A DNA stretch of 39,577 nucleotides from sequence record MZ648215.1, one strand, 5' to 3'. The notes under the pieces were generated by a model that saw nothing but the letters and a program-made list of their open reading frames with translations, made no database searches and had not been told where the DNA came from. Positions within the stretch are counted from its first letter, which is position 1. The number at the start of each line of letters is the position of its first letter. The translations under genes were made by a program, and so were the position numbers. Positions 1 to 39,577 of this stretch are shown piece by piece. This DNA is from Escherichia phage vB_EcoP_IMEP24.

Positions 1-184
1 TCTCACACTTCAAGAACCTCAAGTCTCCCCCATAGGCCCTCTTTCAGTCCAGACCAAGGGTGGCCCACCTCCAGTCTATCATAGGGTTGGACCGGCTGTC
101 AATATCTCAAGTCAACGATTGGTCATGACTATCGGTGGTGGTGGTGACGATAGGTTGGGACTATTGGTCTGTCTCTGAGTCTTT
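1..184. repeat. Left direct terminal repeat (184 bp), identical to 39394..39577
   Basis: First 184 nt of the window recur exactly at the last 184 nt; T7-like genomes carry direct terminal repeats of this size class. Confidence 0.9.
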
Positions 185-199
185 ATCTGTATAACCATA

Positions 200-279
200 A
201 GTCCAACAACCTACAGTCCAACAACCTACAGTCCAACAACCTACAGTCCAACAACCTACAGTCCAACAACCTACAGTCA
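200..279. repeat. Tandem array, 5 perfect copies of 15-bp unit AGTCCAACAACCTAC, just inside left terminal repeat
   Basis: Read directly: agtccaacaacctac x5 then partial copy; CCTACAGT motif recurs at 302-322 and near right end. Confidence 0.9.
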
Positions 280-577
280 CAGACCATCGGTAAAGCCATT
301 ACCTACAGTCAGAGACCTACAGTTAATAGACACAAAGATATAGACTTAAGGTCAAAGACATGTTAGTCAAAGACTATATCATCTTAGTCACTATGGGGCC
401 GACGATAGCTTAATCAATATTATTTCAAATTAACTATTGACTACAGGTCTCGATTATGGCTTAATAGCTTCCGTCAACACGACACGGCAACAACCGGATA
501 GTGAAGACGCCGGGTCATCCCGGTCAAGTAGACAGCCTGATAAGTCATACGAAAAACAGGCAGATGACAGAAAGTAG

Positions 578-607
578 TTGACAAGCAGTAACGACTTAAA
601 GTAGTAT
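578..607 (+). promoter_or_regulatory. Host sigma70-type early promoter (A1-like)
   Basis: TTGACA 578-583, 18-nt spacer, TAGTAT 602-607; lies in early leader where T7 has A1-A3. Confidence 0.5.
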
Positions 608-725
608 GTACCACGTAGCAAGATGGCGTAGGGATAGGAACCGAGAAACCTGCCCGAGACCAGCCAAGGATAAGGCACTAGCTGTGAGTCGAATTCGGTC
701 ACTCACCGCATAAAAGAATAACAGG

Positions 726-754
726 TTGACAGCCTCCTTTAAAAGCTGTAAGAT
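726..754 (+). promoter_or_regulatory. Host sigma70-type early promoter (A2/A3-like)
   Basis: TTGACA 726-731, 17-nt spacer, TAAGAT 749-754; near-consensus -35 and good -10. Confidence 0.6.
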
Positions 755-932
755 GTACCACACTGAAACGACAGTGAGTCCCAACACTGAAACGGGATAG
801 CACGGCGACGACAGCCAACGCGAATGCTCTTTAACAATCTGGATAAACTCTTAATGTGCGCCGATAGCGACTAACTACAGGGTCTTTGAGTCTACATCTG
901 AAGGCCCTGACTGATAGTCACTAACTTAACGG

Positions 933-1187
933 ATGGACACTATGAAACACTTAAGCACAATCACTAATCACAATGAAATATTCGTGAACACTAAAGGTTA
1001 TGCGTGGATTCAGCTTAAAGAGATGACAGGAGCGCGTCACCGTGTGGTAGTGCGCAAGGTCTCAAGCAAGCCGTTCAGTAACTACAGTGTAGATACTGTG
1101 CGTATAGACAACGAGACCTACCTGATAGACTCGCAGATAACCGTGAGTCCTACAGCGAGCGCCTCAGCTCCTTATTTCGCTAACTGA
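933..1187 (+). CDS. Hypothetical early protein (84 aa)
   Basis: ORF in early region upstream of Ocr-like gene; no recognised similarity; weak SD so start uncertain. Confidence 0.45.
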   Translation: MDTMKHLSTITNHNEIFVNTKGYAWIQLKEMTGARHRVVVRKVSSKPFSNYSVDTVRIDNETYLIDSQITVSPTASASAPYFAN

Positions 1188-1274
1188 GAGTGATTAACTA
1201 CAGGTCGTTAGACTCATAGCGGCCTGACTGATAGTCACTAACACACACACGATTAACTTTGAGAGGATATAACT

Positions 1275-1835
1275 ATGGAACGTAACGCTAACGCATACTA
1301 TGAGCTGCTGGCTGCAACCGTTAAAGCATTTAACGAGCGTATTCAGTACGACGAAATAGCTGAAGGCGATGACTACAGCGATGCGCTACATGAGGTCGTA
1401 GACGGTATGGTTCCGCACTATTACCACGAGATTTTCACGGTGATGGCTGCTGATGGTATAGACCACGAGTTTGAGGACTCTGGGCTGATGCCTGATACCA
1501 AAGACGTAACGCGTATACTGCAAGCTCGCATCTATGAGGCGCTTTATAACGACGTGTCTGATAGCTCGGATGTGGTATGGTTTGAGGCTGAAGAGAGCGA
1601 CGAAGAGGATGAATATTGGGTAGTTGACGCTAAAACAGGACTAATCATTGCGCAAGCTGTACCACTTAAAGACGCTATTGCGGTAAGTCGCAGTCCCTCT
1701 AAGGTAATAACAGGGGACACATACCACCTTGCAGGAAAGGACTTCAAGTCCAAAGACGAGGCGATACGCTATGCGGTTGAGCTTGCTGGCGGTCTTACTG
1801 TGACCAAGATGACAACCATCGCGGTGGAAGTGTAG
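1275..1835 (+). CDS. ocr: Ocr-like anti-restriction DNA mimic (T7 gene 0.3 homolog) with ~70-aa C-terminal extension
   Basis: N-terminal ~115 aa match T7 Ocr ([43 protein letters not shown], acidic stretch [11 protein letters not shown]); RBS gagagga upstream; 186 aa vs 117 aa in T7. Confidence 0.85.
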
Positions 1836-1908
1836 GAGTGATAGACGAGAGGTCATCTAACTGATAGGTGGCCTCAAAGATTACCACTTAAATTGATAGG
1901 AGTTAACT

Positions 1909-1998
1909 ATGAACGTCGGTTACTGGGTGTGCTTATCTCCGGTCATCTTTCTGATAGCTTGGGGCCTTCTGGACGCAATCAAGCGAGGGTCATTCTAA
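1909..1998 (+). CDS. Small hydrophobic peptide (29 aa), early gene
   Basis: ATG 6 nt after AGGAG (1898-1902); MNVGYWVCLSPVIFLIAWGLLDAIKRGSF; stop overlaps next ATG (TAATG). Confidence 0.4.
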   Translation: MNVGYWVCLSPVIFLIAWGLLDAIKRGSF

Positions 1999-2195
1999 TG
2001 AGCTGGATACTTCTGGTTATCTTAGGTTATGGACTTATCACCTACGTGCTGGTGAGAGACATCAACAAAGCGCGTAAAGTCTACAAATTCAACTATGTAC
2101 GTCTGGGTCGCTGGACTGTAAGACAACCTAATGGACGATTCACACGAAACCTCGCGAACGTCTGGGATATAGCAACTCTTGGGAGCAAACTGTAA
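1998..2195 (+). CDS. Small membrane protein (65 aa), early gene
   Basis: ATG coupled to upstream stop; hydrophobic segment WILLVILGYGLITYVLV; preferred over the TTG start at 1893 in the ORF track, which lacks an RBS. Confidence 0.45.
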   Translation: MSWILLVILGYGLITYVLVRDINKARKVYKFNYVRLGRWTVRQPNGRFTRNLANVWDIATLGSKL

Positions 2196-2521
2196 TGAAC
2201 AAGTCATACGGGATTAATCTGGTACACTCTATGGACGCAGAAATGAACATGTTAAGCCTACTGGCTACCGGGTATCGTCACGGGACGTCAAGTCACACCG
2301 CACGTCAACAACAGGAGCGCGACCGTGTACTTCAGGCACGACTCCGGGCCGAGGGCCATAAGTCTGAGCTGATGTGTCTGGCGTATGGTGGGCGACCAAT
2401 CACCGACGATGGTAAACTTCTGGTCTCAGGCTGGAAGGCGATAGACCAACGGTCAACCATCAAGCACACGACTCATGGTGACTTCAGTCATCTTCACGCT
2501 AACCCTCTGATATGCAAGTAA
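2195..2521 (+). CDS. Hypothetical early protein (108 aa)
   Basis: ORF with stop-start overlap (TAATGA) in the slot where T7 has genes 0.5-0.7; no kinase motifs. Confidence 0.5.
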   Translation: MNKSYGINLVHSMDAEMNMLSLLATGYRHGTSSHTARQQQERDRVLQARLRAEGHKSELMCLAYGGRPITDDGKLLVSGWKAIDQRSTIKHTTHGDFSHLHANPLICK

Positions 2522-2526
2522 TTCTG

Positions 2527-2549
2527 ACTTAACTATCACTATAGGACTC
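2527..2549 (+). promoter_or_regulatory. Phage RNAP promoter (class II type) upstream of RNAP gene
   Basis: cttaactatcactatagga, +1 G at 2544; matches the 12-member consensus in this genome. Confidence 0.7.
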
Positions 2550-2618
2550 AAGGTCTAAGACTCCAAGTGAAAGACCAAAGAGACTTTAAGTGAAAGACTA
2601 ATAACAAGGACTTTAAGT

Positions 2619-5300
2619 ATGAGCGTCATCTCTATTGACAAACACGACTTCTCTGATGTGTCGAACGCCATTGAGCCGTTTAACCTGCTGGCTGACCACT
2701 ATGGGCAAGACCTTGCAGTCAAGCAGCTTCAGCTTGAGCATGAGGCATACACTGAAGGTGAGCGACGTTTCATTAAGAACCTTGAGCGCCAGACCGAGCG
2801 CGGGGAACTGGCAGACAATCAGGTCGCTAAACCTCTGATGCAAACGCTGGTTCCGACCATCGCTAAGGCTTTCCGTGAGTGGCATGAAGGCCCGGAAGGT
2901 AAGTCATCGACCTCGCGTCCAAGCGTAGCGTTTACCATGCTGAGCACTGACGAGAAGGCTGTAAAAGACCGCTCTCTGCTAATCTCTGCGGAGTCTGCTG
3001 CGGTTATCATACTGAAGGTCATCCTCTCCAAGCTGGTCAAGCCTGAAGGGATACCGATAACTCCTATGGCATCCGCGATAGGTCGCACACTGGAAGATGA
3101 AATCCGCTTTGGTCGCATACGTGAGCAGGAGCAGGAGCACTTCAAGAAGACCATAGCGGAGAACCTGAAGAAACGCGCTGGCGCAAGCTACAAGAAAGCC
3201 TACATGCAGGCAGTCGAGGCGTCTATGCTTGAGCAGGGGCAACTGGCTGACGCTTGGGGGACTTGGAGTCCTACCGAGGCGGTACACGTTGGCATCAAGA
3301 TGCTTGAGATTGTCATCCAGTCCACACAACTGGTCGAGCTTAAGCGTTATGGTGCTGGCAATGCGGCGGCTGACGTTGAGATGGTCCACCTGTCAGACTT
3401 CTGGGTCAAGAAGATGGCACAACGTGGATTCAGCCTTGCGGGTATCGCACCAGTCTATCAACCTTGCGTCGTTCCACCTAAGCCGTGGACGGGTGTCGTA
3501 GGCGGTGGGTACTGGGCCAAAGGTCGCAGACCGTTACCATTGATTCGCTTAGGGTCTAAGTCTGCGGTAGCACGTTACGAAGACGTGTACATGCCTGAAG
3601 TCTATGACGCTGTGAACATCATTCAGAATACACCTTGGAAAGTTAACAAGAAGGTTCTGGACGTGGTGAACATGGTCGAGAAGCTGAACAACACGCCTAT
3701 TGATGACATCCCTCAAATGGAACCACTGAAGCCTGAGGACTATGCGGGTGAGACTGAAGAAGAACTCAAGGCATGGAAGAAAGCTGCTGCTGGTATCTAT
3801 CGCCGCGAGAAGGCCCGACAGTCACGCAGATTGTCGCTGAGTTTTATCGTCAGCCAAGCGAACAAGTTCTCGCAGTTTAAGGCTATCTGGTTCCCGTACA
3901 ACATGGATTGGCGCGGTCGCGTCTACGCTGTACCGATGTTCAACCCTCAGGGTAACGACATGCAGAAAGGTCTCCTGACTCTGGCAGTCGGAAAGCCTAT
4001 TGGCGCTGATGGTTTCAAATGGCTGAAGGTCCACGGTGCAAACTGTGCGGGTGTCGATAAAGTCACCTTCGAGGAGCGCATCAAGTGGGTGGAAGACAAC
4101 CACGACAACATCATGTCTACCGCTAAGGCCCCGATGGACAGCATTGAGTGGTGGGGTAAGTTAGACTCTCCTTTCTGCTTCCTAGCGTTCTGCTTCGAGT
4201 ATGCTGGCGTAATGCATCACGGCCTGTCTTACTCCTGCTCGTTGCCGATAGCGTTCGATGGGTCCTGCTCTGGGATTCAGCACTTCAGCGCGATGCTTCG
4301 TGACCACATCGGTGGACATGCAGTAAACCTGACGCCTTCCGGTAAGGTTCAAGACATCTACCGCATCGTGTCTGACCGCATTGAGGAGGAGCTTAAAGTC
4401 CTGCTGGTTAACGGTACGGACAACGAGATGGTCACTCACGAGGATAAGAAAACTGGTGAGATTACCGAACGTCTCAAGCTGGGGACACGAGAGCTGGCCC
4501 GGCAGTGGCTGACTTACGGTATGTCACGCAAGGTAACTAAGCGTTCGGTCATGACTCTGGCCTACGGGTCGAAAGAGTACGGATTCGCAGACCAAGTTTA
4601 CGAGGACATCGTGATGCCAGCGATTGACTCAGGGTCCGGCGCTATGTTCACTGAACCAAGCCAAGCGTCTCGCTTCATGGCTAAGATGATTTGGGAAGCT
4701 GTTAGTGTGACCGTAGTTGCTGCGGTTGACGCGATGAAGTGGCTTCAAGGTGCTGCCAAGCTGCTGGCTGCTGAAGTGAAGGACAAGAAGACTGGCGAAA
4801 TCCTGAAGCCATGTCTTCCGGTACACTGGGTCACACCTGATGGTTTCCCGGTCTGGCAGGAATACCGCAAGAAAGATACCACTCGTCTGAACCTGATGTT
4901 CTTAGGGTCATTCAACCTTCAGCCTACGGTCAACAAAGGCACGAAGAAAGAGCTGGACAAGCACAAGCAGGAGTCAGGCATTAGCCCGAACTTCGTCCAC
5001 TCACAAGATGGTAGCCACCTGCGCAAGACTGTAGTCCACACGCACCGCAAGTATGGCGTGATGTCGTTCGCAGTGATCCACGATAGCTTCGGGACCATCC
5101 CGGCTGACGCTGAGTATCTGTTCCGTGGCGTCCGTGAGACAATGGTTGAGACCTACCGCGACAACGATGTGCTGCTTGACTTCTACGAGCAGTTCGAATA
5201 CCAGCTTCACGAGAGTCAGCGCGATAAGCTGCCTGAGCTTCCGAAGAAAGGTAAACTGAATATCGAAGACATCCTGTCTTCAGACTTTGCATTCGCTTAA
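2619..5300 (+). CDS. Single-subunit DNA-directed RNA polymerase (T7 gene 1 homolog)
   Basis: 893 aa; near-collinear with T7 RNAP incl. KAIWFPYNMDWRGRVYAV, HGANCAGVDK, LPxAFDGSCSGIQHFSAMLRD, VHSQDGSHLRK, IHDSFGT, C-terminal FAFA. Confidence 0.98.
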   Translation: MSVISIDKHDFSDVSNAIEPFNLLADHYGQDLAVKQLQLEHEAYTEGERRFIKNLERQTERGELADNQVAKPLMQTLVPTIAKAFREWHEGPEGKSSTSRPSVAFTMLSTDEKAVKDRSLLISAESAAVIILKVILSKLVKPEGIPITPMASAIGRTLEDEIRFGRIREQEQEHFKKTIAENLKKRAGASYKKAYMQAVEASMLEQGQLADAWGTWSPTEAVHVGIKMLEIVIQSTQLVELKRYGAGNAAADVEMVHLSDFWVKKMAQRGFSLAGIAPVYQPCVVPPKPWTGVVGGGYWAKGRRPLPLIRLGSKSAVARYEDVYMPEVYDAVNIIQNTPWKVNKKVLDVVNMVEKLNNTPIDDIPQMEPLKPEDYAGETEEELKAWKKAAAGIYRREKARQSRRLSLSFIVSQANKFSQFKAIWFPYNMDWRGRVYAVPMFNPQGNDMQKGLLTLAVGKPIGADGFKWLKVHGANCAGVDKVTFEERIKWVEDNHDNIMSTAKAPMDSIEWWGKLDSPFCFLAFCFEYAGVMHHGLSYSCSLPIAFDGSCSGIQHFSAMLRDHIGGHAVNLTPSGKVQDIYRIVSDRIEEELKVLLVNGTDNEMVTHEDKKTGEITERLKLGTRELARQWLTYGMSRKVTKRSVMTLAYGSKEYGFADQVYEDIVMPAIDSGSGAMFTEPSQASRFMAKMIWEAVSVTVVAAVDAMKWLQGAAKLLAAEVKDKKTGEILKPCLPVHWVTPDGFPVWQEYRKKDTTRLNLMFLGSFNLQPTVNKGTKKELDKHKQESGISPNFVHSQDGSHLRKTVVHTHRKYGVMSFAVIHDSFGTIPADAEYLFRGVRETMVETYRDNDVLLDFYEQFEYQLHESQRDKLPELPKKGKLNIEDILSSDFAFA

Positions 5301-5312
5301 CAGGAGAGAGTT

Positions 5313-5513
5313 ATGAAATTTGCACACAAGCAGACTGGCGTTAATGGCGGGACTCAAATCGTGACTGTAACGGAGCACAACGGGAAGGGTCTGGTGAAGA
5401 CCACGGTCATTCCTACAGAAATGGCAAAGCAGCTTAACGTACCGTTCAAGTGGCTAGTTAAGTTGGTCGAGGAGCGTCACGAGGCAGAACTTAAAGAGGC
5501 AGCAACCAAATGA
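5313..5513 (+). CDS. Hypothetical protein (66 aa)
   Basis: ORF with RBS aggagag 6 nt upstream; sits between RNAP gene and gene 1.1. Confidence 0.5.
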   Translation: MKFAHKQTGVNGGTQIVTVTEHNGKGLVKTTVIPTEMAKQLNVPFKWLVKLVEERHEAELKEAATK

Positions 5514-5591
5514 CAGACCTACAGTTACTGGCCTTGTGGCTGGGAGCACTCGCAGTATTCACTTTAATCCAACGCAGAAGAGGTTAACCTT

Positions 5592-6065
5592 ATGTTCGGT
5601 AAGTCAAAACTTGAAGCACAAATCGAGGAGTTGAGCATGAAGGTGGTATGTTTGAAGCGAGCCGTAGAGGTCCGGGACAAGGACAACGAGCGGCTGAAGG
5701 ATAAGCTCGCTGAAGCCGAGCGTAAGCGCCTAACGCCACCAGCGGCTGTAACCCTCAAGCGTATGGTCGGCATCAAGTTCAAGGCGCTGTTCGATGGTAA
5801 GTATCAGCCCACTGAGTTCAAGATAGGTCTTGGCAAGTGTGGGAAGGTGGTCAACTACTTCGAGGTGACTAAGCGTGAAGACCGGACGCTTACCATTCAC
5901 CAGTATCACACAGACGGGTCGTCTAAGGACTTCGAGTACCGACTCGGAGACATCGACGGTCGCATCCAGTATGACTACGAGCTGATGCAAGTCTACGGCG
6001 AGGAGGCAGAACGTGAGCGAGCGATTCAGGCATTCATGCAAGTAAGACCTCGCATCGTCATCTAA
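5592..6065 (+). CDS. Hypothetical protein (157 aa), coiled-coil N-terminus
   Basis: ORF; stop TAA is embedded in the downstream phage promoter; no recognised similarity. Confidence 0.55.
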   Translation: MFGKSKLEAQIEELSMKVVCLKRAVEVRDKDNERLKDKLAEAERKRLTPPAAVTLKRMVGIKFKALFDGKYQPTEFKIGLGKCGKVVNYFEVTKREDRTLTIHQYHTDGSSKDFEYRLGDIDGRIQYDYELMQVYGEEAERERAIQAFMQVRPRIVI

Positions 6066-6083
6066 ACTATCACTATAGGATTA
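6061..6083 (+). promoter_or_regulatory. Phage RNAP promoter (phi1.1-like)
   Basis: tctaaactatcactatagga, +1 G at 6078. Confidence 0.8.
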
Positions 6084-6124
6084 GACTCAAGGTCATGACT
6101 CAAAGTCGTGGCCTTCATGATTAA
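6081..6124 (+). other. RNase III-type processing hairpin (R1.1-like)
   Basis: TTAGACTCAAGGTCAT..GTGGCCTTCATGATTAA; 10-bp stem with G.U wobbles; same element recurs at 13401 and 36152. Confidence 0.5.
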
Positions 6125-6154
6125 CCCTATAACCTAAACAACTGGAGCTACAAC

Positions 6155-6334
6155 ATGTATCAGAACACTATCAACTTCGAGCGCATCCGTGAACGTCAGC
6201 AGACTGAAGATTATATTCCGAAGGGACGCAAGCTGAACAAGACCAAGCGTGGTGGTGGTGTCAAGGGTGCTTTCCGTAACGCTGAAGGTAAAGACTCTCT
6301 GGTAAACCAAGAGAAATACTTCGTAGGAGCATAA
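6155..6334 (+). CDS. Gene 1.1-like protein (59 aa)
   Basis: Below the ORF track cutoff; RBS ggag; shares KGRKLNKTKR with T7 gp1.1. Confidence 0.65.
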   Translation: MYQNTINFERIRERQQTEDYIPKGRKLNKTKRGGGVKGAFRNAEGKDSLVNQEKYFVGA

Positions 6335-6338
6335 CGCT

Positions 6339-6602
6339 ATGGGCCGACTTTATAGTGGCAACCTAAACGCTTTCAAAGCAGCGTGTAACAGGCTCTATCA
6401 GTTAGACTTCTGCGTGATACAGAAGGATTGGTACGAGGCGCATCTTCGGAAAGAGTGCATGAGACTTCAAGTCGAGGACCGAGCTGGTAACATCTTCGCG
6501 CTTAAGACCTTCGCTCACCACGATGAAGACGTACTGTACAACACTGCAACAGGCTTCCTTAACTGCCTCGCTAACCAACTCGACACATGGAGAAAATCAT
6601 AA
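6339..6602 (+). CDS. Gene 1.2 protein (host dGTPase inhibitor homolog)
   Basis: MGRLYSGNLxAFKAA...HHDEDVL matches T7 gp1.2 along whole length; 87 aa. Confidence 0.85.
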   Translation: MGRLYSGNLNAFKAACNRLYQLDFCVIQKDWYEAHLRKECMRLQVEDRAGNIFALKTFAHHDEDVLYNTATGFLNCLANQLDTWRKS

Positions 6603-7663
6603 TGACTACGACTATTAAAACTAACCCGCACCGCGCTGTAGATTACTCTGAGTCTGGCGTTAAGAAGGCTCTGGAAGCTGCTGGGTCGCTGGAAGCTGAA
6701 GTGAAGTACGATGGTGTCCGGTTGAACCTTACGGTCTTCCCTACTGGTGAGACTCAATGGCTGAGCCGTGAGTCCAAAGAGCTTCCAGCACTTCAGCATC
6801 TGAAGTCAGAACATGGGAGTCCTACCGAATTAACAAACTGTGGAGACTGGCGCTGGTTCCTGAAGCAAGCAGGACATGAGGTCTCTGGCCTGATGATTGA
6901 CGGTGAGGTCATGGTCAAGGGTGTAGACTTCAATACGTCTTCAGGTCTCATCCGAACGAAGTGGTTGAAGCAAAAGAACTTTGAGTTTTCAACTGGTGAG
7001 CACTGGGGTAAGGACAGGAAGAAAGAGAAGCTACCATTCTGTCTGGACCAGAGGTTCATCAAAGTGGTCGTCTACGGGGTCATCGACCTTAACGTCATCA
7101 CCGACCCGACAGCCGAAGGTCCTATCCATAGCGTCACACGCCTGAAGGCCGAAGCTATCGTCCCTCTCCTCCAGAAATACTTCCCTGAAATCGACTGGGT
7201 TCTGTCTGAGTCACACACGGTCTATGACCTTGAGTCGCTCAACTCCCTGTACGAACAGAAGCGTCTGGAAGGACACGAGGGTCTGGTAGTCAAGGACCCG
7301 CTTGGTAAATACAAGCGTGGCAAGAAGTCTGGCATGTGGAAAATGAAGCCTGAGGAGACCATCGACGGGACCGTGTGTGGCCTAGTGTGGGGGACTCCGG
7401 GTAAGGCCAACGAAGGTAAGGTGATTGGCTTTGAGGTTCTGCTTGAGGATGGCATGGTGGTTAACGCCTGTGGTCTGACTGAAGAACAGAAGGACGAGTT
7501 CACACTAGCTGTTAAGACTCAGGAGCTAAACGGTGACAGCCACGCCTATGAAGGATGGCAGTGTGAGGTCCTATTCATGGAGAGGTTCCCTGATGGCTCC
7601 CTTCGTCACCCTAGCTTCAAGTGCTGGCGCGGGACGGAAGACAATCCAACCGTTAAGAGCTAA
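6602..7663 (+). CDS. ATP-dependent DNA ligase (T7 gene 1.3 homolog)
   Basis: KYDGVR adenylation motif, LMIDGEVMVKGVDFNTSSGL, EGHEGLVVKDP, KRGKKSGMWKMKPE, DGSLRHPSF; start placed at ATG 6602 (MTTTIKTNP matches T7 N-terminus), overlapping 1.2 stop. Confidence 0.93.
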   Translation: MTTTIKTNPHRAVDYSESGVKKALEAAGSLEAEVKYDGVRLNLTVFPTGETQWLSRESKELPALQHLKSEHGSPTELTNCGDWRWFLKQAGHEVSGLMIDGEVMVKGVDFNTSSGLIRTKWLKQKNFEFSTGEHWGKDRKKEKLPFCLDQRFIKVVVYGVIDLNVITDPTAEGPIHSVTRLKAEAIVPLLQKYFPEIDWVLSESHTVYDLESLNSLYEQKRLEGHEGLVVKDPLGKYKRGKKSGMWKMKPEETIDGTVCGLVWGTPGKANEGKVIGFEVLLEDGMVVNACGLTEEQKDEFTLAVKTQELNGDSHAYEGWQCEVLFMERFPDGSLRHPSFKCWRGTEDNPTVKS

Positions 7664-7672
7664 CTAAACGTC

Positions 7673-7710
7673 AACCCAGTGGTCTTCGGACTGCTGGGTT
7701 TCTTTGCTTT
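7673..7710 (+). terminator. Rho-independent terminator (early terminator TE equivalent)
   Basis: AACCCAG..CTGGGTT stem followed by TTCTTTGCTTT; located right after ligase as in T7. Confidence 0.65.
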
Positions 7711-7746
7711 GTGCTAACAAGCTATCGTTTGGGGTACCAGCCTGAC

Positions 7747-7769
7747 CCTAAGCTATCACTATAGGACAA
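7747..7769 (+). promoter_or_regulatory. Phage RNAP promoter
   Basis: cctaagctatcactatagga, +1 G at 7764 (one variant base at -13). Confidence 0.7.
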
Positions 7770-7797
7770 CCATAACTTCGACCTAAGGAGGCCGACC

Positions 7798-8058
7798 ATG
7801 TTTAAGAACTTAATGTTCAACCGTTATACCAGTACATTCCACCTGTCTCACAACCCGTTCGCTTGCATTAAGCGCAACGAGAAGCTGGGCTACTTCGGGA
7901 AGGCCGTTAAGCTGTCACCTACAGTCTTCGCTCTGATTACTCCGGGCAAAGTTGAAGAGGCCCGACAGAAGCGTGAGACCAACGTACCTGTGGTCTACAC
8001 CAAGTGGCCTCGCGTTCGTCTGTTCGTTGAGTTCGTGAAGGAGGTGGTCAATGACTAA
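7798..8058 (+). CDS. Gene 1.6-like protein
   Basis: RBS aggagg; pattern similarity to T7 gp1.6 (LSPTVFALITPG; KWPRVRLFVEFVKEV). Confidence 0.7.
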   Translation: MFKNLMFNRYTSTFHLSHNPFACIKRNEKLGYFGKAVKLSPTVFALITPGKVEEARQKRETNVPVVYTKWPRVRLFVEFVKEVVND

Positions 8059-8479
8059 GCACGAGCGGATAGTAGTGAAACTGGTAGAACAGAACACCGA
8101 TAAACCAGATGACCATGACTCCTGTGCAGGGACATCATGCTATGGCGTAGATTGTAGTGGTTGCCCCTTCGACGATAATGACGATGGGGAGATGACTTTA
8201 GGCAAACTCCGCGAGTCCATCAAGCCAGCAGCTACCGAAGATGGTGTACGCAAGCCATCCCACTATCAGGTCTTTGACGGTGTGGAATCCATTGAGATTA
8301 TCGCTCGGTCCATGACTGTCAGTGAGTTCCGTGGTTTCTGCATGGGTAACGTCCTGAAGTATCGACTCCGAGCTGGTAAGAAGTCAGAGCTGGCTACTAT
8401 GGAGAAGGACCTGAACAAAGCAGCCTTCTATCAGGAGCTGTTCGACCTACATAAAGGTAAGTGCTATGCTGCCGAGTGA
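8051..8479 (+). CDS. Gene 1.7-like protein (nucleotide kinase family in T7)
   Basis: C-terminal half matches T7 gp1.7 (PSHYQVFDGVESIEIIARSMTVSEFRGFCMGNVLKYRLRAGKKSELA); RBS aggagg. Confidence 0.8.
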   Translation: MTKHERIVVKLVEQNTDKPDDHDSCAGTSCYGVDCSGCPFDDNDDGEMTLGKLRESIKPAATEDGVRKPSHYQVFDGVESIEIIARSMTVSEFRGFCMGNVLKYRLRAGKKSELATMEKDLNKAAFYQELFDLHKGKCYAAE

Positions 8480-8561
8480 GTGGTGCGAGCGTAAATTTGA
8501 AGAGACAGGTAACGTAGATTACCTTGAACTCTATAACCAATGGAAGGAGCGTGGTCTATGA
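8466..8561 (+). CDS. Small ORF (31 aa), gene 1.8 position
   Basis: Short ORF between 1.7 and 2 with stop overlapping gene 2 start; weak RBS; positional call only. Confidence 0.3.
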
Positions 8562-8713
8562 CCGATGAGAAGAAATACATCGTGGAGCTTGAGGGTCGCG
8601 TTCAGTCCTTCGAGGTTCCGGTGTACGCAAAGTCTCTTGAAGAGGCTACCCTGAAGTCCCAAGAGTATGAGGACGCTGGGTTTGTGGTCGGACGGATTCG
8701 TCCTGAGACCTAA
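8558..8713 (+). CDS. gp2-like inhibitor of host RNA polymerase (51 aa)
   Basis: Below ORF track cutoff; [15 protein letters not shown]...[10 protein letters not shown] matches T7 gp2 core; RBS ggaaggag. Confidence 0.8.
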
Positions 8714-8731
8714 ACTATCACTGTAGGACAG
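8709..8731 (+). promoter_or_regulatory. Phage RNAP promoter (phi2.5-like), variant
   Basis: cctaaactatcactgtagga; A to G at -3; +1 G at 8726. Confidence 0.6.
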
Positions 8732-8771
8732 ACGTCAAGTTCGTAACTTTTAAATTAGGAGATTTACACAG

Positions 8772-9470
8772 ATGGCTAAAGAGCAACTGAAGACTTTCAC
8801 CACTCCGGTAGCTGGTATCGTTGAGCCGTACGCATGGCTGAACAAAGCAGACACCAAGTTTAACGAGCGTGGTGAGCATAAGGTTAACCTGACATTCGAC
8901 CTGAGCAACCCGAAGGTCCGTAAGATGATTGATGTCTTACAGAAGATTCACGACGATGCGTATGCGAAAGCACTCGCAGACCACGAGAAGAACCCACCTC
9001 AGGTTCAGCGTGGCAAGAAGCCTATTGAACCACGAGAAGGCGACATGCCGTGGATTGAGAATGGTGACGGTACTGTTACCCTGAAGTTTAAATGCTTCGC
9101 GTCTTACCTGAAGGATGGTAAGTCAGAGCCTATCGTATTACGGTTCTACGACACCGATGCTAAGTTAATCCGTGACGTCCCGAATATTGGCGCTGGCTCC
9201 AAACTGAAGGTCAAGTTTAAAGTCCTGCCGTTCAAGTGGAACGCTGCGACTGGTGCAAGCGTTAAGCTCCAGCTTGAGTCCTGCCTTCTGGTAGAACTGA
9301 AGGAGTGGAAAGGGGATGGTGCTGGTGGAGATGGTGGCTGGGGTGATGATGAAGACCTCGGTACTGGCTACAAAGCGTCAACCGATGGTGACTTCGGGTC
9401 TGATGACTTTGGTGACGATGGTTCCGAAGGCGGTGACGACTCCAACTCTGGTGGCGATTACGACTTCTAA
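8772..9470 (+). CDS. Single-stranded DNA-binding protein gp2.5
   Basis: MAKE...AEPYAW, GDMPWxxNGDGT, SKLKVKFK..VKLQLESxxLVEL, acidic C-terminal tail ending DYDF, as in T7 gp2.5. Confidence 0.93.
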   Translation: MAKEQLKTFTTPVAGIVEPYAWLNKADTKFNERGEHKVNLTFDLSNPKVRKMIDVLQKIHDDAYAKALADHEKNPPQVQRGKKPIEPREGDMPWIENGDGTVTLKFKCFASYLKDGKSEPIVLRFYDTDAKLIRDVPNIGAGSKLKVKFKVLPFKWNAATGASVKLQLESCLLVELKEWKGDGAGGDGGWGDDEDLGTGYKASTDGDFGSDDFGDDGSEGGDDSNSGGDYDF

Positions 9471-9922
9471 TGGCCCAATGGTCTGCAAAACGGGGGCACT
9501 CTGTGGGTGCCTACCGCTCTGGACTTGAAGCCAAGAACCAGCAGTGGCTGGAACAGAACGGCGTCAAAGCGGAGTACGAAAGCCATTATATCAACTATGT
9601 GATTCCGGCTTCCGACCACAAGTACACACCAGACTTTATCCTTCCTAACGGTATCATCGTGGAGACCAAAGGTATCTTCGATAGTGATGACCGTAAGAAG
9701 CACCTTCTGGTACGAGAACAGCACCCAGAGTTAGACATCCGGTTCGTGTTCTCAAGTTCCCGCTCCAAGTTATACAAAGGGTCCCCGACCACGTATGGCT
9801 CATGGTGCGAAAAGAACGGCTTTAAGTTTGCCGATAAGTTCATCCCGGTTGAGTGGCTGCGAGAGGTGACTGTACGTCTGCCTTCTGGTATACTCATTCC
9901 CAAGAAGAAAGGAGTTAAGTGA
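9470..9922 (+). CDS. Endonuclease I (Holliday junction resolvase, T7 gene 3)
   Basis: YVIPASxHxYTPDFxLPNGIxVETKG, DDRKKHLLxREQHPELDIRxVFSSSRxKLYKGSPT matches T7 endo I. Confidence 0.95.
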   Translation: MAQWSAKRGHSVGAYRSGLEAKNQQWLEQNGVKAEYESHYINYVIPASDHKYTPDFILPNGIIVETKGIFDSDDRKKHLLVREQHPELDIRFVFSSSRSKLYKGSPTTYGSWCEKNGFKFADKFIPVEWLREVTVRLPSGILIPKKKGVK

Positions 9923-10146
9923 TGACTCAAGAAGTTAAGGTCGTTCGTCAGCGTCTGACCATTGATAAAATCCCGGTAGGCTATGCGTTTATCGTCCACG
10001 GTAAGCCGGGTGAAGTGTACGTGAAGATTAGTAACTCTCACGTCTTCAACCATAAGTTGCTCCAGATGCACACCACGGATGCTAACCGTTTCCAGCGTCA
10101 TCTGAACCTCGTAGCTGTAGAGCTGGTGGTGTACGATGGTGAGTAA
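9922..10146 (+). CDS. Hypothetical protein (74 aa)
   Basis: ORF between endo I and lysozyme with RBS aaaggag; start taken at ATG 9922. Confidence 0.5.
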   Translation: MTQEVKVVRQRLTIDKIPVGYAFIVHGKPGEVYVKISNSHVFNHKLLQMHTTDANRFQRHLNLVAVELVVYDGE

Positions 10147-10594
10147 GGTTCAGTTCAACCCACGGTCCCGGACTGACGCTATCTTCGTTCACTGTTCGGC
10201 TACCAAGCCAGATATGGACATCGGAGTAGAGACCATCCGTATGTGGCACAAGCAGCAAGGCTGGCTGGACGTAGGCTACCACTTTATCATCAAGCGTGAT
10301 GGTACTGTGGAAGAGGGCCGCCCGGTCAATGTCGTAGGGTCACACGTTAAGGACTGGAACTCCAAGTCCGTAGGCGTCTGCCTTGTAGGTGGAATCAACG
10401 CTAAGGGTCAGTTTGAAGCTAACTTCACTCCAGCCCAGATGAATTCCCTTCGCAACAAGCTGGCTGACCTGAAGGCCCTATATCCTCAGGCAGAAATCAA
10501 AGCACACCATGACGTAGCACCAAAGGCGTGTCCAAGTTTTGACTTGCAACGCTGGCTGTCTACCAATGAACTGGTCACTTCCGACCACGGTTGA
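10136..10594 (+). CDS. Lysozyme / N-acetylmuramoyl-L-alanine amidase (T7 gene 3.5)
   Basis: TDAIFVHCSATKP, WHKxQGWLDVGYHFIIKRDGTVExGR, GVCLVGGI, AHHxVAPKACPSFDL, ELVTSDHG; near-collinear with T7 lysozyme. Confidence 0.96.
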   Translation: MVSKVQFNPRSRTDAIFVHCSATKPDMDIGVETIRMWHKQQGWLDVGYHFIIKRDGTVEEGRPVNVVGSHVKDWNSKSVGVCLVGGINAKGQFEANFTPAQMNSLRNKLADLKALYPQAEIKAHHDVAPKACPSFDLQRWLSTNELVTSDHG

Positions 10595-10618
10595 TAAACT
10601 CTAAAGGAGAACAACTCA

Positions 10619-10834
10619 ATGATTAAACTTATCGAATTTCTTGGTCGTCTGGTGGTGCGTGGCTATCGTCGTGCTGCGGTACTGGAACGAAAGGTAGAAA
10701 AGAAGACTGCTGACGGTGCGGCTGATGCTGCTGCTCTGGCTGACAAGCTGACCATCGCGTCACTGGAAGCTGGAATGAAGGTGCGTCAAGCTGACACCAA
10801 AGCTGACCAGTTGGCTCAGTTCTTCAAAGCCTAA
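10619..10834 (+). CDS. Hypothetical protein (71 aa), Ala-rich
   Basis: ORF with RBS aaaggaga; stop overlaps downstream promoter. Confidence 0.5.
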   Translation: MIKLIEFLGRLVVRGYRRAAVLERKVEKKTADGAADAAALADKLTIASLEAGMKVRQADTKADQLAQFFKA

Positions 10835-10852
10835 ACTATCACCTTAGGGATG
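10830..10852 (+). promoter_or_regulatory. Phage RNAP promoter, divergent variant
   Basis: cctaaactatcaccttaggga; two changes at -4/-3; +1 G at 10847. Confidence 0.45.
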
Positions 10853-10902
10853 GGACTATGAGTCCTGTCCCTTTGTTAGCATTTTTGATTAAGGAGTGAC
10901 CA

Positions 10903-11079
10903 ATGGATGGTGTGCCAAGACACATGAGGTATTACGTTGGTAATACTGGGAAGAACCGAAGGTCTAAACTCAAAGAGAGACTAAAGCGGGAAGTACCTGA
11001 TGCTAATCAACGCGCTGCTGTACTTGCTATTATGGAGGAATACGCCATTCTGTATCACCTAAAGTTTACTAAGGAGTGA
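10903..11079 (+). CDS. Hypothetical basic protein (58 aa)
   Basis: Below ORF cutoff; preceded by taaggagtgaccaATG, a 16-bp string repeated exactly at the gene 4 start. Confidence 0.5.
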   Translation: MDGVPRHMRYYVGNTGKNRRSKLKERLKREVPDANQRAAVLAIMEEYAILYHLKFTKE

Positions 11080-12783
<1,704 letters not shown>

Positions 12784-12837
12784 GGAGGAGTACATTGCTA
12801 AGAAAACTTAAAGCTCGCTACCATCGGTTCATGTACA

Positions 12838-13386
12838 ATGGAGGGTTCCATTCTAATGAGAAACTTAATCAACGGTAAGACTCTGACAGAAGTACAGCAG
12901 GTCCTTGGACCGAAGGAGGGCCTTGAGTCCTTCACTTCACGCTGCACTGGTCGGACGTTAGCTCGAGCACTACTGTTCATTTCTACAGTCATGACTCATG
13001 GTTCTCTCGACCTGAAGCCACTGCGCGGTAACTTGGGAGACCAAGAGATTGACTTGGTGAAATTCCAGATTAACCAACGTCTGGACCAGATGGGACTCGT
13101 TGGGTTCTCATGGTCTGGCGACGTTCTGAATTACTACCCGTTCGAGGAGTATCAAGATGTTAAAGAGATTGTACGTGAAGTTAAAGTCGAAGTATCACCT
13201 TTCAATGGGGAAATGGTGGCACCAAGAAGCTATGGTGTTGAGCAACATTCTGAAGGACCAGCGATTCACGTCGAAAGCGTGGAACAAAGCTACCCAGAAG
13301 TGCGCGTATCATCTAGCAAGAGTGCAGTAGTTGGTGAGATGGAAGTCTTGGAACCTCTGGTCCCGGACATGACTCCACCAGCTTAA
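12838..13386 (+). CDS. Hypothetical protein (182 aa; alternative start 12856)
   Basis: ORF in the gene 4.x slot; SD ggaggg favours ATG at 12856; no recognised similarity. Confidence 0.5.
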   Translation: MEGSILMRNLINGKTLTEVQQVLGPKEGLESFTSRCTGRTLARALLFISTVMTHGSLDLKPLRGNLGDQEIDLVKFQINQRLDQMGLVGFSWSGDVLNYYPFEEYQDVKEIVREVKVEVSPFNGEMVAPRSYGVEQHSEGPAIHVESVEQSYPEVRVSSSKSAVVGEMEVLEPLVPDMTPPA

Positions 13387-13403
13387 CTATCACTTTAGGA
13401 TAG
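13381..13403 (+). promoter_or_regulatory. Phage RNAP promoter, variant
   Basis: gcttaactatcactttagga; A to T at -3; +1 G at 13398. Confidence 0.55.
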
Positions 13404-13440
13404 ACTCAAGGTCATTCACACCGAGTGGCCTTTATGATTA
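13401..13440 (+). other. RNase III-type processing hairpin
   Basis: TAGACTCAAGGTCAT..GTGGCCTTTATGATTA; same box as 6081 and 36152. Confidence 0.5.
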
Positions 13441-13461
13441 GACTAAAGCGGAGGATTAACC

Positions 13462-15633
13462 ATGTTTGACCTTAAGGATATTTGGGGTTCGGACATCGAG
13501 ACCAACGGTCTCCTTGACACCGTGTCCCAGTTCCATTGTGGGGTCCTGATTAATGCCGAGTCGAATGAGACCCTTAAGTATGGGGTAGCGCCGATGGTCG
13601 GTATCATCGGTGGCTTCAAAGAGTATGTGCAGAAGGTGGAAGAGATTGCTGCAACGCCTACAGGTATGCTTGTCTTCCACAACGGTATCAACTATGACGT
13701 CCCTGCTATTGACAAGCTGAAACGTCTGTACTTTGGGAAACGCTTTAACTTCCCGAAACACAAGATGATTGATACCTTGGTGCTGGGCCGCTTGATGTAT
13801 CCCAACATTAAGTTCTCAGACATGGGAGCGGTGAAAGCTGGTCGTCTGCCACCTAATATGATGGGACGTCAGTCTCTTGAGGCTTGGGGTTATCGTCTCG
13901 GTGAGATGAAGGGTGAGTACAAACACGATTACGTTGCCAAGTGCAAGGCTGAAGGTATCGAATATAAGGCTGGGGACGAATGGTTGTTCCCGTCTCAGGA
14001 GATGCTGGACTATAACGTTCAAGACGTTGTGGTCACACTGGCGTTGTTCAAGAAGTTCCTGACTGACAAGTATTACTTCCAGTCTGAACAGTTCGCTTTC
14101 GAACAGATTTATGCGTTGCGTCTGGAACATGATGCTGCGTGGACCTGTGCGAAGATGGAACGTAACGGCTATCCGATGAACACCGAGATGGTCGAAGGCT
14201 TATATCGTGAACTCACCGTCAAACGTGCAGAGTTGCTGGACAAGCTGCGTTCGACTTTCGGTAGCTGGTATGCACCAAAGGGTGGCAAGGAGTTCTTCAG
14301 GCATCCACGGACAGGCAAGGACCTTCCGAAGTATCCACGAGTCGTGTATCCTAAGGTAGGGTCAGTATTCAAGAAGCCGAAGAACAAAGCTCAACGCTTA
14401 GGTCTGGAGCCTTGCGAGTTCGACTCACGAGACACGATGGAAGGAGCACCATTCACGCCAATCACTTACGTTGAGTTTAATCCGGGAAGCGGAGACCACT
14501 TAGCGAAAGTCTTGATGGAGCGTGGATGGGAGCCTGTAGACTTCACTGACACCGGGAAACCTGTAGTCGATGACGAGACGTTAGAACACGTTAAGTTACC
14601 AGACGAAGAGGCTCAGGCTTGCGTAGAGCTGGTCCGTGAGTATCTGGTAGTCCAGAAGCGCATCGGTCAGGCGGCTGAAGGTAAGAACGCATGGTTGAAA
14701 CTTGTAGGTCCAGACGGACGTATGCACGGTTCAATCAACCCATGCGGTGCAGTAACCGGACGTGCGACCCATAGTTCACCAAACATGGCTCAAGTCCCGG
14801 CTAACGGTGCTCCATATGGTGAGACCTGCCGCGGTGCTTTCGGTGCAGCGTGGAACAAGAAGGACGGCGAGCCAGACCCTTGGATTCAAGTGGGTGTGGA
14901 TGCCTCAGGTCTTGAGCTTCGTTGTCTGGGGAACCGAGCGGCCCCGTTTGATGGTGGAGCCTATGCGAAGACTGTGGTCGAAGGTGACATCCACTGGGCC
15001 AACGCAGTAAACGCTGGGTTAGCACCCAACGTCCCACGCGATAAGTCTAACCACGACCATGAGGCTTTCCGCAACAACGCTAAGACGTTCATCTATGCGT
15101 TCCTGTATGGTGCAGGGGCCGCTAAGATTGGACTGATAGTAGGAGGTGGTAAGAAGGAAGGTTCAGCTCTCATGAAGAAATTCATTGAGGGTACACCAGC
15201 CATCAAGGACCTCAGGGAAGCTGTGAGTAATACGTTAATCTCAGACTCTAAGTGGGTAGACGGAGAGAACATCGTCAAGTGGAAACGCCGTTGGTTGCGT
15301 GGACTTGATGGTCGCCGTATCCACATCCGGTCGCCACACTCAGCACTGAACGCCTTACTTCAAGGTGACGGTGCGGTAGTCTGTAAGCACTGGATTGTTG
15401 AGACTGAACGTATGCTCGAAGAGGCCGGGTATGTCCACGGCTGGGAAGGAGACTTTGCGTACATGGCATGGGTCCACGACGAATTGCAGATTGCAGCTCG
15501 GAACATGGAGATTGCCGAAGATATTCGCAGAATTGCTCAACTTGCTATGCGTAAGGTGGGTGAGTTCTATAACTTTAAATGTGTCCTTGATACCGAAGGT
15601 AAGATTGGACCAACGTGGAAGGAGTGTCACTAA
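13462..15633 (+). CDS. DNA polymerase (T7 gene 5)
   Basis: DIETNGLL exo motif, FHNGxxYDVPA, YNVQDVVVT, GSWYxPKGG, PNGAVTGRATH, DASGLELRCL, NAKTFIYxFLYGAG, YMAWVHDE; collinear with T7 gp5. Confidence 0.97.
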   Translation: MFDLKDIWGSDIETNGLLDTVSQFHCGVLINAESNETLKYGVAPMVGIIGGFKEYVQKVEEIAATPTGMLVFHNGINYDVPAIDKLKRLYFGKRFNFPKHKMIDTLVLGRLMYPNIKFSDMGAVKAGRLPPNMMGRQSLEAWGYRLGEMKGEYKHDYVAKCKAEGIEYKAGDEWLFPSQEMLDYNVQDVVVTLALFKKFLTDKYYFQSEQFAFEQIYALRLEHDAAWTCAKMERNGYPMNTEMVEGLYRELTVKRAELLDKLRSTFGSWYAPKGGKEFFRHPRTGKDLPKYPRVVYPKVGSVFKKPKNKAQRLGLEPCEFDSRDTMEGAPFTPITYVEFNPGSGDHLAKVLMERGWEPVDFTDTGKPVVDDETLEHVKLPDEEAQACVELVREYLVVQKRIGQAAEGKNAWLKLVGPDGRMHGSINPCGAVTGRATHSSPNMAQVPANGAPYGETCRGAFGAAWNKKDGEPDPWIQVGVDASGLELRCLGNRAAPFDGGAYAKTVVEGDIHWANAVNAGLAPNVPRDKSNHDHEAFRNNAKTFIYAFLYGAGAAKIGLIVGGGKKEGSALMKKFIEGTPAIKDLREAVSNTLISDSKWVDGENIVKWKRRWLRGLDGRRIHIRSPHSALNALLQGDGAVVCKHWIVETERMLEEAGYVHGWEGDFAYMAWVHDELQIAARNMEIAEDIRRIAQLAMRKVGEFYNFKCVLDTEGKIGPTWKECH

Positions 15634-15932
15634 TGGCTATGACCAAACGCGCTATCGTAAGTTTCAACCTTAAGGCTGTACTTCCTACAGACCAAGAGGA
15701 ATTAATTATTAAGGGTCTGCGAGAGCTGGCTAAAGGCGTTCACTCAGGTGAAATCAATCCTGACGCTAAGCAGCGCCATATGCTGACCCTGTGGCTGACG
15801 GAAGGTATGGACGCAGTGATTGAGTTTGTTCTGCGTGACAGCTTCCGTTCAATGATTAAAGAGGCTGCGCAGGAGTATTCAGACTCAGAGTTCTTCAGTT
15901 TATCACCAGCTACTGTGAGGTTCAAGCAATGA
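15633..15932 (+). CDS. Gene 5.5-like protein (99 aa)
   Basis: ATG overlapping polymerase stop (TAATG) with RBS ggaaggag; size and position as T7 gp5.5; start MAMTK. Confidence 0.65.
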   Translation: MAMTKRAIVSFNLKAVLPTDQEELIIKGLRELAKGVHSGEINPDAKQRHMLTLWLTEGMDAVIEFVLRDSFRSMIKEAAQEYSDSEFFSLSPATVRFKQ

Positions 15933-16138
15933 GTGAATACTTACGGGTCCTAGCGGCCCTTAAGTCCTGCCCGAAGACCTTCCAGTCCAACTATGTGCGC
16001 AACAACGCTGCACTTGTGGCTGAGGCTGCGAGTCGTGGACATCTAAGCTGTCTGTCTATGGATGGGCGTAACAATGGTGCGTGGGAGATTACCGCTGCTG
16101 GCACCAAGTTCCTGAACCAACATGGAGGATGTCTATGA
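15929..16138 (+). CDS. Gene 5.7 protein
   Basis: VLxAxKSCPKTFQSNYVRNNAxLVAEAASRGHxSCL..GAWEITAxGTxFL matches T7 gp5.7; 69 aa. Confidence 0.85.
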   Translation: MSEYLRVLAALKSCPKTFQSNYVRNNAALVAEAASRGHLSCLSMDGRNNGAWEITAAGTKFLNQHGGCL

Positions 16139-16446
16139 GCAATCCTGTAGACCGTATTGGTAATCGACTCAATGTTGGTGATTCCGTCATCTACGTTGGG
16201 GCTGGCTACACAACGCTAGAGCAAGAGGTCATCACTAAGATTAATGACAAGACTGTAAACCTTGGTGATAAGTCTCAGTGGGGTTCCTACACTCGCCGTC
16301 CATTCAACAGCGTGCTAAACCTTAGTGCCATCGAAGAGTTGGTAAAACGCTCCGATAAACTAGCTGCTCTTGAAGCTGGCGGAGTTGACAACTGGGAAGG
16401 ATACGGGTGGTGCTTCGAGGGTGAGGAGGATGAAGACGATGAGTGA
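16135..16446 (+). CDS. Hypothetical protein (103 aa) with acidic C-terminus, gene 5.9 position
   Basis: ATG overlapping 5.7 stop (ATGA), RBS ggagga; C-terminus EGEEDEDDE; positional analogue only. Confidence 0.5.
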   Translation: MSNPVDRIGNRLNVGDSVIYVGAGYTTLEQEVITKINDKTVNLGDKSQWGSYTRRPFNSVLNLSAIEELVKRSDKLAALEAGGVDNWEGYGWCFEGEEDEDDE

Positions 16447-17305
16447 GAAGAAGATAGCTCTGGTTCTAGATGGTGACTATCTGGTATTCTCTTCTATGGC
16501 TGCTGCCGAGGACGAGACAGACTGGGGTGATGACATCTGGACCCTTATCTGCGACCACGAGAAGGCTCGTCGTATCCTTGATAACACCATCGCTGAAATC
16601 GTTAAGAAGCGCAAGGCGTGGAAAGACGCTAAGATTGTGATGTGCTTTACTGACGATAACAACTGGCGTAAGGATGTTCTGCCTACCTATAAGGCCAACC
16701 GTAAAGGTTCTCGCAAGCCTGTAGGTTACAAGAAGTTCGTAGCCGAAGTGATGGCTGACCCACGGTTCAACAGCTTCCTGCGTCCTACGCTTGAGGGTGA
16801 TGACTGTATGGGTATCATCGGGACCAGACCTCAGATTGTAGGCTGTGACCATGCGGTGCTGGTGTCCTGCGATAAGGACTTCAAGACCATCCCGAACTGT
16901 GAGTTCTTCTGGTTAACTACTGGTGAAATCCTGAGTCATACGACTGCTGAGGCAGACTACTGGCACATGGAGCAAACCATCAAGGGTGACACTACAGATG
17001 GCTACGGTGGCATTCCTGGGATGGGTGAGGATACCACTCGTGCATTCCTTGACGAGCCGTACTACTTCGTGCAGGAGAGCCGTGAGCTTAAGACTGGTAA
17101 GAACAAAGGCCAGATTAAGACTGAGTGGAAGAAGTATCCGAAGCGTGAAGACATGACGCTGTGGGACTGCATGGTGACTCTGGCTGAGAAAGCTGGGATG
17201 ACTGAAGAAGAACTTCTGGTCCAAGCTCAGGTCGCTCGTATTTGTCGAGCCTCCGACTACGACCCTAAGTCCAAGGAGGTCATCCTGTGGACACCATCCA
17301 TGTAA
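16439..17305 (+). CDS. 5'-3' exonuclease (T7 gene 6)
   Basis: LVLDGDYLVF, CDHxKARxIL, KANRK, KPVGY, LEGDDxMGxI, SCDKDFKTIPNCxF, TIKGDxTDGY, GKNKGQ, TLWDC match T7 gp6; start ATG 16439 with RBS gaggagga. Confidence 0.94.
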   Translation: MSEKKIALVLDGDYLVFSSMAAAEDETDWGDDIWTLICDHEKARRILDNTIAEIVKKRKAWKDAKIVMCFTDDNNWRKDVLPTYKANRKGSRKPVGYKKFVAEVMADPRFNSFLRPTLEGDDCMGIIGTRPQIVGCDHAVLVSCDKDFKTIPNCEFFWLTTGEILSHTTAEADYWHMEQTIKGDTTDGYGGIPGMGEDTTRAFLDEPYYFVQESRELKTGKNKGQIKTEWKKYPKREDMTLWDCMVTLAEKAGMTEEELLVQAQVARICRASDYDPKSKEVILWTPSM

Positions 17306-17431
17306 TCTACTGGGCCGGACTTCTGGCCCTTTACTGCATGTACAAGTGGTTCGGGTCGAACAACCGTCCTAAACACTGAGTCTAACCGATAGTCATATCC
17401 TATCAATCCAACAGTCATCCATAGGTGAAAC

Positions 17432-17454
17432 ACTAAACTATCACTATAGGGACT
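17432..17454 (+). promoter_or_regulatory. Phage RNAP promoter (class III type, phi6.5-like)
   Basis: cactaaactatcactatagggac; +1 G at 17449. Confidence 0.85.
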
Positions 17455-17515
17455 TTAGGACCTAAGATATGACTATAAGATAGACTTTAGTCTTAACTTA
17501 AAGAGGAGATTCAAG

Positions 17516-17788
17516 ATGGCAATTAATGCTATTGAAAACGTTGTTAAGCAGTTACAGGAAGAAAGACTTGATGTCCCGAACATCTCCCAGTCTGCCATCC
17601 AGTTCCTGCACGTATTATTCAACGCAAGCTACGCTGAGAAGATGGGAGCTATCAGTCTCCTCAAGCAGCAGGGCTACAGCGATGCGTTCATTGCCGGGTT
17701 TATCAAGGGTCTCCAGTATTGCTCTGACACTCTCGACTCTGCGATTGCTATGCGTCGTGAGCTGAAAGATACCGTTCAGTTCGATTAA
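17516..17788 (+). CDS. Gene 6.5-like protein
   Basis: ORF after class III promoter, RBS agaggag; position as T7 6.5. Confidence 0.55.
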   Translation: MAINAIENVVKQLQEERLDVPNISQSAIQFLHVLFNASYAEKMGAISLLKQQGYSDAFIAGFIKGLQYCSDTLDSAIAMRRELKDTVQFD

Positions 17789-17802
17789 CTGTAGGAGGGA
17801 CT

Positions 17803-18027
17803 ATGTGTTTCAGTCCAAAGATTAGCACTCCGAAGCCTTCGGTCCAAGCACCTGAGCCAGCACCTCTGAGTGAGGAAGTTGCGTCAGTTGACATCGGGGC
17901 TGAATCGGACGTTGACACCAACGAGACCAAAGGTATCAAAGACCTAAAGGTCAAGAAGGAGTCTTCGCCTAAAGATAAATCGTCAGTTAGCCGCGCTATG
18001 CGAGCCTCTGGCGTCAACATGGGGTAA
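17803..18027 (+). CDS. Gene 6.7-like virion protein
   Basis: N-terminus MCFSPKI and EPAPL match T7 gp6.7; RBS aggaggg. Confidence 0.75.
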   Translation: MCFSPKISTPKPSVQAPEPAPLSEEVASVDIGAESDVDTNETKGIKDLKVKKESSPKDKSSVSRAMRASGVNMG

Positions 18028-18031
18028 GACA

Positions 18032-18436
18032 ATGCTACCATATCTCAACTCACGCGAAGGTCGCCTCATGTGCGCTTGTCGCCTCTGGGAAGACGGGCAG
18101 TCTAACTTCAAGTCATTCGAGGACTTCAAGGCTCATACTTACCGTATGGCTGACGAGTTCGACGGTGAAGAGTACACAATCTACGATGTCTCAGGTCAAC
18201 CAGTAGCGTATCTCTACATGCTGGCTACCGCATCTTGGCACCGACCGACTCCCGGTCTTGACCTTTCAATCGTCGCTATTCGTCGTGACTCGCAGTCCTC
18301 CCGCAAGGTTCTTGAGACTGTAAGGCACATCATAGACGAAGAGTGCAAGCGTTGGGGTCTTGGCTGGTATTCTCGTGTCAAGCATGTTTCTGGGTCGGTA
18401 GACATCGTAACAACTAAGGAGATTAACCGTGGGTAA
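18032..18436 (+). CDS. Gene 7-like protein
   Basis: ORF of T7 gp7 size and position; similarity not verified. Confidence 0.55.
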   Translation: MLPYLNSREGRLMCACRLWEDGQSNFKSFEDFKAHTYRMADEFDGEEYTIYDVSGQPVAYLYMLATASWHRPTPGLDLSIVAIRRDSQSSRKVLETVRHIIDEECKRWGLGWYSRVKHVSGSVDIVTTKEINRG

Positions 18437-18677
18437 ATCAATCAGTAAGGCTTTCAAGAAAGTGGTAAAGGGTGCTTTAGGGACCGTTGGTCTTGGCTCT
18501 GACGATGCACCTAAGGTTGTTGAGGCTCAGACCCCAGCAGCACCAGTGGAAGTACCGAACGACAAAGTGGAAGATGTGGATACCGAAGCGACTGCATCTG
18601 ACGAGAAGAAAGTGAAGCGTTCAGGTAAGCGTAGCCTTCAGGTCTCTCGTACCTCTGGTGGCGGTATTTCTATTTAA
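18429..18677 (+). CDS. Gene 7.3-like tail/virion protein (GTG start)
   Basis: MGK.. basic N-terminus and C-terminal SGGGISI as in T7 gp7.3 (SGGGINI); RBS aaggag 7 nt before GTG. Confidence 0.7.
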   Translation: MGKSISKAFKKVVKGALGTVGLGSDDAPKVVEAQTPAAPVEVPNDKVEDVDTEATASDEKKVKRSGKRSLQVSRTSGGGISI

Positions 18678-18688
18678 GGAGGTGACGA

Positions 18689-20257
18689 ATGGCTGAACGT
18701 GAAGGGTTCGCTGCTGAAGGAGCCAAAGCGGTCTATGACCGACTGAAGAACGGTAGACAGCCATATGAGACACGCGCTCAGAACTGTGCTGCTGTCACTA
18801 TCCCGTCACTGTTTCCTAAGGAGTCCGACAACTCGTCTACTGAGTACACAACTCCGTGGCAAGCTGTAGGTGCTCGTTGTTTGAACAACTTGGCTGCAAA
18901 GCTGATGTTGGCGTTATTCCCTCAGTCACCGTGGATGCGCCTGACAGTCTCGGAATATGAGGCCAAGACCTTGAGTCAGGACTCAGAGGCTGCTGCTCGT
19001 GTTGACGAAGGGCTGGCTATGGTCGAGCGTGTGTTGATGGCCTACATGGAGACTAATAGTTTCCGTGTTCCACTGTTTGAAGCTCTGAAGCAGCTTATCG
19101 TCTCCGGTAACTGTCTGCTCTACATTCCAGAGCCTGAACAAGGTACTTACAGTCCTATGCGAATGTACCGCTTAGTGTCATACGTTGTTCAACGTGATGC
19201 TTTCGGCAACATCTTGCAGATTGTGACTCTCGACAAGGTAGCGTTTAGTGCTCTACCGGAAGACGTGAAGTCACAGCTCAACGCAGACGACTATGAGCCT
19301 GACACAGAGCTGGAAGTGTATACGCACATCTACCGTCAGGACGACGAGTATCTGCGCTACGAGGAAGTGGAAGGAATTGAGGTAGCAGGGACCGAGGGTT
19401 CTTACCCACTGACTGCATGTCCGTACATCCCGGTACGAATGGTTCGACTGGATGGTGAAGACTATGGTCGTTCTTACTGCGAGGAGTATCTTGGAGACCT
19501 GAACTCGCTGGAGACGATTACAGAAGCTATCACCAAAATGGCTAAGGTAGCCTCCAAGGTGGTGGGCCTCGTTAACCCGAACGGTATCACGCAACCTCGT
19601 CGTCTGAATAAGGCGGCTACAGGTGAGTTCGTTGCTGGTCGCGTTGAGGACATCAACTTCCTGCAACTGACGAAGGGTCAGGACTTTACGATTGCCAAGT
19701 CGGTGGCTGACGCTATCGAGCAACGTTTAGGCTGGGCCTTCCTTCTTAATAGTGCTGTTCAGCGTAATGCTGAGCGAGTAACTGCTGAAGAGATTCGTTA
19801 TGTTGCTGGCGAACTGGAGGCGACCTTAGGTGGCGTGTACTCAGTGCAATCCCAAGAGCTTCAGTTACCTATCGTCCGTGTGTTGATGAACCAGCTTCAG
19901 TCTGCTGGCATGATTCCTGACCTTCCTAAAGAAGCGGTAGAGCCTACGGTCTCCACTGGTCTGGAAGCTCTGGGCCGTGGTCAGGACTTAGAGAAGCTGA
20001 CTCAGGCGGTTAACATGATGACTGGCCTTCAGCAGCTATCTCAGGACCCGGACATCAACTTGCCGACCCTTAAGCTGCGACTTCTGAACGCTTTAGGCAT
20101 TGACACTGCTGGTCTTCTACTGACTCAGGACGAGAAGATGCAACGTATTGCTGAACAATCAGCTCAAGGAGCTGTGGTCAACGGTGCGTCTGCTGCTGGT
20201 GCTAACATGGGTGCTGCTGTAGGTCAGGGAGCTGGTGAGGACATGGCTCAAGCCTAA
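18689..20257 (+). CDS. Portal (head-to-tail connector) protein (T7 gene 8)
   Basis: YETRAQNCA, PSLFPK, TPWQAVGARxLNNLAxKLMLALFP, MYRLxSYVVQRDAFGN, RLDGEDYGRSY, VTAEEIRYVAxELExTLGGVYS; collinear with T7 gp8. Confidence 0.97.
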   Translation: MAEREGFAAEGAKAVYDRLKNGRQPYETRAQNCAAVTIPSLFPKESDNSSTEYTTPWQAVGARCLNNLAAKLMLALFPQSPWMRLTVSEYEAKTLSQDSEAAARVDEGLAMVERVLMAYMETNSFRVPLFEALKQLIVSGNCLLYIPEPEQGTYSPMRMYRLVSYVVQRDAFGNILQIVTLDKVAFSALPEDVKSQLNADDYEPDTELEVYTHIYRQDDEYLRYEEVEGIEVAGTEGSYPLTACPYIPVRMVRLDGEDYGRSYCEEYLGDLNSLETITEAITKMAKVASKVVGLVNPNGITQPRRLNKAATGEFVAGRVEDINFLQLTKGQDFTIAKSVADAIEQRLGWAFLLNSAVQRNAERVTAEEIRYVAGELEATLGGVYSVQSQELQLPIVRVLMNQLQSAGMIPDLPKEAVEPTVSTGLEALGRGQDLEKLTQAVNMMTGLQQLSQDPDINLPTLKLRLLNALGIDTAGLLLTQDEKMQRIAEQSAQGAVVNGASAAGANMGAAVGQGAGEDMAQA

Positions 20258-20275
20258 ACTATCACTATAGGAACT
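20253..20275 (+). promoter_or_regulatory. Phage RNAP promoter (phi9-like)
   Basis: gcctaaactatcactataggaac; +1 G at 20270. Confidence 0.8.
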
Positions 20276-20353
20276 TAGACAAGATTCACAAAGCATTAGG
20301 CCGGGTGAGACTCCCGGTCGGTTCCTATCATCAACTTAAAGGAGAATGACTCA

Positions 20354-21238
20354 ATGTCTCAATCAGTTTATGCCGAGTTCGGCGTTAGCTCTAATGCAAT
20401 CACTGGTTCCGTTGAGGACCTGAACGAACACCAGAAGTCTATGCTTGAACAGGACGTAGCTGTTCGTGATGGCGATGACGCTATTACCTTCAAGCAACTG
20501 GAAGCCGAAAACGAAGAGGCTACCGAAGAAGACGAGAACGTCGAAGAGACTGAAGGCGAAGAAGACCACGAGTCCGATGACGAAGAGTCTGAGACCGATG
20601 GTGAGCAGCCTGAGTTCATCGAACTGGGTGATGCACCGAAAGAGCTGACTGAAAGTGTCGCCGCTCTGGATGAAAACGAAGCTGCATTCGACGACATGGT
20701 GTCTTCTGCTGTAGAAGCTGGCAAGGTCACTGCTGATGAAATTACCGCTATCAAGGCTGAATACGCCAAGGACGGTAAGCTGTCTGACGCATCCTACGCT
20801 AAGTTGCAGGAAGCAGGTTACACCAAGCGTTTCGTAGATTCGTTTGTACGTGGTCAGGAAGCTCTGGCTGAACAGTATGCTGCTGGTGTGGTACGCTACG
20901 CTGGTGGTGCTGAACAGTTTAATCGCATCCTGTCACACCTTGAGGCCAACGACCCGTCAACTCGTGAAGCACTGGAAGCTGCTATCGTTCGTAAGGACAT
21001 TGCGACTACCAAAGCTCTGCTGAATCTGGCTGGCAAGACTCTGGGTAAAGCTGTAGGTGTTAAACCTCAGCGTACTATCACCGCTCAGGCTAAACCTGTG
21101 GTCGCACCTAAGGCTCCTCAGACCGAAGCATTCAGCTCCAAGGCTGATATGATTAAGGCTATGAGTGACCCGCGATACCTGCGTGACGCTAAGTACACGA
21201 TGGAAGTTCGCGCTAAGGTAGCTGCCTCAAGCCTGTAG
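20354..21238 (+). CDS. Capsid assembly (scaffolding) protein (T7 gene 9)
   Basis: Acidic N-terminal half, SYAKLxExGYTK, FxDSxxRGQEAL, MIKAMSDPRY match T7 gp9. Confidence 0.92.
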   Translation: MSQSVYAEFGVSSNAITGSVEDLNEHQKSMLEQDVAVRDGDDAITFKQLEAENEEATEEDENVEETEGEEDHESDDEESETDGEQPEFIELGDAPKELTESVAALDENEAAFDDMVSSAVEAGKVTADEITAIKAEYAKDGKLSDASYAKLQEAGYTKRFVDSFVRGQEALAEQYAAGVVRYAGGAEQFNRILSHLEANDPSTREALEAAIVRKDIATTKALLNLAGKTLGKAVGVKPQRTITAQAKPVVAPKAPQTEAFSSKADMIKAMSDPRYLRDAKYTMEVRAKVAASSL

Positions 21239-21239
21239 G

Positions 21240-21262
21240 ACTAAACTATCACTATAGGGAGA
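21240..21262 (+). promoter_or_regulatory. Phage RNAP promoter (phi10-like, full consensus)
   Basis: ctaaactatcactatagggaga; +1 G at 21257; transcript 5' end can form AGGGA/TCCCT stem. Confidence 0.9.
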
Positions 21263-21364
21263 CCAAGAGACAGACTCAAGGTTTCCCTATTACTTCAGTC
21301 CATACGGATTGGGCATACAGTAAGTAATAAACTTTATCTTTCAATTGAATAGGAGAATTATCAT

Positions 21365-22408
21365 ATGGCAAACGTTCCGGGTCAGAAAATTGGTACAGAC
21401 CAAGGTAAAGGCAAATCCAGCTCCGACGCTCTTGCGTTGTTCCTGAAGGTCTTTGCTGGTGAAGTCCTGACCGCATTCACTCGCCGCTCTGTAACTGCTG
21501 ACAAACATATTGTCCGTACCATTCAGAACGGTAAGTCTGCTCAGTTCCCGGTCATGGGTCGCACCTCTGGTGTGTATCTGGCTCCTGGTGAGCGACTGTC
21601 CGATAAGCGTAAAGGTATCAAACATACCGAGAAAGTGATTACCATTGATGGTCTGCTGACTGCCGATGTGATGATTTTCGACATTGAAGACGCGATGAAC
21701 CACTACGACGTGGCTGGCGAATATTCCAACCAGTTGGGTGAAGCTCTGGCTATCGCTGCTGATGGTGCTGTGCTGGCTGAAATGGCTATCCTGTGTAACC
21801 TCCCGGCTGCATCCAACGAGAACATCGCTGGTCTGGGTACTGCGTCCGTACTGGAAGTTGGTAAGAAAGCTGACCTCGACACCCCGGCTAAACTGGGTGA
21901 AGCAATCATCGGTCAACTGACCATTGCTCGTGCGAAGCTGACCTCCAACTACGTTCCTGCTGGCGACCGTTATTTCTACACCACGCCGGACAACTACTCT
22001 GCAATCCTCGCGGCTCTGATGCCGAACGCTGCTAACTATGCTGCGCTGATTGACCCAGAGACTGGTAACATCCGTAACGTGATGGGCTTCGTTGTTGTTG
22101 AAGTTCCGCATCTGGTACAGGGTGGTGCTGGTGAGACCCGTGGTGCTGATGGTATCACTATCGCTTCCGGCCAGAAACACGCATTCCCGGCAACTGCTGG
22201 TGACGACGTTAAAGTTGCTATGGACAACGTTGTGGGTCTGTTCTCTCACCGTTCTGCTGTGGGTACTGTGAAACTGCGTGACTTGGCGCTGGAACGTGAC
22301 CGTGACGTAGATGCTCAGGGCGACCTGATTGTTGGTAAATACGCTATGGGTCACGGTGGTCTGCGTCCTGAAGCGGCTGGCGCACTGGTTTTCAGCCCAG
22401 CGGCGTAA
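21365..22408 (+). CDS. Major capsid protein 10A
   Basis: ALFLKVFxGEVLTAF, SAQFPV, IKHTEKVITIDGLLTADV, DIEDAMNHYDV, LMPNAANYAALIDPE, RNVMGF, HRSAVGTVKLRDLALER, KYAMGHGGLRPEAAG; collinear with T7 gp10A. Confidence 0.98.
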   Translation: MANVPGQKIGTDQGKGKSSSDALALFLKVFAGEVLTAFTRRSVTADKHIVRTIQNGKSAQFPVMGRTSGVYLAPGERLSDKRKGIKHTEKVITIDGLLTADVMIFDIEDAMNHYDVAGEYSNQLGEALAIAADGAVLAEMAILCNLPAASNENIAGLGTASVLEVGKKADLDTPAKLGEAIIGQLTIARAKLTSNYVPAGDRYFYTTPDNYSAILAALMPNAANYAALIDPETGNIRNVMGFVVVEVPHLVQGGAGETRGADGITIASGQKHAFPATAGDDVKVAMDNVVGLFSHRSAVGTVKLRDLALERDRDVDAQGDLIVGKYAMGHGGLRPEAAGALVFSPAA

Positions 22409-22539
22409 GCACCTTTAGCCAACCTAACGTCGCTACAGTAGCGGCTGCACCTGAAGAGGAGACCCTAACTCCTCAACAGAAAGCTGCGCGTACTCGTGCT
22501 GCGAACAGGGCCGCTAAACTGGCTGAGTCCAACAACTAA
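21365..22539 (+). CDS. Minor capsid protein 10B via programmed -1 frameshift at GGTTTTC (22387-22393)
   Basis: -1 frame is open from 22372 to stop at 22537-22539 and reads ..KAARTRAANRAAKLAESNN; slippery heptamer sits in the VF codons at the 10A C-terminus, as in T7. Confidence 0.65.
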
Positions 22540-22545
22540 TTGAAA

Positions 22546-22582
22546 CCCCTTGGGTGCCTTCGGGTGCTTGAGGGGTTTTTTT
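22546..22582 (+). terminator. Rho-independent terminator (Tphi equivalent)
   Basis: CCCCTTGGGTGCC-TTCG-GGTGCTTGAGGGG stem (13 bp incl. G.U pairs, tetraloop) followed by T7 run; resembles T7 Tphi. Confidence 0.9.
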
Positions 22583-22603
22583 GCTTAAAGTGAGAGGAGA
22601 CTT

Positions 22604-23170
22604 ATGGCTCAATACATTCCACTGAATTCTAACGATGACTTAGACGCCATCAACGATATGTTAGCAGCTATCGGTGAACCAGCAGTCCTACAGCTTGACG
22701 AGGGGAACGCTGACGTCTCGAACGCTCAACGTATCCTGCATCGTGTCAATCGTCAGGTCCAAGCTAAAGGCTGGAACTTTAACATCAACGAAGCTGCTGT
22801 CCTGACACCTGATGTCCAAGACAATAGGATTCGATTCTTGCCGTCATACCTTCGTGTAATGACCGCTGGGGCCACCAGCTACTACAGCAACATGGGTGGA
22901 TACCTGTACGACCTGTCCACTCAGTCAACCACTTTCACCGACCCCATCACGGTAGAGCTTGTGGAGATGAAGCCATTCTCCGAGATGCCTGTGGTCTTCA
23001 GGGACTACATCGTCACTAAAGCTAGCCGTGAGTTCAACGCTAAGTTCTTCGGTAGCCCAGAGTCAGAGCTATACCTTCGTGAGCAGGAAGCAGAACTCTA
23101 TCAGCAGGTTATGGAGTACGAGATGGACACTGGTCGCTACAACATGATGTCTGACATCGGGAGGGACTAA
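22604..23170 (+). CDS. Tail tubular protein A (T7 gene 11)
   Basis: IGEPxV, ANAxRILxxxNRQxQxxGWxFNI, YIVTKASRxFN, FFGxPE, MEYEMD match T7 gp11. Confidence 0.92.
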   Translation: MAQYIPLNSNDDLDAINDMLAAIGEPAVLQLDEGNADVSNAQRILHRVNRQVQAKGWNFNINEAAVLTPDVQDNRIRFLPSYLRVMTAGATSYYSNMGGYLYDLSTQSTTFTDPITVELVEMKPFSEMPVVFRDYIVTKASREFNAKFFGSPESELYLREQEAELYQQVMEYEMDTGRYNMMSDIGRD

Positions 23171-23397
23171 TGGCTAGTCACAACCTGAAGATTCACCGCC
23201 AGCACTTTGGTCCGGTACAGCTAGGTCTAAAGACAGCAGAGCTGAGACTTAACGACCGGGACTTTAAGGTTGGCGATTGGCTTATCCTGAATGAGTGGGA
23301 CAACGGGTATACTGGACAACAGGTAGCGCGTAAGGTTGTCCACATTGCTGACGTTGGTGACATCGCTGAAGGATACGTCCTAATGAGTATGATTTAA
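23170..23397 (+). CDS. DUF3850/ASCH-like small protein (75 aa)
   Basis: HxLKIxxxxFxxVxxGxKTxExRxNDRDFKVGDWLILNEW pattern recalled for DUF3850; start overlaps gene 11 stop (TAATG); RBS gggaggg. Confidence 0.6.
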   Translation: MASHNLKIHRQHFGPVQLGLKTAELRLNDRDFKVGDWLILNEWDNGYTGQQVARKVVHIADVGDIAEGYVLMSMI

Positions 23398-23406
23398 GGA
23401 GGGCCT

Positions 23407-25764
23407 ATGCCGCTTATCACACAAAGCATAAAAAATCTTAAAGGTGGCATTAGCCAGCAGCCTGATATACTGAGGTTCTCAGACCAAGGCGAGGCACAGG
23501 TTAACTGCTGGTCATCCGAGAGTGATGGCCTCCAGAAGCGCCCACCTACAGTCTTCAAGCGACGTCTTAACATCGACGTTGGGAGTAACCCTAAGTTCCA
23601 CCTGATTAACCGTGACGAGCATGAGCAGTATTACATCGTGTTCAATGGGTCCAACATTCAGGTAGTTGACTTGAGTGGCAATCAATACTCAGTGTCAGGT
23701 GCGGTAGACTACGTTAAGTCCTCCAACCCACGAGATGACATCCGTGTCGTTACCGTGGCAGACTATACGTTCGTCGTTAACCGTAAGGTTGTCGTCAAAG
23801 GTGGAAGCGAGAAGTCACACTCTGGTTATAACCGCAAAGCACGAGCTTTAATTAACCTGCGTGGTGGACAGTATGGTCGAACCCTTAAGGTGGGAATCAA
23901 CGGTGGAGTTAAGGTCTCGCATAAGCTACCAGCAGGTAATGATGCCGAGAATGACCCTCCTAAGGTGGATGCTCAGGCCATCGGTGCAGCTCTGAGAGAC
24001 CTTCTTGTTGCTGCCTATCCTACCTTCACGTTTGACCTTGGGTCTGGCTTCCTGCTAATCACAGCTCCTTCAGGGACAGACATTAACTCAGTGGAGACGG
24101 AGGATGGCTACGCTAACCAGCTAATAAGCCCAGTCCTAGACACTGTGCAGACAATCTCTAAACTACCTCTTGCAGCTCCTAATGGGTATATCATTAAGAT
24201 TCAAGGTGAGACAAACAGTAGCGCCGATGAATACTACGTGATGTATGACTCCAACACTAAGACGTGGAAGGAGACAGTGGAGCCGGGAGTTGTCACTGGG
24301 TTCGATGTCACCACAATGCCACATGCTCTGGTCAGACAGTCTGATGGCTCCTTTGAGTTCAAGACTCTGGATTGGTCCAAGCGTGGTGCTGGTAACGATG
24401 ACACAAACCCTATGCCTAGCTTCGTGGATGCTGCGATTAATGATGTGTTCTTCTACAGGAACAGACTTGGGTTCTTGTCAGGTGAGAACGTGATCATGAG
24501 CCGTTCAGCTAGCTACTTTGCGTTCTTCCCTAAGAGTGTGGCGACACTGAGCGATGATGACCCTATTGATGTAGCTGTAAGTCACCCTCGTATCTCAATC
24601 CTTAAGTACGCCGTTCCGTTTAGCGAGCAGCTACTACTTTGGTCGGATGAGGTTCAGTTCGTGATGACAAGCTCTGGGGTCCTTACCTCGAAGTCTATCC
24701 AGCTTGATGTAGGCTCAGAGTTTGCCTTAGGTGATAATGCCAGACCGTTCGCTGTAGGACGCTCAGTCTTCTTCTCAGCTCCTCGTGGGTCATTCACCAG
24801 CATTAAGCGATACTTCGCTGTAGCTGATGTGTCTGATGTGAAGGATGCCGATGATACAACTGGTCATGTATTGTCCTACATCCCTAACGGGGTGTTTGAT
24901 ATTCAAGGTACAGGGACTGAGAACTACATCTGCGTCAACTCTACAGGTGCATACAACAGAATCTACATCTACAAGTTCTTGTTTAAGGACGGCGTACAGC
25001 TTCAAGCCTCTTGGTCGCACTGGGAGTTCCCTATAGCTGATAAGATTCTGGCGTCTGCGTCGATTGGCTCTACCATGTTCATTGTTCGTCAGCACCAAGG
25101 TGGTGTGGACCTTGAGCACCTTAAGTTCATCAAGGAGGCAACTGACTTTCCATTAGAGCCGTATAGACTCCACGTTGACTCCAAGGTGTCTATGGTAATA
25201 CCAATTGGCTCATATAATGCTGACACCTATAAGACTACGGTTGACATTGGTGCTGCTTATGGTGGCAACGCTCCGTCTCCCGGTCGGTACTATCTGATTG
25301 ACAGTCAGGGTGCTTATTTGGACCTTGGGGAATTAACCAGTATATCTACTGTGGTTGTCCTCAACGGCGATTGGTCAGGACGCACAGTGTTCATCGGAAG
25401 GGCGTATCTGATGTCCTACAAGTTCTCACGGTTCCTGATTAAGATTGAAGACGATAGTGGTACTCAGTCTGAAGACACTGGCCGTCTACAGCTTCGTCGG
25501 GCTTGGGTAAACTACAAAGACACTGGCGCTCTGAGACTCATTGTCAGAAACGGTGAGCGGGAGTTCGTGAACACCTTTAACGGGTACACCCTTGGTCAGC
25601 AAACCATCGGGACTACCAACATTGGGGATGGACAATATCGCTTCGCTATGAATGGCAACGCATTAACCACGAGTCTAACCTTAGAGTCAGACTATCCTAC
25701 CCCAGTGTCCATCGTTGGGTGTGGCTGGGAGGCGTCATACGCTAAGAAAGCTCGTTCCGTCTAA
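23407..25764 (+). CDS. Tail tubular protein B (T7 gene 12)
   Basis: QSIKNLKGGISQQPDILR, WSSExxGLQKRPP, HLINRDEHEQYY, VTVADYTFVVNR, GRLQLRRAWVNY, GCGWE; collinear with T7 gp12. Confidence 0.97.
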   Translation: MPLITQSIKNLKGGISQQPDILRFSDQGEAQVNCWSSESDGLQKRPPTVFKRRLNIDVGSNPKFHLINRDEHEQYYIVFNGSNIQVVDLSGNQYSVSGAVDYVKSSNPRDDIRVVTVADYTFVVNRKVVVKGGSEKSHSGYNRKARALINLRGGQYGRTLKVGINGGVKVSHKLPAGNDAENDPPKVDAQAIGAALRDLLVAAYPTFTFDLGSGFLLITAPSGTDINSVETEDGYANQLISPVLDTVQTISKLPLAAPNGYIIKIQGETNSSADEYYVMYDSNTKTWKETVEPGVVTGFDVTTMPHALVRQSDGSFEFKTLDWSKRGAGNDDTNPMPSFVDAAINDVFFYRNRLGFLSGENVIMSRSASYFAFFPKSVATLSDDDPIDVAVSHPRISILKYAVPFSEQLLLWSDEVQFVMTSSGVLTSKSIQLDVGSEFALGDNARPFAVGRSVFFSAPRGSFTSIKRYFAVADVSDVKDADDTTGHVLSYIPNGVFDIQGTGTENYICVNSTGAYNRIYIYKFLFKDGVQLQASWSHWEFPIADKILASASIGSTMFIVRQHQGGVDLEHLKFIKEATDFPLEPYRLHVDSKVSMVIPIGSYNADTYKTTVDIGAAYGGNAPSPGRYYLIDSQGAYLDLGELTSISTVVVLNGDWSGRTVFIGRAYLMSYKFSRFLIKIEDDSGTQSEDTGRLQLRRAWVNYKDTGALRLIVRNGEREFVNTFNGYTLGQQTIGTTNIGDGQYRFAMNGNALTTSLTLESDYPTPVSIVGCGWEASYAKKARSV

Positions 25765-25788
25765 CTTATTGAAGGGCCTATAGATTTA

Positions 25789-25811
25789 CCTTAACTATCA
25801 CTATAGGGACT
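25789..25811 (+). promoter_or_regulatory. Phage RNAP promoter (phi13-like), inside a 12-bp inverted repeat
   Basis: ccttaactatcactatagggac; +1 G at 25806; flanked by AAGGGCCTATAG (25772-25783) and CTATAGGCCCTT (25810-25821). Confidence 0.85.
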
Positions 25812-25840
25812 ATAGGCCCTTAAGGTTATAAGGAGACTTT

Positions 25841-26320
25841 ATGTATATTCGTAAGGCTACAGATGTAGACGTTTGGTACGCTGCTGCACAACTTACAGAT
25901 GACGACTTAAAGGAGTGTAAAGCCAACTATGGGACCACTGAAGGTCTCACTGAAAGGCTGAAAGCACACCTAACGTCTTCATCTGTGGTTTTAACTAATG
26001 CTGTTGGAGAGATTTACGCCTATGGTGGTAACCAAGGTGACAACGTTTGGTTCCTGACGACCAGAATGACCGAGCGTCTCACACCTGAAGGTAAGCGAGA
26101 GTTCCGTGAGAGAATCATGGAGTATCGTGACAAGATGATGGAGGACTATCCGGTCCTATGGAACTACGTATGGGAAGGCAGTGAAGCACACATTAGGTTT
26201 CTCAAGTCAATAGGCGCTAAGTTCCACGACGATAAGTGGACCAGAAGCCCAGTGACTGGAGAAGTATTCATTCTATTCACTATCTCTAAGGAGGACGTAT
26301 GTGTGAACCAATTTCAATAG
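25841..26320 (+). CDS. Internal virion protein A (gene 13 position)
   Basis: ORF between tail tubular B and gp14 homolog; positional call; RBS aaggag. Confidence 0.6.
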   Translation: MYIRKATDVDVWYAAAQLTDDDLKECKANYGTTEGLTERLKAHLTSSSVVLTNAVGEIYAYGGNQGDNVWFLTTRMTERLTPEGKREFRERIMEYRDKMMEDYPVLWNYVWEGSEAHIRFLKSIGAKFHDDKWTRSPVTGEVFILFTISKEDVCVNQFQ

Positions 26321-26886
26321 GCATGGGCGTAATGTCTGTAGCCGGGGCCACTATGTCCGCATCCCAACAGGCTAAGGCTGAAGGCGCTGCTATTGATGCT
26401 CAGAACCGACAGGCTCAGGAGATGATTAAGCAGATGAACTACTCTGACGCCAACCTGAGGATGCAGGAGCGAGACCTGAAGGAGCAGCAGATGGCTGAAC
26501 TGACAGAGACCACGCTCAACGGTATCCGCAATCAGGGTATGGTCCGAGCTGCGGTGGCTGAGTCCGGTCTGGAAGGTAACTCTATGGACAGGATTGAACG
26601 TCAGGTCGAAGGAGATACAGTCAAGGAGCGAGCAGGGATTACCGAAAGTTACAACCGCGACTATGCGGCTATCTTCGGGAACCGTATCGCCAACATTGAG
26701 AACACCAAGTCTGCTATCCGTGGTCAGGGTAAAATTATCAAGACCAGCCCACTGGCCCATGCACTTAATGTTGCTAACGCCGGGATGCAAGGTTACGCCG
26801 CTGGTAAGTCAATGTCTAAGACTTCAGGCTCTGGTGGTGCTGCACCAATTAGTGCTGCTAAAGGCACACCGACAGGCCATAGATAA
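26299..26886 (+). CDS. Internal virion protein B (T7 gene 14)
   Basis: MC start, SMDRIxRxxEG, ESYNRDY, AAKGTxTGxR C-terminus parallel T7 gp14. Confidence 0.85.
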   Translation: MCEPISIGMGVMSVAGATMSASQQAKAEGAAIDAQNRQAQEMIKQMNYSDANLRMQERDLKEQQMAELTETTLNGIRNQGMVRAAVAESGLEGNSMDRIERQVEGDTVKERAGITESYNRDYAAIFGNRIANIENTKSAIRGQGKIIKTSPLAHALNVANAGMQGYAAGKSMSKTSGSGGAAPISAAKGTPTGHR

Positions 26887-26897
26887 GAGGAGGACTA

Positions 26898-29180
26898 ATG
26901 GCTAGTAATATTGAATCAGCTCTTGCTAATCGGACTATGGGTCGTGGCAGAGCGCCGGGTAAAACTATCGCCGTCAACTATCAAGCAGCAAACGTTCAGG
27001 CTCCCACTGGGGACTCCGGGCTGGCTCGTGCATTAACTAACTTCGTTGAGTCTGGGACAGGATTGTACAAGCAGTTCAAGGACGATGAGAAGACCAGAGC
27101 TGACGAGCGGTCTAACGAGATTATCCGTAAACTGACACCTCAGCAAAGACGTGAGGCTATCCAGAACGGCACATTGCTGTATCAGGACGACCCTTACGCT
27201 ATGGAAGCACTTCGAGTCAAGACTGGTCGTAATGCTGCCTTTGCTGTAGACGACGAGATTAACGTTAAGATTCAGAACGGTGAGTTCCGCACACGTCAGG
27301 AAATGGAAGAATATCGCCACCAGCGACTTCAGGATGCCGCTAAGTCCTATGCTGAAGAGGCGGGTATTAACCCTACCGACGAGTTCTTCCAGCGTGGCTT
27401 CAACGATAACATCACGGACCGAAACATCGCTATCTACGGGTCCTTCAATAAGTATTTCAGCAAGCAGTCTGAAGAGACAGCAATGTTGAACACTCGTATT
27501 GAGCTGAACTCGTTCCTTAACGATGGGGACCTAATGCGTTCGCCTGAGTCTGGAAAGACCTTCATGGCCTACCTTCGGGATGGACTGACGACTGCTGCTA
27601 TACCTTCGGACCAGAGAGCACGAGAGGTCATCACCCAGACGGTCCGTGACGCAATCCAGAAGTCAGGAGGCTCAAACTTCCTACAGCAAGTCCGTGGCGA
27701 GCGTATCACCCTTAACGGTGTTGACGCTACCATCGAAGAGATTGTAGGACCTGACGTCTTCAATGCTGCTATGGTTGAGGCCCAAGGTACTGAGTATAAA
27801 CTGGTGGCTAAGTATCAGGAAGACTTGGCGTTAGGCGTTCAGTCTGCGATTCTTCAGGACGACCCAACCATCGGTCTTGCCCAGATTCAGAAACTCAAGG
27901 AGCAGAACAACCTGCTTCAGCCGGGTGAAGAACTCACGCCTCAGCGCCAGATGCTTATTAATGCCGAAGCGAGCTTACTGGAAGCGGTCAAGCGTAAGTC
28001 TGCTGAACAGGCGAAGGAGAACACTAAGTTAATCCAGACTCAGAACAAGCAACTGGTAATAGACCAAGTGTATCAGCGACGTCTGGCTGGTGACAACGTG
28101 TCCACCAACTATGAGGACCTTCCGGTCTCTGACGCTACAGGTGAGTTCAAGCGTTCAGATATGAACAACTATGCGTCTGCCAAGCTACAGCAGATTGACC
28201 AGATGGACATCCCTGAGGCTGCTAAAGATGCTCAGAAGGTGGCATTGTTAAGAGCTGACACTAACAACGGTCCGTTCCGTAATGCCTTCCAGACGCTGAC
28301 TCAGGACGCTGCTGGGGAGTGGCAAGCTGCGGTCATCCGTGGACAGTACGACCCAGACAAGATGAAACGCTTCGAGTCTCTTCGTCGTGCCTACACTCAG
28401 GACCCTTCAAGTTTTGCTTCGCTATATCCAGACCAAGCTCAGTTGTTCTCTACGTTCGACCAGATGGACAAGATGGGTCTGGACCCTCAGACGATGATTG
28501 AAGCTGATAAGCAAGCTGCAAGTCAAAGCCGTGAGATGCGCATGGAGTCAGACAAGGCGTGGCAGGAGTTGAAGAACGACTCCAAGAACACCCAGTTGTC
28601 TCGCCTCCCAACGTCTCTGGACTCAAGTGCTCGTAAGGTCTGGGACTCATGGTACTATCGTACAGGTAACGCTGACGCTGCAACGCAGCAGACTCAACGC
28701 TGGCTGAATGAGAACACCGTAACGTTCCAGTCTGAAGGTTCTGACGGTAAGTCAATAGGCATGGTGTCTAAGCACCAGCTTATGGTCGGGGATAACCCAG
28801 AGTCGTGGCAGGTGGGTCGAGACATCATCGACACCGCTCGTCAGCAGCTCATTAAGGCCAACCCTTGGGTAGTGAACTCTCAGTTGTCCGTTGTTGAACA
28901 GAACGGCTCTATCTTCCTCCAAGACGCTACGGGGACTATTCGTATTAGATACGATAAAGAACTTGTAGGTAAACTCTACCGCGAACAACAGCAGAAGGCA
29001 CAAGATGCCGCATATGCTCAGGCAGAACGTGACGCTAACAAGCGAGCGCGTATCGTCGGGACTAAAGCTGCTGGTGACAAACGTCGAGCTGACCGAGAGG
29101 CCAACATCGAGAAGCGCGGAGGGATGTACAATGACGTCTCATTGGAGGGTATCGCAAACGTACTAATCGGTAAGGAGTAA
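26898..29180 (+). CDS. Internal virion protein C (T7 gene 15)
   Basis: ADERSNEIIRKLTPxQRREAxxNGTLLYQDDPYAMEALRVKTGRNAA, EMEEYRH, GEFKxSDMxNYA, IRxRYDKEL match T7 gp15. Confidence 0.95.
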   Translation: MASNIESALANRTMGRGRAPGKTIAVNYQAANVQAPTGDSGLARALTNFVESGTGLYKQFKDDEKTRADERSNEIIRKLTPQQRREAIQNGTLLYQDDPYAMEALRVKTGRNAAFAVDDEINVKIQNGEFRTRQEMEEYRHQRLQDAAKSYAEEAGINPTDEFFQRGFNDNITDRNIAIYGSFNKYFSKQSEETAMLNTRIELNSFLNDGDLMRSPESGKTFMAYLRDGLTTAAIPSDQRAREVITQTVRDAIQKSGGSNFLQQVRGERITLNGVDATIEEIVGPDVFNAAMVEAQGTEYKLVAKYQEDLALGVQSAILQDDPTIGLAQIQKLKEQNNLLQPGEELTPQRQMLINAEASLLEAVKRKSAEQAKENTKLIQTQNKQLVIDQVYQRRLAGDNVSTNYEDLPVSDATGEFKRSDMNNYASAKLQQIDQMDIPEAAKDAQKVALLRADTNNGPFRNAFQTLTQDAAGEWQAAVIRGQYDPDKMKRFESLRRAYTQDPSSFASLYPDQAQLFSTFDQMDKMGLDPQTMIEADKQAASQSREMRMESDKAWQELKNDSKNTQLSRLPTSLDSSARKVWDSWYYRTGNADAATQQTQRWLNENTVTFQSEGSDGKSIGMVSKHQLMVGDNPESWQVGRDIIDTARQQLIKANPWVVNSQLSVVEQNGSIFLQDATGTIRIRYDKELVGKLYREQQQKAQDAAYAQAERDANKRARIVGTKAAGDKRRADREANIEKRGGMYNDVSLEGIANVLIGKE

Positions 29181-29184
29181 CATA

Positions 29185-32100
29185 ATGGCGACTCGTGGTA
29201 TTCGCAATAACAATCCGGGTAACATCCGGGTAAGTAAGGACCAATGGGAAGGAATGACTGGAGATGATGGCGCATTCGTCACCTTCGATAGTCCAGAGTC
29301 TGGCGTCCGAGCTTTAGGTAAAAACCTGCTGTCCTACGGTCGCCAAGGTTATGACTCCATCGAGAAGATTATCAACCGATGGGCGCCTCCTAACGAGAAC
29401 GACACTAAGGCTTATATTGACTCAGTGGTGGCTGCAACTGGTATTCCAGCTACCCAGAGTCTCGACCTATCGGACCCTGACACCCTGTCTTCTCTGGCTC
29501 AAGCTATCAGCTTCCATGAGACAGGCTCCCGGTACGACCCTGAAGTCTATCAGCAGGGAGTCGCACGAGCACTCAATGGCATTAGCCCAAAGACTCCACC
29601 AGTAAGCGCTAACGTATTTGACGCACTCACGGAAGGACTCAAGGCTAAACCTAAAGTAGCTCTGGGCGAGAACCTTCCGACCGCTGCTGGTCTAAACATT
29701 GAGGGTCAAGCACCTGAAGCTCCCAACGAATCGTTCGGTGAGATGTTCTATAAGTCTACTGGCGAGACCATGCAGGAACGAGAGGATCGCTCTACGTGGT
29801 TCGGTTTTGGTGCGGCTACAGAAGCTGAAGTGAAGAACTCTATGGTCGGCGTGGCTGTCCGCGCTGGTCAGACCGAGGACTCACTTGATGTCATTGGCGA
29901 TGTGTTCAACCCGACCCGATGGAACAACCATAAGTGGTCTCGTGAGGAGCTGGACCAGATTCGTAACGCTGGGGTGCTGCCTCAGTATTACGGAGTCATT
30001 ACCGGTGGCTCACCTCAGAACCTGACCAAGCTTATCAACTTGGCGCTTGAGAACCAGAAGTTGGACCAAGAGAAGGCCAAGGCTGGGACTGGCGCTCAAC
30101 TGGCGGCTGGTGTGATTGGTGCTGGCGTGGACCCTCTGACCTACGTTCCTATTGCTGGGCAGGTAGGCAAAGGTGGGAAGCTAATCAACAAGATGTTCAC
30201 TGTGGCCGCTCAGTCTGGTGCTCTGGCTGGTGTGTCTGAGATGGCCCGTACCTCAGTAGCTGGGGGCGATGCTCATGTGGCTGAAGCTATCCTTGGTGGT
30301 GCTCTCTTCGGTGGTGGTATGACTGCTATCGCTGATGGACTTGGAAGAGCCTTAGGTCGTAACACTAACGAGTTCGCTGGTCCAGCAACACGTCTGGAAG
30401 CTCGTGAGACAGCCCGTAACGTTGATGGTCAGGACCTGTCTCGTCTCCCTATTCAGGAAGGTGAGCCGACCTTTACTCATCAAGGAGTTAAGTTCGCTGA
30501 TGTTCCGAATGAGCCGGGTAGTGTACGACTGGAAGATGGTTCAATCCTGATTGGTGAGAACCCTCTGAACCCTAAGACACGTCAAGTCTTTGACGAAGTG
30601 ATTGAGCCAGAACGTGCCGCTGCTGGTGTGAACCTTGGTGGACTTACCGAGATTGGCCTGAAGCTGCTTCGGTCTGAGAACCCTGAGATTCGTGGAGTAG
30701 CTGCTGACTTAGTGCGCTCACCGACTGGTATGCAGTCGGGGGCCTCAGGTAAAATCGGGACAACTGCGTCAGACGTGTTCGAGAGACTTCGTGCTGTGGA
30801 CCATCGGTTCTACAACGACATCGACGATGCGGTCACTGAGGCACTAAAAGACCCGTACTTCCAGACAGCATTCTGGCGAGACTCTGGCGCATTCCGTCAG
30901 GACATCTACCAGCGTGTGTCTATGGCTATCGAAGATGGTAGCGGAAACCTGAAGGCTGAACTGACTCCGGGAGAACTGAAAGTATATGACCTACTGAAGA
31001 ACCAGTTTGACGCCAAGCGTGAGATGATGGAGAATCCAGCTATGTTTGGTCGGACAGACGCTCAGTCTATCTTTCCGGGTAGCCGCTTCAAGGGAACCTA
31101 CGTCCCTCATGTGTACAGCAAACAGATGAAGGAGCTGTACATCAAGGAGCTTGGGAGTCCAGAGGCGCTACAGGAGGCCATCAAGAAGTCATGGTTGACC
31201 AGCTATGCGTCTCGACCTGAAGTCAAGAAACGCGTGGACGAGGCACTCTTAGAGGCTGACCCTACGTTGACTCCAGAGGGACTTGCTGCTGCGGTCGATA
31301 AGTACGCCAACGATAAGGCTTACGGTATCTCTCACACCGAGCAGTTCGAACGTTCATCCGTAATGGAAGAGAACATCAACGGTCTGGTTGGTCTGGAGAA
31401 CAACAGCTTCCTTGAGGCTCGTAACCTGTTCGATAGCGATATGTCAATCGTCCTACCTAATGGTCAGACCTTCAGTGTCAACAACCTGCGTGAGTGGGAC
31501 ATGGACAAGATTGTCCCGGCCTACAACCGTCGAGTTAATGGCGATATTGCTATCATGGCTGGTACAGGCAAAACCACGAAGGACATGAAGGACTTGGTTG
31601 AGACCATGATGAACAAGGCTGGGGATGACGGTAAGTTGAAAGGTGAAGTATCCACCTTACGTGACACCTTGAAGATTCTAACTGGTCGTGCTCGACGTGA
31701 TGGCGCTGATGATGCGGCCTTCGCTACCGTGATGCGCACAATGACAGACCTATCGTTCTTCGCTAAGAATGCCTACATGGGTGTTCAGAACTTAACGGAG
31801 ATTGGTGGTATGCTGGCTCGTGGCAACGTTCGTGCAATGCTTCATGGAGTCCCGATTTTCCGTGACCTAGCCTTCCGTAACAAGAAGGTAGGGGCCTCAG
31901 AGATTAAGGACCTGCACAATGTTATCTTCGGTAAGGAACTGGACGACTCAATCCGTCCGTCTAAACAAGATGTCATTGACCGTCTGCGATCCTATAGCGA
32001 CCTAGGTCGCGGGGCAGCTACAGCTCTGGGGACTGCCAAGTACTACACTGGTGAACTTGCAGCACGCTCTCCGCTCACTAAAGTCCTCAACGGTACGACC

Positions 32101-33072
32101 AACTACCTGTTAGATGCTGGACGTCAAGGATTCCTGTCCGACATCGTGGAGCATAGTCTGACTGGCAGTAAGCGTCGATTCGATGACCGCTGGCTGAAGA
32201 CCGCTGGTATCTCTGACGAGCAGTGGAAGGGCATTAAGTCCCTAATCCGTGAGTCAGTGACGCGTGGTCCAGACGGGAAGTACACCATCAAGGATAAGAA
32301 GGCGTTTAGTCAGGACCCAAGGGCTATGGACCTGTGGCGTATGGGTGACACCATCGCTGACGAAACGTTACTCCGGCCCCACAAGCTGTCAAACATGGAC
32401 GCCAAGGCTTATGGTCCTCTCGCTAAGACTGTCCTTCAGTTTAAGAACTTCGTCATCAAGTCCATCAATGGACGTACCATGCGAACCTTCTATAACGCCA
32501 CGAAGAACAACCGAGCGATGGACGCTGCTCTGTCCACTGTGATCTCTATGGGTCTTGCTGGTATCTACTACATGGCTCAGGCGCATGTCAAGGCTTACGC
32601 TATGCAGGATGGTCGAGACCGTGACTACCTCAAGCAAGCTCTGGACCCGACGATGATTGGATATGCAGCTCTATCACGTAGTTCACATCTTGGTGGACCA
32701 CTTGGGGTAGCTAACATTCTTGGGGGTATAGCTGGGTATGAGGACACTAAGATGCTCCGTTCGTCTATCCTACCTCGTTCTCCCACAGAGAAGCCTGAAC
32801 GTGCCATCGCGTATGGTGCAGCTACAAGTGACCCTGTGATGAATATTGTTGGTAACTTCTTGGAGCAGGTTCCAGCTTTCGGATATGCTGCTAACGTTGG
32901 CGCTTCGGCTTACAACTTGGCTGGATACCTCAAGGCCGATACTCGTGTCAACGAGCGTGACTACATGACCGGGATGTATAATACGTTCCGTGAACTGGTT
33001 CCTAACGACCCAATTACCCAGAAGCTGTTACTTGGAACGTTTGAGGAGCAAGGTATCCACATCAAGGACTAA
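29185..33072 (+). CDS. Internal virion protein D (T7 gene 16), with N-terminal domain unlike the T7 transglycosylase domain
   Basis: From about aa 190 on collinear with T7 gp16 (TGGSPxNL, AGxIGAGVDPLxYVP, RLEARETARN, VRSPTGMQSGASGK, ENPAxFG, GTYVPHVY, YGISHxxQF, GLxxNSFLEARNLFDSD, RRVNGDIAIMxxTGKTTK); N-terminal ~130 aa (MATRGIRNNNPGNIR...) diverge. Confidence 0.95.
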   Translation: MATRGIRNNNPGNIRVSKDQWEGMTGDDGAFVTFDSPESGVRALGKNLLSYGRQGYDSIEKIINRWAPPNENDTKAYIDSVVAATGIPATQSLDLSDPDTLSSLAQAISFHETGSRYDPEVYQQGVARALNGISPKTPPVSANVFDALTEGLKAKPKVALGENLPTAAGLNIEGQAPEAPNESFGEMFYKSTGETMQEREDRSTWFGFGAATEAEVKNSMVGVAVRAGQTEDSLDVIGDVFNPTRWNNHKWSREELDQIRNAGVLPQYYGVITGGSPQNLTKLINLALENQKLDQEKAKAGTGAQLAAGVIGAGVDPLTYVPIAGQVGKGGKLINKMFTVAAQSGALAGVSEMARTSVAGGDAHVAEAILGGALFGGGMTAIADGLGRALGRNTNEFAGPATRLEARETARNVDGQDLSRLPIQEGEPTFTHQGVKFADVPNEPGSVRLEDGSILIGENPLNPKTRQVFDEVIEPERAAAGVNLGGLTEIGLKLLRSENPEIRGVAADLVRSPTGMQSGASGKIGTTASDVFERLRAVDHRFYNDIDDAVTEALKDPYFQTAFWRDSGAFRQDIYQRVSMAIEDGSGNLKAELTPGELKVYDLLKNQFDAKREMMENPAMFGRTDAQSIFPGSRFKGTYVPHVYSKQMKELYIKELGSPEALQEAIKKSWLTSYASRPEVKKRVDEALLEADPTLTPEGLAAAVDKYANDKAYGISHTEQFERSSVMEENINGLVGLENNSFLEARNLFDSDMSIVLPNGQTFSVNNLREWDMDKIVPAYNRRVNGDIAIMAGTGKTTKDMKDLVETMMNKAGDDGKLKGEVSTLRDTLKILTGRARRDGADDAAFATVMRTMTDLSFFAKNAYMGVQNLTEIGGMLARGNVRAMLHGVPIFRDLAFRNKKVGASEIKDLHNVIFGKELDDSIRPSKQDVIDRLRSYSDLGRGAATALGTAKYYTGELAARSPLTKVLNGTTNYLLDAGRQGFLSDIVEHSLTGSKRRFDDRWLKTAGISDEQWKGIKSLIRESVTRGPDGKYTIKDKKAFSQDPRAMDLWRMGDTIADETLLRPHKLSNMDAKAYGPLAKTVLQFKNFVIKSINGRTMRTFYNATKNNRAMDAALSTVISMGLAGIYYMAQAHVKAYAMQDGRDRDYLKQALDPTMIGYAALSRSSHLGGPLGVANILGGIAGYEDTKMLRSSILPRSPTEKPERAIAYGAATSDPVMNIVGNFLEQVPAFGYAANVGASAYNLAGYLKADTRVNERDYMTGMYNTFRELVPNDPITQKLLLGTFEEQGIHIKD

Positions 33073-33090
33073 ACTATCACTATAGGAAAC
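33068..33090 (+). promoter_or_regulatory. Phage RNAP promoter (phi17-like)
   Basis: ctaaactatcactataggaaac; +1 G at 33085. Confidence 0.8.
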
Positions 33091-33136
33091 GGGAGGCGCT
33101 ACCATAGGTCTCCATTTAAATCACAAAGGAGGCATA

Positions 33137-35320
33137 ATGTCCACGATTACACAATTCCCTTCAGGAAACACTCAGTACAGGATTGAGTTCGACTACCTAG
33201 CCAGAACGTTTGTTGTTGTTACGCTGGTGAATAGCTATAACCCTACCATGAACCGTGTACTGGAAGTTGGTCGAGATTACCGATTCCTTAATCCAACGAT
33301 GATTGAGATGTTGGTTGACCAATCAGGTTTCGACATCGTTCGTATTCACCGTCAGACTGGAACTGACTTAGTGGTAGACTTCAGGAATGGCTCAGTGTTG
33401 ACAGCTAGTGACCTGACCAATGCAGAGCTTCAGGCTATCCATATTGCAGAAGAAGGTCGAGACCAAACGGTTGACTTAGCGAAGGAATATGCCGATGCTG
33501 CTGGTAGCTCTGCTGGCAACGCTAAGGATAGCGAGGACGAAGCACGACGAATCGCTGCGAGTATCCAGGCAGCTGGTAAAATTGGTTATATTACCCGTCG
33601 CTCCTTCGAGAAAGGCTTCAACGTTACAACATGGAACGAGGCCCTGCTATGGGAAGAGGATGGTGATTATTACCGCTGGGATGGTACGCTTCCAAAGAAC
33701 GTTCCTGCTGGTTCAACTCCTGAATCATCTGGTGGTATTGGGCTAGGTGCGTGGGTTAGTGTTGGTGATGCTTCATTACGATCGGCTCTACAGGCAGAAG
33801 ATGGTGCAAAAAATATTGGCTCTGGTAAAAGAAAGCTGATTGATAATTTGAATGACATTAAACACAGTGGTGATTATTCAACTTTACAACAGGCGATTAA
33901 TGATACCACCTCAAGGGGTCGGGTTCTTGTTTCTCCAGGCGTATATAGCGAAAGCGTTTCAACCGGCAATGCTGACATTGAGGGTTCTGGTTATGCATCT
34001 TTATTAAAAACAGGGAGTGAAGATTATGCAATTAAAGTATTACAATCAGTGCCACACTGGGAGCGTCGAAGTATTTCAAAAATAAGCCTACAAGGAACAG
34101 CAACACCTAATTCCGTGGGGGTGCTATATGACCCGGATGATATGCTCTCTGGGAGATGGGATATCAGTTATGTAGGTATGGCTGACTTTGGTGTTTGTAT
34201 TAAAAAGCCAACTGGCAATATAGGTAATACATATCAAACTGTTAACTTCAGAGCTTCTGAGTATGGGTATCGTGCTGAAAGCGTGACTGGCATGCATTCT
34301 GGCTGCGATACATTTCGTGACTGTTATTTCCAAGGGATATCCAAATACTGTATTGATATAGTGAATGCTCAAGATGGCGGTGGATCTGTGCAAATTCAAG
34401 ATAGCATCATGGAGCAATGCACTGGTGGTGGCATAAGGATTGACTATAATAACATTGTTCCTTATACACCTATTGTTATACGAAACGTATGGTTTGAACT
34501 CATTGCTACGGCATCTACCATTGACCGCGATGGTTCTGAAGAAGTTCCGAGACAGGTTAAATTAATAAACACACCACAGGCATACGTTGAAGAGTCATAC
34601 TTAACTAATATTGAATTAATTAACTCAAACTTAATTGCGCGTAACTGTCGAATTGACACTGTTAGTTCGAATATTTACAGCATGAACGTTGACGCTAATA
34701 GTTCATTTATTGTTGAGAATCTTTATGCAGGGGGGGAAGTTGGCGGAGTCCCGATTATTAAAAGCGTTGCATCTCAATCTGGATTATTTGCGAGTAGTAA
34801 CTTAAGTTTGCGTGGAACTCCCACGGTGCAAGCTATCAAGGGGGCCATGGGGTATCATGGCACTGTACGTGCAGCAGATTTATATTCAGGGGTTGTTGGT
34901 TCTACTACGTGGACATTCCCGGGCACGGAAGAAGTAACAGCAAACTGTGTAGAAGATGGAGTGGCAATTGGTTATGGTTGTGCGGAAGTATCAATCAATG
35001 CTGGGTCATCACAGTTAAGTTCAGAAATTGCCACAATAACTGCCGGGAAGTGGTATGTATGGGGGGTTAACGCTAAACTTGTTTCTGGGACAGGAAACTT
35101 TAGATTCTCAGAATATATTTCAGCAGGTGTTATCTATACACAAGACGGCAAATGGACAAGCACTTTCGGTATTGGAAAAGCGCAATCATCAGGAACAATT
35201 CGATTGTATCTTACTGCACAAACTGACACCGTTATTAGATTGCAAAACTTTTTTATTGTTGAGTTCAATACGGAGGCTGATGCTTTGGCATTTTGTAATG
35301 CGAGAGTTGCAATAGGTTAA
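33137..35320 (+). CDS. Tail fibre / tailspike (gene 17): T7-like N-terminal anchor plus probable beta-helix receptor-binding/depolymerase-type domain
   Basis: N-terminal ~150 aa match T7 gp17 anchor (FxYLARxFVVVTL, DYRF, VDFxxGSxLxAxDL, QxxHxAEExRD); remainder unrelated to T7 fibre and AT-richer. Confidence 0.9.
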   Translation: MSTITQFPSGNTQYRIEFDYLARTFVVVTLVNSYNPTMNRVLEVGRDYRFLNPTMIEMLVDQSGFDIVRIHRQTGTDLVVDFRNGSVLTASDLTNAELQAIHIAEEGRDQTVDLAKEYADAAGSSAGNAKDSEDEARRIAASIQAAGKIGYITRRSFEKGFNVTTWNEALLWEEDGDYYRWDGTLPKNVPAGSTPESSGGIGLGAWVSVGDASLRSALQAEDGAKNIGSGKRKLIDNLNDIKHSGDYSTLQQAINDTTSRGRVLVSPGVYSESVSTGNADIEGSGYASLLKTGSEDYAIKVLQSVPHWERRSISKISLQGTATPNSVGVLYDPDDMLSGRWDISYVGMADFGVCIKKPTGNIGNTYQTVNFRASEYGYRAESVTGMHSGCDTFRDCYFQGISKYCIDIVNAQDGGGSVQIQDSIMEQCTGGGIRIDYNNIVPYTPIVIRNVWFELIATASTIDRDGSEEVPRQVKLINTPQAYVEESYLTNIELINSNLIARNCRIDTVSSNIYSMNVDANSSFIVENLYAGGEVGGVPIIKSVASQSGLFASSNLSLRGTPTVQAIKGAMGYHGTVRAADLYSGVVGSTTWTFPGTEEVTANCVEDGVAIGYGCAEVSINAGSSQLSSEIATITAGKWYVWGVNAKLVSGTGNFRFSEYISAGVIYTQDGKWTSTFGIGKAQSSGTIRLYLTAQTDTVIRLQNFFIVEFNTEADALAFCNARVAIG

Positions 35321-35332
35321 CTTGACATCCTC

Positions 35333-35357
35333 CACGCCCTAAAGGGCGGGGCTTTTC
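35333..35357 (+). terminator. Putative weak rho-independent terminator after gene 17
   Basis: CGCCC-TAAA-GGGCG hairpin followed by GCTTTTC; only four T. Confidence 0.4.
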
Positions 35358-35370
35358 GGATAATTATTGA

Positions 35371-35457
35371 TCAGAACGGGATATCGTCATCGAAGTCCAT
35401 TGGCGGCTCATTACCTCCTTGTGGGCTTTGTTGTTTTGGTGGCTGATGTTGTCGTTG
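35371..35457 (-). pseudogene. Fragment homologous to the 3' end of a bacterial ssb gene (SSB C-terminal tail), antisense to phage genes
   Basis: Minus-strand translation QRQHQPPKQQSPQGGNEPPMDFDDDIPF-stop; last 13 residues equal the recalled E. coli SSB C-terminus (SNEPPMDFDDDIPF); in-frame stop directly upstream, no OB-fold region. Confidence 0.6.
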
Positions 35458-35693
35458 CTAAAAACCATCAAATATCAAAGGCTCTGATGGTTCCCATCTC
35501 TTTACTCTGACTACTGATGACGTAACTGTTAAAGACGTTAATGTGGTTACGACCCTTACTGCTGCCTCTGTGCCATTGGAGTCCTGAACCGGGTAGAGGA
35601 TCGAATGTTGTGGAGGTAGAGGCGAACTACACGCTGACCAACGTATGGTAACAACTTTGGGTCACGGACGACCCGCTTTAAACTGGAGGTTTT

Positions 35694-35888
35694 ATGATTG
35701 AGTTAGACTTCAAGAATGAGGTCCTTAAAGCCTCTCCTATCGTCGGGACCGCTGCGGCTGATGGTGCCAGTCGGTTCTTCTTCGGACTTACACTGAACGA
35801 ATGGTTCTACGTTGCAGCTATCGCGTACACCGTTGTCCAGATTGGTGTGCTAGTCTACAAAACGATTAAAGGAGGTGGTAAAACATGA
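35694..35888 (+). CDS. Class II holin (T7 gene 17.5)
   Basis: LDFxNExxKAxPIVGT, FFGLxLNEWFYVAAIAYTVVQIG matches T7 gp17.5; RBS ggagg. Confidence 0.92.
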   Translation: MIELDFKNEVLKASPIVGTAAADGASRFFFGLTLNEWFYVAAIAYTVVQIGVLVYKTIKGGGKT

Positions 35889-36148
35889 CGCAGATGGACT
35901 TAGAGAAGTTCCTCTTAATGCTAGATACTGAACGTGCTCGACTCATGCTGCAAGACCTGCGGGATGACACTAAGCGTTCACCTCAGCTCTACAACGCCAT
36001 TGAGAAGCTACTTGCTCGTCACAACTTTGTGTTAAGCAAGGTGTCTGTGGACGAGAAGACGCTGGCTGATATGGAGGCCCTGAACGCAGAGTACGATAAG
36101 GTGCTTTCAGCGACTGAGGATAATGACACCGGGTATGGCGTTCAATAA
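35885..36148 (+). CDS. Terminase small subunit (T7 gene 18)
   Basis: FLxMLDT, RRSPQLYNAIxKLLxRH match T7 gp18; ATG overlaps holin stop. Confidence 0.85.
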   Translation: MTQMDLEKFLLMLDTERARLMLQDLRDDTKRSPQLYNAIEKLLARHNFVLSKVSVDEKTLADMEALNAEYDKVLSATEDNDTGYGVQ

Positions 36149-36151
36149 GTG

Positions 36152-36190
36152 TTAGACTCAAGGTCATCGTCAGGTGGCCTTTATGATTAA
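36152..36190 (+). other. RNase III-type processing hairpin (R18.5-like)
   Basis: TTAGACTCAAGGTCAT..GGTGGCCTTTATGATTAA; third copy of the box. Confidence 0.5.
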
Positions 36191-36204
36191 CATTAGGAGG
36201 GTTT

Positions 36205-36480
36205 ATGACTAAGATAATGGAACGCAGAGCTGCCTATTATAAGCAGGTATACAAGGTGGACTTACAGACTCTAATTGGTATTCTAAAAGAGCAGGGAGGC
36301 TATGAGATATGTGGAAAGAGTATCTCTTTTGAAGGTGCAAAGGTAACAGCTCGCGTGGACCACTGCCACTCTACTGGAGCTATACGTGGTATTATATGCA
36401 ATAGGTGTAATCAGGCACTTGGTATGTTTGGAGATAACGTAGAGGGCATCTACAAGCTCTTAGCATACCTAGGCAAATAG
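36205..36480 (+). CDS. Endonuclease VII-like HNH nuclease (91 aa)
   Basis: DHCHSTGAIRGIICNRCNQALGMFGDN is the His-Me finger motif of the T4 endo VII family (DHDH..G.VRGLLC..CN..G); RBS taggaggg. Confidence 0.75.
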   Translation: MTKIMERRAAYYKQVYKVDLQTLIGILKEQGGYEICGKSISFEGAKVTARVDHCHSTGAIRGIICNRCNQALGMFGDNVEGIYKLLAYLGK

Positions 36481-36490
36481 GAGGGCAACT

Positions 36491-36940
36491 ATGCTCGAAT
36501 TTTTAAAGAGAGCGGCTCCGTGGTTACTTGCAGCAGTGATGTTTGCTGGTGGCTACCACACCGCTAACAATAAGTGGGAGGCTAAGGTAAATGCAGAATA
36601 TACCTCGAACCTTAAGGCATCGGAGGATACAAGGCTTGCTGTCCAAGCTGAAGTCAACAAAGTGTCCAAACGGTTTCAGGACGAAATGTCCTCGCTGGAA
36701 GGCAGCACTGATAGGATTATTGCTGACCTTCAGTCTGACAATAAGCGGCTGCGCATCCGAGTCAAACCTACGAGTGGAACCACGCAAAGTGACGGTCGAT
36801 GCGTCATTGATGGTTACGCCGAACTTGACGAACGAGATGCTAAACGTCTTGTCGCCATCGGACTAAAAGGAGATAAATGGATTAAGGCACTTCAGGACAC
36901 TGTGAGAGCCTTGCAGCAAGATAAGGAGGTGACGCATTGA
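36491..36940 (+). CDS. Rz-like i-spanin (T7 gene 18.5)
   Basis: MLEFL N-terminal TM, [24 protein letters not shown], DxRDAKRL, WIxALQDTxRxLQ match T7 gp18.5. Confidence 0.92.
36591..36866 (+). CDS. Rz1-like o-spanin lipoprotein embedded in +1 frame of Rz (T7 gene 18.7); true start probably internal
   Basis: [25 protein letters not shown] lipobox-like signal and SLMVxPNLTxEMLNV match T7 gp18.7. Confidence 0.75.
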   Translation: MQNIPRTLRHRRIQGLLSKLKSTKCPNGFRTKCPRWKAALIGLLLTFSLTISGCASESNLRVEPRKVTVDASLMVTPNLTNEMLNVLSPSD

Positions 36941-38700
36941 GTAAAGACTTAGTGGCGCGTCAGGCGCTAATGACTGCCCGTATGAAGGCAGACTTCGTGT
37001 TCTTCCTGTTCGTTCTATGGAAAGCTCTGTCACTCCCAGTCCCGACTCGCTGTCAGATTGACATGGCGAAGAAACTATCGGCTGGGAACAACAGGCGTTT
37101 CATCCTACAGGCGTTCCGTGGTATCGGGAAGTCCTTCATTACGTGTGCCTTCGTGGTATGGAAGCTATGGAATAACCCAGACTTGAAGTTCATGATTGTG
37201 TCGGCCTCAAAGGAACGAGCCGATGCGAACTCCATCTTCATCAAGCGAATCATCGACCTCATGCCTCAGCTTCAGGAACTAAAACCTAAGCAGGGACAAA
37301 GGGATGCTGTTATCAGCTTCGACGTTGGGCCAGCCAAGCCAGACCACTCACCCTCGGTTAAGTCCGTTGGTATCACTGGTCAGTTGACTGGTAGTCGTGC
37401 TGACATCCTGATTGCCGATGACGTGGAGGTTCCTAACAACTCTGCTACTCAGGCTGCGCGAGACCGTCTGTCAGAGCTTGTGAAAGAGTTCGACGCTATC
37501 CTGAAGCCGGGAGGTACAATCATCTATCTGGGTACTCCTCAGAACGAGATGACACTGTATCGTGAGCTTGAAGGTCGTGGGTATACCACTACTATCTGGC
37601 CAGCTCGTTATCCACGCGACAGGAAGGACTGGCAGTCTTACGGAGACCGTCTGGCTCCTATGCTTCAGGCAGAGCTTGAAGAGGACCCTGAGTCCTTCTA
37701 CTGGCGTCCGACTGATGAAGTACGCTTCGATGACACTGACCTGAAGGAACGTGAGCTGTCCTATGGTAAAGCTGGCTTCGCTCTACAGTTCATGCTTAAC
37801 CCAAACCTGAGTGATGCTGAGAAGTACCCTCTGAAGCTCCGTGACCTTATCGTAGCTGACTTGGACCCAGCGTCCAGCCCAATGGTCTACCAATGGTTGC
37901 CGAACCCTCAGAACAAGCGTGAGGACGTTCCTAACGTTGGACTTATGGGTGACTCATACCACACGTATCAGACTGTAGGTTCTGCCTTCAGCTCGTACAC
38001 CCAGAAGATTCTGGTAATTGACCCTAGTGGTCGTGGTAAGGATGAAACTGGTTATGCGGTACTGTATCAGCTCAACGGCTACATCTTCGCTATGGAAGTT
38101 GGTGGTATGCGTGGTGGTTATGAAGACTCTACGCTGGAAGCCTTGGCTAAGATTGGTCGTAAGTGGAAGGTCAACGAATACGTCATTGAGGGTAACTTCG
38201 GTGATGGTATGTACCTTGAGCTATTCAAGCCTGTAGCGGCCCGTATCCATCCTGCGGCTGTAACTGAAGTGAAGAGTAAGGGTCAGAAAGAACTCCGCAT
38301 CTGTGACGTTCTGGAGCCTATCATGGGGTCTCACCGACTTATCGTTAACGCTGCTGCTATCGTCCAAGACTACCAGACAGCCTCTGACAAGGATGGTGTG
38401 CGCAACCCTATCTATTCTCTCTTCTATCAGATGACCCGTATCTCTCGCGAACGTGGGGCCTTGGCACATGATGACCGACTTGATGCGCTGGCTATCGGTG
38501 TACAGTTCTTCGTTGAGTCTATGGCGAAGGATGCCAACAAAGGCGAACGTGAAGTCACTGAGGAGTGGCTGGAGGAACAGATGGAGAACCCACGGAAAGG
38601 CTTCGAGTCCATCCACACTGAGTTCTGGGACAATGGGGTCCGGGTAACTCATGATACGGACGACGAGCTGGGACTAGGGTCATACGTTACGTTCCACTAG
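36937..38700 (+). CDS. Terminase large subunit (T7 gene 19), TTG start
   Basis: [26 protein letters not shown], [16 protein letters not shown] (Walker A), [16 protein letters not shown], [20 protein letters not shown], [38 protein letters not shown]; collinear with T7 gp19. Confidence 0.96.
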
Positions 38701-38794
38701 CTGAATGAATAACTATGGGTGAAAGCTGCATGAATACGCGGTTAGTAACCTATAGTTACTACCAGTCTAACCTACTGTTTTACAAGGAGTTTGG

Positions 38795-38817
38795 ACTTAA
38801 CTATCACTATAGGGAAG
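38795..38817 (+). promoter_or_regulatory. Phage RNAP promoter (right-end phiOR-like)
   Basis: gacttaactatcactatagggaag; +1 G at 38812. Confidence 0.85.
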
Positions 38818-38997
38818 ACCCCCGGTTACTTATAGTATTACTGTAGTGAATATACATATGCAGACTTTATGCAAGACCTTAGGAGGCAGACTCCGAGTTC
38901 TTACCTAAGGCTTGCACCGATGGAAGGAGGGTGATATTAATCATAATCCCTCCAATACAGATAGTCACCGACCATAGATACAGGAGGTATGTAGCAT

Positions 38998-39156
38998 ATG
39001 GCAAAGACCAAAGCTGTACTTAAAGCTCTGGCGACCAATCGAGCTACATACAGGTTTCTTGCTGCTGTTCTACTTGCTGCTGGCGTTACTGCTGGAAGTC
39101 AGTGGGTCGGGTGGGTCGAGACTCTCGTATGTTCTCTGGTGTCTCAGTGTAATTAA
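38998..39156 (+). CDS. Gene 19.5-like small protein (52 aa)
   Basis: Below ORF cutoff; RBS caggagg; TYRFLxxVLxAAG...LVCSLVSQC parallels T7 gp19.5. Confidence 0.65.
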   Translation: MAKTKAVLKALATNRATYRFLAAVLLAAGVTAGSQWVGWVETLVCSLVSQCN

Positions 39157-39189
39157 CGCAATCATGGTAACAATCAACGAAAGACGGAC

Positions 39190-39230
39190 CTAAGGTCAGT
39201 TCATAGCTGACGCTACTCTACTGACCTTAG
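39190..39230. repeat. Perfect 10-bp inverted repeat (CTAAGGTCAG / CTGACCTTAG) with 21-nt loop near right end
   Basis: Read directly from sequence; lies between gene 19.5 and the right terminal repeat. Confidence 0.8.
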
Positions 39231-39393
39231 CTACTGTAGTCAAGGACTTTAGGTAACACCTTAATAGAAGCTCACTTAGGGTCATCCTACTTATTGGTCT
39301 ATCCTAGTGTCGCCTGACCTACGGTCCTTGACCTACAGTGGCTGAGTCCTACAGTAGGGACGATGAGTTTTGGACCAAAAGTTTGAGACCACA

Positions 39394-39577
39394 TCTCACA
39401 CTTCAAGAACCTCAAGTCTCCCCCATAGGCCCTCTTTCAGTCCAGACCAAGGGTGGCCCACCTCCAGTCTATCATAGGGTTGGACCGGCTGTCAATATCT
39501 CAAGTCAACGATTGGTCATGACTATCGGTGGTGGTGGTGACGATAGGTTGGGACTATTGGTCTGTCTCTGAGTCTTT
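39394..39577. repeat. Right direct terminal repeat (184 bp)
   Basis: Identical to 1..184. Confidence 0.9.

Follow-up and report, generated by a model that had tools for sequence, protein, structure and literature searches.

In phage T7, the direct terminal repeats (TRs) of the genome are flanked by arrays of short repeats, which were reportedly described by Dunn and Studier in 1983 and named SRL and SRR. The T7 packaging signal comprises PacB, which is recognised by gp18, and PacC, which is cut by gp19, and maturation starts when the complex of RNA polymerase and lysozyme pauses at the concatemer junction (CJ) and interacts with gp18/gp19. The class II pause/termination signals of T7 RNA polymerase, of which the concatemer junction is a natural example, are self-contained elements of 15-18 bp that carry the sequence HATCTGTT (ATCTGTT after A, C or T). 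T3 and T7 each package their own DNA only. In the maturation literature found, PacB/PacC and the CJ pause are named as signals; the short repeats are given no function there and no packaging experiment on them is reported. Short repeats have also been described in the T7-like fPS phages of Yersinia, in which the interval from the left TR to the first phage promoter contains 11-34 repeats and further repeats of 10-22 bp, also variable, are found beside the right TR; isolates that are 90-97% identical nevertheless differ in repeat number, and the genomes vary most near the TRs (PMC5923468). Maturation signals of T7-like phages have been employed for building transducing particles and contained phage vectors.

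Here, we analyzed the 39,577-bp sequence MZ648215.1 of Escherichia phage vB_EcoP_IMEP24 (the window, to which coordinates refer unless another record is named), which is a complete linear genome of a Kayfunavirus (K1F-like, T7-group). The short repeats beside its TRs are very probably the K1F-group counterpart of the TR-flanking arrays of T7, that is, a feature of an already known kind, and their presence here, at the end of a T7-like genome, was to be expected and is no surprise. As to what these repeats do, the overall explanation that we prefer, with a probability of about one half, is that they are redundant maturation/packaging sites within a conserved TR-junction module.

The terminal repeat junction of IMEP24

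The two ends of the genome are 100% identical over exactly 184 bp (1-184 and 39394-39577; Table 1), and its first bases are TCTCACA, as in T7. The closest database relatives are Kayfunavirus (K1F-like) phages with ~94% identity, none of them identical to the window. In Citrobacter phage SH3, which is 97% identical to the window across the right end, a TR of 183 bp has been mapped by run-off sequencing, so the 184-bp boundaries are credible physical ends. Looser copies of the motif family described below occur within the left TR, namely CCTCAAGTC at 17-25 and CCTCCAGTC at 68-76 (CCTNNAGTC matches at 17 and 68). The TR also contains a leftward sigma-70-like promoter (73-102, minus strand; second copy at 39466-39495) that consists of TTGACA, an 18-nt spacer with TG, and TAGACT and matches at 10 of 12 positions; leftward host promoters are annotated inside the TR of T3 (A0) and in the left array of T7.

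Table 1. Features of the TR junction in the window, from the left to the right genome end.
Feature	Position	Strand	Remarks
Left direct TR	1..184	+	Identical to 39394-39577
ATCTGTA preceded by T, class II pause-like motif (concatemer-junction "CJ" site)	185..191	+	Abuts TR end at 184
Degenerate unit preceding the tandem array, ACCATAAGTC	194..203	+	93% identity of 193-233 with the units that follow
Five perfect 15-bp tandem units	200..278	+	ACCTACAGTC 10-mers at 209-218, 224-233, 239-248, 254-263, 269-278
Distal pair, ACCTACAGTC AGAG ACCTACAGTT	301..324	+	Positions orthologous to those in most relatives (alignment)
Inverted repeat, CTAAGGTCAGT / ACTGACCTTAG	39190-39200 / 39220-39230	+	11-nt arms, 100% complementary, 19-nt loop
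Right-flank pair, ACCTACGGTC CTTG ACCTACAGTG	39317..39340	+	Kept across 20 aligned junctions bar three single-base variants
Third right-flank copy, TCCTACAGTA	39347..39356	+	Variable or lost among relatives
Nearly invariant 33-bp block, CGATGAGTTTTGGACCAAAAGTTTGAGACCACA	39361..39393	+	Ends at TR boundary; alignment of relatives
Right direct TR	39394..39577	+	Identical to 1-184

The left array (194-324) follows the end of the TR and lies upstream of sigma-70-like promoters at 578-607 and 726-754. Its tandem part is reported by Tandem Repeats Finder at 200-278 with a period of 15, 5.3 copies, 100% matches and the unit AGTCCAACAACCTAC, and a 22-bp unique stretch separates it from the distal pair. 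The five tandem units and the further core copies adjacent to the left TR, on its interior side (302-322), that had been pointed out in the initial annotation are thereby confirmed. The window has 15 copies of the 8-mer CCTACAGT, which we used as the search motif, where 1.87 are expected, and none of 100 shuffles reached 15; nine of the 15 exact copies are located in the TR flanks, seven at 210-323, including the distal ones at 302-309 and 316-323, and two at 39332-39355. There is no plus-strand ORF of at least 20 aa in 185-330, and an Rfam scan of the whole window returned zero matches. A coding role for the left array was considered and rejected, the only ORFs that cross it being on the minus strand and generated by the repeat; secondary structure was rejected as well (DNA fold z = -0.16). 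The left array is non-coding and unstructured.

On the right side, a gene 19.5-like ORF (38998-39156) is followed by the inverted repeat, three cores (39317-39356), the 33-bp block and the TR. The recurrence of the same core near the right TR, also claimed previously, was borne out by two exact copies of CCTACAGT and the variant CCTACGGT, the latter at 39318. The two arrays had been described as lying "inside" the left and "outside" the right TR; the adjacency holds, and the wording does not, both arrays being inside the genome beside each TR copy. In the replicative concatemer, the arrays flank a single TR on either side.

The inverted repeat at 39190-39230 was correctly placed in the initial annotation, its arms however being 11 and not 10 nt long. 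It is centred 184 bp upstream of the TR, just 3' of the gene 19.5-like ORF. It folds stably (as RNA, -23.5 kcal/mol, z = -3.3), and the arms are invariant among relatives, the loop existing in three different versions. An intrinsic terminator was considered for this element and rejected, as the terminator scan was silent there and a T-run is absent 3' of the hairpin. The 30 bp that follow the inverted repeat (39231-39260, CTACTGTAGTCAAGGACTTTAGGTAACACC) are almost invariant among relatives and include, on the other strand, a sequence (ACTACAGT) that matches the core at 7 of 8 positions. Further downstream, ~90-125 bp upstream of the TR, the window (39296-39307) and T7 (39651-39662) have the 11-mer GGTCTATCCTA in common, the sequence around it being otherwise unlike between the two.

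The block that ends at the cut site contains the palindrome TTTTGGACCAAAA at 39368-39380. This perfect palindrome (TTTTGG-A-CCAAAA), which precedes the TR boundary by 14-26 bp, is unchanged in 19 of 20 K1F-like junctions and is missing from T7, T3, K11 and gh-1, which have CCTTTAA(G/A)AAT...AAAA..CTGA.TG in common there. In these four phages, the tails ACC.AAAA..CTGA.TG...A before the TR boundary are related to the end of the block in the window. By position, the block 39361-39393 is a candidate for a signal of the PacB/PacC type.

At the other boundary of the TR, the motif ATCTGT adjoins the TR end in all six genomes compared (window, T7, T3, K11, gh-1 and SP6), beginning in SP6 on the last TR base. 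It reads ATCTGTT in T7, T3 and K11 and ATCTGTC/ATCTGTA in gh-1, and positions 180-188 of the K11 record are annotated as "concatemeric junction". Among K1F-like phages, ATCTGT is found ~180-190 bp after TCTCACA in 17 of 17 relatives, and the junction motif is ATCTGTAT in 28 of 28 further junctions scored and, by the overall count, in all 29 K1F-like ones. With T-ATCTGTA, the window matches six of the seven positions of the class II sequence ATCTGTT, the seventh base being A and not the strictly conserved T. The ATCTGTA motif (185-191) and the block 39361-39393, neither of which is mentioned in the initial annotation, are better-founded candidate maturation signals in this region than the short repeats.

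Conservation of the repeats in K1F-like phages and other T7-group genera

The relatives sampled comprised 17 GenBank junctions and 12 K1F-like IMG/VR contigs, and 29 junctions could be scored for the left flank. Each junction has 3-8 exact copies of CCTACAGT (mean 4.6) and never fewer than three, all 134 of 134 copies are on the plus strand, and the spacing in the tandem part is 14-16 bp. Beside the searched 8-mer, 85 of the 91 unique instances have A at -1 and 77 have C at +8; the spacer positions are variable (information content below 0.8 bits). Because conservation falls off beyond -1 and +8, the conserved unit is the 10-mer ACCTACAGTC with free spacers. The spacers of the expanded units differ by phage (tccaacaa, tctaacaa, tcctaca, tctcactaa, tctgactaa, ctaacta) with the core constant, and in phages of Enterobacter, Cronobacter, Klebsiella and Salmonella the core is retained in a left flank of which the rest is unalignable. 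On the right, the pair GACCTACGGTCCTTGACCTACAGT is retained even in four phages in which the 60 bp upstream are replaced.

A serious rival to any functional reading, if on balance a doubtful one, is that the repeats are neutral by-products, produced by slippage or unequal crossover beside a recombination-prone TR and homogenised between the flanks by gene conversion. The units within the array are 100% identical, which points to recent duplication. The near relative ZH4 has the same spacer as IMEP24 and two tandem units instead of five, so the copy number changes quickly; across phages it ranges from 3-8 in the K1F-like group to 11-34 in the Yersinia phages, the genomes of which are most variable near the TRs. 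Furthermore, single cores decay through point mutation in relatives, and core-specific selection is not seen within the E. coli subgroup, because the surroundings of the distal pair are as conserved there as the cores. Against neutrality stand the retention of the 10-mer where spacers and flanks have diverged beyond alignment, the uniform orientation of all copies, the minimum of three per phage, the essentially invariant right pair, and the presence in six genera of a flank-specific motif at the same two places. The exact number of repeat copies is clearly not critical. The free variation in repeat number that the initial annotation had named, if without effect on packaging, as evidence against its reading was found among viable isolates (3-8 copies, two against five units in ZH4, 11-34 in Yersinia), but only above a floor, since at least three left copies are always kept and the TR-distal right pair (39317-39340) is likewise kept bar single-base variants.

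IMG/VR was scanned for pairs of CCTACAGT, and only the K1F-like contigs of ~40 kb were informative. Single matches are mostly compatible with chance given the size of the collection; two multi-copy matches (L087 and L078) represent 15-bp periods in coding-looking sequence, and a third (L096) is an unrelated tandem repeat. The latter, IMGVR_UViG_3300005927_000007, is an unrelated 14-kb viral contig with six perfect tandem copies of CCTACAGTAGTAAC at 11878-11960.

In several database records, the TR and the arrays are crossed by genes annotated as "hypothetical protein" (PM131_013 at 601-759 of L008, SHAK7854_0007 at 610-714 of L006, and others in L015 and L016), which probably represent spurious ORFs, the maturation region being non-coding. 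The "circular" record OR594182 (SHAK7854, L006) contains two tandem TR copies at 445-810, with TCTCACA at 445 and 628; this doubling is probably an assembly artefact that arose from joining both direct TRs. The arrays are thus relevant to annotation, as records call spurious ORFs across them and short-read assemblies may collapse them.

Both genome ends of T7, T3, gh-1, K11 and SP6 were compared with those of the window, using right flanks of 200 nt. Each genome has its own core on both flanks: CCTAAAG in T7, CCTAAAG and CCTGTAG in T3, ACCTGAGG in K11, CCATAGG in gh-1 and CCTTAGT(G) in SP6. In each of the six, the commonest 6-mer of the left flank occurs at least twice in the right flank of the same genome, the chance expectation being ~0.05 per flank, and it is absent from the right flanks of the other genera, bar the sharing between T7 and T3 and one stray match. 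In T7, the CCTAAAG-type repeats are located at 175-338, just inside the left TR, and at 39621-39706, before the right one. CCTACAG and the CCTAAAG of T7 agree at six of seven positions, and all genera fit a loose ACCTnnAG, the motifs being too short to prove common descent. This concordance between left and right cores could also stem from gene conversion rather than from a shared binding protein.

The order of elements is common to the window, T7, T3 and K11: gene 19.5, inverted repeat, right array, conserved block, TR, ATCTGT pause motif, left array and early promoters. The earlier proposal that T7 has arrays in equivalent positions is hence strongly supported, with the cores shared between the flanks in each genus. 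The inverted repeat lies upstream of the TR by 190 bp in T7, 184 bp in T3, 145 bp in K11, 111 bp in gh-1 and 184 bp in the window. Downstream of gene 19.5, an imperfect inverted repeat with the sequence AGGGATTC...CATCCCT is common to T7, T3 and K11 (669-709 in L002 from T7, 375-415 in L022 from T3 and 435-479 in L146 from K11); the window has a different sequence at that position (CTAAGGTCAGT...), so that the structure is conserved and the sequence replaced.

Possible roles of the repeats

A functional role for the repeats is likely, because the core is kept across divergent lineages with strict orientation, a minimum copy number and left/right concordance in each genus. A strong functional claim is weakened by the free copy number above that minimum, by the lack of a link to packaging in the literature found and by the sharing of the core between T3 and T7. 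Since these two phages share CCTAAAG and yet package their own DNA only, the repeats cannot be the specificity determinant.

Under the preferred explanation, the maturation module would comprise, upstream, the gene 19.5-like ORF, the inverted repeat, the right array and the 33-bp block ending at the cut site, followed by the TR, the ATCTGTA pause motif, the left array and the host-type early promoters. In the concatemer, the single 184-bp TR is bracketed on both sides by 10-bp sites ACCTACAGTC of the same orientation, with 2-3 copies upstream and 3-8 downstream at a spacing of 14-16 bp. We tentatively suggest, at odds somewhat below even, that a DNA-binding maturation protein of the phage, for which gp18 (the small terminase subunit) is the most plausible candidate, binds these 10-mers as redundant sites; the sites would mark the junction and help the packaging complex to assemble or to stop. 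In T7, packaging begins at the right end; the right array would lie on the packaging-start side, like lambda cosB, and the left array would be reached shortly before the terminal cut is made, as with lambda cosQ. Since the sites are redundant, slippage could add or remove tandem units and the phage would stay viable.

A more specific version, which we regard as possible but improbable, holds that a maturation protein specific to the lineage, for example a ring of the small terminase gp18, recognises the 10-mers, with the right array starting packaging and the left one signalling termination. The DNA in one turn around an 8-9-mer ring would be as long as 5-6 units of 13-16 bp, and the genus-specific cores (CCTAAAG, CCTGTAG, ACCTGAGG, ACCTACAGTC, CCATAGG and CCTTAGT) would co-evolve with that protein. 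If true, the short repeats of T7 would gain a function after four decades without one.

The arrays might instead act on the phage RNA polymerase, by reinforcing or extending the ATCTGTA pause or as crippled promoter initiation regions, which would couple transcription to concatemer cutting. The left array begins 9 nt after the pause motif, and pausing of T7 RNA polymerase at the junction is tied to maturation. The window contains 12 phage (T7-type) promoters with the consensus CTAAACTATCACTATAGG, and the reverse complement of the core, ACTGTAGG, is one base away from the promoter positions -5 to +3 (ACTATAGG). The T7 core gives ACTTTAGG, likewise one base from ACTATAGG, and one real promoter of the window (8705-8729) has ACTGTAGG. 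This resemblance is a weak lead, with a chance probability estimated at ~0.01 and with T7 and K1F cases that are not independent; moreover, T7 and T3 share a core, yet their promoters differ at the relevant position. When scored with a weight matrix derived from the genome's own 12 promoters, which themselves reach 29-37 bits, the array units attain at most -3 bits on either strand, and array units as phage promoters were rejected on these negative scores. The pause site is a long way from the right-flank copies, these being upstream of the TR, and class II signals are self-contained within their 15-18 bp. As the array units are not promoters and the right copies are remote from the pause, a role in transcription is less likely, and we consider it unlikely.

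The same matrix revealed no phage-type promoter equivalent to phiOL in 1-1000, the best score being -0.2 bits at 375; T7, T3 and K11 all have a phiOL annotated within this first kilobase. The sequence at 375-400 (TTAGTCACTATGGGG) resembles a decayed promoter and varies among relatives. Elsewhere in the genome, a strong phage promoter (start 17428, 35.4 bits) has a weaker promoter-like copy 29 bp downstream (start 17457, 17.1 bits), which, within the region 17428-17483, is overlapped by an inverted repeat (17379-17402 / 17463-17486).

Finally, the repeats could serve replication, recombination or entry, aiding TR duplication or concatemer formation together with the inverted repeat, or acting at the leading end during entry into the cell; we judge this quite unlikely. 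The repeats are present at both genome ends, and five genera have kept an inverted repeat at a distance of 111-190 bp upstream of the TR. A hairpin processing intermediate was reportedly mapped by Chung, Nardone and Hinkle in 1990 at ~190 bp to the left of the T7 TR, which is where the T7 inverted repeat was found. In addition, the TR has to be duplicated during packaging (PMC5923468). The sequence, however, points to no specific replication mechanism, the array is without secondary structure, and a role in entry would leave the right-flank copies unexplained. The core does not fit the preferred sites of T7 primase (GGGTC, TGGTC and GTGTC), and the idea that it is a primase site was dropped for that reason.

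With a genus-specific core on both flanks, strict orientation and a minimum copy number, the short repeats offer a well-defined target for deletion and footprinting.

Comparison with known systems

The closest counterparts are SRL and SRR of T7 and T3, which likewise belong to genomes of the T7-like type and are located, on the left, directly after the ATCTGT that adjoins the TR and, on the right, in the interval from gene 19.5 to the TR. As in the window, their orientation is equal on both flanks, looser copies occur inside the TR, and the arrays are non-coding. The differences are in the period (12-13 bp in T7/T3 and 14-16 bp here), in the core (CCTAAAG in T7/T3, with CCTGTAG also in T3, and ACCTACAGTC here) and in the regularity, the perfect five-fold tandem repeat of IMEP24 contrasting with imperfect copies in T7. 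The class II pause site at the T7 CJ is an element separate from the short repeats; the window resembles it in the T-ATCTGT that abuts the TR end, as in T7, T3 and K11, and differs in the A at the seventh base, pausing by a K1F-type polymerase being only putative.

The fPS phages of Yersinia are also T7-like and have short repeats of variable copy number beside both TRs. They belong to another genus and have much higher copy numbers, and the likeness is one of position and of variability in copy number. Outside the T7 group, repeated and redundant packaging sites have precedents in the lambda cosB R-sites and the adenovirus A-repeats. The pac hexamers of phage P1 flank its cut site on both sides. 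Like the arrays described here, the R-sites and cosQ of lambda, the A-repeats and the P1 hexamers are several short, partly redundant sites near a cut or terminal repeat; these sites are bound by packaging proteins in unrelated systems and provide an analogy of mechanism only.

Follow-up and report, generated by a model that had tools for sequence, protein, structure and literature searches.

Why should a phage of the T7 family carry the same short box twice in its early region, once before each of its first two early genes, and does this duplication belong to the DNA or to the RNA transcribed from it? The question is raised by the left end of Escherichia phage vB_EcoP_IMEP24 (record MZ648215.1), whose 39,577 nt were analysed as a whole and are referred to here as the window. 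The window is a complete K1F-like (Kayfunavirus) genome of the T7 family. It carries a direct terminal repeat of 184 bp (1-184 = 39394-39577), which identifies it as a complete linear genome, and the segment 700-1400 is 92-97% identical to the Kayfunavirus phages BDX03P1, Peacock and K1F. The left end is laid out as in T7, with host-type promoters followed by small early genes, ocr and the gene for the phage RNA polymerase:

~437, + strand: A1-type TTGACT, a host-type early promoter
578-607 and 726-754, + strand: A2-type and A3-type host promoters (sigma-70 scan, 10/12 matches each; layout as in T7/T3)
942-1187, + strand: gp0.2, 81 aa from ATG 942 (phrog_10124, function not assigned), carried by the cassette between hairpins 1 and 2
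1275-1835, + strand: ocr-like anti-restriction gene, 186 aa (Pfam PF08684, E 1.6e-31, residues 8-96; phrog_2568)
2619-5300: phage RNA polymerase gene
2532, 6066, 17437, 20258, 21245, 25794, 33073 and 38800: the eight phage promoter cores, A(A/C)T(A/T)TCACTATAGG

Two further features of this end were observed. Just inside the left terminal repeat, positions 193-293 hold a tandem array of about five units of 15 bp (CCAACAACCTACAGT register), and related ACCTACAGTC words occur at 269-285 and 301-317. Moreover, a full phage-promoter core, TTAACTATCACTATAGG, is found at 2526-2548, about 70 nt 5' of the phage RNA polymerase gene, a position that would let the polymerase transcribe its own gene.

The original prediction placed a duplicated box of about 50 bp at 870-925 and 1193-1242, before an 84-aa ORF and before ocr, and the sequence agrees with it to within 2 nt. 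Copy 1 begins with TAACTACAGGGTC at 872 and copy 2 with TAACTACAGGTC at 1195, and both end in CTAAC, at 921-925 and 1238-1242, respectively. The ORF following copy 1 runs mechanically from 933 to 1187, with the likely true start at the ATG that gives the 81 aa of gp0.2, and copy 2 is followed by ocr. The 3' part of the boxes is an exact repeat:

906-925 and 1223-1242, + strand: 20-nt repeat CCTGACTGATAGTCACTAAC, shared by copies 1 and 2

The 5' parts are likewise common to both copies, in the form (A/C)TTAACTACAGG(G)TC. By our own arithmetic, about 7e-4 occurrences of any repeated 20-mer would be expected by chance in 39.6 kb. With the terminal repeat and the left-end tandem array set aside, the repeated words of at least 16 nt in the genome comprise only this box, phage promoters, further hairpins of its family and a single ribosome-binding-site word. 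The 16-mer TAAGGAGTGACCAATG, a Shine-Dalgarno sequence with a start codon, is present twice, at 10890-10905 and 11070-11085, where it precedes two genes 180 bp apart.

With regard to structure, it had been proposed that AGGTC/GGCCT-type arms pair around a variable loop. The pairing is right but incomplete. In each box two helices are formed, a lower one of 8-9 bp and an upper one of 10-12 bp, with an asymmetric internal loop between them and a terminal loop on top, the latter being the part that differs between the copies. The common 20-mer takes in the 3' end of the upper stem and the 3' strand of the lower stem, together with the 3' internal loop and the predicted cut that lie between them. 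The minimum free energies are -22.9 kcal/mol for copy 1 and -23.3 kcal/mol for copy 2, with z scores against dinucleotide shuffles of -3.7 and -5.1, and none of 200 shuffles of copy 2 was as stable. Structure prediction, which had been suggested as a check, therefore gives a stable two-stem fold in both boxes, and the three segments folded (865-930, 1188-1247 and 1835-1900) share the same architecture, with z between -3.6 and -5.1.

The hairpins start 1-2 nt past stop codons and end just 5' of the next ribosome-binding site. Stable, G+C-containing hairpins right after stop codons could also be intrinsic terminators or attenuators for the host RNA polymerase, which would set the amounts of gp0.2 transcript relative to ocr transcript. 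We give this reading almost no credence, since neither hairpin has a U-tract on its 3' side, where the flanks read CUAACUUAACGG and CUAACACACAC, and since phage-essential genes, including that of the RNA polymerase, lie downstream on the same early transcript. A scan of positions 1-3000 for intrinsic terminators finds none at the boxes (flanks CTAACTTAACGG and CTAACACACAC).

The boxes are very probably RNA elements, namely two of six RNase III processing hairpins of the T7 group in this K1F-like genome, a reading supported by homology, structure, covariation, strand and position. For T7 and T3, such elements were described in textbooks decades ago. The T7 sequences used for comparison are those that we take to be sites R0.3, R0.5, R1, R1.1 and R1.3. 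Three hairpins of the window, the two boxes and the one right after ocr, align with them column for column (alignment A1) around an invariant AGG...CCT core, and RNAalifold on the eight sequences yields an 18-pair consensus with compensatory changes at 11 pairs. Like those of the window, the T7 sites have two stems around an asymmetric internal loop, an AGG...CCU core and GAU directly 3' of the cut column; they also share strand and placement, past the A1-A3 promoters and between early genes. The T7 site closest to copy 1 is R0.3 (AGGGU...GCCCU), and the core ACAGGUC...GGCCUGA of T7 site R1 is the same in copy 2. There are differences as well. T7 has one site before ocr and the window has two, the second being accounted for by the extra gene gp0.2 between the two; the terminal loops are not alike, nor are the sequences of the distal stems; and no equivalent of sites R1 or R1.3 is detectable in the window, for which cleavage is a prediction.

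Given that the T7 records NC_001604 and V01146 list no RNase III features, T3 (AJ318471), in which ten stem-loops are annotated as 'RNase III recognition site', was taken as the annotated control. In the T3 annotation, R1.1 overlaps promoter phi1.1, R4.7 immediately precedes gene 5 and R18.5 immediately follows gene 18, placements by which the map positions correspond to those of sites in the window. A covariance model, R1, was built from alignment A1 (three window hairpins and five T7 sites) and run over the whole window with filters off; a second model, R2, was built from the sites of relatives only, with no window sequences. Model R1 finds six sites, all on the + strand, with the next matches at E of at least 1.4, and model R2 recovers the same six:

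865-923 (model match 861-929), + strand: hairpin 1, at the R0.3 position of T7/T3, 5' of gp0.2 (model R1 55.1 bits, model R2 68.2 bits, z -3.7); lower stem 865-873/915-923, upper stem 878-889/897-909, loop 890-896, 3' internal loop 910-912
1189-1239 (model match 1184-1247), + strand: hairpin 2, between gp0.2 and ocr, beginning 2 nt after the gp0.2 stop codon (model R1 60 bits, model R2 70 bits, z -5.1); lower stem 1189-1196/1232-1239, upper stem 1201-1210/1217-1226, loop 1211-1216, 3' internal loop 1227-1229
1836-1889 (model match 1832-1895), + strand: hairpin 3, at the R0.5 position, 1 nt after the ocr stop codon (model R1 56.7 bits, model R2 63.7 bits, z -3.6)
6072-6136, + strand: site at the R1.1 position, overlapping the phage promoter core 6066-6079, 5' of the gene 1.1/1.2 homologues (model R1 42.7 bits, E 5.5e-8; model R2 29.2 bits)
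13391-13447, + strand: site at the R4.7 position, directly 5' of the DNA polymerase gene (13462-15633), as in T3 (model R1 39.1 bits, E 4e-7; model R2 35.5 bits)
36143-36196, + strand: site at the R18.5 position, directly 3' of the gene 18 homologue (35885-36148) (model R1 48.9 bits, E 1.8e-9; model R2 40.6 bits)

The third hairpin and the three sites further along the genome were absent from the original prediction. All six fold as two helices with an asymmetric internal loop. The three window sequences used in training model R1 score 55-60 bits, and the other three lie outside its training set. In T3, which is also outside the training set, model R1 recovers 8 of the 10 annotated sites (R0.3, R0.5, R1, R1.1, R1.3, R4.7, R6.5 and R18.5) at E of 2.2e-6 or lower, with no other match at E <0.1, the next ones being at E 0.43 and 0.79. 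The window sites thus stand at the R0.3, R0.5, R1.1, R4.7 and R18.5 positions of T3, and the range of scores under the same model is alike, 39-60 bits in the window and 36-58 bits in T3. The two phages differ in the number of sites, ten annotated in T3 against six detectable here, and T3 is without a second site between R0.3 and gene 0.3.

At the R1 position of T7 and T3, 5' of gene 1, neither model has a match in the window; the segment 2520-2620 before gene 1 has no significant fold (z -1.0) and holds only the 5' half-motif ACTCAAGGTC and a phage promoter. The set of sites is therefore not identical to that of T7. A search with Rfam release 15 over positions 1-8000, at E up to 1, returned no match, and there is no curated family for T7-type RNase III sites. 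At the right end, too, a gene adjoins a hairpin: an ORF of 91 aa (36205-36480), with a CHSTGAIRGIICNRCN motif and the look of an HNH endonuclease, has been inserted after the R18.5-type hairpin and before the Rz-like gene 18.5 homologue.

The distribution of the sites also bears on a regulatory reading, according to which the shared sequence would be an operator for a phage or host protein, either a translational repressor or a DNA-binding regulator, that co-regulates gp0.2 and ocr. An identical 13-nt leader, GAUAGUCACUAAC, would indeed head both mRNAs. We know of no candidate regulator, the lower stem and the cut site account for the conserved part, and the same build recurs at 6072, 13391 and 36143, where it precedes middle and late genes that are unrelated, all of which makes such an operator exceedingly unlikely. 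Promoters for the phage RNA polymerase were considered too, and none of the eight cores falls at the two boxes.

The comparison with relatives reveals a second property of the RNase III-type hairpins. A scan of IMG/VR with the ocr protein returned 28 related loci, 29 with K1F, in which model R1 has 50 matches, several per locus and all on the + strand. In seven of the loci (L004, L005, L006, L009, L010, L011 and L014) a single hairpin stands directly before ocr, as in T7, and gp0.2 and one hairpin are missing together from L004, L005, L009, L010 and L011. The window, K1F and L013 have the order hairpin, gp0.2, hairpin. In L008 and L012 an unrelated 58-aa gene occupies the gp0.2 slot, and in L022, whose hairpins resemble those of T7 itself, a 94-aa gene does so; L007 has two cassettes in tandem, a 92-aa gene homologous to the 94-aa gene of L022 and gp0.2, with three hairpins. 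The slot between the same two boxes is held, in different genomes, by three unrelated gene families (phrog_10124, phrog_20418 and phrog_9817), to which no function is assigned.

The similarity between genomes ends exactly at the hairpin bases, on the left after CACTAAC and on the right before AGTGATTAAC. L009 corresponds to the window minus 317 bp (926-1242), with 417 identical columns out of 436 and 0 gaps, and the junction of this indel falls within the 20-mer. These breaks in similarity, together with the position of the junction, indicate that cassettes enter, leave or replace one another at the hairpins, for which homologous recombination between the conserved boxes is the simplest route.

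Some variants of this arrangement were observed. In L021 (874-1135) the first hairpin is followed by a 51-aa gene and then, with no further hairpin, by ocr, the genes being 28 nt apart, so that not every gene in the slot brings its own site. In L006 (817-909) and L014 (712-804) the terminal loop of the first hairpin is lengthened by an insertion of about 24 nt (…CTACCGCGAGACGGGCTTGACTTGAGCGACTGAAGG…), which is also present in the first sites of L027, L028, L016 and L017; the element is then 92-93 nt long and still scores 44 bits. The 186-aa ocr protein of the window looks chimeric. Its residues 1-120 match the ocr family, and its last 56 residues (131-186) share about 90% identity with the C-terminal end of another protein, of 115 aa, which forms a hairpin-bounded cassette of its own in L004 (1813-2157), L011, L027 and L028. 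In L011 the 115-aa gene is followed by the hairpin that stands after ocr in the window (1832-1895), with 61/64 nt identical, and a deletion may have fused ocr with the 115-aa gene.

Cassette boundaries of this kind could be read as DNA only. The boxes would then be mere scars or substrates of recombination, left by the insertion of the gp0.2 cassette and devoid of RNA function, in keeping with indel endpoints inside the common 20-mer and with the different genes swapped between the boxes. We hold this to be very improbable, and as a pure DNA-scar reading it is rejected on account of covariation, G.U pairs and strand bias. Covariation had been suggested as a check: across the 50 sites of relatives (alignment A2), both partners change in 13 of the 18 pairs (149 cells), and 94.4% of cells are standard pairs, counts that lean towards structure, since A2 was fitted to the model, and that do not represent independent events, since many of the relatives are close kin. 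None of 500 shuffles reaches the observed pairing values, and when the 3' partners are slid by 1-3 columns only 29-51% of cells are paired. Furthermore, each of the six window sites contains 2-4 G.U pairs, and in all six the sense RNA is more stable than the antisense RNA, by 2.8 to 13 kcal/mol. The 56 sites known from the window (6) and its relatives (50) are all on the transcribed strand. The G.U pairs, with the greater stability of the sense RNA, and the exclusive use of the + strand argue for a function in the transcript rather than in duplex DNA or in the opposite strand. A pure scar, moreover, would not retain two stems and an internal loop, nor would it account for single-copy sites of the same build at conserved positions in T7, T3 and the window.

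The fit to RNase III sites such as R0.3 and R0.5 of T7, put forward at first for position and architecture, is hence strengthened by the alignment, the models, the T3 control, covariation, position and strand. Internal loops in E. coli RNase III substrates limit cleavage to one phosphodiester, and the 3' hairpin that is left over protects the RNA from 3'-5' exonucleases (PMC1540722, PMC3867540). The T7 early precursor, of roughly 7000 nt, contains five such signals (PMC3867540). By analogy, transcription from the A1-A3-type promoters by the host RNA polymerase would produce a single polycistronic early transcript that includes the hairpins. Each box would form a hairpin of about 55 nt, whose coaxial helix would be bound by E. 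coli RNase III. Owing to the distortion of the target site by the internal loop, the enzyme would cut a single strand, on the 3' side of that loop.

The positions of the cuts were read off column 56 of alignment A1, the T7 cut column. The T7 cut coordinates used, 890, 1468, 3138, 5887 and 6448, are attributed to Dunn and Studier 1983, and all five fall on column 56, which supports their use. The cuts predicted for the two boxes are ...GGCCCUGACU^GAUAGUCAC at 912^913 and ...GGCCUGACU^GAUAGUCAC at 1229^1230, and those for the other sites are at 1878^1879, 6118^6119, 13435^13436 and 36184^36185. After cleavage, the upper stem-loop would stay on the upstream RNA and shield its 3' end from 3'-5' exonucleases. 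Both downstream mRNAs, those of gp0.2 and ocr, would begin with the common 13-nt leader irrespective of the promoter used, so that transcripts from the three early promoters would be trimmed to one 5' end and each small early gene would obtain its own stable message. In T7, processing at R0.3 also improves the translation of gene 0.3, and effects of cleavage on both mRNA stability and translation may be expected for the window too. The presence of two boxes would then follow from the extra gene: gp0.2 stands before ocr, and each gene unit would have its own site.

A related alternative keeps the RNA element and dispenses with the cut. The hairpins could bind RNase III, or act as structured barriers, without being cleaved, and thereby, independently of processing, shield the mRNA from exonucleases or mask and unmask the downstream ribosome-binding site. 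Variants of R1.1 that resist cleavage and yet bind the enzyme are known, and single base pairs by the scissile bond can uncouple binding from cleavage (PMC1540722). In addition, the upper stem is closed by a C-G pair in copies 1 and 2 and by an A-U pair in R0.3, R0.5 and R1.1 of T7. Nonetheless, the core ACAGGUC...GGCCUGA of copies 1 and 2 is that of T7 site R1, which we take to be a processed site, the internal loop and the GAU after the predicted cut are kept as in the T7 sites, and neither hairpin includes the ribosome-binding site of gp0.2 or ocr. We regard binding without cleavage as improbable and retain RNase III processing as the preferred reading. The literature searched yielded no paper linking RNase III with Kayfunavirus (or Autographiviridae) and no experimental cleavage data for any Kayfunavirus, and the K1F records DQ111067 and AM084414 carry no annotated RNase III site features.

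Being conserved, the hairpins would also act as homology patches for the gain, loss and exchange of early-gene cassettes between co-infecting relatives. It is conceivable, and we suggest it tentatively, that they double as standard connectors, through which small early genes are plugged in, removed or exchanged between co-infecting phages by homologous recombination; the near-identity of the 3' arms would then be due to selection for exchangeability or to gene conversion, and not only to recognition by RNase III. The closest parallel described so far is that of the PeSL motifs of T4-type phages, in which an early promoter and a stem-loop bound shuffled gene cassettes (PMC2839356, PMC4122927). 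In both cases short conserved regulatory hairpins flank small early genes lacking an assigned function and coincide with the endpoints of indels and replacements. The two systems differ in that the boxes are without promoter or terminator and appear to be RNA-processing signals, in that the phage family is not the same, and in that circular cassette intermediates have been proposed for PeSLs. Since the boxes contain no sigma-70 promoter or terminator, the resemblance is one of functional analogy, not of membership.

The box next to ocr is present in 115 phage records from several genera, where it falls, if annotated, under 'hypothetical protein' or under nothing. In the Kayfunavirus records, both of K1F included, the sites are unannotated or overrun by 'hypothetical proteins', and a covariance model such as R1 or R2 could be used to mark up RNase III sites in T7-like genomes at large. 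Phages of the K1F type are in use, and are being engineered, against K1 and uropathogenic E. coli. For such work the hairpins mark natural, tolerated insertion slots, and a payload placed between the boxes would be expected to be expressed as its own stable early mRNA. It has been reported that the palindromes of T7-type RNase III sites, as DNA hairpins, trigger DdmABC/Lamassu defence (PMC11707656), and the number of sites per phage may therefore carry a cost.

With regard to evolution, the extra R0.3-type site seems to have come with the extra early gene, and the cassette-boundary pattern is a modest addition to a known element, one through which the boxes would explain the turnover of small genes in the early region. 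If the hairpins do serve as connectors, a new gene, probably an anti-defence gene like ocr, would arrive together with the signal for a stable, separately translated mRNA.

Follow-up and report, generated by a model that had tools for sequence, protein, structure and literature searches.

The early region of MZ648215.1 is organized like that of a K1F-like coliphage. The analysed window (39,577 nucleotides) is a complete K1F-like (Kayfunavirus) genome with a 184-bp terminal repeat, and we interpret positions 933-2521 as the class I (early) region of such a phage, with a probability of about 0.7 for its identity, architecture and general role. All reading frames reported by the initial annotation were recovered at the same positions, namely 933-1187 (84 aa), the ocr frame at 1275-1835, 1909-1998 (29 aa), 1998-2195 (65 aa) and 2195-2521 (108 aa) (Table 1). 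Its proposal that host RNA polymerase transcribes the region agrees with the sigma-70-type promoters found upstream and with a first phage promoter only at 2529. EcoDS1 carries three annotated host promoters at positions equivalent to the sigma-70-like sites, and the sequence of the first phage promoter is identical at an annotated phage promoter of EcoDS1. The + strand carries 11 copies of the phage-promoter motif (0.02 expected), none of them upstream of 2529. Early expression is predicted from T7-group precedent. Hairpins with the internal loops of RNase III sites precede gp0.2, ocr and the 29-aa gene and align with annotated sites of T3 (R0.3, R0.5, R1) and phiYeO3-12 (R0.3, R0.45). A search of Rfam matched nothing within positions 1-3000. 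Cleavage by RNase III, again predicted by analogy with the T7 group, would split the early region in three, separating gp0.2, ocr and a three-gene unit made up of the 29-, 65- and 108-aa genes.

Table 1. Features of the early region of MZ648215.1 and its borders.
Feature	Positions	Strand	Remarks
Sigma-70 promoter-like site TTGACA-18-TAGTAT	578..607	+	T7-group A promoter counterpart; 10/12 matches
Sigma-70 promoter-like site TTGACA-17-TAAGAT	726..754	+	T7-group A promoter counterpart
RNase III-type hairpin upstream of gp0.2	865..923	+	-22.9 kcal/mol, z = -3.5, internal loop
gp0.2 homologue, 81 aa (84 aa from ATG at 933)	942..1187	+	phrog_10124
RNase III-type hairpin upstream of ocr (R0.3 counterpart)	1189..1240	+	-23.3 kcal/mol, z = -4.9
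Ocr part of chimera: DNA-mimic domain and start of K1F-type C-terminal extension	1275..1681	+	
Deletion junction in 186-aa frame	1672..1681	+	short direct repeat GCTATTGC
C-terminal ~50 codons of helix-turn-helix early gene, in frame with ocr	1682..1835	+	
RNase III-type hairpin upstream of three-gene module	1836..1890	+	-20 kcal/mol, z = -3.75
29-aa single-pass membrane peptide, first gene of coupled module	1909..1998	+	Kyte-Doolittle 19-residue mean 1.99
65-aa protein, T3 gene 0.6 family (K1F gp0.37, alias "0.6")	1998..2195	+	phrog_2385
gp0.38 homologue, 108 aa, basic, His-rich	2195..2521	+	phrog_7066
First phage-RNAP promoter of the genome	2529..2546	+	downstream limit of host-RNAP-only region

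The early block is the standard "first-in" gene set of a K1F-like coliphage and presents no novelty as such. Its layout is no peculiarity of this DNA but normal for the genus, the same architecture being found in K1F, EcoDS1, Peacock, pO2, ASO2B, yong1, EPr2 and ST31. The early region of K1F (gp0.2, gp0.3, gp0.35, gp0.37 or "0.6", and gp0.38) matches in gene families, gene order and hairpins, and both genomes are without the kinase. Identity to K1F is 94% for gp0.2, 86% for the 65-aa protein and 90% for the gp0.38 core. Unlike K1F, MZ648215.1 has no separate gp0.35 and helix-turn-helix genes, its ocr being fused to the tail of a helix-turn-helix gene, and K1F encodes an unrelated 55-aa two-helix membrane protein in place of the 29-aa peptide.

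The first gene of the region encodes a homologue of K1F gp0.2. Relatives annotate its start at the ATG at 942, upstream of which lies a GGA-rich Shine-Dalgarno-like stretch. The protein matches phrog_10124 over its entire length (E = 1.9e-40, profile positions 1-77 of 77) and is basic and all-beta; its C terminus ends in a conserved tail, ...SASAPYFAN. An AlphaFold2 model (pLDDT 71.7) contains five strands, and a fold search with this model returned zero matches. A relationship to T7 gp0.4 was rejected, since hhalign with the gp0.2 profile gave a probability of 1%. Homologues are present in 118 phage records, including Gamaleyavirus and Phapecoctavirus, where the gene also sits in early clusters. 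This distribution marks gp0.2 as a patchy, horizontally shared accessory early gene that moves between unrelated virulent phages of enterobacteria. It is patchy in the genus yet common to N4-like and 150-kb phages. Its product is probably an accessory protein that binds a host factor or a defence component, and identifying the target could yield a new counter-defence protein.

The 29-, 65- and 108-aa genes are joined by short overlaps, and both junctions are TAATG stop/start overlaps. The 65/108-aa overlap was present in all eight relatives examined, whereas TAATG at the 29/65-aa junction is shared only with Peacock, the other relatives having a different overlap or a gap of a few bases. The earlier description of coupled small hydrophobic frames is borne out for the overlaps and holds for the 65-aa protein only in its N-terminal 19 residues, the remainder being strongly basic (pI 11). 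Both the 29- and the 65-aa product are probably inner-membrane proteins, predicted to have their N termini outside and cytoplasmic C termini. The 65-aa protein consists of an N-terminal transmembrane helix and a basic domain, placed in the cytoplasm, with the motif RWTVRQPNGRF. It had been listed as uncharacterised and proved to be a homologue of T3 and phiYeO3-12 gene 0.6, matching phrog_2385 (E = 5.3e-30), which also contains the T3, phiYeO3-12 and KP32 members, and finding T3 gp0.6 (1.4e-8) and the KP32 homologue (2.4e-14) in BLASTP. The T3 and phiYeO3-12 gene 0.6 (0.6A) family has in common with it a length of 65-67 aa, the N-terminal transmembrane helix, the invariant R[WF]TVRxxNGRF core and a place among the early genes, after 0.3 and before gene 1. 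In T3- and KP32-type phages the 0.6-family gene is followed by 0.65, a 0.6B extension or the kinase, while in MZ648215.1 it is followed by the overlapping gp0.38. Homologues occur in 625 phage records with Klebsiella, Escherichia, Salmonella, Erwinia, Dickeya, Pectobacterium and other hosts, placing this gene among the most widely conserved early genes of Studiervirinae. To our knowledge no member of phrog_2385 has been functionally characterised.

The last gene of the unit encodes a member of the K1F gp0.38 family (phrog_7066, E = 3.2e-46) and lies directly upstream of gene 1, as in eight relatives. Homologues were found in 223 phage records. Residues 27-108 form a conserved core with the motif GDF[ST]HL that is near-invariant across Kayfunavirus. 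An exhaustive HMMER search of 1.84 billion proteins with the gp0.38 profile yielded only 15 clusters at 50% identity; the credible clusters contain short proteins only, and every named relative is from phage. Two long matches, a PKD-repeat protein and a zinc-finger protein, were spurious. T3 gp0.65 was rejected as a relative (hhalign 0.8%), and the structure model (pLDDT 48.9) was not good enough to be compared with known folds.

Broad conservation of the 65-aa protein points to a host target that is itself conserved. The profile searches and structure predictions suggested by the initial annotation, together with fold searches, assigned the small early proteins to families and returned no functional assignment. 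PDB sequence and profile searches with all three families gave nothing under E = 0.4, and nothing relevant was found in the literature on gp0.2, gp0.37, gp0.38 and gp0.65. Given its conservation in several Studiervirinae genera, the 65-aa protein would most likely act on a conserved envelope-associated host machine. K1F blocks host division without gp0.4, and the responsible factor was not identified (PMC9372555); the early genes of MZ648215.1 are candidates for this division inhibitor. Our best single guess is that the 65-aa protein and the co-translated gp0.38 may act on the division or elongation apparatus, which would account for the gp0.4-independent division block. This guess draws on topology, conservation and one K1F paper, and a specific division or elongation target is put forward as a tentative, rather doubtful proposal. 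It is improbable, though worth stating, that the co-translated 29-aa peptide, 65-aa protein and gp0.38 form a membrane-anchored early complex blocking a late stage of cell division or envelope growth. If true, such a complex would be the factor behind the gp0.4-independent multi-ring filamentation of K1F and would represent a new class of phage division inhibitor common to T3-, KP32- and K1F-like phages. K1F-like phages are used therapeutically and are known to block the division of their hosts, and the early genes described here are short-listed for the division block; the value of the analysis lies in directing experiments to the right genes, whose targets, once found, could lead to a new way of inhibiting conserved machinery of the envelope or of division.

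An anti-defence role had also been suggested for these proteins, and it is unlikely that all four are inhibitors of specific anti-phage defence systems. Their genes enter the cell first and lie on either side of ocr, and the occurrence of gp0.2 in unrelated phage families, patchy within the genus, is typical of accessory counter-defence genes (Silas et al. preprint). Only gp0.2 has such a distribution; no positive evidence for an anti-defence role was found for any of the proteins, and none of the motifs searched for was present in the 200-gene accessory screen of Silas et al. The presence of the 65-aa protein in 625 records across many hosts and the near-invariant core of gp0.38 better suit a conserved housekeeping target than variable defence systems. 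We favor a conserved host target over strain-variable defence for the broadly distributed 65-aa protein.

Gene name and position might suggest that the 65-aa protein inhibits MreB as T7 gp0.6 does, which we regard as quite improbable. The homologue is labelled 'gp0.6' in EcoDS1 and '0.6' in K1F and is truly related to T3 gp0.6, and MreB binding by T7 gp0.6 has been reported. In addition, T3 gp0.6 and T7 gp0.6A share two collinear short motifs, TVxxxxG.F and K.NK[IV]G..Y...TH (pairwise E = 0.02 for the latter). However, T7 gp0.6A belongs to phrog_8393 and not to phrog_2385, the hhalign probability is 0.3% and T7 gp0.6A has no transmembrane helix. Moreover, K1F-infected cells form filaments and are not lemon-shaped as MreB inhibition predicts (PMC9372555). 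Homology of the 65-aa protein to T7 gp0.5 is likewise unsupported (hhalign 0.4%, different PHROGs).

The genome lacks the 0.7 kinase as well as T7-type 0.4, 0.5 and 0.6 genes, in agreement with the initial annotation. Searching the whole genome by tblastn with the T7, CR8, KP32, T3 and phiYeO3-12 kinases gave a best E-value of 0.16 for a match in the late genes, and Pfam identified only the ocr domain and no kinase in the early frames. T7 gp0.4 (E > 3), gp0.5 and gp0.6A were equally without a tblastn match in the genome. T7 genes 0.4 (FtsZ inhibitor), 0.5, 0.6 (MreB inhibitor) and 0.7 (kinase and shut-off) occupy the same genomic slot and expression class, and T7 gp0.5 is a small membrane protein, as predicted for the 29- and 65-aa products, but the early proteins of MZ648215.1 show no detectable sequence relationship to them. 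Comparison within Kayfunavirus shows that most of the genus is without the kinase. A kinase remnant is present in ST17. Residues S, T and Y make up 18.1% of the small early proteins, compared with 12.7% in T7 (a few hundred residues), which fits the depletion of S/T/Y reported for early proteins of kinase-encoding Autographiviridae (PMC13645617).

It is very unlikely that the small frames, especially the 29/65/108-aa module, functionally replace the 0.7 kinase and shut-off protein. The module ends directly upstream of gene 1, the position of 0.7 in T7, and CR8 (Caroctavirus) and the Kayfunavirus CHRF_30116.1 encode short kinases (242-243 aa, compared to 359 aa for T7 gp0.7). Yet these kinases lie directly upstream of the same module, and because both phages carry kinase and module together the latter is not a kinase substitute. 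In CR8, 34-aa, 64-aa ('0.71') and 118-aa ('0.38') genes directly precede gene 1, with gp0.38 45% identical to that of MZ648215.1; in contrast to MZ648215.1, CR8 has a T7-like 0.4 and the 242-aa kinase upstream of the module and lacks gp0.2. The 65-aa gene also coexists with full-length kinases in T3, phiYeO3-12 and KP32, lying directly upstream of the kinase in T3 and KP32. As a detached 0.7 shut-off domain gp0.38 was rejected, its profile giving hhalign probabilities of 0.6% against T7 gp0.7 and 0.04% against the KP32 kinase.

The small early genes are conserved, and codon comparisons indicate purifying selection on the 29-, 65- and 108-aa genes. Lack of conservation in relatives would have spoken against them as genuine genes; this objection fails because they recur in relatives, all without an assignable function. 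Ratios of dN/dS range from about 0 to 0.37, with 0-0.31 for gp0.38, 0.06-0.37 for the 65-aa gene and, in comparisons with a measurable dS, 0.10-0.15 for the 29-aa gene. For gp0.2 the protein is conserved across four phage groups. That some frames, notably those of 29 or 84 aa, are chance reading frames is almost certainly wrong: they are very short, the 29-aa frame is unannotated in many relatives and gp0.2 has too few substitutions within Kayfunavirus for a meaningful dN/dS, but all 29 codons are preserved in 93 phage records, at identities as low as 55%, dS being saturated and dN only ~0.3, and gp0.2 is 35-78% identical at the protein level in other phage families.

The sole surprise of the genome is a natural ocr fusion, which indicates that the early region is easily deleted. 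The 186-aa frame, recorded as ocr, is not plain ocr, a point overlooked in the initial annotation. It is a chimera created by deletion, in which Ocr is joined to the final third of a helix-turn-helix gene from further downstream. Its Ocr part matches Pfam PF08684 over residues 8-96 (E = 1.6e-31, 109.2 bits, cutoff 25) and PDB 1s7z (E = 1.8e-27) and is collinear with ocr of pO2, ASO2B and K1F as far as 1681. The full protein departs from a stand-alone acidic Ocr (about 110-170 aa) in its length, with residues from ~136 onward coming from another gene and a pI of 8.35 for the fused tail. Counterparts of the helix-turn-helix gene are the 123-aa protein of pO2, ASO2B_005 and SH3 gp0004. By tblastn, 17 relatives have the segment downstream of the junction as the 3' end of a separate gene, at 84-95% identity; the N-terminal half of these genes gives helix-turn-helix matches, all under the Pfam curated cutoffs. 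The blastn pieces overlap at GCTATTGC, and the 8-mer is also present in both ASO2B ocr and ASO2B_005. Some 530 bp between the 8-nt repeats were lost, which left the end of the helix-turn-helix gene attached to ocr. No sequence record contains this exact fusion protein. The interval that separates ocr from the three-gene unit is an accessory slot that varies among relatives and is prone to deletion: CR8 and CHRF_30116.1 have their short kinase there, and others have gp0.35, helix-turn-helix genes or further small genes. A second natural fusion in this area, of gp0.35 to the 65-aa protein, is present in P0277.

The early region is of the ordinary Kayfunavirus type, built from known, uncharacterized families and a genome-specific ocr fusion. 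The nearest records to the window all belong to Kayfunavirus (K1F-like, Autographiviridae/Studiervirinae), which together with an exact terminal repeat and a single-subunit RNA polymerase gene identifies the region as the left end of a complete K1F-like genome. The ORF coordinates of the initial annotation are all correct and its description of the region is right. Its interpretation is partly supported: the early genes are conserved and uncharacterized and the 0.7 kinase is missing, kinase-less genomes being the genus norm. Functional work on the small early genes is justified, and nothing in the region would surprise a T7-group phage specialist. Just inside the left terminal repeat, a 15-nt unit, GTCCAACAACCTACA, is tandemly arrayed in five to six copies (~199-290).

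Features of the early region and genome ends
Feature	Position	Strand	Remark
Direct terminal repeat	1-184; 39394-39577		184 bp
Sigma-70 promoter	578-607		consensus-grade; EcoDS1 annotates host promoters at equivalent places
Sigma-70 promoter	726-754		consensus-grade; EcoDS1 as above
RNase III-like hairpin	865-923		folds much better than shuffled sequence
gp0.2 ORF	933-1187		84 aa
RNase III-like hairpin	1189-1240		folds much better than shuffled sequence
ocr ORF	1275-1835		186 aa
RNase III-like hairpin	1836-1890		folds much better than shuffled sequence
29-aa ORF	1909-1998
65-aa ORF	1998-2195
108-aa ORF (gp0.38)	2195-2521
RNA polymerase gene	2619-5300
Phage-RNAP promoter copies	2529, 6063, 7749, 8711, 13383, 17434, 20255, 21242, 25791, 33070, 38797	+

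Judged by their conservation, the 84-, 29-, 65- and 108-aa ORFs are genes. Lack of conservation in relatives, named in the initial annotation as grounds for refutation, was not seen, each ORF being found in 93-625 phage records: 625 for the 65-aa protein, 223 for the 108-aa protein, 118 for the 84-aa protein and 93 for the full-length 29-aa peptide, with identity down to 55%. In pairwise comparison with eight relatives, dN/dS was 0.06-0.37 (65-aa gene), 0-0.31 (108-aa gene) and, for pairs with unsaturated dS, 0.10-0.15 (29-aa gene). Substitutions in gp0.2 are too few within the genus for a useful dN/dS; it is counted as a gene because other phage families retain the protein, with 35-78% identity. 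Its start in relatives is the ATG at 942, preceded by a GGA-rich Shine-Dalgarno-like stretch and resulting in an 81-aa protein. TAATG overlaps join the 29-, 65- and 108-aa ORFs, one at each of the two junctions. The 65/108-aa overlap is preserved in 8/8 relatives examined; TAATG at the 29/65-aa junction is shared with Peacock only, other relatives having either another kind of short overlap or a gap of a few bases.

The families of the small early ORFs are already known, and uncharacterized, with three ORFs falling in phrog_10124, phrog_2385 and phrog_7066. The ASO2B annotation equates the ORFs with K1F gp0.2, gp0.37 and gp0.38. The label '0.6' given to the 65-aa gene in K1F and EcoDS1 records is justified by BLASTP matches to T3 gp0.6 (1.4e-8), phiYeO3-12 gp0.6A (4e-8) and the KP32 homologue (2.4e-14) and by the common placement of all four proteins in phrog_2385. 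A transfer of MreB function from T7 gp0.6A, a reported MreB binder, is not warranted, given its different PHROG and an hhalign probability of 0.3% against the 65-aa family.

Sequence comparison identifies the 186-aa 'ocr' as a chimera, overlooked in the initial annotation. The window is collinear with ocr of pO2, ASO2B and K1F over 850-1681, and from 1669-1672 on it matches the 3'-terminal third of a distinct gene further downstream (pO2 123-aa protein, ASO2B_005, SH3 gp0004). The in-frame fusion consists of ~135 Ocr residues and the last ~50 residues of a helix-turn-helix early gene, the N-terminal half of which gives helix-turn-helix matches that are all under Pfam's curated cutoffs. The junction (1672-1681) lies at an 8-nt direct repeat, GCTATTGC, found in both parental genes. 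A ~530-bp deletion between these repeats produced the fusion, removing the ocr end, one RNase III-like hairpin and the downstream gene's N-terminal half with its weak matches. No record of this exact fusion protein was found, and no phage record spans the junction without a break. Another Kayfunavirus-like contig encodes a comparable natural deletion fusion (protein P0277), in which the gp0.35 N-terminus is followed by the 65-aa protein's C-terminal half. Deletions in the early region seem to recur in this group, and the slot 3' of ocr is clearly variable and prone to deletion.

The reported lack of the 0.7 kinase and of T7 0.4-0.6 counterparts was upheld. A Pfam search of the early ORFs returned nothing but the ocr domain, and in tblastn searches neither the kinases of five Studiervirinae nor T7 gp0.4, 0.5 and 0.6A had a match anywhere in the window. 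The kinase is also missing in K1F, EcoDS1, Peacock, pO2, ASO2B, yong1, EPr2 and ST31, its absence being the usual, not universal, state of Kayfunavirus. A 242-243-aa kinase is encoded directly upstream of the 65-aa and gp0.38 genes in Caroctavirus CR8 and Kayfunavirus CHRF_30116.1, and a full-length kinase just downstream of the 65-aa gene in T3, phiYeO3-12 and KP32. This coexistence indicates that module and kinase are independent and leaves the small ORFs unsupported as stand-ins for 0.7. The gp0.38 profile has no similarity to T7 gp0.7, KP32 gp0.7 or T3 gp0.65. CHRF_30116.1, a Salmonella phage (locus L016, 1786-3228), represents one Kayfunavirus lineage with a SAMase replacing ocr and a 243-aa kinase. 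At the kinase position, Salmonella phage ST17 (locus L017, 1486-1683) has only an N-terminal kinase remnant of 65 aa. Early proteins of kinase-encoding Autographiviridae are reportedly depleted in Ser, Thr and Tyr, and a promiscuous kinase has been proposed to select against these residues (PMC13645617). Their share is 18.1% in the small early proteins of the window (gp0.2 25.9%) and 12.7%, 13.2% and 15.1% in early proteins of the kinase-encoding T7, KP32 and CR8, which fits the published depletion, albeit in a small sample.

The phage promoter motif TTAACTATCACTATAGGA (core T[TA]A[AG]CTATCACT[ATG]TAGG[AG]) occurs in 11 copies on the + strand versus 0.02 expected. The first copy lies just past the 108-aa ORF, and none was found upstream of it. 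T7 and T3 possess a left-end phiOL-type promoter, whereas none was detected near the left end of the window at up to 3 mismatches. All three hairpins can be aligned with RNase III sites annotated in T3 and phiYeO3-12. If processing follows the T7 and T3 model, cleavage of the early transcript would yield separate mRNAs for gp0.2 and ocr and a tricistronic one for the 29-, 65- and 108-aa ORFs.

The gp0.2 gene is missing from CR8, EcoDS1, yong1, EPr2 and ST31 but occurs in T7-like phages of Klebsiella (~40 kb). Homologues in the early region of the N4-like Gamaleyavirus EC1-UPM (~50% identity; locus L008, 2526-2759) and in a small-gene cluster of the 150-kb Phapecoctavirus phiWec190 (~77%; locus L009, 3007-3252) point to horizontal exchange among unrelated virulent phages. 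This distribution is typical of an accessory gene spread horizontally and is compatible with a role in host range or counter-defence. Conservation of the 65-aa protein over several Studiervirinae genera with many enterobacterial hosts speaks for a housekeeping target that is itself conserved. Both the 29-aa peptide and residues 1-19 of the 65-aa protein are strongly hydrophobic (Kyte-Doolittle means 1.99 and 2.17), and from the positive charges behind each segment an inner-membrane, N-out/C-in topology is predicted; the remainder of the 65-aa protein has a pI of 11. K1F infection reportedly leads to multi-ring filaments and FtsI mislocalization despite the lack of gp0.4 (PMC9372555). A membrane-anchored early protein is a reasonable candidate for the factor behind this division block, though of low probability.

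Profile searches, as proposed initially, assigned PHROG families. Sequence and profile searches of the PDB found nothing, and the gp0.38 structure model is unusable (pLDDT 48.9). Searched exhaustively with HMMER, 1.84 billion representatives gave only 15 clusters for gp0.38. Credible clusters contain only short proteins sharing ERD.VL..R..AEG, DGKLL and GDF[ST]HL, and named relatives are phage-derived without exception. In CR8 gp0.38 (locus L006, 2975-3331), the conserved segment EDGKLLLAGLKAGIQKS is tandemly duplicated, pointing to this hairpin-like segment as a functional unit.

Follow-up and report, generated by a model that had tools for sequence, protein, structure and literature searches.

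The DNA analysed here (the window) is the complete sequence of Escherichia phage vB_EcoP_IMEP24 (MZ648215.1; 39,577 bp), a K1F-like T7 relative (Kayfunavirus) with a genome of ~39.6 kb. Its left end is 88-95% identical to that of many Kayfunavirus phages of Escherichia, Citrobacter and Shigella, and its length is normal for the genus (38.4-41.3 kb among the records). The gene of interest lies at positions 1275-1835 on the + strand and, according to the ORF list, runs from ATG to TAG and encodes 186 amino acids. It is preceded, 7 nt 5' of the ATG, by a Shine-Dalgarno-like GAGAGGA (1261-1267, +; read from the letters) in a region that is collinear with the ocr upstream region in K1F, pO2 and L008 (blastn). 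Two sigma-70-like sites are located further 5' (578-607 and 726-754), and an 84-aa ORF (933-1187) sits between these promoters and the ocr part of the gene. The upstream intergenic DNA also contains a repeat element (1186-1242, +; second copy at 863-925; direct-repeat families D1 and D2), which may represent a T7-type RNase III processing site. The larger part of the first copy (1188-1239) also matches pO2 (L007 1322-1371, blastn) between ocr and a second early gene described below (the HTH-CTD gene); this pO2 copy falls in a block that is absent from the window. As expected for a member of the Ocr family, the gene has an early position, with the RNA polymerase gene starting after it at 2619, and the locus is collinear with the K1F 0.3 locus. 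The ocr gene of T7 is found at the equivalent place in the genome, after early promoters and repeat elements. The remaining early region (1836-2618, +) comprises small hydrophobic ORFs, a 0.6-like ORF and a 108-aa ORF (2195-2521), and is collinear with the DNA 3' of the HTH-CTD gene in relatives (blastn).

The first 113 residues (1275-1613, +) constitute an intact Ocr DNA-mimic core together with its acidic tail. Pfam family PF08684 ('DNA mimic ocr'; bit-score cut-off 25) matches residues 8-96 with 109.2 bits (E=1.6e-31), PHROG 2568 ('ocr-like anti-restriction') matches residues 1-120 (E=4.7e-54), and the sequence of the T7 Ocr crystal structure (1S7Z, chain 15-115) aligns with residues 15-112 (E=1.8e-27). 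With 31 Asp/Glu versus 6 Lys/Arg (pI 4.05), this part is as extremely acidic as T7 Ocr (gp0.3), to which it is homologous over the whole structured core. Judged by these sequence matches, the protein belongs to the Ocr family (PF08684/PHROG 2568), and a preliminary description of this DNA had correctly recognized its N-terminal part as an Ocr homologue including the acidic tail. T7 Ocr stops after the acidic tail at 117 aa, whereas the window protein is chimeric and runs on for 73 non-acidic residues (114-186, pI 8.2). The same description had noted a continuation of ~70 aa without T7 counterpart, and the tail sequence that it quoted is correct as well. No stop codon follows the acidic tail in this gene or in the genes for >100 related proteins; a simple frameshift or read-through is therefore not the explanation of the tail.

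The beginning of the tail is typical for the genus. Gene 0.3 of K1F encodes 169 aa, not 117, and its acidic tail is followed by YWVVDTRTGEIIEAAVSLYEAIACAKELYEEGFHMQVEDINDNVVFDPAAAEEDCE. When 5.8 billion protein clusters were searched, 537 matched, and among the best 120 nearly all were long Ocr proteins of 165-170 aa (e.g., K1F gp0.3, AAZ72964; SH3 gp2; pO2, WLJ69906; P0001, 168 aa). Their extension of ~55 aa begins with YWVVDAKTG, runs YWVVD...VVFDP and ends with a terminal EEDCE, and in intact form it is conserved across >100 protein clusters. Residues 114-136 of the window protein correspond to the first 23 residues of this extension, with residues 114-133 (1614-1671, +) being a remnant identical in amino acids to P0001 114-133. 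P0001 is the closest intact parent form among the matches listed (94% identity in the part that aligns, 75% of the query or about residues 1-140). It is identical to the window protein through PLKDAIA and then continues with CAKDLYEVGHHMKVEDINDNVVFDPVAEEDCE (CAKDLYEVGHH after AIA), where the window protein diverges; the DNA of its gene is identical to the window in the 27 bases shown, which end at 1681. Thus, the start of the genus-typical extension is common to both, but the last ~32 residues (CAKDLYEVGHHMKVEDINDNVVFDP..EEDCE) are absent from the window protein and unrelated sequence stands in their place. Having only 23 residues of the extension, the window protein is not a full member of the long Ocr group. 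The notion of an Ocr carrying a second non-acidic module, proposed in the preliminary description, holds for the intact 165-170-aa proteins of K1F-like phages; in the window phage that module is mostly lost, and the sequence found after it is a different one.

The intact extension itself gave chance-level matches only in a profile search against the PDB, and the papers found on K1F-type phages list a 169-aa 'DNA mimic ocr' and are silent on the extension. There are also shorter Ocr variants of 114 aa, i.e. P0112, in whose sequence the extension is missing (...EED/CE), and P0118 with 128 member sequences, which was judged by length only.

The end of the tail comes from another gene. Residues 137-186 (1682-1835, +, including the stop codon) match exactly the last 50 residues of a protein encoded by a separate early gene, which in relatives is located 220-350 bp downstream of ocr. 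At the DNA level, window positions 1674-1835 differ from the 3' end of phiHAO1-1 gp04 in 1 nt out of 162, with identical amino acids, and residues 134-186 of the window protein correspond to residues 63-115 of HAO1_gp04. The proteins of this type are 105-124 aa long and consist of an N-terminal HTH and a C-terminal part of ~50 aa (CTD), e.g., phiHAO1-1 gp04 (XAI67777) and SH3 gp4 (AMR59536), both of 115 aa, pO2 WLJ69905 (123 aa), VLCpiA3d_00001 and P1723 ZD95_4. They form a small family, all members of which come from T7-like phages (Kayfunavirus, Przondovirus, Foetvirus, Pectobacterium, Cronobacter and Citrobacter phages). Their N-terminal half is a homeodomain-like/transposase-type HTH: it is matched by Pfam BrkDBD, HTH_23 and HTH_Tnp_1 and by Brinker (2GLO) in a PDB profile search, is modelled by AF2 with a pLDDT of 81-92 in the intact protein, and gives Brinker/homeodomain folds as best local Foldseek matches in the PDB. 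The CTD is nearly invariant (about 90% identity) where the HTH halves share 35-60%, and all 18 invariant columns of an alignment of 24 family proteins are present in the window CTD. The window protein is not a member of this family in its architecture: Ocr takes the place of the HTH (about residues 1-58) and of the first part of the linker, the HTH-encoding 5' half of the gene being deleted, and similarity to the relatives sets in at their codon ~62. DNA binding by the HTH-CTD protein would be lost in the window phage. The tail is thus not one extra C-terminal domain, as had been supposed at first, but the product of a junction between an Ocr extension (114-136) and the end of another gene (137-186).

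The position of this junction can be given precisely. Local alignment showed that window positions 1275-1681 correspond to nt 1-407 of gene 0.3 in K1F, SH3 and pO2, and positions 1669-1835 to the last 167 nt of SH3 gp4 and HAO1_gp04. In blastn against pO2, the window aligns in two pieces, 900-1681 with L007 315-1081 (92%) and 1672-2700 with L007 1610-2636 (88.7%). These alignments are collinear on either side of a single gap and overlap on 10 nt, 1672-1681. Against phiHAO1-1, positions 1669-2618 align with L001 1719-2685 (88.9%). The block missing from the window amounts to ~530 bp compared with pO2 and ~650 bp compared with SH3 and phiHAO1-1, as calculated from the coordinates. The overlap is a 10-nt microhomology, ACGCTATTGC (1672-1681, +), that covers the codons for Ala134-Ile135-Ala136 and is common to both parent-type genes; it is present at both parental sites (in the P0001-type ocr and in the HAO1_gp04-type gene) and as a single copy in the window, where it is flanked by CCACTTAAAG and GGTAAGTCG. 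Among the parent proxies, the P0001 gene reads ...AAAGACGCTATTGC/ATGTGCC at the junction and HAO1_gp04 reads ...GAAAACGCTATTGC/GGTAAGT. A base-by-base, three-way comparison places the switch at GCTATTGC, which is found in both parents, each of them matching the window on one side of it only; with the closest proxies the common stretch becomes ACGCTATTGC.

The 186-aa ORF is therefore very probably a deletion-fusion gene, in which parts of ocr and of the HTH-CTD gene were joined at a microhomology. The ancestor would have been K1F-like, its gene 0.3 encoding an Ocr core and an extension of ~55 aa (165-170 aa in total), with a separate gene for a 115-123-aa HTH-CTD protein 220-350 bp downstream. 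Recombination or replication slippage between the two copies of ACGCTATTGC, one in each gene, would have removed ~530-650 bp. Gone with this block would be the ~32 codons at the end of gene 0.3, the DNA between the two genes together with any small gene that it contained, and the first ~62-70 codons of the second gene, which encode the HTH; the CTD would be kept from AIAVSR on. The product of such an event would be Ocr(1-113) followed by a 20-residue stub of the extension, AIA and the CTD (50 aa). Both genes read ACGCTATTGC in one and the same frame, as Ala-Ile-Ala, so that an in-frame fusion is the automatic outcome and is uninformative on selection. The parent had to be reconstructed from mosaic relatives, because no genome is more than ~94% identical to the window and an undeleted sister was not observed: a search for a genome near-identical to the window but undeleted found none, the closest being ~92-94% identical.

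In a pairwise comparison, deletion and insertion are formally symmetrical, and for this reason alone one could propose that the fused form is ancestral and that an insertion in the relatives split it into ocr and the HTH-CTD gene. This proposal is contradicted by the distribution of both intact genes and can be regarded as effectively refuted. Several genera have the split genes and, in each case, a complete HTH-CTD protein (Kayfunavirus, Przondovirus, Foetvirus, Pectobacterium phages), and the intact Ocr extension is present in >100 protein clusters. Furthermore, the insertion would have to supply the half of the extension that is missing here as well as an HTH fitting the family-wide architecture, and the microhomology exists at both parental sites.

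Early-region deletions are reportedly also a feature of Studier's T7 deletion mutants. Experimental-evolution lines of T7 recurrently fix a deletion of 1,489 bp that begins at the C-terminal end of gene 0.3, stops within the kinase gene 0.7 and occurs at a 10-bp homology, GAGGAAGTCG; further T7 deletions take place at homologies of 7-9 bp (PMC8923235; for earlier reports of T7 early deletions, see Cunningham 1997, Bull 2003 and Hammerling 2014, as cited there). Both the T7 early-region deletions and the event in the window start in the 3' part of gene 0.3 and end in a downstream non-essential early gene, have a 10-nt direct repeat at the junction, and are of sub-kilobase to kilobase size. The event in the window differs from those of T7 in that it took place in another phage genus, reached another downstream gene, and left the two genes joined in frame, with a conserved module of the second gene preserved in full.

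The junction is unique among the sequences searched. When the chimeric gene was compared with 50,697 phage genomes (megablast), 168 records matched, most of the matches listed covering nt 1-407 only, inside ocr genes (e.g., of K1F 0.3 and pO91). Coverage of 80% or more of the query was reached in nine records, always in two pieces that are spread over ~1,050-1,215 nt and belong to separate annotated genes. Similarly, in 25 out of 25 phage records the CTD is encoded by a separate gene (for 105-203 aa) and never joined to ocr. The Ocr::CTD fusion was absent from the search of 5.8 billion protein clusters, where most of the best matches cover 75% of the query; the few with 85-87% coverage, as far as inspected, proved to be usual long Ocr proteins of 169 aa. 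A degenerate junction pattern had no matches in IMG/VR and none in the JGI metagenomes, and in a protein-guided search for the locus in IMG/VR, tail residues 18-73 or 1-26 were matched, never a stretch across the junction. The proposed check for the same fusion in relatives has thus been negative for phage genomes, 5.8 billion proteins, IMG/VR and JGI metagenomes.

A junction seen only once may also be an artefact, arising from reads mis-joined at the 10-nt repeat or from a deletion variant that came to dominate during propagation in the laboratory, and T7 stocks do fix early-region deletions on passaging (PMC8923235). Nevertheless, we consider this very unlikely. Modern assemblers are not misled by a repeat as short as 10 nt, the DNA on either side is cleanly collinear with relatives, the reading frame is kept, and 39,577 bp is an ordinary genome length for these phages (38.4-41.3 kb). 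Besides, a deletion fixed in propagation would still be a deletion-fusion and would differ in timing only.

Other chimeras have been formed in the same region. P0023 (7 contigs) is an Ocr fused to the C-terminus of a gp0.4-like protein at a common RHLK, and P0123 has the N-terminus of gp0.4 fused to the CTD. In P0121 and P0152 (Cronobacter phage Dev2 gp0.2), unrelated N-terminal sequences precede the CTD, and these proteins were read as probable fusions. The early region around ocr is evidently deletion-prone, with recurring in-frame chimeras and losses. Searches with the CTD (phmmer against 1.84 billion representatives; profile search against the 5.8-billion set) returned only the 105-124-aa HTH-CTD proteins and a few singleton fusions, the fusions of the CTD other than that in the window being represented by 1-2 sequences each.

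These proteins bear on the question whether the tail was selected. The deletion could have made a useful bifunctional protein with the CTD as a second effector or partner-binding module, which would add an anti-defence or regulatory activity or alter the recognition of Ocr by Ocr-sensing systems. Indeed, the whole conserved CTD is kept in frame without a single amino-acid change, it is conserved far beyond its HTH partner (about 90% versus 35-60% identity), it also occurs behind other N-termini (P0121, P0123, P0152), and a non-acidic module at the C-terminus is natively accommodated in Kayfunavirus Ocr. An intact CTD in frame is also what selection for a working tail would leave. Yet we regard such domain shuffling as unlikely. 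Ocr::CTD is a singleton in every collection searched, the in-frame result is forced by the common Ala-Ile-Ala codons, the other CTD fusions are as rare as stated above, and the CTD has no family, fold or defence-related match. As the window differs from HAO1_gp04 by one nucleotide, recency and purifying selection are not separable. A more general form of the same idea, in which the CTD acts on its own as an effector or partner-binding module and its survival behind unrelated N-termini (Ocr, gp0.4 in P0123, P0121 and Dev2 gp0.2) reflects selection, appears improbable to us as well; the occurrence of the CTD behind unrelated N-termini is explicable by ascertainment bias, since these proteins were found by searching with the CTD. 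If the idea were true, Ocr::CTD would be a working two-function anti-defence protein, e.g., an Ocr engaging a second host target or escaping an Ocr sensor.

Structure prediction, suggested in the preliminary description as a further check on the tail, yielded a model for residues 114-186, but one of low confidence: the mean pLDDT of the AF2 model was 58.8 (25-sequence alignment), and only a β-hairpin (YHLAGKDF) and the helix after it reached ~70-76. In the AF2 model of the intact HTH-CTD parent, the CTD was weak again, with the hairpin and the helix at similar confidence, which speaks against a selected second domain. Foldseek found nothing in the PDB at E≤0.001, and the best local match covered the HTH half only; likewise, no significant match for the tail was obtained in searches of PHROGs, PADLOC and PDB sequences. 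Several candidates were rejected. The similarities of the tail to DUF2188 (Pfam E=0.18 and 0.09) and LysM3 (E=0.038) are below the threshold. The 400-3,000-aa repeat proteins (T9SS, BNR, DUF285) retrieved as distant CTD relatives by phmmer (1.84 billion sequences) are summed spurious matches, with 3-7 bits per repeat in mutually unrelated proteins. Homology of the long-Ocr extension to the CTD, prompted by the likeness in 'PLKDAIACAKDL', is unsupported (hhalign probability 1.4%). For the native role of the CTD, we can offer no more than a guess, i.e. oligomerisation or partner binding.

For the window phage itself, a normal anti-restriction activity is expected, as the core, the ribosome-binding site and the promoters are untouched, truncations of T7 Ocr are active, and the C-terminal module natural to Kayfunavirus Ocr has been lost in some lineages. 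The T7 proteins Ocr99 and Ocr109, which lack the C-terminal 17 or 7 residues, respectively, still block restriction (PMC3439906), and the C-terminal end of Ocr is permissive, because C-terminal truncations of T7 Ocr stay active. The fusion therefore probably keeps the Ocr DNA-mimic activity against type I R-M, and probably that against BREX, too, and its tail is most likely a tolerated passenger. Any activity of the CTD would now be tethered to the ends of the Ocr dimer.

The process that would have generated this gene is already known, and its product is a unique variant of a known protein that most likely brings no new biology. The value of the case is mainly cautionary, as what looks like a 'new domain' on a familiar anti-restriction protein is here very probably the trace left by a deletion at a microhomology, and automatic annotation would call the whole ORF 'Ocr'. 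At the same time, the early-region deletion behaviour that T7 displays in experimental evolution is met here in a natural or isolate genome. Two further findings may be worth pursuing, namely the HTH-CTD proteins, a phage-restricted early family with an unusually conserved CTD, and the uncharacterised module of ~50 aa that the Ocr of K1F-like phages has as a rule and that some lineages have lost. The natural series of the 114-aa and 169-aa proteins and the 186-aa chimera provides a panel for C-terminal effects on Ocr activity, and this length series is also useful for studying the detection of Ocr by Ocr-sensing defences.

Kayfunavirus Ocr proteins have a native length of 165-170 aa and carry a conserved, non-acidic module of ~50 aa, which is placed after the acidic tail and before the terminal EEDCE (pattern YWVVD..TG...L..A.A.AK..Y..G.H.KVEDINDNVVFDP). 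Long Ocr proteins with this module are encoded by K1F gene 0.3 (L003 1114-1623), by phage pO2 (L007 675-1178), by a further relative (L002 801-1310) and by a relative of metagenomic origin whose intact ocr is the closest one (L008 2242-2748); a remnant of the module is retained in the fusion gene (window 1614-1681). Searches of Pfam and PDB with the module gave no match, and the papers found on Kayfunavirus-type Ocr do not discuss it. Natural 114-aa Ocr variants lacking it can be found as well (P0112, as judged by sequence, and P0118, with 128 member sequences, as judged by length). The preliminary description had suggested a second domain on the anti-restriction protein; the native accessory module on Kayfunavirus Ocr is the real, general form of this idea.

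The HTH-CTD early proteins form a phage-restricted family, in which a homeodomain/Brinker-like helix-turn-helix (HTH) is followed by the C-terminal domain (CTD) of ~50 aa. Its members are 105-124 aa long, except for the protein of Pectobacterium phage JJY1 with 203 aa. Between members whose HTH halves share only 35-60% identity, the CTD is ~90% identical. The corresponding genes are located at L001 1538-1885 (phiHAO1-1), L002 1664-2011, L004 957-1295, L005 1348-1704, L006 793-1404 and L007 1402-1773, and their annotations differ by record (hypothetical, 'F-box domain-containing', 'SAM-dependent methyltransferase', 'SiR5 protein'). In L008, the HTH-CTD gene is replaced by a gene for a 282-aa Bro-N domain protein (L008 3297-4145), which illustrates the mosaicism of the early region.

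The early genes are flanked by intergenic repeat elements (window 863-925 and 1186-1242; related stretch at 1836-1889), among which CCTGACTGATAGTCACTAAC occurs twice as an exact repeat and GA.AG.GA.TAACTACAGG is a related form. These elements probably serve as RNase III processing sites of the T7 type; in the relatives, one copy lies within the block that is deleted in the window. Close to the left genome end, 5' of the early promoters, the 15-nt unit AGTCCAACAACCTAC is repeated perfectly in tandem, with 5.3 copies (window 200-278).

Between these promoters and ocr lies an 84-aa ORF (window 933-1187, + strand), which had no PADLOC match and is collinear with an annotated hypothetical protein in pO2; T7 is not known to have a counterpart at this position. 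The fusion gene is followed by two small hydrophobic ORFs (window 1909-1998 and 1999-2197, both + strand), whose products, a 29-aa peptide (MNVGYWVCLSPVIFLIAWGLLDAIKRGSF) and a 65-aa protein whose gene takes the place of K1F gene 0.6 (92.7% DNA identity to that gene), are likely membrane peptides.

Further chimeric ORFs, represented by database proteins, derive from the same early region as the fusion gene. In P0023 (7 contigs), Ocr is joined to a gp0.4-like C-terminus at RHLK, common to both, and P0123 combines the N-terminus of gp0.4 with the CTD. P0121 and P0152 (Cronobacter phage Dev2 gp0.2), where the CTD stands behind unrelated N-terminal sequences, are likewise probable fusions. In these phages, the 0.3-0.6 region looks like a hotspot of microhomology deletions that leave fusion ORFs.

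Follow-up and report, generated by a model that had tools for sequence, protein, structure and literature searches.

A K1F-type phage promoter and repeat-bearing leader directly upstream of the gene for RNA polymerase in Escherichia phage vB_EcoP_IMEP24

The early region and the promoter before gene 1

The window analysed here, 39,577 nt in length, is the complete linear T7-like genome of Escherichia phage vB_EcoP_IMEP24 (IMEP24), a Kayfunavirus (K1F-like, Studiervirinae). The genome is bounded by a terminal repeat of 184 bp, in which nt 1–184 recur at 39394–39577. Just inside this repeat, at positions 200–278, the 15-nt unit AGTCCAACAACCTAC is repeated 5.3 times in tandem without a mismatch; this array probably corresponds to the short repeats adjoining the T7 concatemer junction. 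The early region is arranged as in T7 (Table 1), and the hairpin that resembles the early terminator TE occupies the same position as TE in both T7 and T3. The product of gene 1, which is an RNA polymerase (RNAP) of the single-subunit type, has 97.5% and 63% amino acid identity with the RNAP of K1F and T7, respectively. The 1.6-kb region around the promoter that precedes gene 1 is matched by 219 phage records at 80–95% identity, the top match being Enterobacter phage vB_VIPECLMC06 (94% identity).

Table 1. Features of the IMEP24 early region and of the promoter and leader preceding gene 1 (positions in the window)
Feature	Position	Strand	Basis or remark
Sigma-70-type early promoter, TTGACA-18-TAGTAT	578–607	+	Consensus scan
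Sigma-70-type early promoter, TTGACA-17-TAAGAT	726–754	+	Consensus scan
ocr, gene 0.3	1275–1835		
Upstream ORF, 108 aa	2195–2521	+	Stop codon ends 5 nt upstream of the promoter
K1F-type phage RNA polymerase promoter, -17 to +6, ACTTAACTATCACTATAGGACTC	2527–2549	+	Perfect match to the IMEP24 consensus
Predicted transcription start, +1 G	2544	+	Alignment to the T7 promoter frame (CACTATA-G+1)
Leader, 75 nt	2544–2618	+	From +1 to the base before the ATG
Near-palindromic word GACTYYAAGK, four copies	Starts at 2545, 2559, 2582, 2608	+	
Direct repeat, copy 1, AGACTCCAAGTGAAAGACCAA	2558–2578	+	Holds the 11-mer at 2566–2576
Direct repeat, copy 2, AGACTTTAAGTGAAAGACTAA	2581–2601	+	Holds the 11-mer at 2588–2598
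Shine-Dalgarno sequence AAGGA	2606–2610	+	8 nt 5' of the ATG
Gene 1, single-subunit RNA polymerase, 893 aa	2619–5300	+	ATG at 2619
T3 gene 1.05 homologue	5592–6065		
Next phage promoter downstream	6061–6083	+	Site at 6063
T7 R1.1-like RNase III site	about 6081–6123		After the promoter at 6061–6083
Gene 1.1 homologue	6155–6334		
Gene 1.2	6339–6602		
Ligase	6587–7663		
Hairpin and subsequent T-run resembling the early terminator TE	7673–7700	+	Just 3' of the ligase gene
gp2	8540–8713		
gp3.5-type protein, Amidase_2 (lysozyme-type inhibitor)	10136–10594		

Two of the gene products encoded upstream of the promoter deserve brief comment. The ocr-like anti-restriction protein has 186 residues, and the Pfam ocr domain spans residues 8–96 only, so that about 90 C-terminal residues lie outside it. 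The 108-residue product of the ORF adjoining the promoter has no Pfam match. Several related records give this ORF the name "protein kinase" or "inhibitor of host transcription", and in some it is annotated as a fragment of the gp0.7 kinase, an assignment that we rejected, a BLASTP comparison with T7 gp0.7 having given no significant match (E = 0.16). The gp0.7 kinase is seemingly absent from the IMEP24 genome; Dev2 and LET1 encode a kinase of 244 aa.

The gap of 97 nt located 5' of gene 1 contains the 18-mer TTAACTATCACTATAGGA at positions 2529–2546 of the plus strand, a perfect K1F-type promoter. The initial annotation had reported a good match to the phage promoter consensus 75 nt upstream of the polymerase gene, and this was borne out, with the predicted +1 at G2544 and the ATG at 2619. 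When up to three mismatches were allowed, the 18-mer was found at 11 sites in the genome, all of them on the plus strand and within or at the edges of intergenic gaps, versus 0.02 sites expected from shuffled sequences. In a leave-one-out weight matrix covering -17 to +6, the gene 1 promoter scores 31.7 bits, which is mid-range among the 11 sites (24.0–35.2 bits), and over -15 to +3 its sequence is the consensus of the other 10. Promoters of the K1F class are defined by about 23 conserved bp, from -17 to +6; the site before gene 1 has both the core TCACTATAGG and the specificity bases ACTAT at -12 to -8 that typify this class. Because the initial sequence (+1 to +6) is GGACTC and not the GGGAGA of T7 class III promoters, the promoter is considered class II-like. 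Starts with GGG are confined, among the 11 sites, to those at 17434, 21242, 25791, and 38797. A weaker twelfth promoter-like site, ACTATCACCTTAGGG, with two core mismatches, is present at 10832–10850, in the intergenic stretch that precedes the ORF starting at 10903.

The promoter before gene 1 is the leftmost phage promoter of the genome. A search of the plus strand of positions 1–2500 with the 13-nt promoter core, allowing up to three mismatches, revealed no phiOL-like site, and no phage promoter directly follows gene 1 in the IMEP24 genome. At about 383–398, after GACTTAAGGTC/AAAGAC words at 338–375, there is a degenerate promoter-like string, cttagtcactatgggg, which could be a decayed phiOL.

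Conservation, co-variation with the polymerase and earlier annotation

The same promoter and leader are found in K1F and Peacock at the same distance from gene 1, the promoter being identical, and K1F differs from IMEP24 by one mismatch over this 95-nt module. The module is matched with at least 80% query coverage in 218 phage records, with 109 records at least 99% identical. The arrangement is the genus-wide layout of Kayfunavirus, present in about 220 records, and K1F and other members share with IMEP24 the 23-bp promoter, its distance to the ATG, and the leader with both repeats, without any substantial difference. In a sample of 19 type-A genomes, i.e., genomes with the same leader type, the promoter has a pairwise diversity of 0.005 and the leader one of 0.013, compared with 0.17 at the third codon positions of gene 1 and 0.29 at those of the upstream ORF. 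That the leader is so tightly conserved could be due to some role besides the expression of gene 1, e.g., the priming of replication. In the type-B lineage (Dev2, LET1, SFPH2, and Ro45lw), the promoter is in place and reads CACTAAAGG, which is one step off the TATAGG consensus of these phages themselves, and the strength of the promoter may therefore be modest or variable. Of the repeat, the type-B leader retains only one perfect copy, together with a degenerate one.

The site also changes together with the specificity of the polymerase. In the Kayfunavirus Enterobacter phage EcpYZU01, the RNAP of which (6192–8858) is 85.8% identical to that of IMEP24, all four promoters seen in 12 kb (2710, 6097, 9619, and 11478) have the T3-like form AACCCTCACTrTAGG, including the promoter located 82 nt upstream of gene 1. 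The EcpYZU01 enzyme has D748 and R756 (T7 numbering) and its promoters have C at both -10 and -9, while the enzymes of IMEP24 and K1F have N748 and N756 and the corresponding promoter bases are T at -10 and A at -9. The replacement N748D is a known T7-to-T3 specificity change. On sequence grounds, EcpYZU01 represents a natural specificity switch within one genus, and the fact that the sequence of the site before gene 1 tracks the specificity of the polymerase argues that this site is used by the polymerase. Pairs of K1F RNAP and K1F promoters have been found to be functional in vivo (PMC12218169; PMC11880802).

These results bear on the proposal that the match arose by chance or is a relic, unused by the polymerase, or else that it is a host sigma-70 promoter. 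The record of phage PE3-1 (KJ748011), in which the equivalent 23 bp (2874–2896) are annotated as a promoter, carries the note "host RNAP promoter", and in T7 and T3 a minor E. coli promoter, C, does lie just before gene 1. However, a perfect phage consensus, with so few sites expected by chance, conserved in about 220 genomes and altered in step with the polymerase in EcpYZU01, is hard to reconcile with either version of this proposal, and a scan of both strands with the sigma-70 consensus gave no match in the region from 2255 to 6347. We consider it extremely improbable that the site is a relic or a host promoter. Because no sigma-70 match was found in the gap, the label in the PE3-1 record is almost certainly a mislabel.

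The promoter before gene 1 is thus real but already known. In addition to the PE3-1 annotation, the record of CR44b (HG818823) includes a 23-bp "predicted promoter" immediately 5' of gene 1, and in a 2026 description of vB_EcoA-Sparklingdew a CTWAACTATCACTATAGG site is listed at the 3' end of the gene that comes before that for RNA polymerase, the repeats being read as promoters (PMC13298934). The papers on the Citrobacter phages SH4/SH5 and on a Hafnia phage contain nothing specific on a promoter before gene 1.

Outside the genus, the left end of the genome is organized differently. In the records of T7, T3, K11, Yepe2, FE44, and PP47, the region directly upstream of gene 1 has no annotated phage promoter; what directly precedes the gene is the RNase III site R1 and the minor E. 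coli promoter C in the T3 record, and the C promoter in the T7 record. Upstream of the host promoters, phiOL is annotated in T7, T3, K11, and Yepe2, and PP47 has an unnamed predicted phage promoter there; FE44 has no such annotation. The left end of IMEP24, unlike those of T7, T3, K11, Yepe2, and PP47, is without a phiOL-type promoter. The statement in the initial annotation that T7 gene 1 is driven by host promoters only is therefore accurate in that no phage promoter is annotated in the region immediately 5' of gene 1, but phiOL is located upstream of the host promoters and hence of gene 1 as well.

The leader: repeats, folding and resemblance to primary origin regions

The leader is composed of 62.7% A+T, with 43% A, in a genome of 50% G+C. 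It includes the 11-mer AAGTGAAAGAC twice; this direct repeat, which had been recognized at first inspection, is exact, and a direct repeat of at least 11 nt occurred in only 0.26% of mononucleotide shuffles of the leader. The similarity extends over 21 nt (86% identity, spacing 23), and the repeat is embedded in the four copies of the word GACTYYAAGK (Table 1). With four ACTYHARG words in 90 nt, the gene 1 leader is the densest cluster of this word in the genome (P about 0.008 under random placement). At its 3' end, the sequence AGGACTTTAAGTATG before IMEP24 gene 1 is identical to the ribosome-binding site of T7 gene 1.1.

The leader had also been credited with hairpin potential, and this did not survive closer analysis. 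The minimum free energy of the leader RNA is -16.1 kcal/mol, compared with -16.8 +/- 2.7 kcal/mol in shuffles (z = +0.25), and the value for a 201-nt context is likewise unremarkable (z = +0.36). A repeat search found no inverted repeat with both arms inside the leader, an Rfam scan gave zero matches across the whole window, and RNAalifold applied to six leader variants returned a consensus of -3.9 kcal/mol with 0 compensatory pair changes. The folding and Rfam results also weigh against the view that gene 1 mRNA is controlled, in its processing or translation, by an RNA structure made by the repeats, whether a regulatory hairpin or an RNase III site of the T7 R1 kind. An R1 RNase III site is indeed present at the equivalent position in T7, T3, and the Berlinvirus phages, and the IMEP24 leader starts with GACTCAAGGTC, the 5' half of an R1.1-type element seen at about 6081, 13401, and 36153, but the 3' half of that element, GTGGCCTTTATGATTA, is absent from the leader. 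In place of a stable irregular hairpin of about 20 bp, with halves of the type ...AAGGTCAT...GTGGCCTTTATGATT..., only GACTCAAGGTC is present, and control of gene 1 through an RNA structure of this kind seems very unlikely.

Elsewhere in the genome, three paralogous elements of the form TAGACTCAAGGTCAT...GTGGCCTTyATGATTA, at about 6081–6123, 13401–13443, and 36153–36191, closely match the T7 R1.1 RNase III site (T7 5858–5895). The sequence GACTCAAGGT occurs five times in the genome, all occurrences being intergenic, and one of them is the start of the gene 1 leader.

A different role for the promoter and leader would be mainly that of a primary DNA replication origin, the counterpart of T7 phi1.1A/B with its AT-rich region and of T3 phi1.05 with its rep_origin. 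In this view, the phage DNA polymerase would be primed in the A+T-rich, repeat-bearing leader by short transcripts started at the promoter, and gene 1 would be transcribed merely as a by-product of the module's location. Such a role is compatible with autogenous transcription of gene 1, and both can hold. In T7, phi1.1A/B are primary origins and phi6.5 is a secondary origin (PMC8373140). The best local alignment of the IMEP24 leader in the whole T7 genome is with the leader between phi1.1B and gene 1.1, with a score of 52 over a background of 19 +/- 5, and none of 1000 shuffles reached this score; the next, unrelated match scores 39, so that the margin is a modest one. When the T7 and Vi06 sequences were searched by nhmmer with a profile of Kayfunavirus leaders, the gene 1.1 leader ranked first in both, again with modest statistics (E value 0.001 in Vi06 and 0.12 in T7), and blastn gave weak matches to gene 1.1 leaders. 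In T3, K11, Yepe2, FE44, and Vi06, iterated ACTTTAAG/ACTTAAAG words make up the leader that follows the first phage promoter located downstream of gene 1, and in each of these five phages ACTTTAAG-type words are more densely clustered there than anywhere else in the early region sampled; in the T3 record, the region after phi1.05 is annotated as the primary origin. Within T7, the leaders richest in such words and in A+T are those following phi1.1B, phi6.5, and phiOL.

The IMEP24 module shares with T7 phi1.1B and T3 phi1.05 a class II-like GGA start and an A+T-rich leader of 75–90 nt made up of ACTTTAAG/CTTAAG-type words, and it is likewise the first phage promoter met in the early region, in a genome that has neither a promoter directly after gene 1 nor a phiOL-like site. 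It differs in that it lies upstream of gene 1 and transcribes the polymerase gene, whereas the T7 and T3 modules lie downstream; in that it has a single promoter in place of a tandem pair; and in that its leader is less A+T-rich (62.7% against 70% in the T7 phi1.1B leader). The leader of the IMEP24 gene 1.1 homologue itself, which follows the promoter at 6063, is a different one. A primase-site argument for an origin was discarded: the leader contains one TGGTC primase-type site (2573–2577, bottom strand), and about one is expected by chance at this length, the genome-wide density being 9.3 per kb. With the similarities and differences taken together, we regard a role mainly as a primary origin as possible, though somewhat doubtful.

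From the sequence comparisons, the Kayfunavirus module looks like the T3 phi1.05/T7 phi1.1B module set on the other side of gene 1, and the repeat-bearing leader would be one form of the leaders, built of iterated words, that are found after the first phage promoter, in the primary origin region, of other T7-group phages. We further suggest, as a speculation that is rather unlikely to hold in full, that the module was moved upstream of gene 1, where one element became both an origin and an autogenous promoter, and that clusters of ACTTTAAG words are a general origin signature of the T7 group. Such a signature, so far unnamed, would consist of near-palindromic ACTTTAAG-type word clusters after phiOL, phi1.05/1.1, and phi6.5.

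The pattern is seen in the Berlinvirus leaders that follow phi1.1 (Yepe2 5256–5330 and FE44 5664–5710), in which four to six tandem ACTTTAAG units are spaced by 11–12 nt, or about one helical turn. The Yepe2 leader has six tandem ACTTTAAG-type copies with a spacing of 11–12 nt, and a second ACTTTAAG cluster follows phiOL in this phage, at 713–800. The Berlinvirus pattern is iteron-like, and to our knowledge no named function has been assigned to it.

Probable autogenous transcription of gene 1

The explanation that we favour is that the site at 2527–2549 is very probably a working promoter for the phage's own T7-type RNAP, of K1F specificity and class II-like. This cognate promoter is located 5' of the polymerase ORF on the same strand, and no terminator-like site was found between 2544 and 2619. 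Because of this lack of an intervening terminator-like site, autogenous transcription of gene 1, added to transcription from the host promoters, would follow as a natural consequence and is the likely effect of the promoter. In the proposed sequence of events, host RNA polymerase starting from the sigma-70 promoters near 580 and 730 would read rightward through gene 1 and so provide the first polymerase molecules. The phage enzyme would then initiate at G2544 and transcribe its own gene behind the 75-nt A-rich leader and the AAGGA ribosome-binding site. A positive feedback loop would thus be added, and gene 1 could still be transcribed after gp2 has shut off the host polymerase. By analogy with the class II promoters of T7, gp3.5, the lysozyme-type inhibitor, presumably sets a limit to the loop. 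The suggestion in the initial annotation that a phage promoter here would let the polymerase amplify its own synthesis is well supported by the sequence and comparative properties of the promoter and by the uninterrupted path to gene 1; the arrangement is, however, not peculiar to this genome, since it is genus-wide and has already been annotated.

Comparable arrangements have been described in other phages. In Pseudomonas phage LUZ100, the promoter phi1, mapped by ONT-cappable-seq, is located directly upstream of the RNAP gene and a positive feedback model has been put forward (PMC10134795), while in Vibrio phage phiA318 a predicted cognate promoter before the RNAP gene has been discussed under the term "autoregulation" (PMC4099482). 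Both resemble IMEP24 in having a cognate promoter before the polymerase gene, with feedback proposed to follow an initial host-driven expression. Both are distant members of the Autographiviridae, however, with promoter sequences unrelated to that of IMEP24; the LUZ100 promoter is tied to a MarR-type lysogeny switch, and the phiA318 promoter precedes both the kinase and the RNAP genes. A polymerase that transcribes its own gene is also the principle of the synthetic T7 "autogene", in which Dubendorff and Studier in 1991 reportedly placed T7 gene 1 under a T7 promoter. The autogene is an engineered plasmid construct, in contrast to the natural arrangement of IMEP24, in which the first polymerase would come from read-through from the host promoters. 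Because the layout is found throughout the genus, has been annotated, and has been discussed for other Autographiviridae, no new principle emerges from the IMEP24 instance.

What the present analysis contributes is modest and comparative, and lies in the likely kinship of the module with the primary-origin module of T7 and T3, which provides a concrete and testable guess as to where replication starts in Kayfunavirus. With a cognate promoter before the polymerase gene, the supply of polymerase would become self-reinforcing, and the host polymerase would no longer be needed for it once infection is under way. This may be relevant to the timing of infection, as well as to the use of K1F-type polymerase/promoter pairs in synthetic biology.

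Follow-up and report, generated by a model that had tools for sequence, protein, structure and literature searches.

A twelve-member K1F-type promoter set in the Kayfunavirus genome of Escherichia phage vB_EcoP_IMEP24

Annotation of the K1F-type promoter and polymerase pair goes back to the EcoDS1 and K1F genomes, and synthetic biology employs the pair as an orthogonal part. T7 RNA polymerase (RNAP) carrying a grafted K1F loop showed 17-fold activity on its predicted promoter, with ACTAT as the cognate core of the loop, and proved orthogonal in vivo to T7, T3 and N4 (Temme 2012, PMC3458549). A later NAR paper, in which ACTAT at -12 to -8 is the cognate sequence of the T7 RNAP variant 754S/756N/761V (Table 2), rated the orthogonality of the Temme set as modest, with a ratio of 8 and appreciable non-cognate activity (PMC11880802). 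In vitro characterization of the pair also exists for a sister phage: purified Ro45lw RNAP transcribes ACTTAACTATCACTATAGGGACT in vitro, with G as +1 by deep sequencing of 5' ends and ACTTAACTATCACTATAGGGA as the minimal promoter (Takatsuki et al. 2025, PMC12272871). Finally, a 2026 Kayfunavirus genome paper lists promoter sites with CTWAACTATCACTATAGG, the same consensus as in the present set (PMC13298934).

We analyzed the vB_EcoP_IMEP24 sequence (MZ648215.1; 39,577 nucleotides, hereafter the window), which is a complete Kayfunavirus genome (K1F-like, T7 supergroup) with 184-bp terminal repeats. Nucleotide identity and collinear gene order place it in the K1F-like lineage, with Kayfunavirus records matching at 92-94% identity over ~90% of 25 kb; the closest identity to any record in the collection is only ~92-94%. 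Its polymerase gene and terminators lie as follows:

2619..5300, + strand: gene 1, T7-like single-subunit RNA polymerase (gp1), 893 aa (Pfam RNA_pol, 1.4e-106, and RPOL_N)
4878..4931, + strand: specificity loop TTRLNLMFLGSFNLQPTV of gp1, corresponding to T7 residues 744-761, of K1F type
7673..7700, + strand: TE, early terminator with a 12-bp stem and T run, 3' of the ligase gene and positioned as the annotated TE of EcoDS1
22542..22579, + strand: Tphi, late terminator with a 17-bp stem and T run, 3' of gene 10, placed like the annotated terminator of EcoDS1 and Ro45lw and like T7 Tphi

Compared with T7 RNAP structures, gp1 gave a full-length match (E=0); its sequence is 63.6% identical to T7 RNAP, 97.5% to K1F gp1 and 97.6% to the EcoDS1 enzyme, and Ro45lw RNAP is 96% identical to it with loop residues alike. 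Inspection of the specificity loop, which the sequence-only reading of this DNA had proposed, revealed the substitutions Q744T, Q754S, R756N and I761V relative to T7, with R746, N748 and Q758 retained. S754/N756/V761 in combination with these three retained residues is the K1F-class loop, and the window loop is identical to those of K1F and EcoDS1 over T7 residues 739-770, with base-contacting loop residues invariant in 9 kayfunavirus RNAPs. We predict gp1 to be the enzyme that reads the promoter sites described here.

Searching the window for CTAAACTATCACTATAGG at up to 2 mismatches returned exactly 12 matches, all on the + strand, each with 0-2 mismatches and each defining a 23-base promoter element from -17 to +6; 100 dinucleotide-preserving shuffles averaged 0.02 matches, and none of them reached 12. 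A position weight matrix (PWM) scan of both strands, as suggested by the sequence-only reading, yielded the same 12 sites at 30.7-36.5 bits with the next best at 15.3 bits, and because of this gap we regard the set as complete and sharply bounded. All twelve sites originally claimed are present, with +1 at the positions given here:

2527..2549 (+1 G 2544), + strand: phi1, ACTTAACTATCACTATAGGACTC, 75 nt 5' of the RNAP gene
6061..6083 (+1 6078), + strand: phi1.1, TCTAAACTATCACTATAGGATTA, overlapping the gene 1.05 stop codon and identical to EcoDS1 6034-6056; its leader contains a hairpin
7747..7769 (+1 7764), + strand: phi1.6, CCTAAGCTATCACTATAGGACAA, identical to EcoDS1 phi1.6
8709..8731 (+1 8726), + strand: phi2.5, CCTAAACTATCACTGTAGGACAG, with G at -3, identical to EcoDS1 phi2.5
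10830..10852 (+1 10847), + strand: phi4, before gene 4, CCTAAACTATCACCTTAGGGATG, with C at -4 and T at -3, identical to EcoDS1 11107-11129; its leader has a strong 5' hairpin (z = -3.6)
13381..13403 (+1 13398), + strand: phi5, GCTTAACTATCACTTTAGGATAG, travelling with orf182 (12838-13386)
17432..17454 (+1 17449), + strand: phi6.5, ACTAAACTATCACTATAGGGACT
20253..20275 (+1 20270), + strand: phi9, CCTAAACTATCACTATAGGAACT, overlapping the gene 8 stop codon
21240..21262 (+1 21257), + strand: phi10, ACTAAACTATCACTATAGGGAGA, before the major capsid gene; its leader is structured (z = -2.9)
25789..25811 (+1 25806), + strand: phi13, CCTTAACTATCACTATAGGGACT
33068..33090 (+1 33085), + strand: phi17, ACTAAACTATCACTATAGGAAAC, overlapping the gene 16 stop codon
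38795..38817 (+1 38812), + strand: phiOR, ACTTAACTATCACTATAGGGAAG, downstream of gene 19 and annotated as phiOR in EcoDS1

Positions -16, -15, -13, -11 to -5 and -2 to +2 are invariant across the 12 sites, and the repeated ~23-bp element has the CACTATAGG-type initiation core by which promoters of T7-supergroup single-subunit RNAPs are recognized. Every site is intergenic or reaches no more than 5-6 nt into the 3' end of the preceding gene, and the next start codon follows at a distance of 34-186 nt. Their co-orientation with genes, intergenic position before gene blocks and synteny with T7 phi promoters, together with the T7-like RNA polymerase that this genome encodes, are the properties of a promoter class. 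We are thus highly confident that the twelve sites form the complete promoter set for gp1 of this Kayfunavirus genome.

The set is also the standard, genus-wide K1F-like (Kayfunavirus) promoter set, which is already known. The -12 to -8 core reads ACTAT, the K1F-type specificity class, in 11 of 12 sites. The exception is phi1.6, whose core is GCTAT here and likewise in EcoDS1 and K1F; no other site of the set has G at -12. Among the annotated phi promoters of EcoDS1 (EU734172), eleven of the twelve window 23-mers recur without change; phi1, for example, equals the EcoDS1 'phi' promoter at 2244-2266 as well as the K1F site at 2491. In K1F (DQ111067), 11 sites are syntenic; 8 show no difference over -17 to +6, and the other 3 have 1-3 base differences outside the -16 to +2 core. 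Both phages share with the window the specificity loop, the gene order, the places of TE and Tphi and a promoter just before gene 1, but lack the twelfth site (phi5, 13398) and its adjoining variable 182-aa ORF. This ORF is common to SH3, MopsHU1, Dev2 and Ro45lw, with phi5 being identical in SH3 and MopsHU1 and present as a CACTGTA variant in Dev2 and Ro45lw. In Ro45lw, the promoter tested in vitro is the same as window phi13 except for position -17, and phi1 and phi4 are the variants CACTAAAGG and CACCTAAGG. More broadly, 8 complete kayfunavirus genomes carry 11-12 such sites each, all on the + strand, and none occurs in the T7, T3 and K11 genomes.

Relative to T7 class II/III promoters, the window sites share the 23-bp -17 to +6 architecture, the placement of 11 of 12 sites (matching T7 phi1.1, 1.6, 2.5, 3.8, 4.7, 6.5, 9, 10, 13, 17 and OR), the TAA stop codon of an upstream gene inside a promoter, and a Tphi after gene 10. 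The -8 to +2 block is identical (TCACTATAGG), as originally noted, and this block, the retained loop residues R746, N748 and Q758, and the appreciable non-cognate activity reported for the Temme set by the later NAR paper are what one would expect if the promoters were interchangeable with those of T7, with T7 RNAP reading them well and specificity unchanged. We consider this very unlikely: alignment bears out C-T-A at -11 to -9 where T7 has G-A-C, and the -12 to -9 stretch is CGAC in T7 vs. ACTA in the window (G at -12 at one site), four changed bases that go with R756N, Q754S and I761V. T7 has TAAT at -17 to -14 vs. NCTW here, and R756 in a 64%-identical polymerase vs. N756. Within 3 mismatches, no site in the window matches the T7 consensus and no site in T7 matches the window consensus, and the T7 and T7(K1F) RNAP-promoter pairs were orthogonal in vivo (Temme 2012). 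T3 and K11 promoters belong to the same family, with T3 sharing A at -12 and C at -11, but the T3 core is ACCCT with D748 and that of K11 is GGGCA with K748, N756 and K758, compared with ACTAT and N748, N756 and Q758 in the window. At -12 to -8, the window sites match none of the T7-, T3-, K11- or SP6-type classes.

Because ACTAT replaces CGACT and the K1F-type loop matches, we consider the window promoter class, common to the whole genus, orthogonal to those of T7, T3 and K11, by analogy with a grafted-loop chimera rather than the native enzyme. The chimera and its PK1F promoter share loop residues 754S, 756N and 761V and the ACTAT core with the window, but have a T7 backbone and the T7 flank TAAT at -17 to -14 in place of the native NCTWA upstream region and native N-terminal domain (PMC3458549). 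Note additionally that N748 is retained though -11/-10 differ from T7, so that simple T7 rules leave the -11/-10 read-out unexplained.

The sequence-only reading had proposed that this polymerase probably has its own specificity, which holds with respect to T7, T3 and K11, but not as uniqueness, since the class is that of K1F and other kayfunaviruses and the loop is that of K1F and EcoDS1. A specificity unseen in any characterized phage would fit the -12 to -8 core, unlike that of T7, T3 or K11, and the scores of the T7, T3, K11 and SP6 consensus sequences on the window PWM (-2.2, 11.0, 2.2 and -0.1 bits vs. at least 30.6 for real sites). It is nonetheless scarcely credible given the loop identity, the 11 shared EcoDS1 23-mers, the published status of ACTAT as the K1F-class core, the in vitro use of the same promoter with Ro45lw RNAP, and the presence of the core 15-mer in at least 120 IMG/VR stretches (mostly 39-41-kb contigs); identity with K1F, EcoDS1 and Ro45lw refutes this reading.

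T7 promoters of the phiOR and phi1.1 types double as replication origins. This, along with conserved hairpins resembling RNase III sites after several of the sites, could be read as pointing to scattered repeats that serve some end other than that of a promoter, for instance in RNA processing, replication or recombination, and whose likeness to T7 promoters is vestigial. We regard this as extremely improbable in view of the strict 23-bp conservation that takes in the TATAGG initiation region, the uniform strand and location between genes, ahead of gene blocks, the cognate RNAP encoded in the same genome, in vitro initiation on the same sequence by a 96%-identical enzyme, and the absence of the phi5 promoter from K1F and EcoDS1 with its downstream hairpin kept. 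Because those two phages keep the hairpin alone, promoter and hairpin are separable.

For the twelve sites as gp1 promoters, we propose the following scheme. Sigma70-type promoters near 578-754 would direct host RNA polymerase through the early region, gene 1 among it, after which the new phage polymerase would bind each 23-bp element and initiate at the +1 G, producing nested rightward transcripts that would span the genes for DNA metabolism, the virion and packaging, with partial termination by gp1 expected at Tphi. Contacts can be projected from the homologous complex of T7 RNAP with its promoter: the AT-rich recognition loop would read the minor groove at -17 to -13 (NCTWA), the specificity loop would read the major groove at -12 to -7, where R756N would remove the arginine that in T7 reads the G:C pair at -9, and TATA at -4 to -1 would be melted. 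Initiation at the +1 G by the cognate enzyme is expected from the in vitro behavior of the 96%-identical Ro45lw RNAP on a nearly identical promoter; start sites and relative strengths in this phage are likewise extrapolated from relatives.

The claimed changes at -4/-3 occur as described at three sites (CACTGTA at 8726, CACCTTA at 10847 and CACTTTA at 13398). The same three promoters, phi2.5, phi4 and phi5, are non-consensus at -4/-3 throughout the genus, with the actual base varying, such as T at -3 in phi2.5 of Dev2. Because these three stay non-consensus genus-wide while the base drifts, the reading that they are weaker than other sites gains some support and is plausible, and the promoters before genes 2.5, 4 and 5 are probably weaker, class II-like ones. 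The proposed division between GGGA at late and GGA at early sites fared less well: of the 6 late or right-end sites, 4 have GGGA (phi6.5, phi10, phi13 and phiOR) and 2 have GGAA (phi9 and phi17), and of the 6 early or middle ones a single site has GGGA (10847), a weak trend (Fisher's exact p = 0.24).

Given the earlier annotation and in vitro work, the K1F-type pair itself offers little discovery value here. The practical value lies in annotation, namely a transcription map, complete and with clear bounds (12 promoters, TE and Tphi), of a Kayfunavirus genome with only ~92-94% identity to database records, and existing K1F/Ro45lw promoter parts should, judging from sequence, work with the window RNAP. 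Regulation, rather than specificity itself, is the least-studied aspect of these promoters. T7 has 17 promoters, compared with 12 in the window, and kayfunaviruses including the window are without a phiOL-type promoter and carry a phage promoter 75 nt 5' of the polymerase gene (2527-2549), through which gene 1 would be autocatalytic, a positive feedback absent from T7, T3 and K11. The genus-wide non-consensus -4/-3 positions of phi2.5, phi4 and phi5 in turn suggest selection for attenuated strength. That gene 1 autocatalysis and these attenuated promoters together amount to a temporal-control logic unlike that of T7, on near-identical hardware, is a tentative proposal to which we give somewhat less than even weight; if both are functional, the genus would control timing otherwise than T7 does.

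Searching the window for CTAAACTATCACTATAGG with up to three mismatches allowed, we recovered exactly twelve matches, each with 0–2 mismatches and all on the + strand, compared with an average of 0.02 matches in dinucleotide-preserving shuffles, none of which (0/100) attained twelve. These are the same twelve sites, at the same coordinates, that a sequence-only reading had proposed as phage promoters. A position weight matrix (PWM) built from the twelve sites themselves and run over both strands of the window, a check that reading had called for, returned the same twelve at 30.7–36.5 bits; because the runner-up in the genome scored only 15.3 bits, we consider the set complete and sharply bounded.

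Promoters and associated features of the window
578–607 and 726–754: sigma70-like promoters with perfect TTGACA boxes
2544, 6078, 7764, 8726, 10847, 13398, 17449, 20270, 21257, 25806, 33085 and 38812, + strand: +1 G of the phage promoters phi1, phi1.1, phi1.6, phi2.5, phi4, phi5, phi6.5, phi9, phi10, phi13, phi17 and phiOR, respectively
4878–4931: specificity hairpin (T7 residues 744–761) of gp1, the phage RNA polymerase (RNAP), with four substitutions relative to T7 and R746, N748 and Q758 kept
6061–6065, 8709–8713, 10830–10834, 13381–13386, 20253–20257 and 33068–33072: promoter/stop-codon overlaps
7673–7700: TE, strong early terminator after the ligase gene
12838–13403: variable cassette, 182-aa ORF plus phi5 promoter
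22542–22579: Tphi, late terminator with a 17-bp stem after the capsid gene

Across the twelve sites (extracted from −17 to +6), positions −16, −15, −13, −11 to −5 and −2 to +2 are invariant. Alignment agrees with the proposal of CTA at −11 to −9 in place of T7's GAC, and −12 and −17 to −14 likewise depart from T7. The further proposal that late promoters begin GGGA and early ones GGA holds as a tendency, GGGA being present at four of the six late or right-end sites and one of the six early or middle ones, but not as a strict rule (Fisher’s exact p = 0.24), phi9 and phi17 being exceptions that begin GGAA. A 15-bit site at 17478 was rejected as a thirteenth promoter, being mismatched at −11, −10, −7 and +2; among others, it lacks the invariant C (−7) and G (+2). 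EcoDS1 and K1F have the same sequence for this degenerate promoter-like 23-mer (CCTAAGATATGACTATAAGATAG, 17461–17483, +1-equivalent at 17478), which lies 29 nt past the phi6.5 start and probably represents either a tandem promoter copy that has decayed or a piece of a leader hairpin.

The window carries an exact 184-bp direct repeat at both ends, has its large ORFs all on the + strand and arranged in the order of the T7 genes, and finds its top nucleotide matches among Kayfunavirus (K1F-like) genomes, including Hafnia phage yong1, P762, vB_EcoP_F, EcoDS1 and K1F; together these features identify it as a complete genome from the K1F-like branch of the T7 supergroup. Identity to the best matches is ~92–94% over ~90% of the first 25 kb, and among the listed best-matching whole-genome records none is at least 95% identical to the window. 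We also observed a perfect 15-bp tandem repeat (AGTCCAACAACCTAC, 5.3 copies, 200–278) starting 16 bp past the end of the terminal repeat; a similar 15-bp unit has been reported from the genome ends of Kayfunavirus Sparklingdew (PMC13298934). An early gene (1275–1835) encodes a 186-aa protein with an Ocr DNA-mimic anti-restriction domain (Pfam ocr, 1.6e-31), longer than EcoDS1 gp0.3 (110 aa) and near K1F gp0.3 (169 aa). Towards the right end, the N-terminal T7 tail-fibre domain of gp17 (33137–35320) leads into a Tail_spike_N (TSP1/Gp66) domain in place of the K1F endosialidase, and GC content drops to 0.433 across the 34–36 kb interval, which suggests that the receptor-binding module has been exchanged and that the host is non-K1.

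Each promoter is intergenic or overlaps just the last 5–6 nt of the preceding ORF, with 34–186 nt separating it from the next start codon. In half of the set (6/12), promoter positions −15 to −12 contain the TAA that ends the upstream gene, an economical overlap also seen with the TAA in T7 promoters. T7 has counterparts at eleven of the positions (phi1.1, 1.6, 2.5, 3.8, 4.7, 6.5, 9, 10, 13, 17 and OR), and the positions of TE and Tphi agree with the terminators annotated in EcoDS1 and known in T7. When eight transcript leaders were folded in search of RNase III-like hairpins and compared with shuffled sequence, three proved clearly structured (6078–6150, z = −2.2; 10847–10902, z = −3.6; 21257–21364, z = −2.9), the remainder, including 13398–13460 (z = −1.3), being no different from shuffled sequence. 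Separately, a motif GACTCAAGGTCAT is found after both 6078 and 13398 and, in partial form, after 2544 and 21257, a pattern resembling T7 RNase III sites and 5′ stabilising stem-loops.

The polymerase itself (2619–5300, 893 aa) has Pfam RNA_pol (1.4e-106) and RPOL_N domains, aligns end to end with T7 RNAP crystal-structure sequences (E = 0), and is 63.6% identical to T7, 63.4% to T3, 59.6% to K11, 97.5% to K1F gp1 and 97.6% to EcoDS1 gp1. Inspection of the specificity-loop residues, also called for by the sequence-only reading, revealed Q744T, Q754S, R756N and I761V relative to T7, and the stretch equivalent to T7 residues 739–770 (YRKKDTTRLNLMFLGSFNLQPTVNKGTKKELD) is identical in K1F and EcoDS1. 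Among nine kayfunavirus RNAPs (95–98% identical), all hairpin residues are invariant except the equivalent of T7 M750. The C-terminal two-fifths of gp1, including the specificity loop, is identical to K1F gp1. As a separate observation, 17 of the 22 amino-acid differences from K1F gp1 cluster in the N-terminal domain (alignment columns 80–220), around and after the AT-rich recognition loop, and we saw no co-variation of promoter bases −17 to −13 with these N-terminal differences.

In the T7 RNAP–promoter structure, base-specific hydrogen bonds come from R746, N748, R756 and Q758 (PMC11880802). By homology, the specificity hairpin would read −12 to −7, with R756N accompanying the replacement of C by A at −9, the AT-rich recognition loop of the N-terminal domain would read NCTWA at −17 to −13, and TATA would be melted with synthesis starting at G+1. 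The compatibility of N748 with C−11/T−10 is outside simple T7 rules, and this holds for the whole K1F class rather than being specific to the window.

Published experiments bear directly on this class. Temme et al. (2012) sorted phage RNAPs into subfamilies according to their specificity hairpins, found a single consensus “binding region” in each, and showed that T7 RNAP given the K1F hairpin activated the matching promoter 17-fold and was orthogonal to the T7, T3 and N4 pairs (PMC3458549). The K1F-hairpin variant (754S/756N/761V) is listed with the cognate −12 to −8 sequence ACTAT (PMC11880802, Table 2), which is exactly the core found in the window, and the same paper counts K1F among the large naturally occurring clusters defined by residue/base combinations at 748/756/758. 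Takatsuki et al. (2025) reported that purified RNAP of kayfunavirus Ro45lw transcribes from ACTTAACTATCACTATAGGGACT, with G at +1 by 5′-end deep sequencing and a minimal promoter trimmed to ACTTAACTATCACTATAGGGA (PMC12272871); this RNAP is 96% identical to that of the window, and the tested promoter differs from phi13 at −17 alone. A 2026 Kayfunavirus genome paper independently gives the same consensus, CTWAACTATCACTATAGG, as promoter sites (PMC13298934).

Comparison with relatives identifies the sites as the known Kayfunavirus promoters. The EcoDS1 record (EU734172) annotates 11 “phi” promoters, all 11 base-identical to window sites over −17 to +6 and occupying the same gene intervals; K1F has 11 syntenic sites. 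By sequence searches rather than PWM, the complete genomes of yong1, Ro45lw, SH3, Dev2, MopsHU1 and vB_EcoP_F have 11–12 each, all on the + strand, and the T7, T3 and K11 loci searched have none. Several of these sites are also labelled promoters in the Ro45lw record. The core 15-mer AACTATCACTATAGG is widespread, occurring in at least 120 IMG/VR stretches, mostly on 39–41-kb contigs among the matches listed; lone matches on contigs whose size is unrelated to this may have arisen by chance. The twelfth site, phi5, directly follows a 182-aa ORF (12838–13386) without a Pfam match. Both are shared with SH3 and MopsHU1 (identical promoter) and with Dev2 and Ro45lw (CACTGTA variant) and missing from K1F and EcoDS1, which still keep hairpin-forming sequence downstream of the phi5 position; they therefore form a variable cassette that is not unique to this phage.

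Collectively, the window holds a T7-like RNAP gene and a co-oriented, intergenic, sharply bounded promoter set, both identical in kind to those of K1F-class phages. The sites show every testable property of the T7-supergroup promoter family, match none of the T7, T3, K11 and SP6 class consensuses, and belong to the K1F/Kayfunavirus specificity class; judged from sequence, they work like T7 promoters. The twelve-site observation is confirmed, and the evidence supports their being promoters whose specificity differs from those of T7, T3 and K11; the suggestion that the polymerase has its own specificity stands in that sense but not as something peculiar to this phage, since the specificity is genus-wide and experimentally characterised. 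Given the EcoDS1 annotation, the literature and the 2026 consensus, the finding is correct but already known, its only novelty being that it is made in a genome sharing ~92–94% identity with the best whole-genome matches listed for it.

Three promoters had been singled out as −4/−3 variants that may be weaker, and we find these changes at 8726 (CACTGTA), 10847 (CACCTTA) and 13398 (CACTTTA), preceding the DNA-metabolism (class II-type) genes 2.5, 4 and 5. In relatives the same three promoters are again non-consensus at −4/−3, though the base itself varies: at phi2.5, Dev2 has CACTTTA against CACTGTA in the window, EcoDS1, K1F and Ro45lw; at phi4, Ro45lw has CACCTAA and most genomes CACCTTA; and phi5 reads CACTTTA or CACTGTA. 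This pattern fits selection for attenuated promoters, like T7 class II, and supports the view that they may be weaker. The promoter phi1 (2527–2549) lies 75 nt before the RNAP gene, and in the left 2.5 kb the PWM gives nothing above 8 bits that resembles phiOL, the phage promoter that T7, T3 and K11 have near the left end instead. The arrangement is kept in EcoDS1 (annotated “phi”), K1F, yong1, SH3, MopsHU1 and vB_EcoP_F, with a CACTAAAGG variant at this promoter in Ro45lw and Dev2. A phage promoter directly upstream of gene 1 in place of phiOL predicts positive autoregulation of gene 1, in an arrangement conserved across the genus. Together, phi1 before gene 1 and the class II promoters kept non-consensus are the most interesting regulatory features of this phage, both genus-conserved and both predicted from sequence.

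Follow-up and report, generated by a model that had tools for sequence, protein, structure and literature searches.

Between its RNA polymerase gene and gene 1.1, Escherichia phage vB_EcoP_IMEP24 (MZ648215.1) carries three small genes, which we call ORF A, mini-ORF and ORF B and which together make up an accessory cassette of the early region (Table 1). The window, by which we mean the whole 39,577-nucleotide stretch of DNA that was analysed, is the complete genome of a T7-like phage of the genus Kayfunavirus (K1F/EcoDS1 group); its first 25 kb are ~92-94% identical to Kayfunavirus genomes, including those of EcoDS1, vB_EcoP_F and P762, which identifies it as a K1F-group T7-like phage. The anatomy of the cassette is near certain and its functional class much less so. 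Our preferred reading, which we consider the probable one while leaving considerable room for others, is that these genes form a non-essential, host-specific early accessory cassette of protein-binding factors, in which ORF A and a membrane peptide are the constant part and a dimeric gp1.05, encoded by ORF B, is an optional part located at or near the inner membrane.

A sequence-only reading of this DNA had described two genes, a 66-aa and a 157-aa ORF, as inserted here relative to T7. Both ORFs exist on the + strand, and Shine-Dalgarno sites, conservation and purifying selection all indicate that they are real genes that T7 does not have at this place. The count was one too low, however, as a third gene had been missed, and the word "inserted" is misleading because T3 shares the gene 1.05 slot and its layout, with EcoDS1 also annotating a gp1.05 there. 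That reading would have been undone by a lack of both conservation and translation signals, and both are present: homologues occur in 219 phage records for ORF A and 582 for the ORF B domain, and each ORF is preceded by a Shine-Dalgarno site.

Table 1. Features of the early region of the window, with the basis of each assignment
Feature	Position	Strand	Basis
Two sigma-70-type early promoter candidates	578-607, 726-754	+	Consensus matches only, 10/12 positions each
Phage promoter 5' of gene 1, +1 at 2544	2527-2549	+	Exact match to ACTATCACTATAGG
Gene 1, T7-type RNA polymerase, 893 aa	2619-5300	+	ORF; homologues in relatives annotated as RNA polymerase
ORF A, 66 aa, small soluble protein, beta3-alpha2	5313-5513	+	PHROG 8082; AlphaFold2; dN/dS
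Mini-ORF, 25 aa, MTDLQLLALWLGALAVFTLIQRRRG	5510-5587	+	One predicted transmembrane helix, basic tail
ORF B, 157 aa, gp1.05 family	5592-6065	+	Coiled-coil helix 2-47, six-stranded beta domain 53-134, C-terminal helix 136-150
phi1.1-type phage promoter, +1 at 6078	6061-6083	+	Consensus match; covers final 5 nt of ORF B
R1.1-type hairpin, presumed RNase III site, 5' end of phi1.1 transcript	6078-6127	+	Stem, conservation, T3 motif
Gene 1.1	6155-6334	+	Pfam PF08200, E 1e-10
Early terminator TE, 3' of ligase gene	7673-7710	+	12-bp stem then T run; same place as EcoDS1 TE

Anatomy of the cassette and its place in the early region

ORF A is preceded by a Shine-Dalgarno sequence, AGGAG at 5302-5306, 6 nt before its ATG, and such sites are conserved among its relatives. 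The protein matches PHROG 8082 over its full length (E 1.6e-39, residues 1-66 on profile positions 1-66), while a Pfam search returned no match. All 219 records with protein-level homologues are of the Kayfunavirus type, and two divergent metagenomic forms of 79 aa were found in addition. In the loci that we read, ORF A lies directly 3' of gene 1, except in EcoDS1 and one metagenomic phage, where an extra 76-aa ORF that is not found in the window intervenes. Its length is nearly always 66 aa, the variants of 71 and 79 aa being C-terminal extensions, and residues M1, F3, A4, H5, V10, G12, G13, V17, T18, V19, G24, L27, K29, P34, K39, K46, H56 and E57 are invariant. The dN/dS values of 0.02-0.22 indicate purifying selection.

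AlphaFold2 predicts three strands (2-10, 14-22 and 28-34) followed by two helices (35-41 and 45-65) for ORF A, with a mean pLDDT of 82.9. The model is built on a shallow alignment (79-100% identity), since a search with the profiles of ORF A and of the ORF B domain joined into one gave ORF B relatives and only two divergent ORF A homologues. Fold matches and weak sequence matches raised an RNase H-like or retroviral integrase core, which we rejected because ORF A lacks the five-stranded mixed sheet with a conserved acidic catalytic triad. The small RNAP-binding protein P7 of Xp10 also appears among the fold matches, at rank 35 with 11% identity, amid dozens of generic beta3-alpha matches. ORF A and ORF B share a reading frame, and a read-through fusion of the two was rejected because the spacer contains an in-frame TAA.

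What looks like a 78-nt "gap" separating ORF A from ORF B is in fact a conserved ORF of 25 codons. The ATG of this mini-ORF (at 5510) overlaps the TGA of ORF A as ATGA, an arrangement from which the two are probably translationally coupled, and its stop codon (5585-5587) lies 4 nt before the ATG of ORF B. We found the mini-ORF intact, at 25 codons, in 22 of the 22 Kayfunavirus-type loci examined, and ORF A together with the mini-ORF in every locus of this type that was read. Changes among its alleles are of the synonymous type, including those in the codons of the Q-R-R-R-G tail (caa-aga-cgc-aga-ggc in locus L027, for example), and dN/dS is 0-0.29. With a Kyte-Doolittle maximum of 2.24, the peptide is hydrophobic enough for one transmembrane helix, and its product is a predicted single-pass inner-membrane peptide. 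Across Kayfunavirus this membrane-peptide gene is almost universally unannotated: a single allele (MTDLKWLALWLAFLAVYTLIQRRRG) is annotated in the protein collection, from phage GA2A only, and a search of that collection found neither the window's version nor three other alleles tested.

The early transcription unit presumably begins at the candidate sigma-70-type promoters at 578 and 726, and the EcoDS1 annotation has host RNAP promoters at the equivalent positions. The sole convincing terminator of the early region is the hairpin at 7673-7700; on the + strand from gene 1 to 6065 we found no terminator-like site better than chance, and an Rfam search of 5200-6400 gave no RNA element at an E of 1 or less. 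The cassette is thus located as T7-type class I genes are, between sigma-70-like sites and a TE-like hairpin, and the EcoDS1 annotation agrees. With promoters of this type upstream and the only terminator after the ligase gene, the three genes would lie inside the early unit, and their co-expression with gene 1 can reasonably be inferred.

The sequence-only reading had proposed co-expression with the polymerase from host promoters. The early location stands, but expression from host promoters exclusively does not, since a consensus phage promoter with its +1 at 2544, 75 nt upstream of gene 1, means that the phage polymerase can transcribe gene 1 and the cassette as well; EcoDS1 annotates a "phi" promoter at the equivalent place. 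The phage promoter consensus, (A/C)CTAAACTATCACTATAGG, occurs in 12 + strand copies in the window. Its core pattern has 14 matches against 3.4 expected, a number reached by 0 of 100 shuffles, and 12 of the 14 are genuine-looking + strand promoter sites. Within 2545-6066, a search with the promoter pattern at up to 3 mismatches gave no match.

The 3' end of the cassette is merged with the next promoter, just as had been read from the sequence. The TAA of ORF B (6063-6065) occupies positions -15 to -13 relative to the +1 at 6078, and the EcoDS1 annotation likewise has a promoter overlapping the end of gp1.05. The transcript starting at 6078 opens with a hairpin that has a 12-bp stem (6089-6115; MFE -17.8 kcal/mol, z -2.3) and is kept in relatives. 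Its motif, aaggtcat...ggcctt..tgattaac, is shared with T3, where it is annotated as R1.1, and the hairpin is homologous to the T3 site, with cleavage being putative. The T3 sequence ..agTTAACCCTCACTAACGGGAGA.. followed by the motif has the same design as ..atcTAAACTATCACTATAGG.. followed by aaggtcatgactcaaagtcgtggccttcatgattaac in the window.

ORF B and the gene 1.05 family

ORF B has its own Shine-Dalgarno sequence (AGAGG at 5579-5583, 8 nt before the ATG) and scores 90.4 bits (cut-off 27; E 7.4e-26) against Pfam PF25755, "Enterobacteria phage T3 gene 1.05 protein", with residues 58-129 aligned to profile positions 2-73 of 73. Among its aligned relatives, 105 of 107 match the same profile. 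The core residues F76, K77, G79, G81, C83, G84, V87, Q104, K112, F114, Y116, G123 and R124 are all present in ORF B, each of them is conserved in 90% or more of the 107 aligned sequences, and the positions F-K-x-G-x-G-x-C-G...Q...K-x-F-x-Y...G-R hold across these diverse sequences. The domain was found in 582 phage records by tblastn, an exhaustive search at an E of 0.001 or less gave 97 family clusters at 50% identity, and the domain's dN/dS is 0.13-0.28. Homology and synteny, which the sequence-only reading had named as checks, place the two proteins in PF25755 and PHROG 8082 and the genes in an order that is annotated in EcoDS1 and T3.

T3 gene 1.05 encodes the same domain at 37% identity over residues 55-129, with the common motif TEFK-x-G-x-G-x-CGK-x-V...Q...K-x-F-x-Y...GR, and gp1.05 is also carried by phages phiYeO3-12, phiSG-JL2 and vB_YenP_AP5. 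The order in T3 is gene 1, the phi1.05 promoter, the primary origin, gene 1.05 (90 aa), the phi1.1 promoter over the 1.05 stop, R1.1 and gene 1.1. T3 and the window therefore share the slot between gene 1 and gene 1.1, a stop codon inside the phi1.1 promoter and the R1.1 hairpin next to it, and by position and sequence ORF B is the counterpart of T3 gene 1.05. The two differ in that T3 gp1.05 is essentially the domain alone, whereas ORF B adds a 50-residue coiled-coil stalk and a C-terminal helix, and in that T3 has its own phi1.05 promoter and primary origin 5' of gene 1.05 where the window has ORF A and the mini-ORF. We rejected the idea that the remains of a phi1.05 promoter lie in the ORF A-ORF B interval, as the best resemblance is 7 of 14 positions. 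A tblastn match to T3 that runs past the T3 stop codon was likewise set aside, as it reflects nucleotide-level conservation of the phi1.1/R1.1 region and not protein homology.

EcoDS1 has an ORF B homologue annotated as gp1.05 (74% identical) next to an ORF mislabelled "gp1.1". In Przondovirus, KP32/Pharr-type Klebsiella phages encode a "fusion protein" between the RNA polymerase gene and gene 1.1 that has the same C-terminal domain behind a coiled coil. As far as sequence comparison reaches, the slot after gene 1 is occupied in T3-like, Kayfunavirus and Przondovirus phages, and T7 is the one without gene 1.05. Labels are inconsistent across these records, "1.05" being ORF A in some and ORF B in others. 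The K1F ORF after gene 1, which like that of EcoDS1 is 80-82% identical to ORF A, is "unknown" or "gp1.1", and the Kayfunavirus orthologues are "1.05" in CR44b and CR8, "gp1.06" in Dev2 and gp10 in GA2A.

Three architectures occur in the family: the domain only, as in T3; coiled coil plus domain, as in the window phage; and transmembrane helix plus coiled coil plus domain, as in Klebsiella phages and others. An N-terminal hydrophobic helix (17-residue window score at least 1.9) is present in 86 of 179 family proteins, and in 79 of 112 long members the chain begins with a transmembrane helix and continues as a coiled coil. In the Przondovirus proteins the transmembrane helix is within the polypeptide, whereas in the window such a helix is encoded in the separate upstream 25-aa ORF; ORF B itself is without a transmembrane segment (Kyte-Doolittle maximum 0.68, 17-residue window). 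A related coiled-coil form of the protein, in the P0256 lineage, has no transmembrane helix and also no membrane mini-ORF upstream.

The AlphaFold2 model of ORF B, made with the 107-sequence alignment, has a mean pLDDT of 86.4 and shows six antiparallel strands across residues 53-134. Residues 2-47 form a single helix (pLDDT ~95) with a continuous heptad pattern (L7, I11, L14, V18, L21, V25, N32, L35 and L39), which agrees with the coiled-coil-like N-terminus that had been read from a quoted peptide corresponding to residues 7-46. The heptad pattern with Asn32 at an "a" position suggests a parallel arrangement, and the stalk is probably a parallel dimer. A Foldseek search of the model against the PDB gave nothing below E 0.046, with weak PH-like, bL19 and Ig-like matches at TM-scores of 0.38 or less; searched within the full model, the predicted beta domain is without a recognisable solved relative in the PDB. 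The structural check proposed in the sequence-only reading gave confident models and no match to a solved structure that would suggest a function.

Presence, absence and exchange of alleles

We sampled 60 evenly spaced records of the 223 available for Kayfunavirus and found a clean ORF B-less junction in 32 and an ORF B-sized insert in 23. ORF B is absent from K1F, vB_EcoP_F and vB_Ecl_MII_004, all of which keep the mini-ORF. In ORF B-less loci the promoter stands directly 3' of the mini-ORF, ..gaggTTAAcCTAAACTATCACTATAGG, and in MII_004 the promoter and hairpin are gone too, with gene 1.1 abutting the mini-ORF. Interrupted copies also occur: ORF B of Citrobacter phage SH3 has an amber codon at position 71 (TAT to TAG), and in phage Peacock ORF B is split into two ORFs. 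Judged from these genomes, gene 1.05 is a dispensable, optional cassette with clean deletion junctions that is absent from about half of sequenced Kayfunaviruses.

The flanks of the Kayfunavirus loci are well conserved, with 90-100% protein identity over the 99 C-terminal codons of gene 1 and mostly 91-98% in gp1.1 (74% in the most divergent, K1F and Kc166A). Identities between these flanks are 45-97% for ORF A and 50-83% for ORF B and vary independently of each other. Moreover, the coiled coil, domain and tail of ORF B have differing histories. Synonymous divergence of ORF A is saturated in pairs whose flanks show a dS of only ~0.1-0.2, a disparity that points to old alleles swapped in by recombination and not to fast local evolution. 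On these comparisons, each of the three genes has had its alleles shuffled while the flanks stayed conserved, and the segment 3' of the polymerase gene is a recombination hot spot. Swapped alleles at this place are the signature expected for host-range or anti-defence genes.

Functional readings and their weight

Searches for a function returned little. Pfam, PHROGs, NCBIfam, PADLOC and PDB sequence searches yielded only two function-unassigned families (PF25755 and PHROG 8082) and coiled-coil noise, the latter being the source of a spurious "microtubule-binding protein" label in some GenBank records. NCBIfam gave no matches, and in PADLOC-DB (defence and counter-defence) ORF A, ORF B and T3 gp1.05 had no matches and the Pharr homologue coiled-coil noise only. 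The literature that we searched yielded no study addressing the function of gp1.05 or the Kayfunavirus ORFs, gp1.05 appearing only in genome-annotation tables. The class I small early proteins of T7 (gp0.4, gp0.5, gp0.6, gp1.1 and gp1.2) are mostly non-essential, are encoded between the host promoters and TE, and serve host takeover or the countering of host exclusion; gp1.2 is a dGTPase inhibitor and F-exclusion target. A gp1.2 homologue lies two genes downstream in the window. None of these T7 proteins is related in sequence or fold to any product of the cassette.

In our preferred reading of a non-essential early accessory cassette, ORF A, the mini-ORF and ORF B would be transcribed as the 3' portion of the gene 1 message. 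On the T7 and T3 model, host RNA polymerase, starting at the early promoters, would synthesise this mRNA first, and the phage polymerase would follow later from the promoter 5' of gene 1. The RNase III-type hairpin after the phi1.1 promoter would delimit the message, so that its processed form would comprise gene 1 followed by ORF A, the peptide gene and ORF B. Each cassette gene would be translated from its own ribosome-binding site or by coupling to the preceding gene. The products may be host-takeover or anti-defence factors that bind other proteins and are not enzymes, with ORF A and the membrane peptide as a constant pair and gene 1.05 as an optional add-on. The probable site of action of gp1.05 is the inner membrane, on its cytoplasmic face or close to it, since some half of the family proteins carry an N-terminal membrane anchor; this membrane link is seen for the family, and for the ORF B protein we infer it from there.

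How gp1.05 might reach the membrane admits a more specific answer, which we regard as possible and rather doubtful: the 25-aa peptide could tether the gp1.05 dimer non-covalently, as a split anchor that makes the pair a two-piece equivalent of the transmembrane-coiled-coil-1.05 proteins of Przondovirus and others. The long family members with a helix and coiled coil in this order speak for it, as does the spacing of the mini-ORF from the ORF B start, which is 4 nt in all ORF B-carrying loci apart from 5 nt in L014 and L017, and the basic RRRG tail predicts a cytoplasmic C-terminus, the orientation found in the fused forms. However, the mini-ORF is intact in the three phages named above that have no ORF B and is always coupled to ORF A by ATGA, and the P0256-lineage coiled-coil form, which lacks a transmembrane helix, has no mini-ORF upstream to supply one.

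An extension of the split anchor, which we judge unlikely, would unite ORF A, the peptide and gp1.05 in one early module that is directed to the membrane and serves host takeover or anti-defence. In it, the micro-peptide would be a detachable anchor, a gene-fission version of the Studiervirinae transmembrane-coiled-coil-1.05 arrangement, and the 1.05 beta domain, of undescribed fold, would bind a host envelope or defence protein.

The cassette might instead hold regulators, with ORF A modulating host or phage RNA polymerase by binding to it and gp1.05 connected with the start of replication at the primary origin nearby, a proposal to which we give a low probability. The early region of the phage is without a gp0.7 kinase/shut-off gene, though a gp2 homologue is present, and the annotated primary origin of T3 overlaps the start of gene 1.05. 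Yet the polymerase role of ORF A depends on the P7 match described above, one weak fold match, and its alleles are swapped between phages with nearly identical polymerases, for which a host-facing target is a better fit than the phage polymerase. Absence of gene 1.05 from about half of the genus, moreover, shows that replication can do without it.

A programmed +1 frameshift at ..AGA AGA GGT TAA C.. that fuses the membrane peptide to ORF B (junction ..QRRRG-NLMFGK..) and so restores the architecture of the single-chain proteins is very improbable. In the window the step from the mini-ORF to ORF B is indeed a +1 shift of frame, the mini-ORF stop comes after rare AGA codons and an AGAGG that looks like a Shine-Dalgarno sequence, and the site presumably resembles that of prfB. 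However, GGT to GTT re-pairing would be poor, the AGAGG is at an ideal distance to serve ORF B, and the frame relation is not conserved; as the spacer varies between 4 and 5 nt, we reject the fusion. Least credible of all is that these are chance or decaying reading frames filling a spacer, as the loss, truncation or splitting of ORF B in many relatives could suggest, since the comparative data refute this, in every lineage for ORF A and the mini-ORF and, for ORF B, wherever it is kept: dN/dS is well below 1 in all three genes, lengths are strictly conserved, Shine-Dalgarno sites are kept, AlphaFold2 gives confident models of ORF A and ORF B, and the domain of the latter is widespread.

Public annotation (EcoDS1, T3) already contains the genes, the order in which they stand and the overlap with the promoter, both proteins belong to catalogued families, and both ORF products are in GenBank as hypothetical proteins of IMEP24 (100% identical). 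The finding is thus genuine but ordinary and matters little as a discovery. What it adds is an overlooked micro-ORF, a quantified presence and absence of gene 1.05, a cassette-like shuffling of alleles and confident models without structural relatives, and it brings order to names that had become confused, "1.05", "1.06" and "1.1" having been put on different ORFs in different records. Were the membrane-targeted module to prove true, it would give a first function to a domain found in at least 582 sequenced phages, including T3. As genes of a recombination hot spot whose swapped alleles bear the signature of host-range or anti-defence functions, the members of the cassette are reasonable candidates for functional screens in K1F-type therapeutic phages.

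Conserved and variable content between gene 1 and gene 1.1

Between ORF A and ORF B, the 66-aa and 157-aa reading frames that follow the RNA polymerase gene (gene 1), lies a conserved, unannotated ORF of 25 codons encoding the single-pass membrane peptide MTDLQLLALWLGALAVFTLIQRRRG. In the window its start codon shares an ATGA overlap with the ORF A stop codon and its end is separated from ORF B by 4 nt. The mini-ORF was found in 22 of 22 relatives, and the single allele recovered by exact-sequence look-up is annotated in phage GA2A.

The ORF B family (gp1.05, encoded by gene 1.05) is found in both broken and enlarged forms. In addition to the interrupted genes of phages SH3 and Peacock, several clusters in the representative library are of fragment length (P0241, P0250-P0252), and such forms reflect either decay or sequencing errors. 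In P0393, P0417 and P0419 the beta domain is interrupted near its centre by insertions of ~60-90 residues, which separate the CGK motif from the K-x-F-x-Y motif. The "microtubule-binding protein" label carried by ORF B homologues in GenBank MK610268, MT808983, MW748991 and MZ223858 was rejected as a coiled-coil similarity artefact, the only matches being weak ones to eukaryotic coiled-coil families, and the "fusion protein" label of Klebsiella homologues has no evident basis.

In vB_Ecl_MII_004, from which ORF B has been deleted together with the phi1.1-type promoter and R1.1 hairpin (the presumed RNase III site), gene 1.1 begins 2 nt downstream of the mini-ORF stop codon and reuses the Shine-Dalgarno site of ORF B. 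Some relatives carry an extra 76-aa ORF (MSMKLVAHNKAFNDGSGRCHVELTYKD...), for which family searches gave no match, between gene 1 and ORF A; the site directly 3' of gene 1 therefore accepts additional cassettes.

Features of the window and of homologous loci in relatives
Feature	Genome	Coordinates	Strand	Remark
Mini-ORF	window	5510-5587	+	25 codons
Gene 1.05, interrupted	Citrobacter phage SH3 (L007)	2501-2971		in-frame amber at codon 71
Gene 1.05, broken	phage Peacock (L023)	708-1169		38-aa + 99-aa ORFs
76-aa ORF	EcoDS1 (L001)	1617-1847		also at locus L016
Locus with deletion	Enterobacter phage vB_Ecl_MII_004 (L022)	1698-1960		ORF B to R1.1 hairpin
Perfect phage promoter	window	2527-2549	+	+1 at 2544
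Motif GACTCAAGGTC	window	2550-2570, 6085-6100, 13405-13420, 21275-21290	+	recurrent
Ocr-like gene	window	1275-1835	+	186 aa
gp2-type RNAP inhibitor	window	8540-8713		present

Early region and left genome end

The Ocr-like protein has a C-terminal extension of ~65 residues, the PHROG profile spanning only residues 1-120. Three ORFs of unknown function are also found in the early region (933-2521, + strand), from which the gp0.7 kinase/shut-off gene is absent. Near the left genome end, minus-strand ORF translations at 161-299, such as MTVGCWTVGCWTVGCW..., indicate a putative short tandem DNA repeat with a unit of ~15 nt in at least five copies. Short tandem repeats are common beside T7-like terminal repeats.

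Phage promoters and a recurrent downstream motif

Copies of GACTCAAGGTC lie shortly 3' of phage promoters with +1 at 2544, 6078, 13398 and 21257, and the motif is probably the 5' arm of putative RNase III processing hairpins. The first of these promoters is located 75 nt 5' of the RNA polymerase gene, and the EcoDS1 annotation also places a promoter upstream of this gene; T7 is not known to have a promoter of this kind there. The position of the promoter in the window implies that gene 1 is under positive feedback.

Follow-up and report, generated by a model that had tools for sequence, protein, structure and literature searches.

Three probable RNase III processing hairpins of the R1.1, R4.7 and R18.5 types, and diverged relatives, in a Kayfunavirus-type phage genome

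The genome of Escherichia phage vB_EcoP_IMEP24 (MZ648215.1; the whole stretch of 39,577 nucleotides analysed here, henceforth the window) is a complete T7-like phage genome of the Kayfunavirus type and carries three copies of a conserved hairpin box that are very probably RNase III processing signals in polycistronic mRNAs, orthologous to the R1.1, R4.7 and R18.5 sites of T7 and T3. An earlier note on this DNA had drawn the parallel with these three T7 sites, and the structure of the boxes, their core sequence and their synteny with T3 all agree with it. RNase III cuts the polycistronic mRNAs of T7 at specific sites, often beside promoters (PMC6938266), and R1.1 is the canonical substrate of the E. 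coli enzyme, with one primary cut (PMC3839596).

Results

An exact search of both strands of the window for the pattern TAGACTCAAGGTCAT-N{4,20}-GTGGCCTTYATGATTA returned three matches, all of the form TAGACTCAAGGTCAT-N(6-11)-GTGGCCTTYATGATTA and all on the + strand, at 6082-6123, 13401-13440 and 36153-36189, which bears out the three copies and the places that had been described for them. None of 100 dinucleotide-preserving shuffles contained a chance match to the two-arm motif, and the shorter core AAGGTC-N-GTGGCCTT found the same three boxes and nothing further. The arms are identical over 15 and 16 nt in the three boxes; the longer ends TTAGAC...GATTAA that had been attributed to every copy are present in copies 1 and 3 but not in copy 2, which reads ATAGAC...GATTAG, so that TAGAC...GATTA is what is common to all. 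The loops do differ, as had been claimed: the spacers between the arms measure 11, 9 and 6 nt in copies 1, 2 and 3, and part of each spacer, different in sequence, adds 4, 2 and 1 bp to the upper stem, leaving loops of 3, 5 and 4 nt, respectively. Wobble pairs are present too, but they do not represent compensation between copies, because the two U·G pairs of AAGGUCAU/GUGGCCUU are the same in all three; the Y position of the motif sits within the internal loop, outside the stems. No Rfam 15 model matched anywhere in the window at its gathering score, and the sequence of box 3 had no match in E. coli genomes, indicating that the box was not borrowed from the host.

Folding of the three copies, a check that had been proposed for these claims, revealed a conserved fold in which an internal loop separates the upper stem from a lower one. 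In the centroid structures the upper stem spans 9-12 bp, the internal loop 4/5 nt and the lower stem 3-8 bp, with lower stems of 6-10 bp when the boxes are folded in their read-through context. The internal loop (5' ACUC / 3' YAUGA) is asymmetric and conserved, and T7 R1.1, R4.7 and R18.5 took up the same fold with the same tool. Compared to shuffled sequences, boxes 1 and 3 have low fold energies (z = -3.3 and z = -3.0, respectively), while the RNA of box 2 taken from its own promoter start is less clear of the shuffles (z = -1.8). All three boxes sit in intergenic spacers, 20-36 nt ahead of the next start codon. Being stable, G+C-rich at their cores and placed at gene ends, the hairpins might terminate or pause transcription by the host or phage RNA polymerase, an explanation that we find hardly credible: essential genes lie immediately downstream in the same transcription units, a terminator scan was empty at the three sites, and no T-run follows any of the boxes, which led us to reject the terminator reading.

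Box 1, of the R1.1 type, occupies 6071..6133 (+ strand; core 6081-6124), as defined by the exact motif, the fold and a match of 56.4 bits to the covariance model described below. Its upper stem is AAGGUCAUGACU/AGUCGUGGCCUU, its internal loop ACUC/CAUGA and its fold energy -17.7 kcal/mol, and alignment with the UAU^GA cut of T7 R1.1 places the predicted cut at 6118^6119. The box lies before gene 1.1, as the earlier note had it: a gene 1.05-family ORF (5592-6065; T3 gene 1.05 family) is followed by a promoter, the box, an ORF of the Phage_1_1 family (gene 1.1, 6155-6334) and gene 1.2. The phage RNA polymerase promoter, AAACTATCACTATAGGA (6064..6080, + strand, +1 = G6078), is one of 11 promoter-consensus matches in the window versus 0.12 expected by chance, and it abuts the box, whose lower stem takes in promoter bases -4 to +2. 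Promoter and box together form a phi1.1-type arrangement, and T3 has the same overlap between promoter and R1.1.

Box 2, of the R4.7 type, occupies 13390..13450 (+ strand; core 13401-13440) on the basis of motif, fold and a model match of 58.3 bits, and both its upper stem (AAGGUCAUUC/GAGUGGCCUU, all 10 bp) and its internal loop (ACUC/UAUGA) are those of T7 R1.1; its cut is predicted at 13435^13436. The DNA polymerase gene starts 26 nt downstream, at 13462, so that the claimed location before gene 5 proved correct and is that of R4.7 in T3. The box is abutted by a predicted variant phage promoter, TAACTATCACTTTAGGA (13384..13400, + strand), a consensus match with an A to T change at -3 that has no counterpart in K1F. 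The lower stem, CUUUAG/CUAAAG, draws on promoter bases -5 to +1 and is complete only in read-through RNA, and there are two mismatches to the lower stem of the model. These mismatches and the z-score of the promoter-initiated RNA given above suggest that transcripts starting at 13398 may be poor substrates.

Box 3, of the R18.5 type, occupies 36142..36199 (+ strand; core 36152-36190); in addition to the motif and the fold it has the best covariance-model score in the window (64 bits), and its cut is predicted at 36184^36185. Its lower stem, GUGUUAG/UUAACAU, shares bases with the stop codon of the small terminase gene 18 (35885-36148), and the promoter-consensus scan of the window found no phage promoter adjoining it. 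The position, at the end of gene 18 as for R18.5 in T3 and T7, agrees with the parallel drawn earlier, but gene 18.5 does not follow directly: an endonuclease VII ORF of 91 aa (36205-36480) comes next after the box and separates the two.

The endonuclease VII ORF is an insertion that fits precisely into the interval from box 3 to the ribosome-binding site of gene 18.5, and every box adjoins an accessory ORF that is missing from K1F, the other two being the gene 1.05-family ORF at box 1 and a 182-aa ORF (12838-13386) at box 2. These neighbours, and arms that are identical in three copies, could point to a role at the DNA level, with the boxes serving as recombination or module-exchange junctions, as homing-endonuclease targets or as protein-binding palindromes whose copies gene conversion keeps similar. 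We consider such a role highly improbable. The pairing relies on G·U wobbles, which become A·C mismatches in the complementary strand, and at every site the + strand folds better than the - strand, by 2-11 kcal/mol (for box 3, -17.2 versus -5.9 kcal/mol); all sites are on the transcribed strand; and the stems covary even as their sequences drift between phages (see below), which argues for selection on RNA pairing. Moreover, a simpler reason for accessory genes in intergenic spacers is that insertions are tolerated there.

Processing sites in polycistronic mRNA thus remain the preferred reading, and comparison with T7 and T3 is consistent with it. The core CUCAAGGUC...GUGGCCUUYAUGA, common to the proven sites, is present in all three boxes. 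In T7, the core AAGGUC...GUGGCCUU occurs only at 1441, 5861, 6421 and 13867, which we take to be the hairpins of R0.5, R1.1, R1.3 and R4.7 of Dunn & Studier (1983), reportedly the source of the names and cut coordinates of the T7 RNase III sites. The cut coordinates used here for T7 R0.3, R0.5, R1, R1.1, R1.3, R3.8, R4.7 and R18.5 all land at the expected hairpin bond; the one for R0.7 had no hairpin and was dropped. The T7 records NC_001604 and V01146 list promoters and terminators and contain no RNase III features.

T7 R1.1 (T7 5843-5902) lies, like box 1, directly after a phage promoter and before gene 1.1. It has the architecture of the boxes (lower stem, internal loop and upper stem), an ACUC/UAUGA internal loop and an upper-stem base, AAGGUCAU/GUGGCCUU, that is found in all three of them. 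Its apical loop and lower-stem sequences differ from those of the boxes, boxes 1 and 3 depart from it in their distal-box base pairs, and its lower stem is wholly inside the phi1.1A transcript, whereas that of box 1 reaches into the promoter. Of R1.1 and the boxes, only the former is a demonstrated cleavage site. The proximal and distal boxes of the R1.1 upper stem suffice to specify cleavage, and antideterminant rules have been published (PMC1540722).

The gene order around R1.1, R4.7 and R18.5 in T3 (NC_003298) is that of the window: 1.05, phi1.1/R1.1, 1.1 and 1.2 at the first site, R4.7 directly before gene 5, and R18.5 over the end of gene 18. T3 has neither a promoter at R4.7 nor an endonuclease VII gene after R18.5, whereas the window has both, and the T3 R1 and R1.3 sites have no counterpart in the window.

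A de novo RNAalifold consensus of the three boxes and seven T7 sites comprised a lower stem, a 4/5 internal loop and an upper stem, and 11 of its 18 pairs show compensation. The covariance model was built from seven T7 sites and the three boxes, the scores of the latter (56-64 bits) being training-set scores. Applied to T3, which lay outside the training, the model recovered 8 of the 10 stem-loops annotated as 'RNase III recognition site' and nothing else at E<1, with T3 R1.1, R4.7 and R18.5 matched at 52-61 bits; it also detects T7 R6.5. As a negative control we used 725 kb of sequence from 80 viral contigs with the 14-nt core, and besides two T7-like contigs only two had matches at E<1, one of them at E = 0.35. 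These control contigs came from an IMG/VR scan for the 14-nt core in which, among the matches listed, most are chance occurrences and only two contigs are T7-like. In an alignment of 40 sites from 7 genomes, which contains many G·U pairs, pairing is retained in 93.7% of cells and both sides have changed in 15 of 18 pairs, counts that are inflated because the alignment was fitted to the model; when the partner was slid by 1-3 columns pairing fell to 27-49%, and all of 500 shuffles fell short of the observed values.

In the window the model found six sites, namely the three boxes and three more starting at 860, 1183 and 1831, all on the + (transcribed) strand and between ORFs. The description of a three-copy element is therefore correct as far as it goes, the boxes being the best-conserved three in a set of at least six. 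The early sites (26-40 bits) played no part in building the model, and the promoter-consensus scan found no phage promoter adjoining them. A diverged hairpin at the R0.3 position (1183..1244, + strand; 40.2 bits, E = 3e-7, outside the training set) has an ACUA/ACUGA internal loop and folds at -23.8 kcal/mol (z = -4.9), and the ORF downstream of it (1275-1835) is ocr (gene 0.3), matching the ocr Pfam family. A second diverged hairpin, directly after the ocr gene and thus in an R0.5-type position (1831..1893, + strand; 32.8 bits, E = 3e-5), has the sequence UAGACGAGAGGUCAU...GGUGGCCUCAAAGAUUA, folds with z = -3.5 and was also seen as 3-mismatch matches to both arms; its cut is predicted at 1878^1879. 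The weakest member (860..927, + strand; 26.4 bits, E = 1e-3; fold z = -4.2) lies upstream of a small early ORF (933-1187) and has the same 3' arm, CCTGACTGATAGTCACTAAC, as site 1183..1244, the two regions sharing a 20-nt direct repeat (906-925 / 1223-1242). The promoter at 2530 (transcript start GGACUCAAGGUC) is followed by a candidate fourth box, which was rejected, as only its left half is present and its fold does not surpass that of shuffles (z = -0.33).

K1F, a Kayfunavirus, has hairpins at 5562-5624, 12849-12909 and 36442-36504 that are true orthologues of the boxes, with nearly identical arms, the internal loop of its box 3 being UAUGG. It also has the same three early-region sites, including 703-770 (cf. 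860..927) and 1026-1087 (cf. 1183..1244), and the lower stem of its gene-5 site is better paired than that of the window. RNase III hairpins are annotated in none of the records of K1F, the close relative CHRF_10022 and the more distant KN1-1, and the literature, the K1F genome paper aside, yielded no paper on RNase III sites in K1F-like phages.

Boxes 1 and 2 start 1-4 nt past the promoter +1, so promoter-initiated RNA would bear the hairpin at its 5' end, and in the case of box 2 such RNA would lack most of the lower stem and might escape cleavage. The boxes could thus be uncleaved RNA structures that work independently of RNase III, as 5' stabilising stem-loops or translational operators. 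This is very unlikely in our view: no phage promoter adjoins box 3 or any of the three early sites, the K1F gene-5 site is present without one, and the internal loop and upper stem match a proven RNase III substrate to the nucleotide, a likeness for which a generic stabilising hairpin has no need.

Discussion

Taking the boxes as RNase III processing signals, homology and the biochemistry of T7 R1.1 suggest that host RNase III would bind a helix of roughly two turns. We propose that the internal loop distorts this helix such that the enzyme would cut the 3' strand only, after YAU, leaving an upstream RNA that would end in the intact upper hairpin and be shielded by it from 3' exonucleases; internal-loop single-strand cleavage leaves protective 3' hairpins (PMC3867540, PMC1540722). 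Cutting after YAU would also make the downstream RNA start some 20-36 nt ahead of the start codon, with its 5' end falling just before the ribosome-binding site, which is that of gene 1.1 at box 1, of gene 5 at box 2 and of the endonuclease VII/18.5 genes at box 3, and the early sites 860, 1183 and 1831 may have the same role on the host-polymerase transcript. T7 is able to grow in RNase III-deficient hosts (PMC6938266), and the sites may therefore be dispensable.

Since promoter bases form part of the lower stem in both box 1 and box 2, the complete helix can form only in read-through transcripts. One could speculate that this cassette sorts transcripts, with read-through RNA being cut and protected at its 3' end and promoter-initiated RNA staying uncut with a 5'-terminal hairpin, although we regard this as rather doubtful. 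Were it true, the gain of the gene-5 promoter, which is lineage-specific and whose -3 variant is matched by the 3' arm, would represent a recent co-evolution of promoter and processing site.

Decades ago, work on T7 and T3 established this class of element, along with how it is structured, where it lies and how it is linked to promoters, and the understanding of RNase III and of gene expression in the T7 group is therefore unchanged by the boxes. Their value lies in annotation, as six sites, together with predicted scissile bonds, are now available for a genome whose inspected relatives annotate none, and such sites help to delimit transcript units and expression cassettes, and to locate the ends of mRNAs, in phage engineering.

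The T7 and T3 sites R3.8, R6.5 and R13 are of another kind, in which a phage promoter lies within the hairpin or next to it, and the ACUC/YAUGA box is absent from sites of these types except T7 and T3 R6.5. Three tentative analogues, which the covariance model did not detect, are found in the window. One is a hairpin (10846-10872) with CCCTTTGTT after it, an arrangement also seen in T7 R3.8, and the other two are stems that enclose a promoter (17389-17476 and 25772-25821).

Three hairpin boxes with the fold of T7 RNase III sites

The three hairpin boxes that the earlier note had described were recovered both by direct reading and by exact matching of TAGACTCAAGGTCAT-N{4,20}-GTGGCCTTYATGATTA. 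The matches, at 6082-6123 (box 1), 13401-13440 (box 2) and 36153-36189 (box 3), lie on the + strand without exception; 100 dinucleotide-preserving shuffles contained no match to the pattern. The outermost bases read TTAGAC...GATTAA in full in copies 1 and 3 and ATAGAC...GATTAG in copy 2, and the inter-arm spacers (11, 9 and 6 nt, respectively) contribute pairs that lengthen the upper stem and differ per copy (GACU/AGUC, UC/GA and C/G). The note had also pointed to G·U wobbles in the arms: these are real, AAGGUCAU/GUGGCCUU containing two U·G pairs, but they are identical in every copy and so do not represent compensatory changes, while the variable Y position lies inside the internal loop.

Folded as RNA, as the note had proposed, the boxes adopt a common shape in which a 9-12 bp upper stem and a lower stem are separated by an internal loop (5' ACUC / 3' YAUGA), and the same folding tool returned this shape for the RNase III sites R1.1, R4.7 and R18.5 of T7. 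The core AAGGTC-N-GTGGCCTT occurs in T7 only at 1441, 5861, 6421 and 13867, which are the hairpins of R0.5, R1.1, R1.3 and R4.7, and there the known cut follows YAU, on the internal loop's 3' side (site names and coordinates after Dunn & Studier 1983). Box 2 and T7 R1.1 are identical over the entire 10-bp upper stem (AAGGUCAUUC/GAGUGGCCUU) and the internal loop. R1.1 RNA is the canonical substrate for RNase III from E. coli, with a single site of primary cleavage both in vivo and in vitro (PMC3839596); a 34-nt derivative that is essentially the upper stem alone is still cleaved, and the proximal and distal boxes of this stem are enough to specify the cleavage site (PMC1540722). An intrinsic terminator is excluded, as no T-run follows any box and a terminator scan was empty at the boxes. 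The presence of the three boxes is thus confirmed, and their interpretation as RNase III-type sites is supported.

Positions of the boxes along the genome

The window is a complete T7-like phage genome: perfect direct terminal repeats of 184 bp (1-184 / 39394-39577) identify it as the whole genome, all large ORFs lie on the + strand, and the phage-polymerase promoter TAACTATCACTATAGGA occurs in 11 copies versus 0.12 expected by chance. Among the nearest database records (~92-97% identical) are Citrobacter phage SH3, Morganella phage MopsHU1 and several from Kayfunavirus. Just inside the left terminal repeat lies a tandem array (200-278) with 5.3 copies of a 15-bp unit, AGTCCAACAACCTAC.

Box 1 abuts a phage promoter (6064-6080, + strand) and lies between a gene 1.05-family ORF (T3 family; 5592-6065) and a Phage_1_1 family ORF (6155-6334), after which comes the dGTPase-inhibitor gene 1.2. 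T3 shares this order (1.05, phi1.1/R1.1, 1.1, 1.2), bearing out the proposed R1.1-type location before 1.1. The R4.7-type assignment of box 2 before gene 5 likewise held, with the DNA polymerase start (13462) 26 nt downstream; R4.7 of T3 also sits directly before gene 5, whereas T7 has gene 4.7 in between. Box 3 and the stop codon of gene 18 (small terminase) overlap in the manner of R18.5 in T3 and T7, so that the type of box 3 stands, but its supposed place before 18.5 needs amending: an endonuclease VII ORF (36205-36480; 91 aa, Pfam PF02945) with its own ribosome-binding site intervenes, in place of a ~40-nt spacer from box 3 to the gene 18.5 ribosome-binding site. Salmonella phage CHRF_10022 has this ORF and Escherichia phage K1F lacks it. 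Two more accessory ORFs are missing from K1F and immediately precede boxes: that of the gene 1.05 family (5592-6065) and, before box 2, a 182-aa ORF of unassigned function (12838-13386).

A covariance model places the boxes in a known family

RNAalifold applied de novo to an alignment of the three boxes and seven T7 sites recovered the lower stem, a 4/5 loop and the upper stem, with 11 of 18 pairs compensated. A covariance model derived from these ten sites, with T3 left out of building, found eight of the ten stem-loops annotated 'RNase III recognition site' in the T3 RefSeq record (R0.3, R0.5, R1, R1.1, R1.3, R4.7, R6.5 and R18.5) and matched nothing outside these eight in T3 at E<1; T7 R6.5, outside the training set, was also found. 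As negative control we used 80 viral contigs (725 kb), each with a match to the 14-nt core, and besides two T7-like contigs only two had matches at E<1. BLAST with box 3 alone matched 755 phage records, all seemingly T7-like, and no match was found in E. coli genomes.

Six sites were found in the window, all intergenic and on the + strand: the boxes themselves, which were part of the training set (56-64 bits), and three diverged, untrained early sites at 1183-1244 (40 bits), 1831-1893 (33 bits) and 860-927 (26 bits), whose fold z-scores against shuffles range from -3.5 to -4.9. K1F carries the same six. The ocr gene has the site at 1183 before it, in the R0.3 position, and that at 1831 after it, in an R0.5-type position. 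The two earliest hairpins carry one and the same 20-nt stretch, CCTGACTGATAGTCACTAAC, in their 3' arms (906-925 / 1223-1242), which suggests that one of these sites may have arisen by duplication of the other, together with the small ORF 933-1187 between them.

We then assembled forty sites, drawn from seven genomes (the window, T7, T3, K1F, Klebsiella phage KN1-1, Aeromonas phage MJG and CHRF_10022). In this alignment, which is model-fitted and hence favours pairing, 93.7% of cells pair and 15 of 18 pairs are changed on both sides, values reached by none of 500 shuffles; sliding the 3' partner by 1-3 columns left 27-49% of cells paired, and the de novo ten-site result agrees. G·U pairs are frequent in the set and the + strand folds better than the - strand at every window site, by 2-11 kcal/mol, which points to a function exerted at the RNA level, on the transcribed strand. 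The boxes could instead be DNA-level palindromes or recombination junctions, as all three border accessory ORFs that K1F lacks; yet insertions in intergenic spacers are expected anyway, and the G·U dependence, strand asymmetry and covariation disfavour this reading.

The element class, its fold, conserved core, positions and promoter association are textbook T7/T3 biology, from which the window sites show no departure. The element is thus already known as a kind, with RNase III sites annotated in the T3 record, while none are annotated in the records of the close relatives K1F and CHRF_10022 or the more distant KN1-1, and no Rfam family matched the hairpins; for these reasons we regard the result as a sound annotation, not a discovery.

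Predicted processing and lower stems that use promoter bases

Structure, conservation, strand and position of the boxes are direct observations, and in the processing that we propose for them host RNase III would bind the two-turn helix, with the internal loop confining the cut to the 3' strand, just past YAU, at positions predicted by alignment with T7 (6118^6119, 13435^13436 and 36184^36185). In the upstream product the retained upper hairpin would serve as a 3'-terminal stability element (PMC3867540, PMC1540722), and the downstream product would begin shortly before the ribosome-binding site, ~20-36 nt from the next start codon. Polycistronic transcripts of T7 undergo such processing, and in T7 promoters are commonly paired with an RNase site (PMC6938266).

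Promoter bases take part in the lower stems of box 1 (UAUAGG/CCUAUA) and box 2 (CUUUAG/CUAAAG), so that the full helix arises in read-through RNA only; RNA started at 13398 has the upper stem alone in its minimum-energy fold. The gene-5 hairpin is fused to a variant promoter, CACTTTAGGA in the window and CACTGTAGGA in CHRF_10022, and opposite the -3 T of the window promoter the 3' arm carries an A (CUUUAG/CUAAAG). K1F, by contrast, has no gene-5 promoter (ACTTCTAGGTC) and a better-paired lower stem (12849-12909 versus 13384-13450 in the window). These comparisons suggest that promoter and processing stem may be co-evolving within the same bases. Purely structural 5' hairpins cannot explain all sites, since box 3, the early sites and the K1F gene-5 site all lack an adjacent phage promoter.

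Other promoters and related hairpins

The gene for the phage RNA polymerase (2619-5300) is preceded, at a distance of ~70 nt, by a perfect-consensus promoter (2530-2546; at 2477 in K1F). At this position T7 and T3 carry R1, an RNase III site, and lack a phage promoter. If active, the window promoter could allow the polymerase to transcribe its own gene. The transcript from this promoter (2544-2625) opens with GGACUCAAGGUC, the left half of the box only, and is no more stably folded than shuffles (z = -0.33). At 10831-10877, upstream of ORF 10903-11079 and the primase/helicase gene, a diverged promoter-like CTAAACTATCACCTTAGGGA stands ahead of a 12-bp hairpin (10846-10872), with CCCTTTGTT after it; T7 R3.8 (T7 11198) has the same hairpin-then-CCCTTTGTT arrangement, K1F lacks the motif, and the window element is likely an R3.8-type RNase III site missed by the R1.1-type model.

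Two further stems enclose promoters in their loops, one of 11 bp at 17389-17476 (ATAGTCATATC/GATATGACTAT, promoter 17435, fold z -3.9) and one of 12 bp at 25772-25821 (AAGGGCCUAUAG/CUAUAGGCCCUU, promoter 25792, fold z -3.7), resembling R6.5 and R13 of T7/T3, which also enclose their own promoters. K1F has the phi13-type stem unchanged; its phi6.5-type region shows a single base difference, which lies outside the 11-bp stem.

Hairpins of the same family also occur in Aeromonas phage MJG (Colwellvirinae; 1551-1609, 2621-2680 and 18335-18392), which belongs to a different subfamily and has a non-enterobacterial host. That at 2621-2680 carries GTGTTAGACTCAAGG...CCTTTATGGTTAACACTAACT almost exactly as in the K1F R18.5-type site, at another position, upstream of the RNA polymerase gene, and this near-exact likeness points to either horizontal transfer of the element or a very strong sequence constraint.
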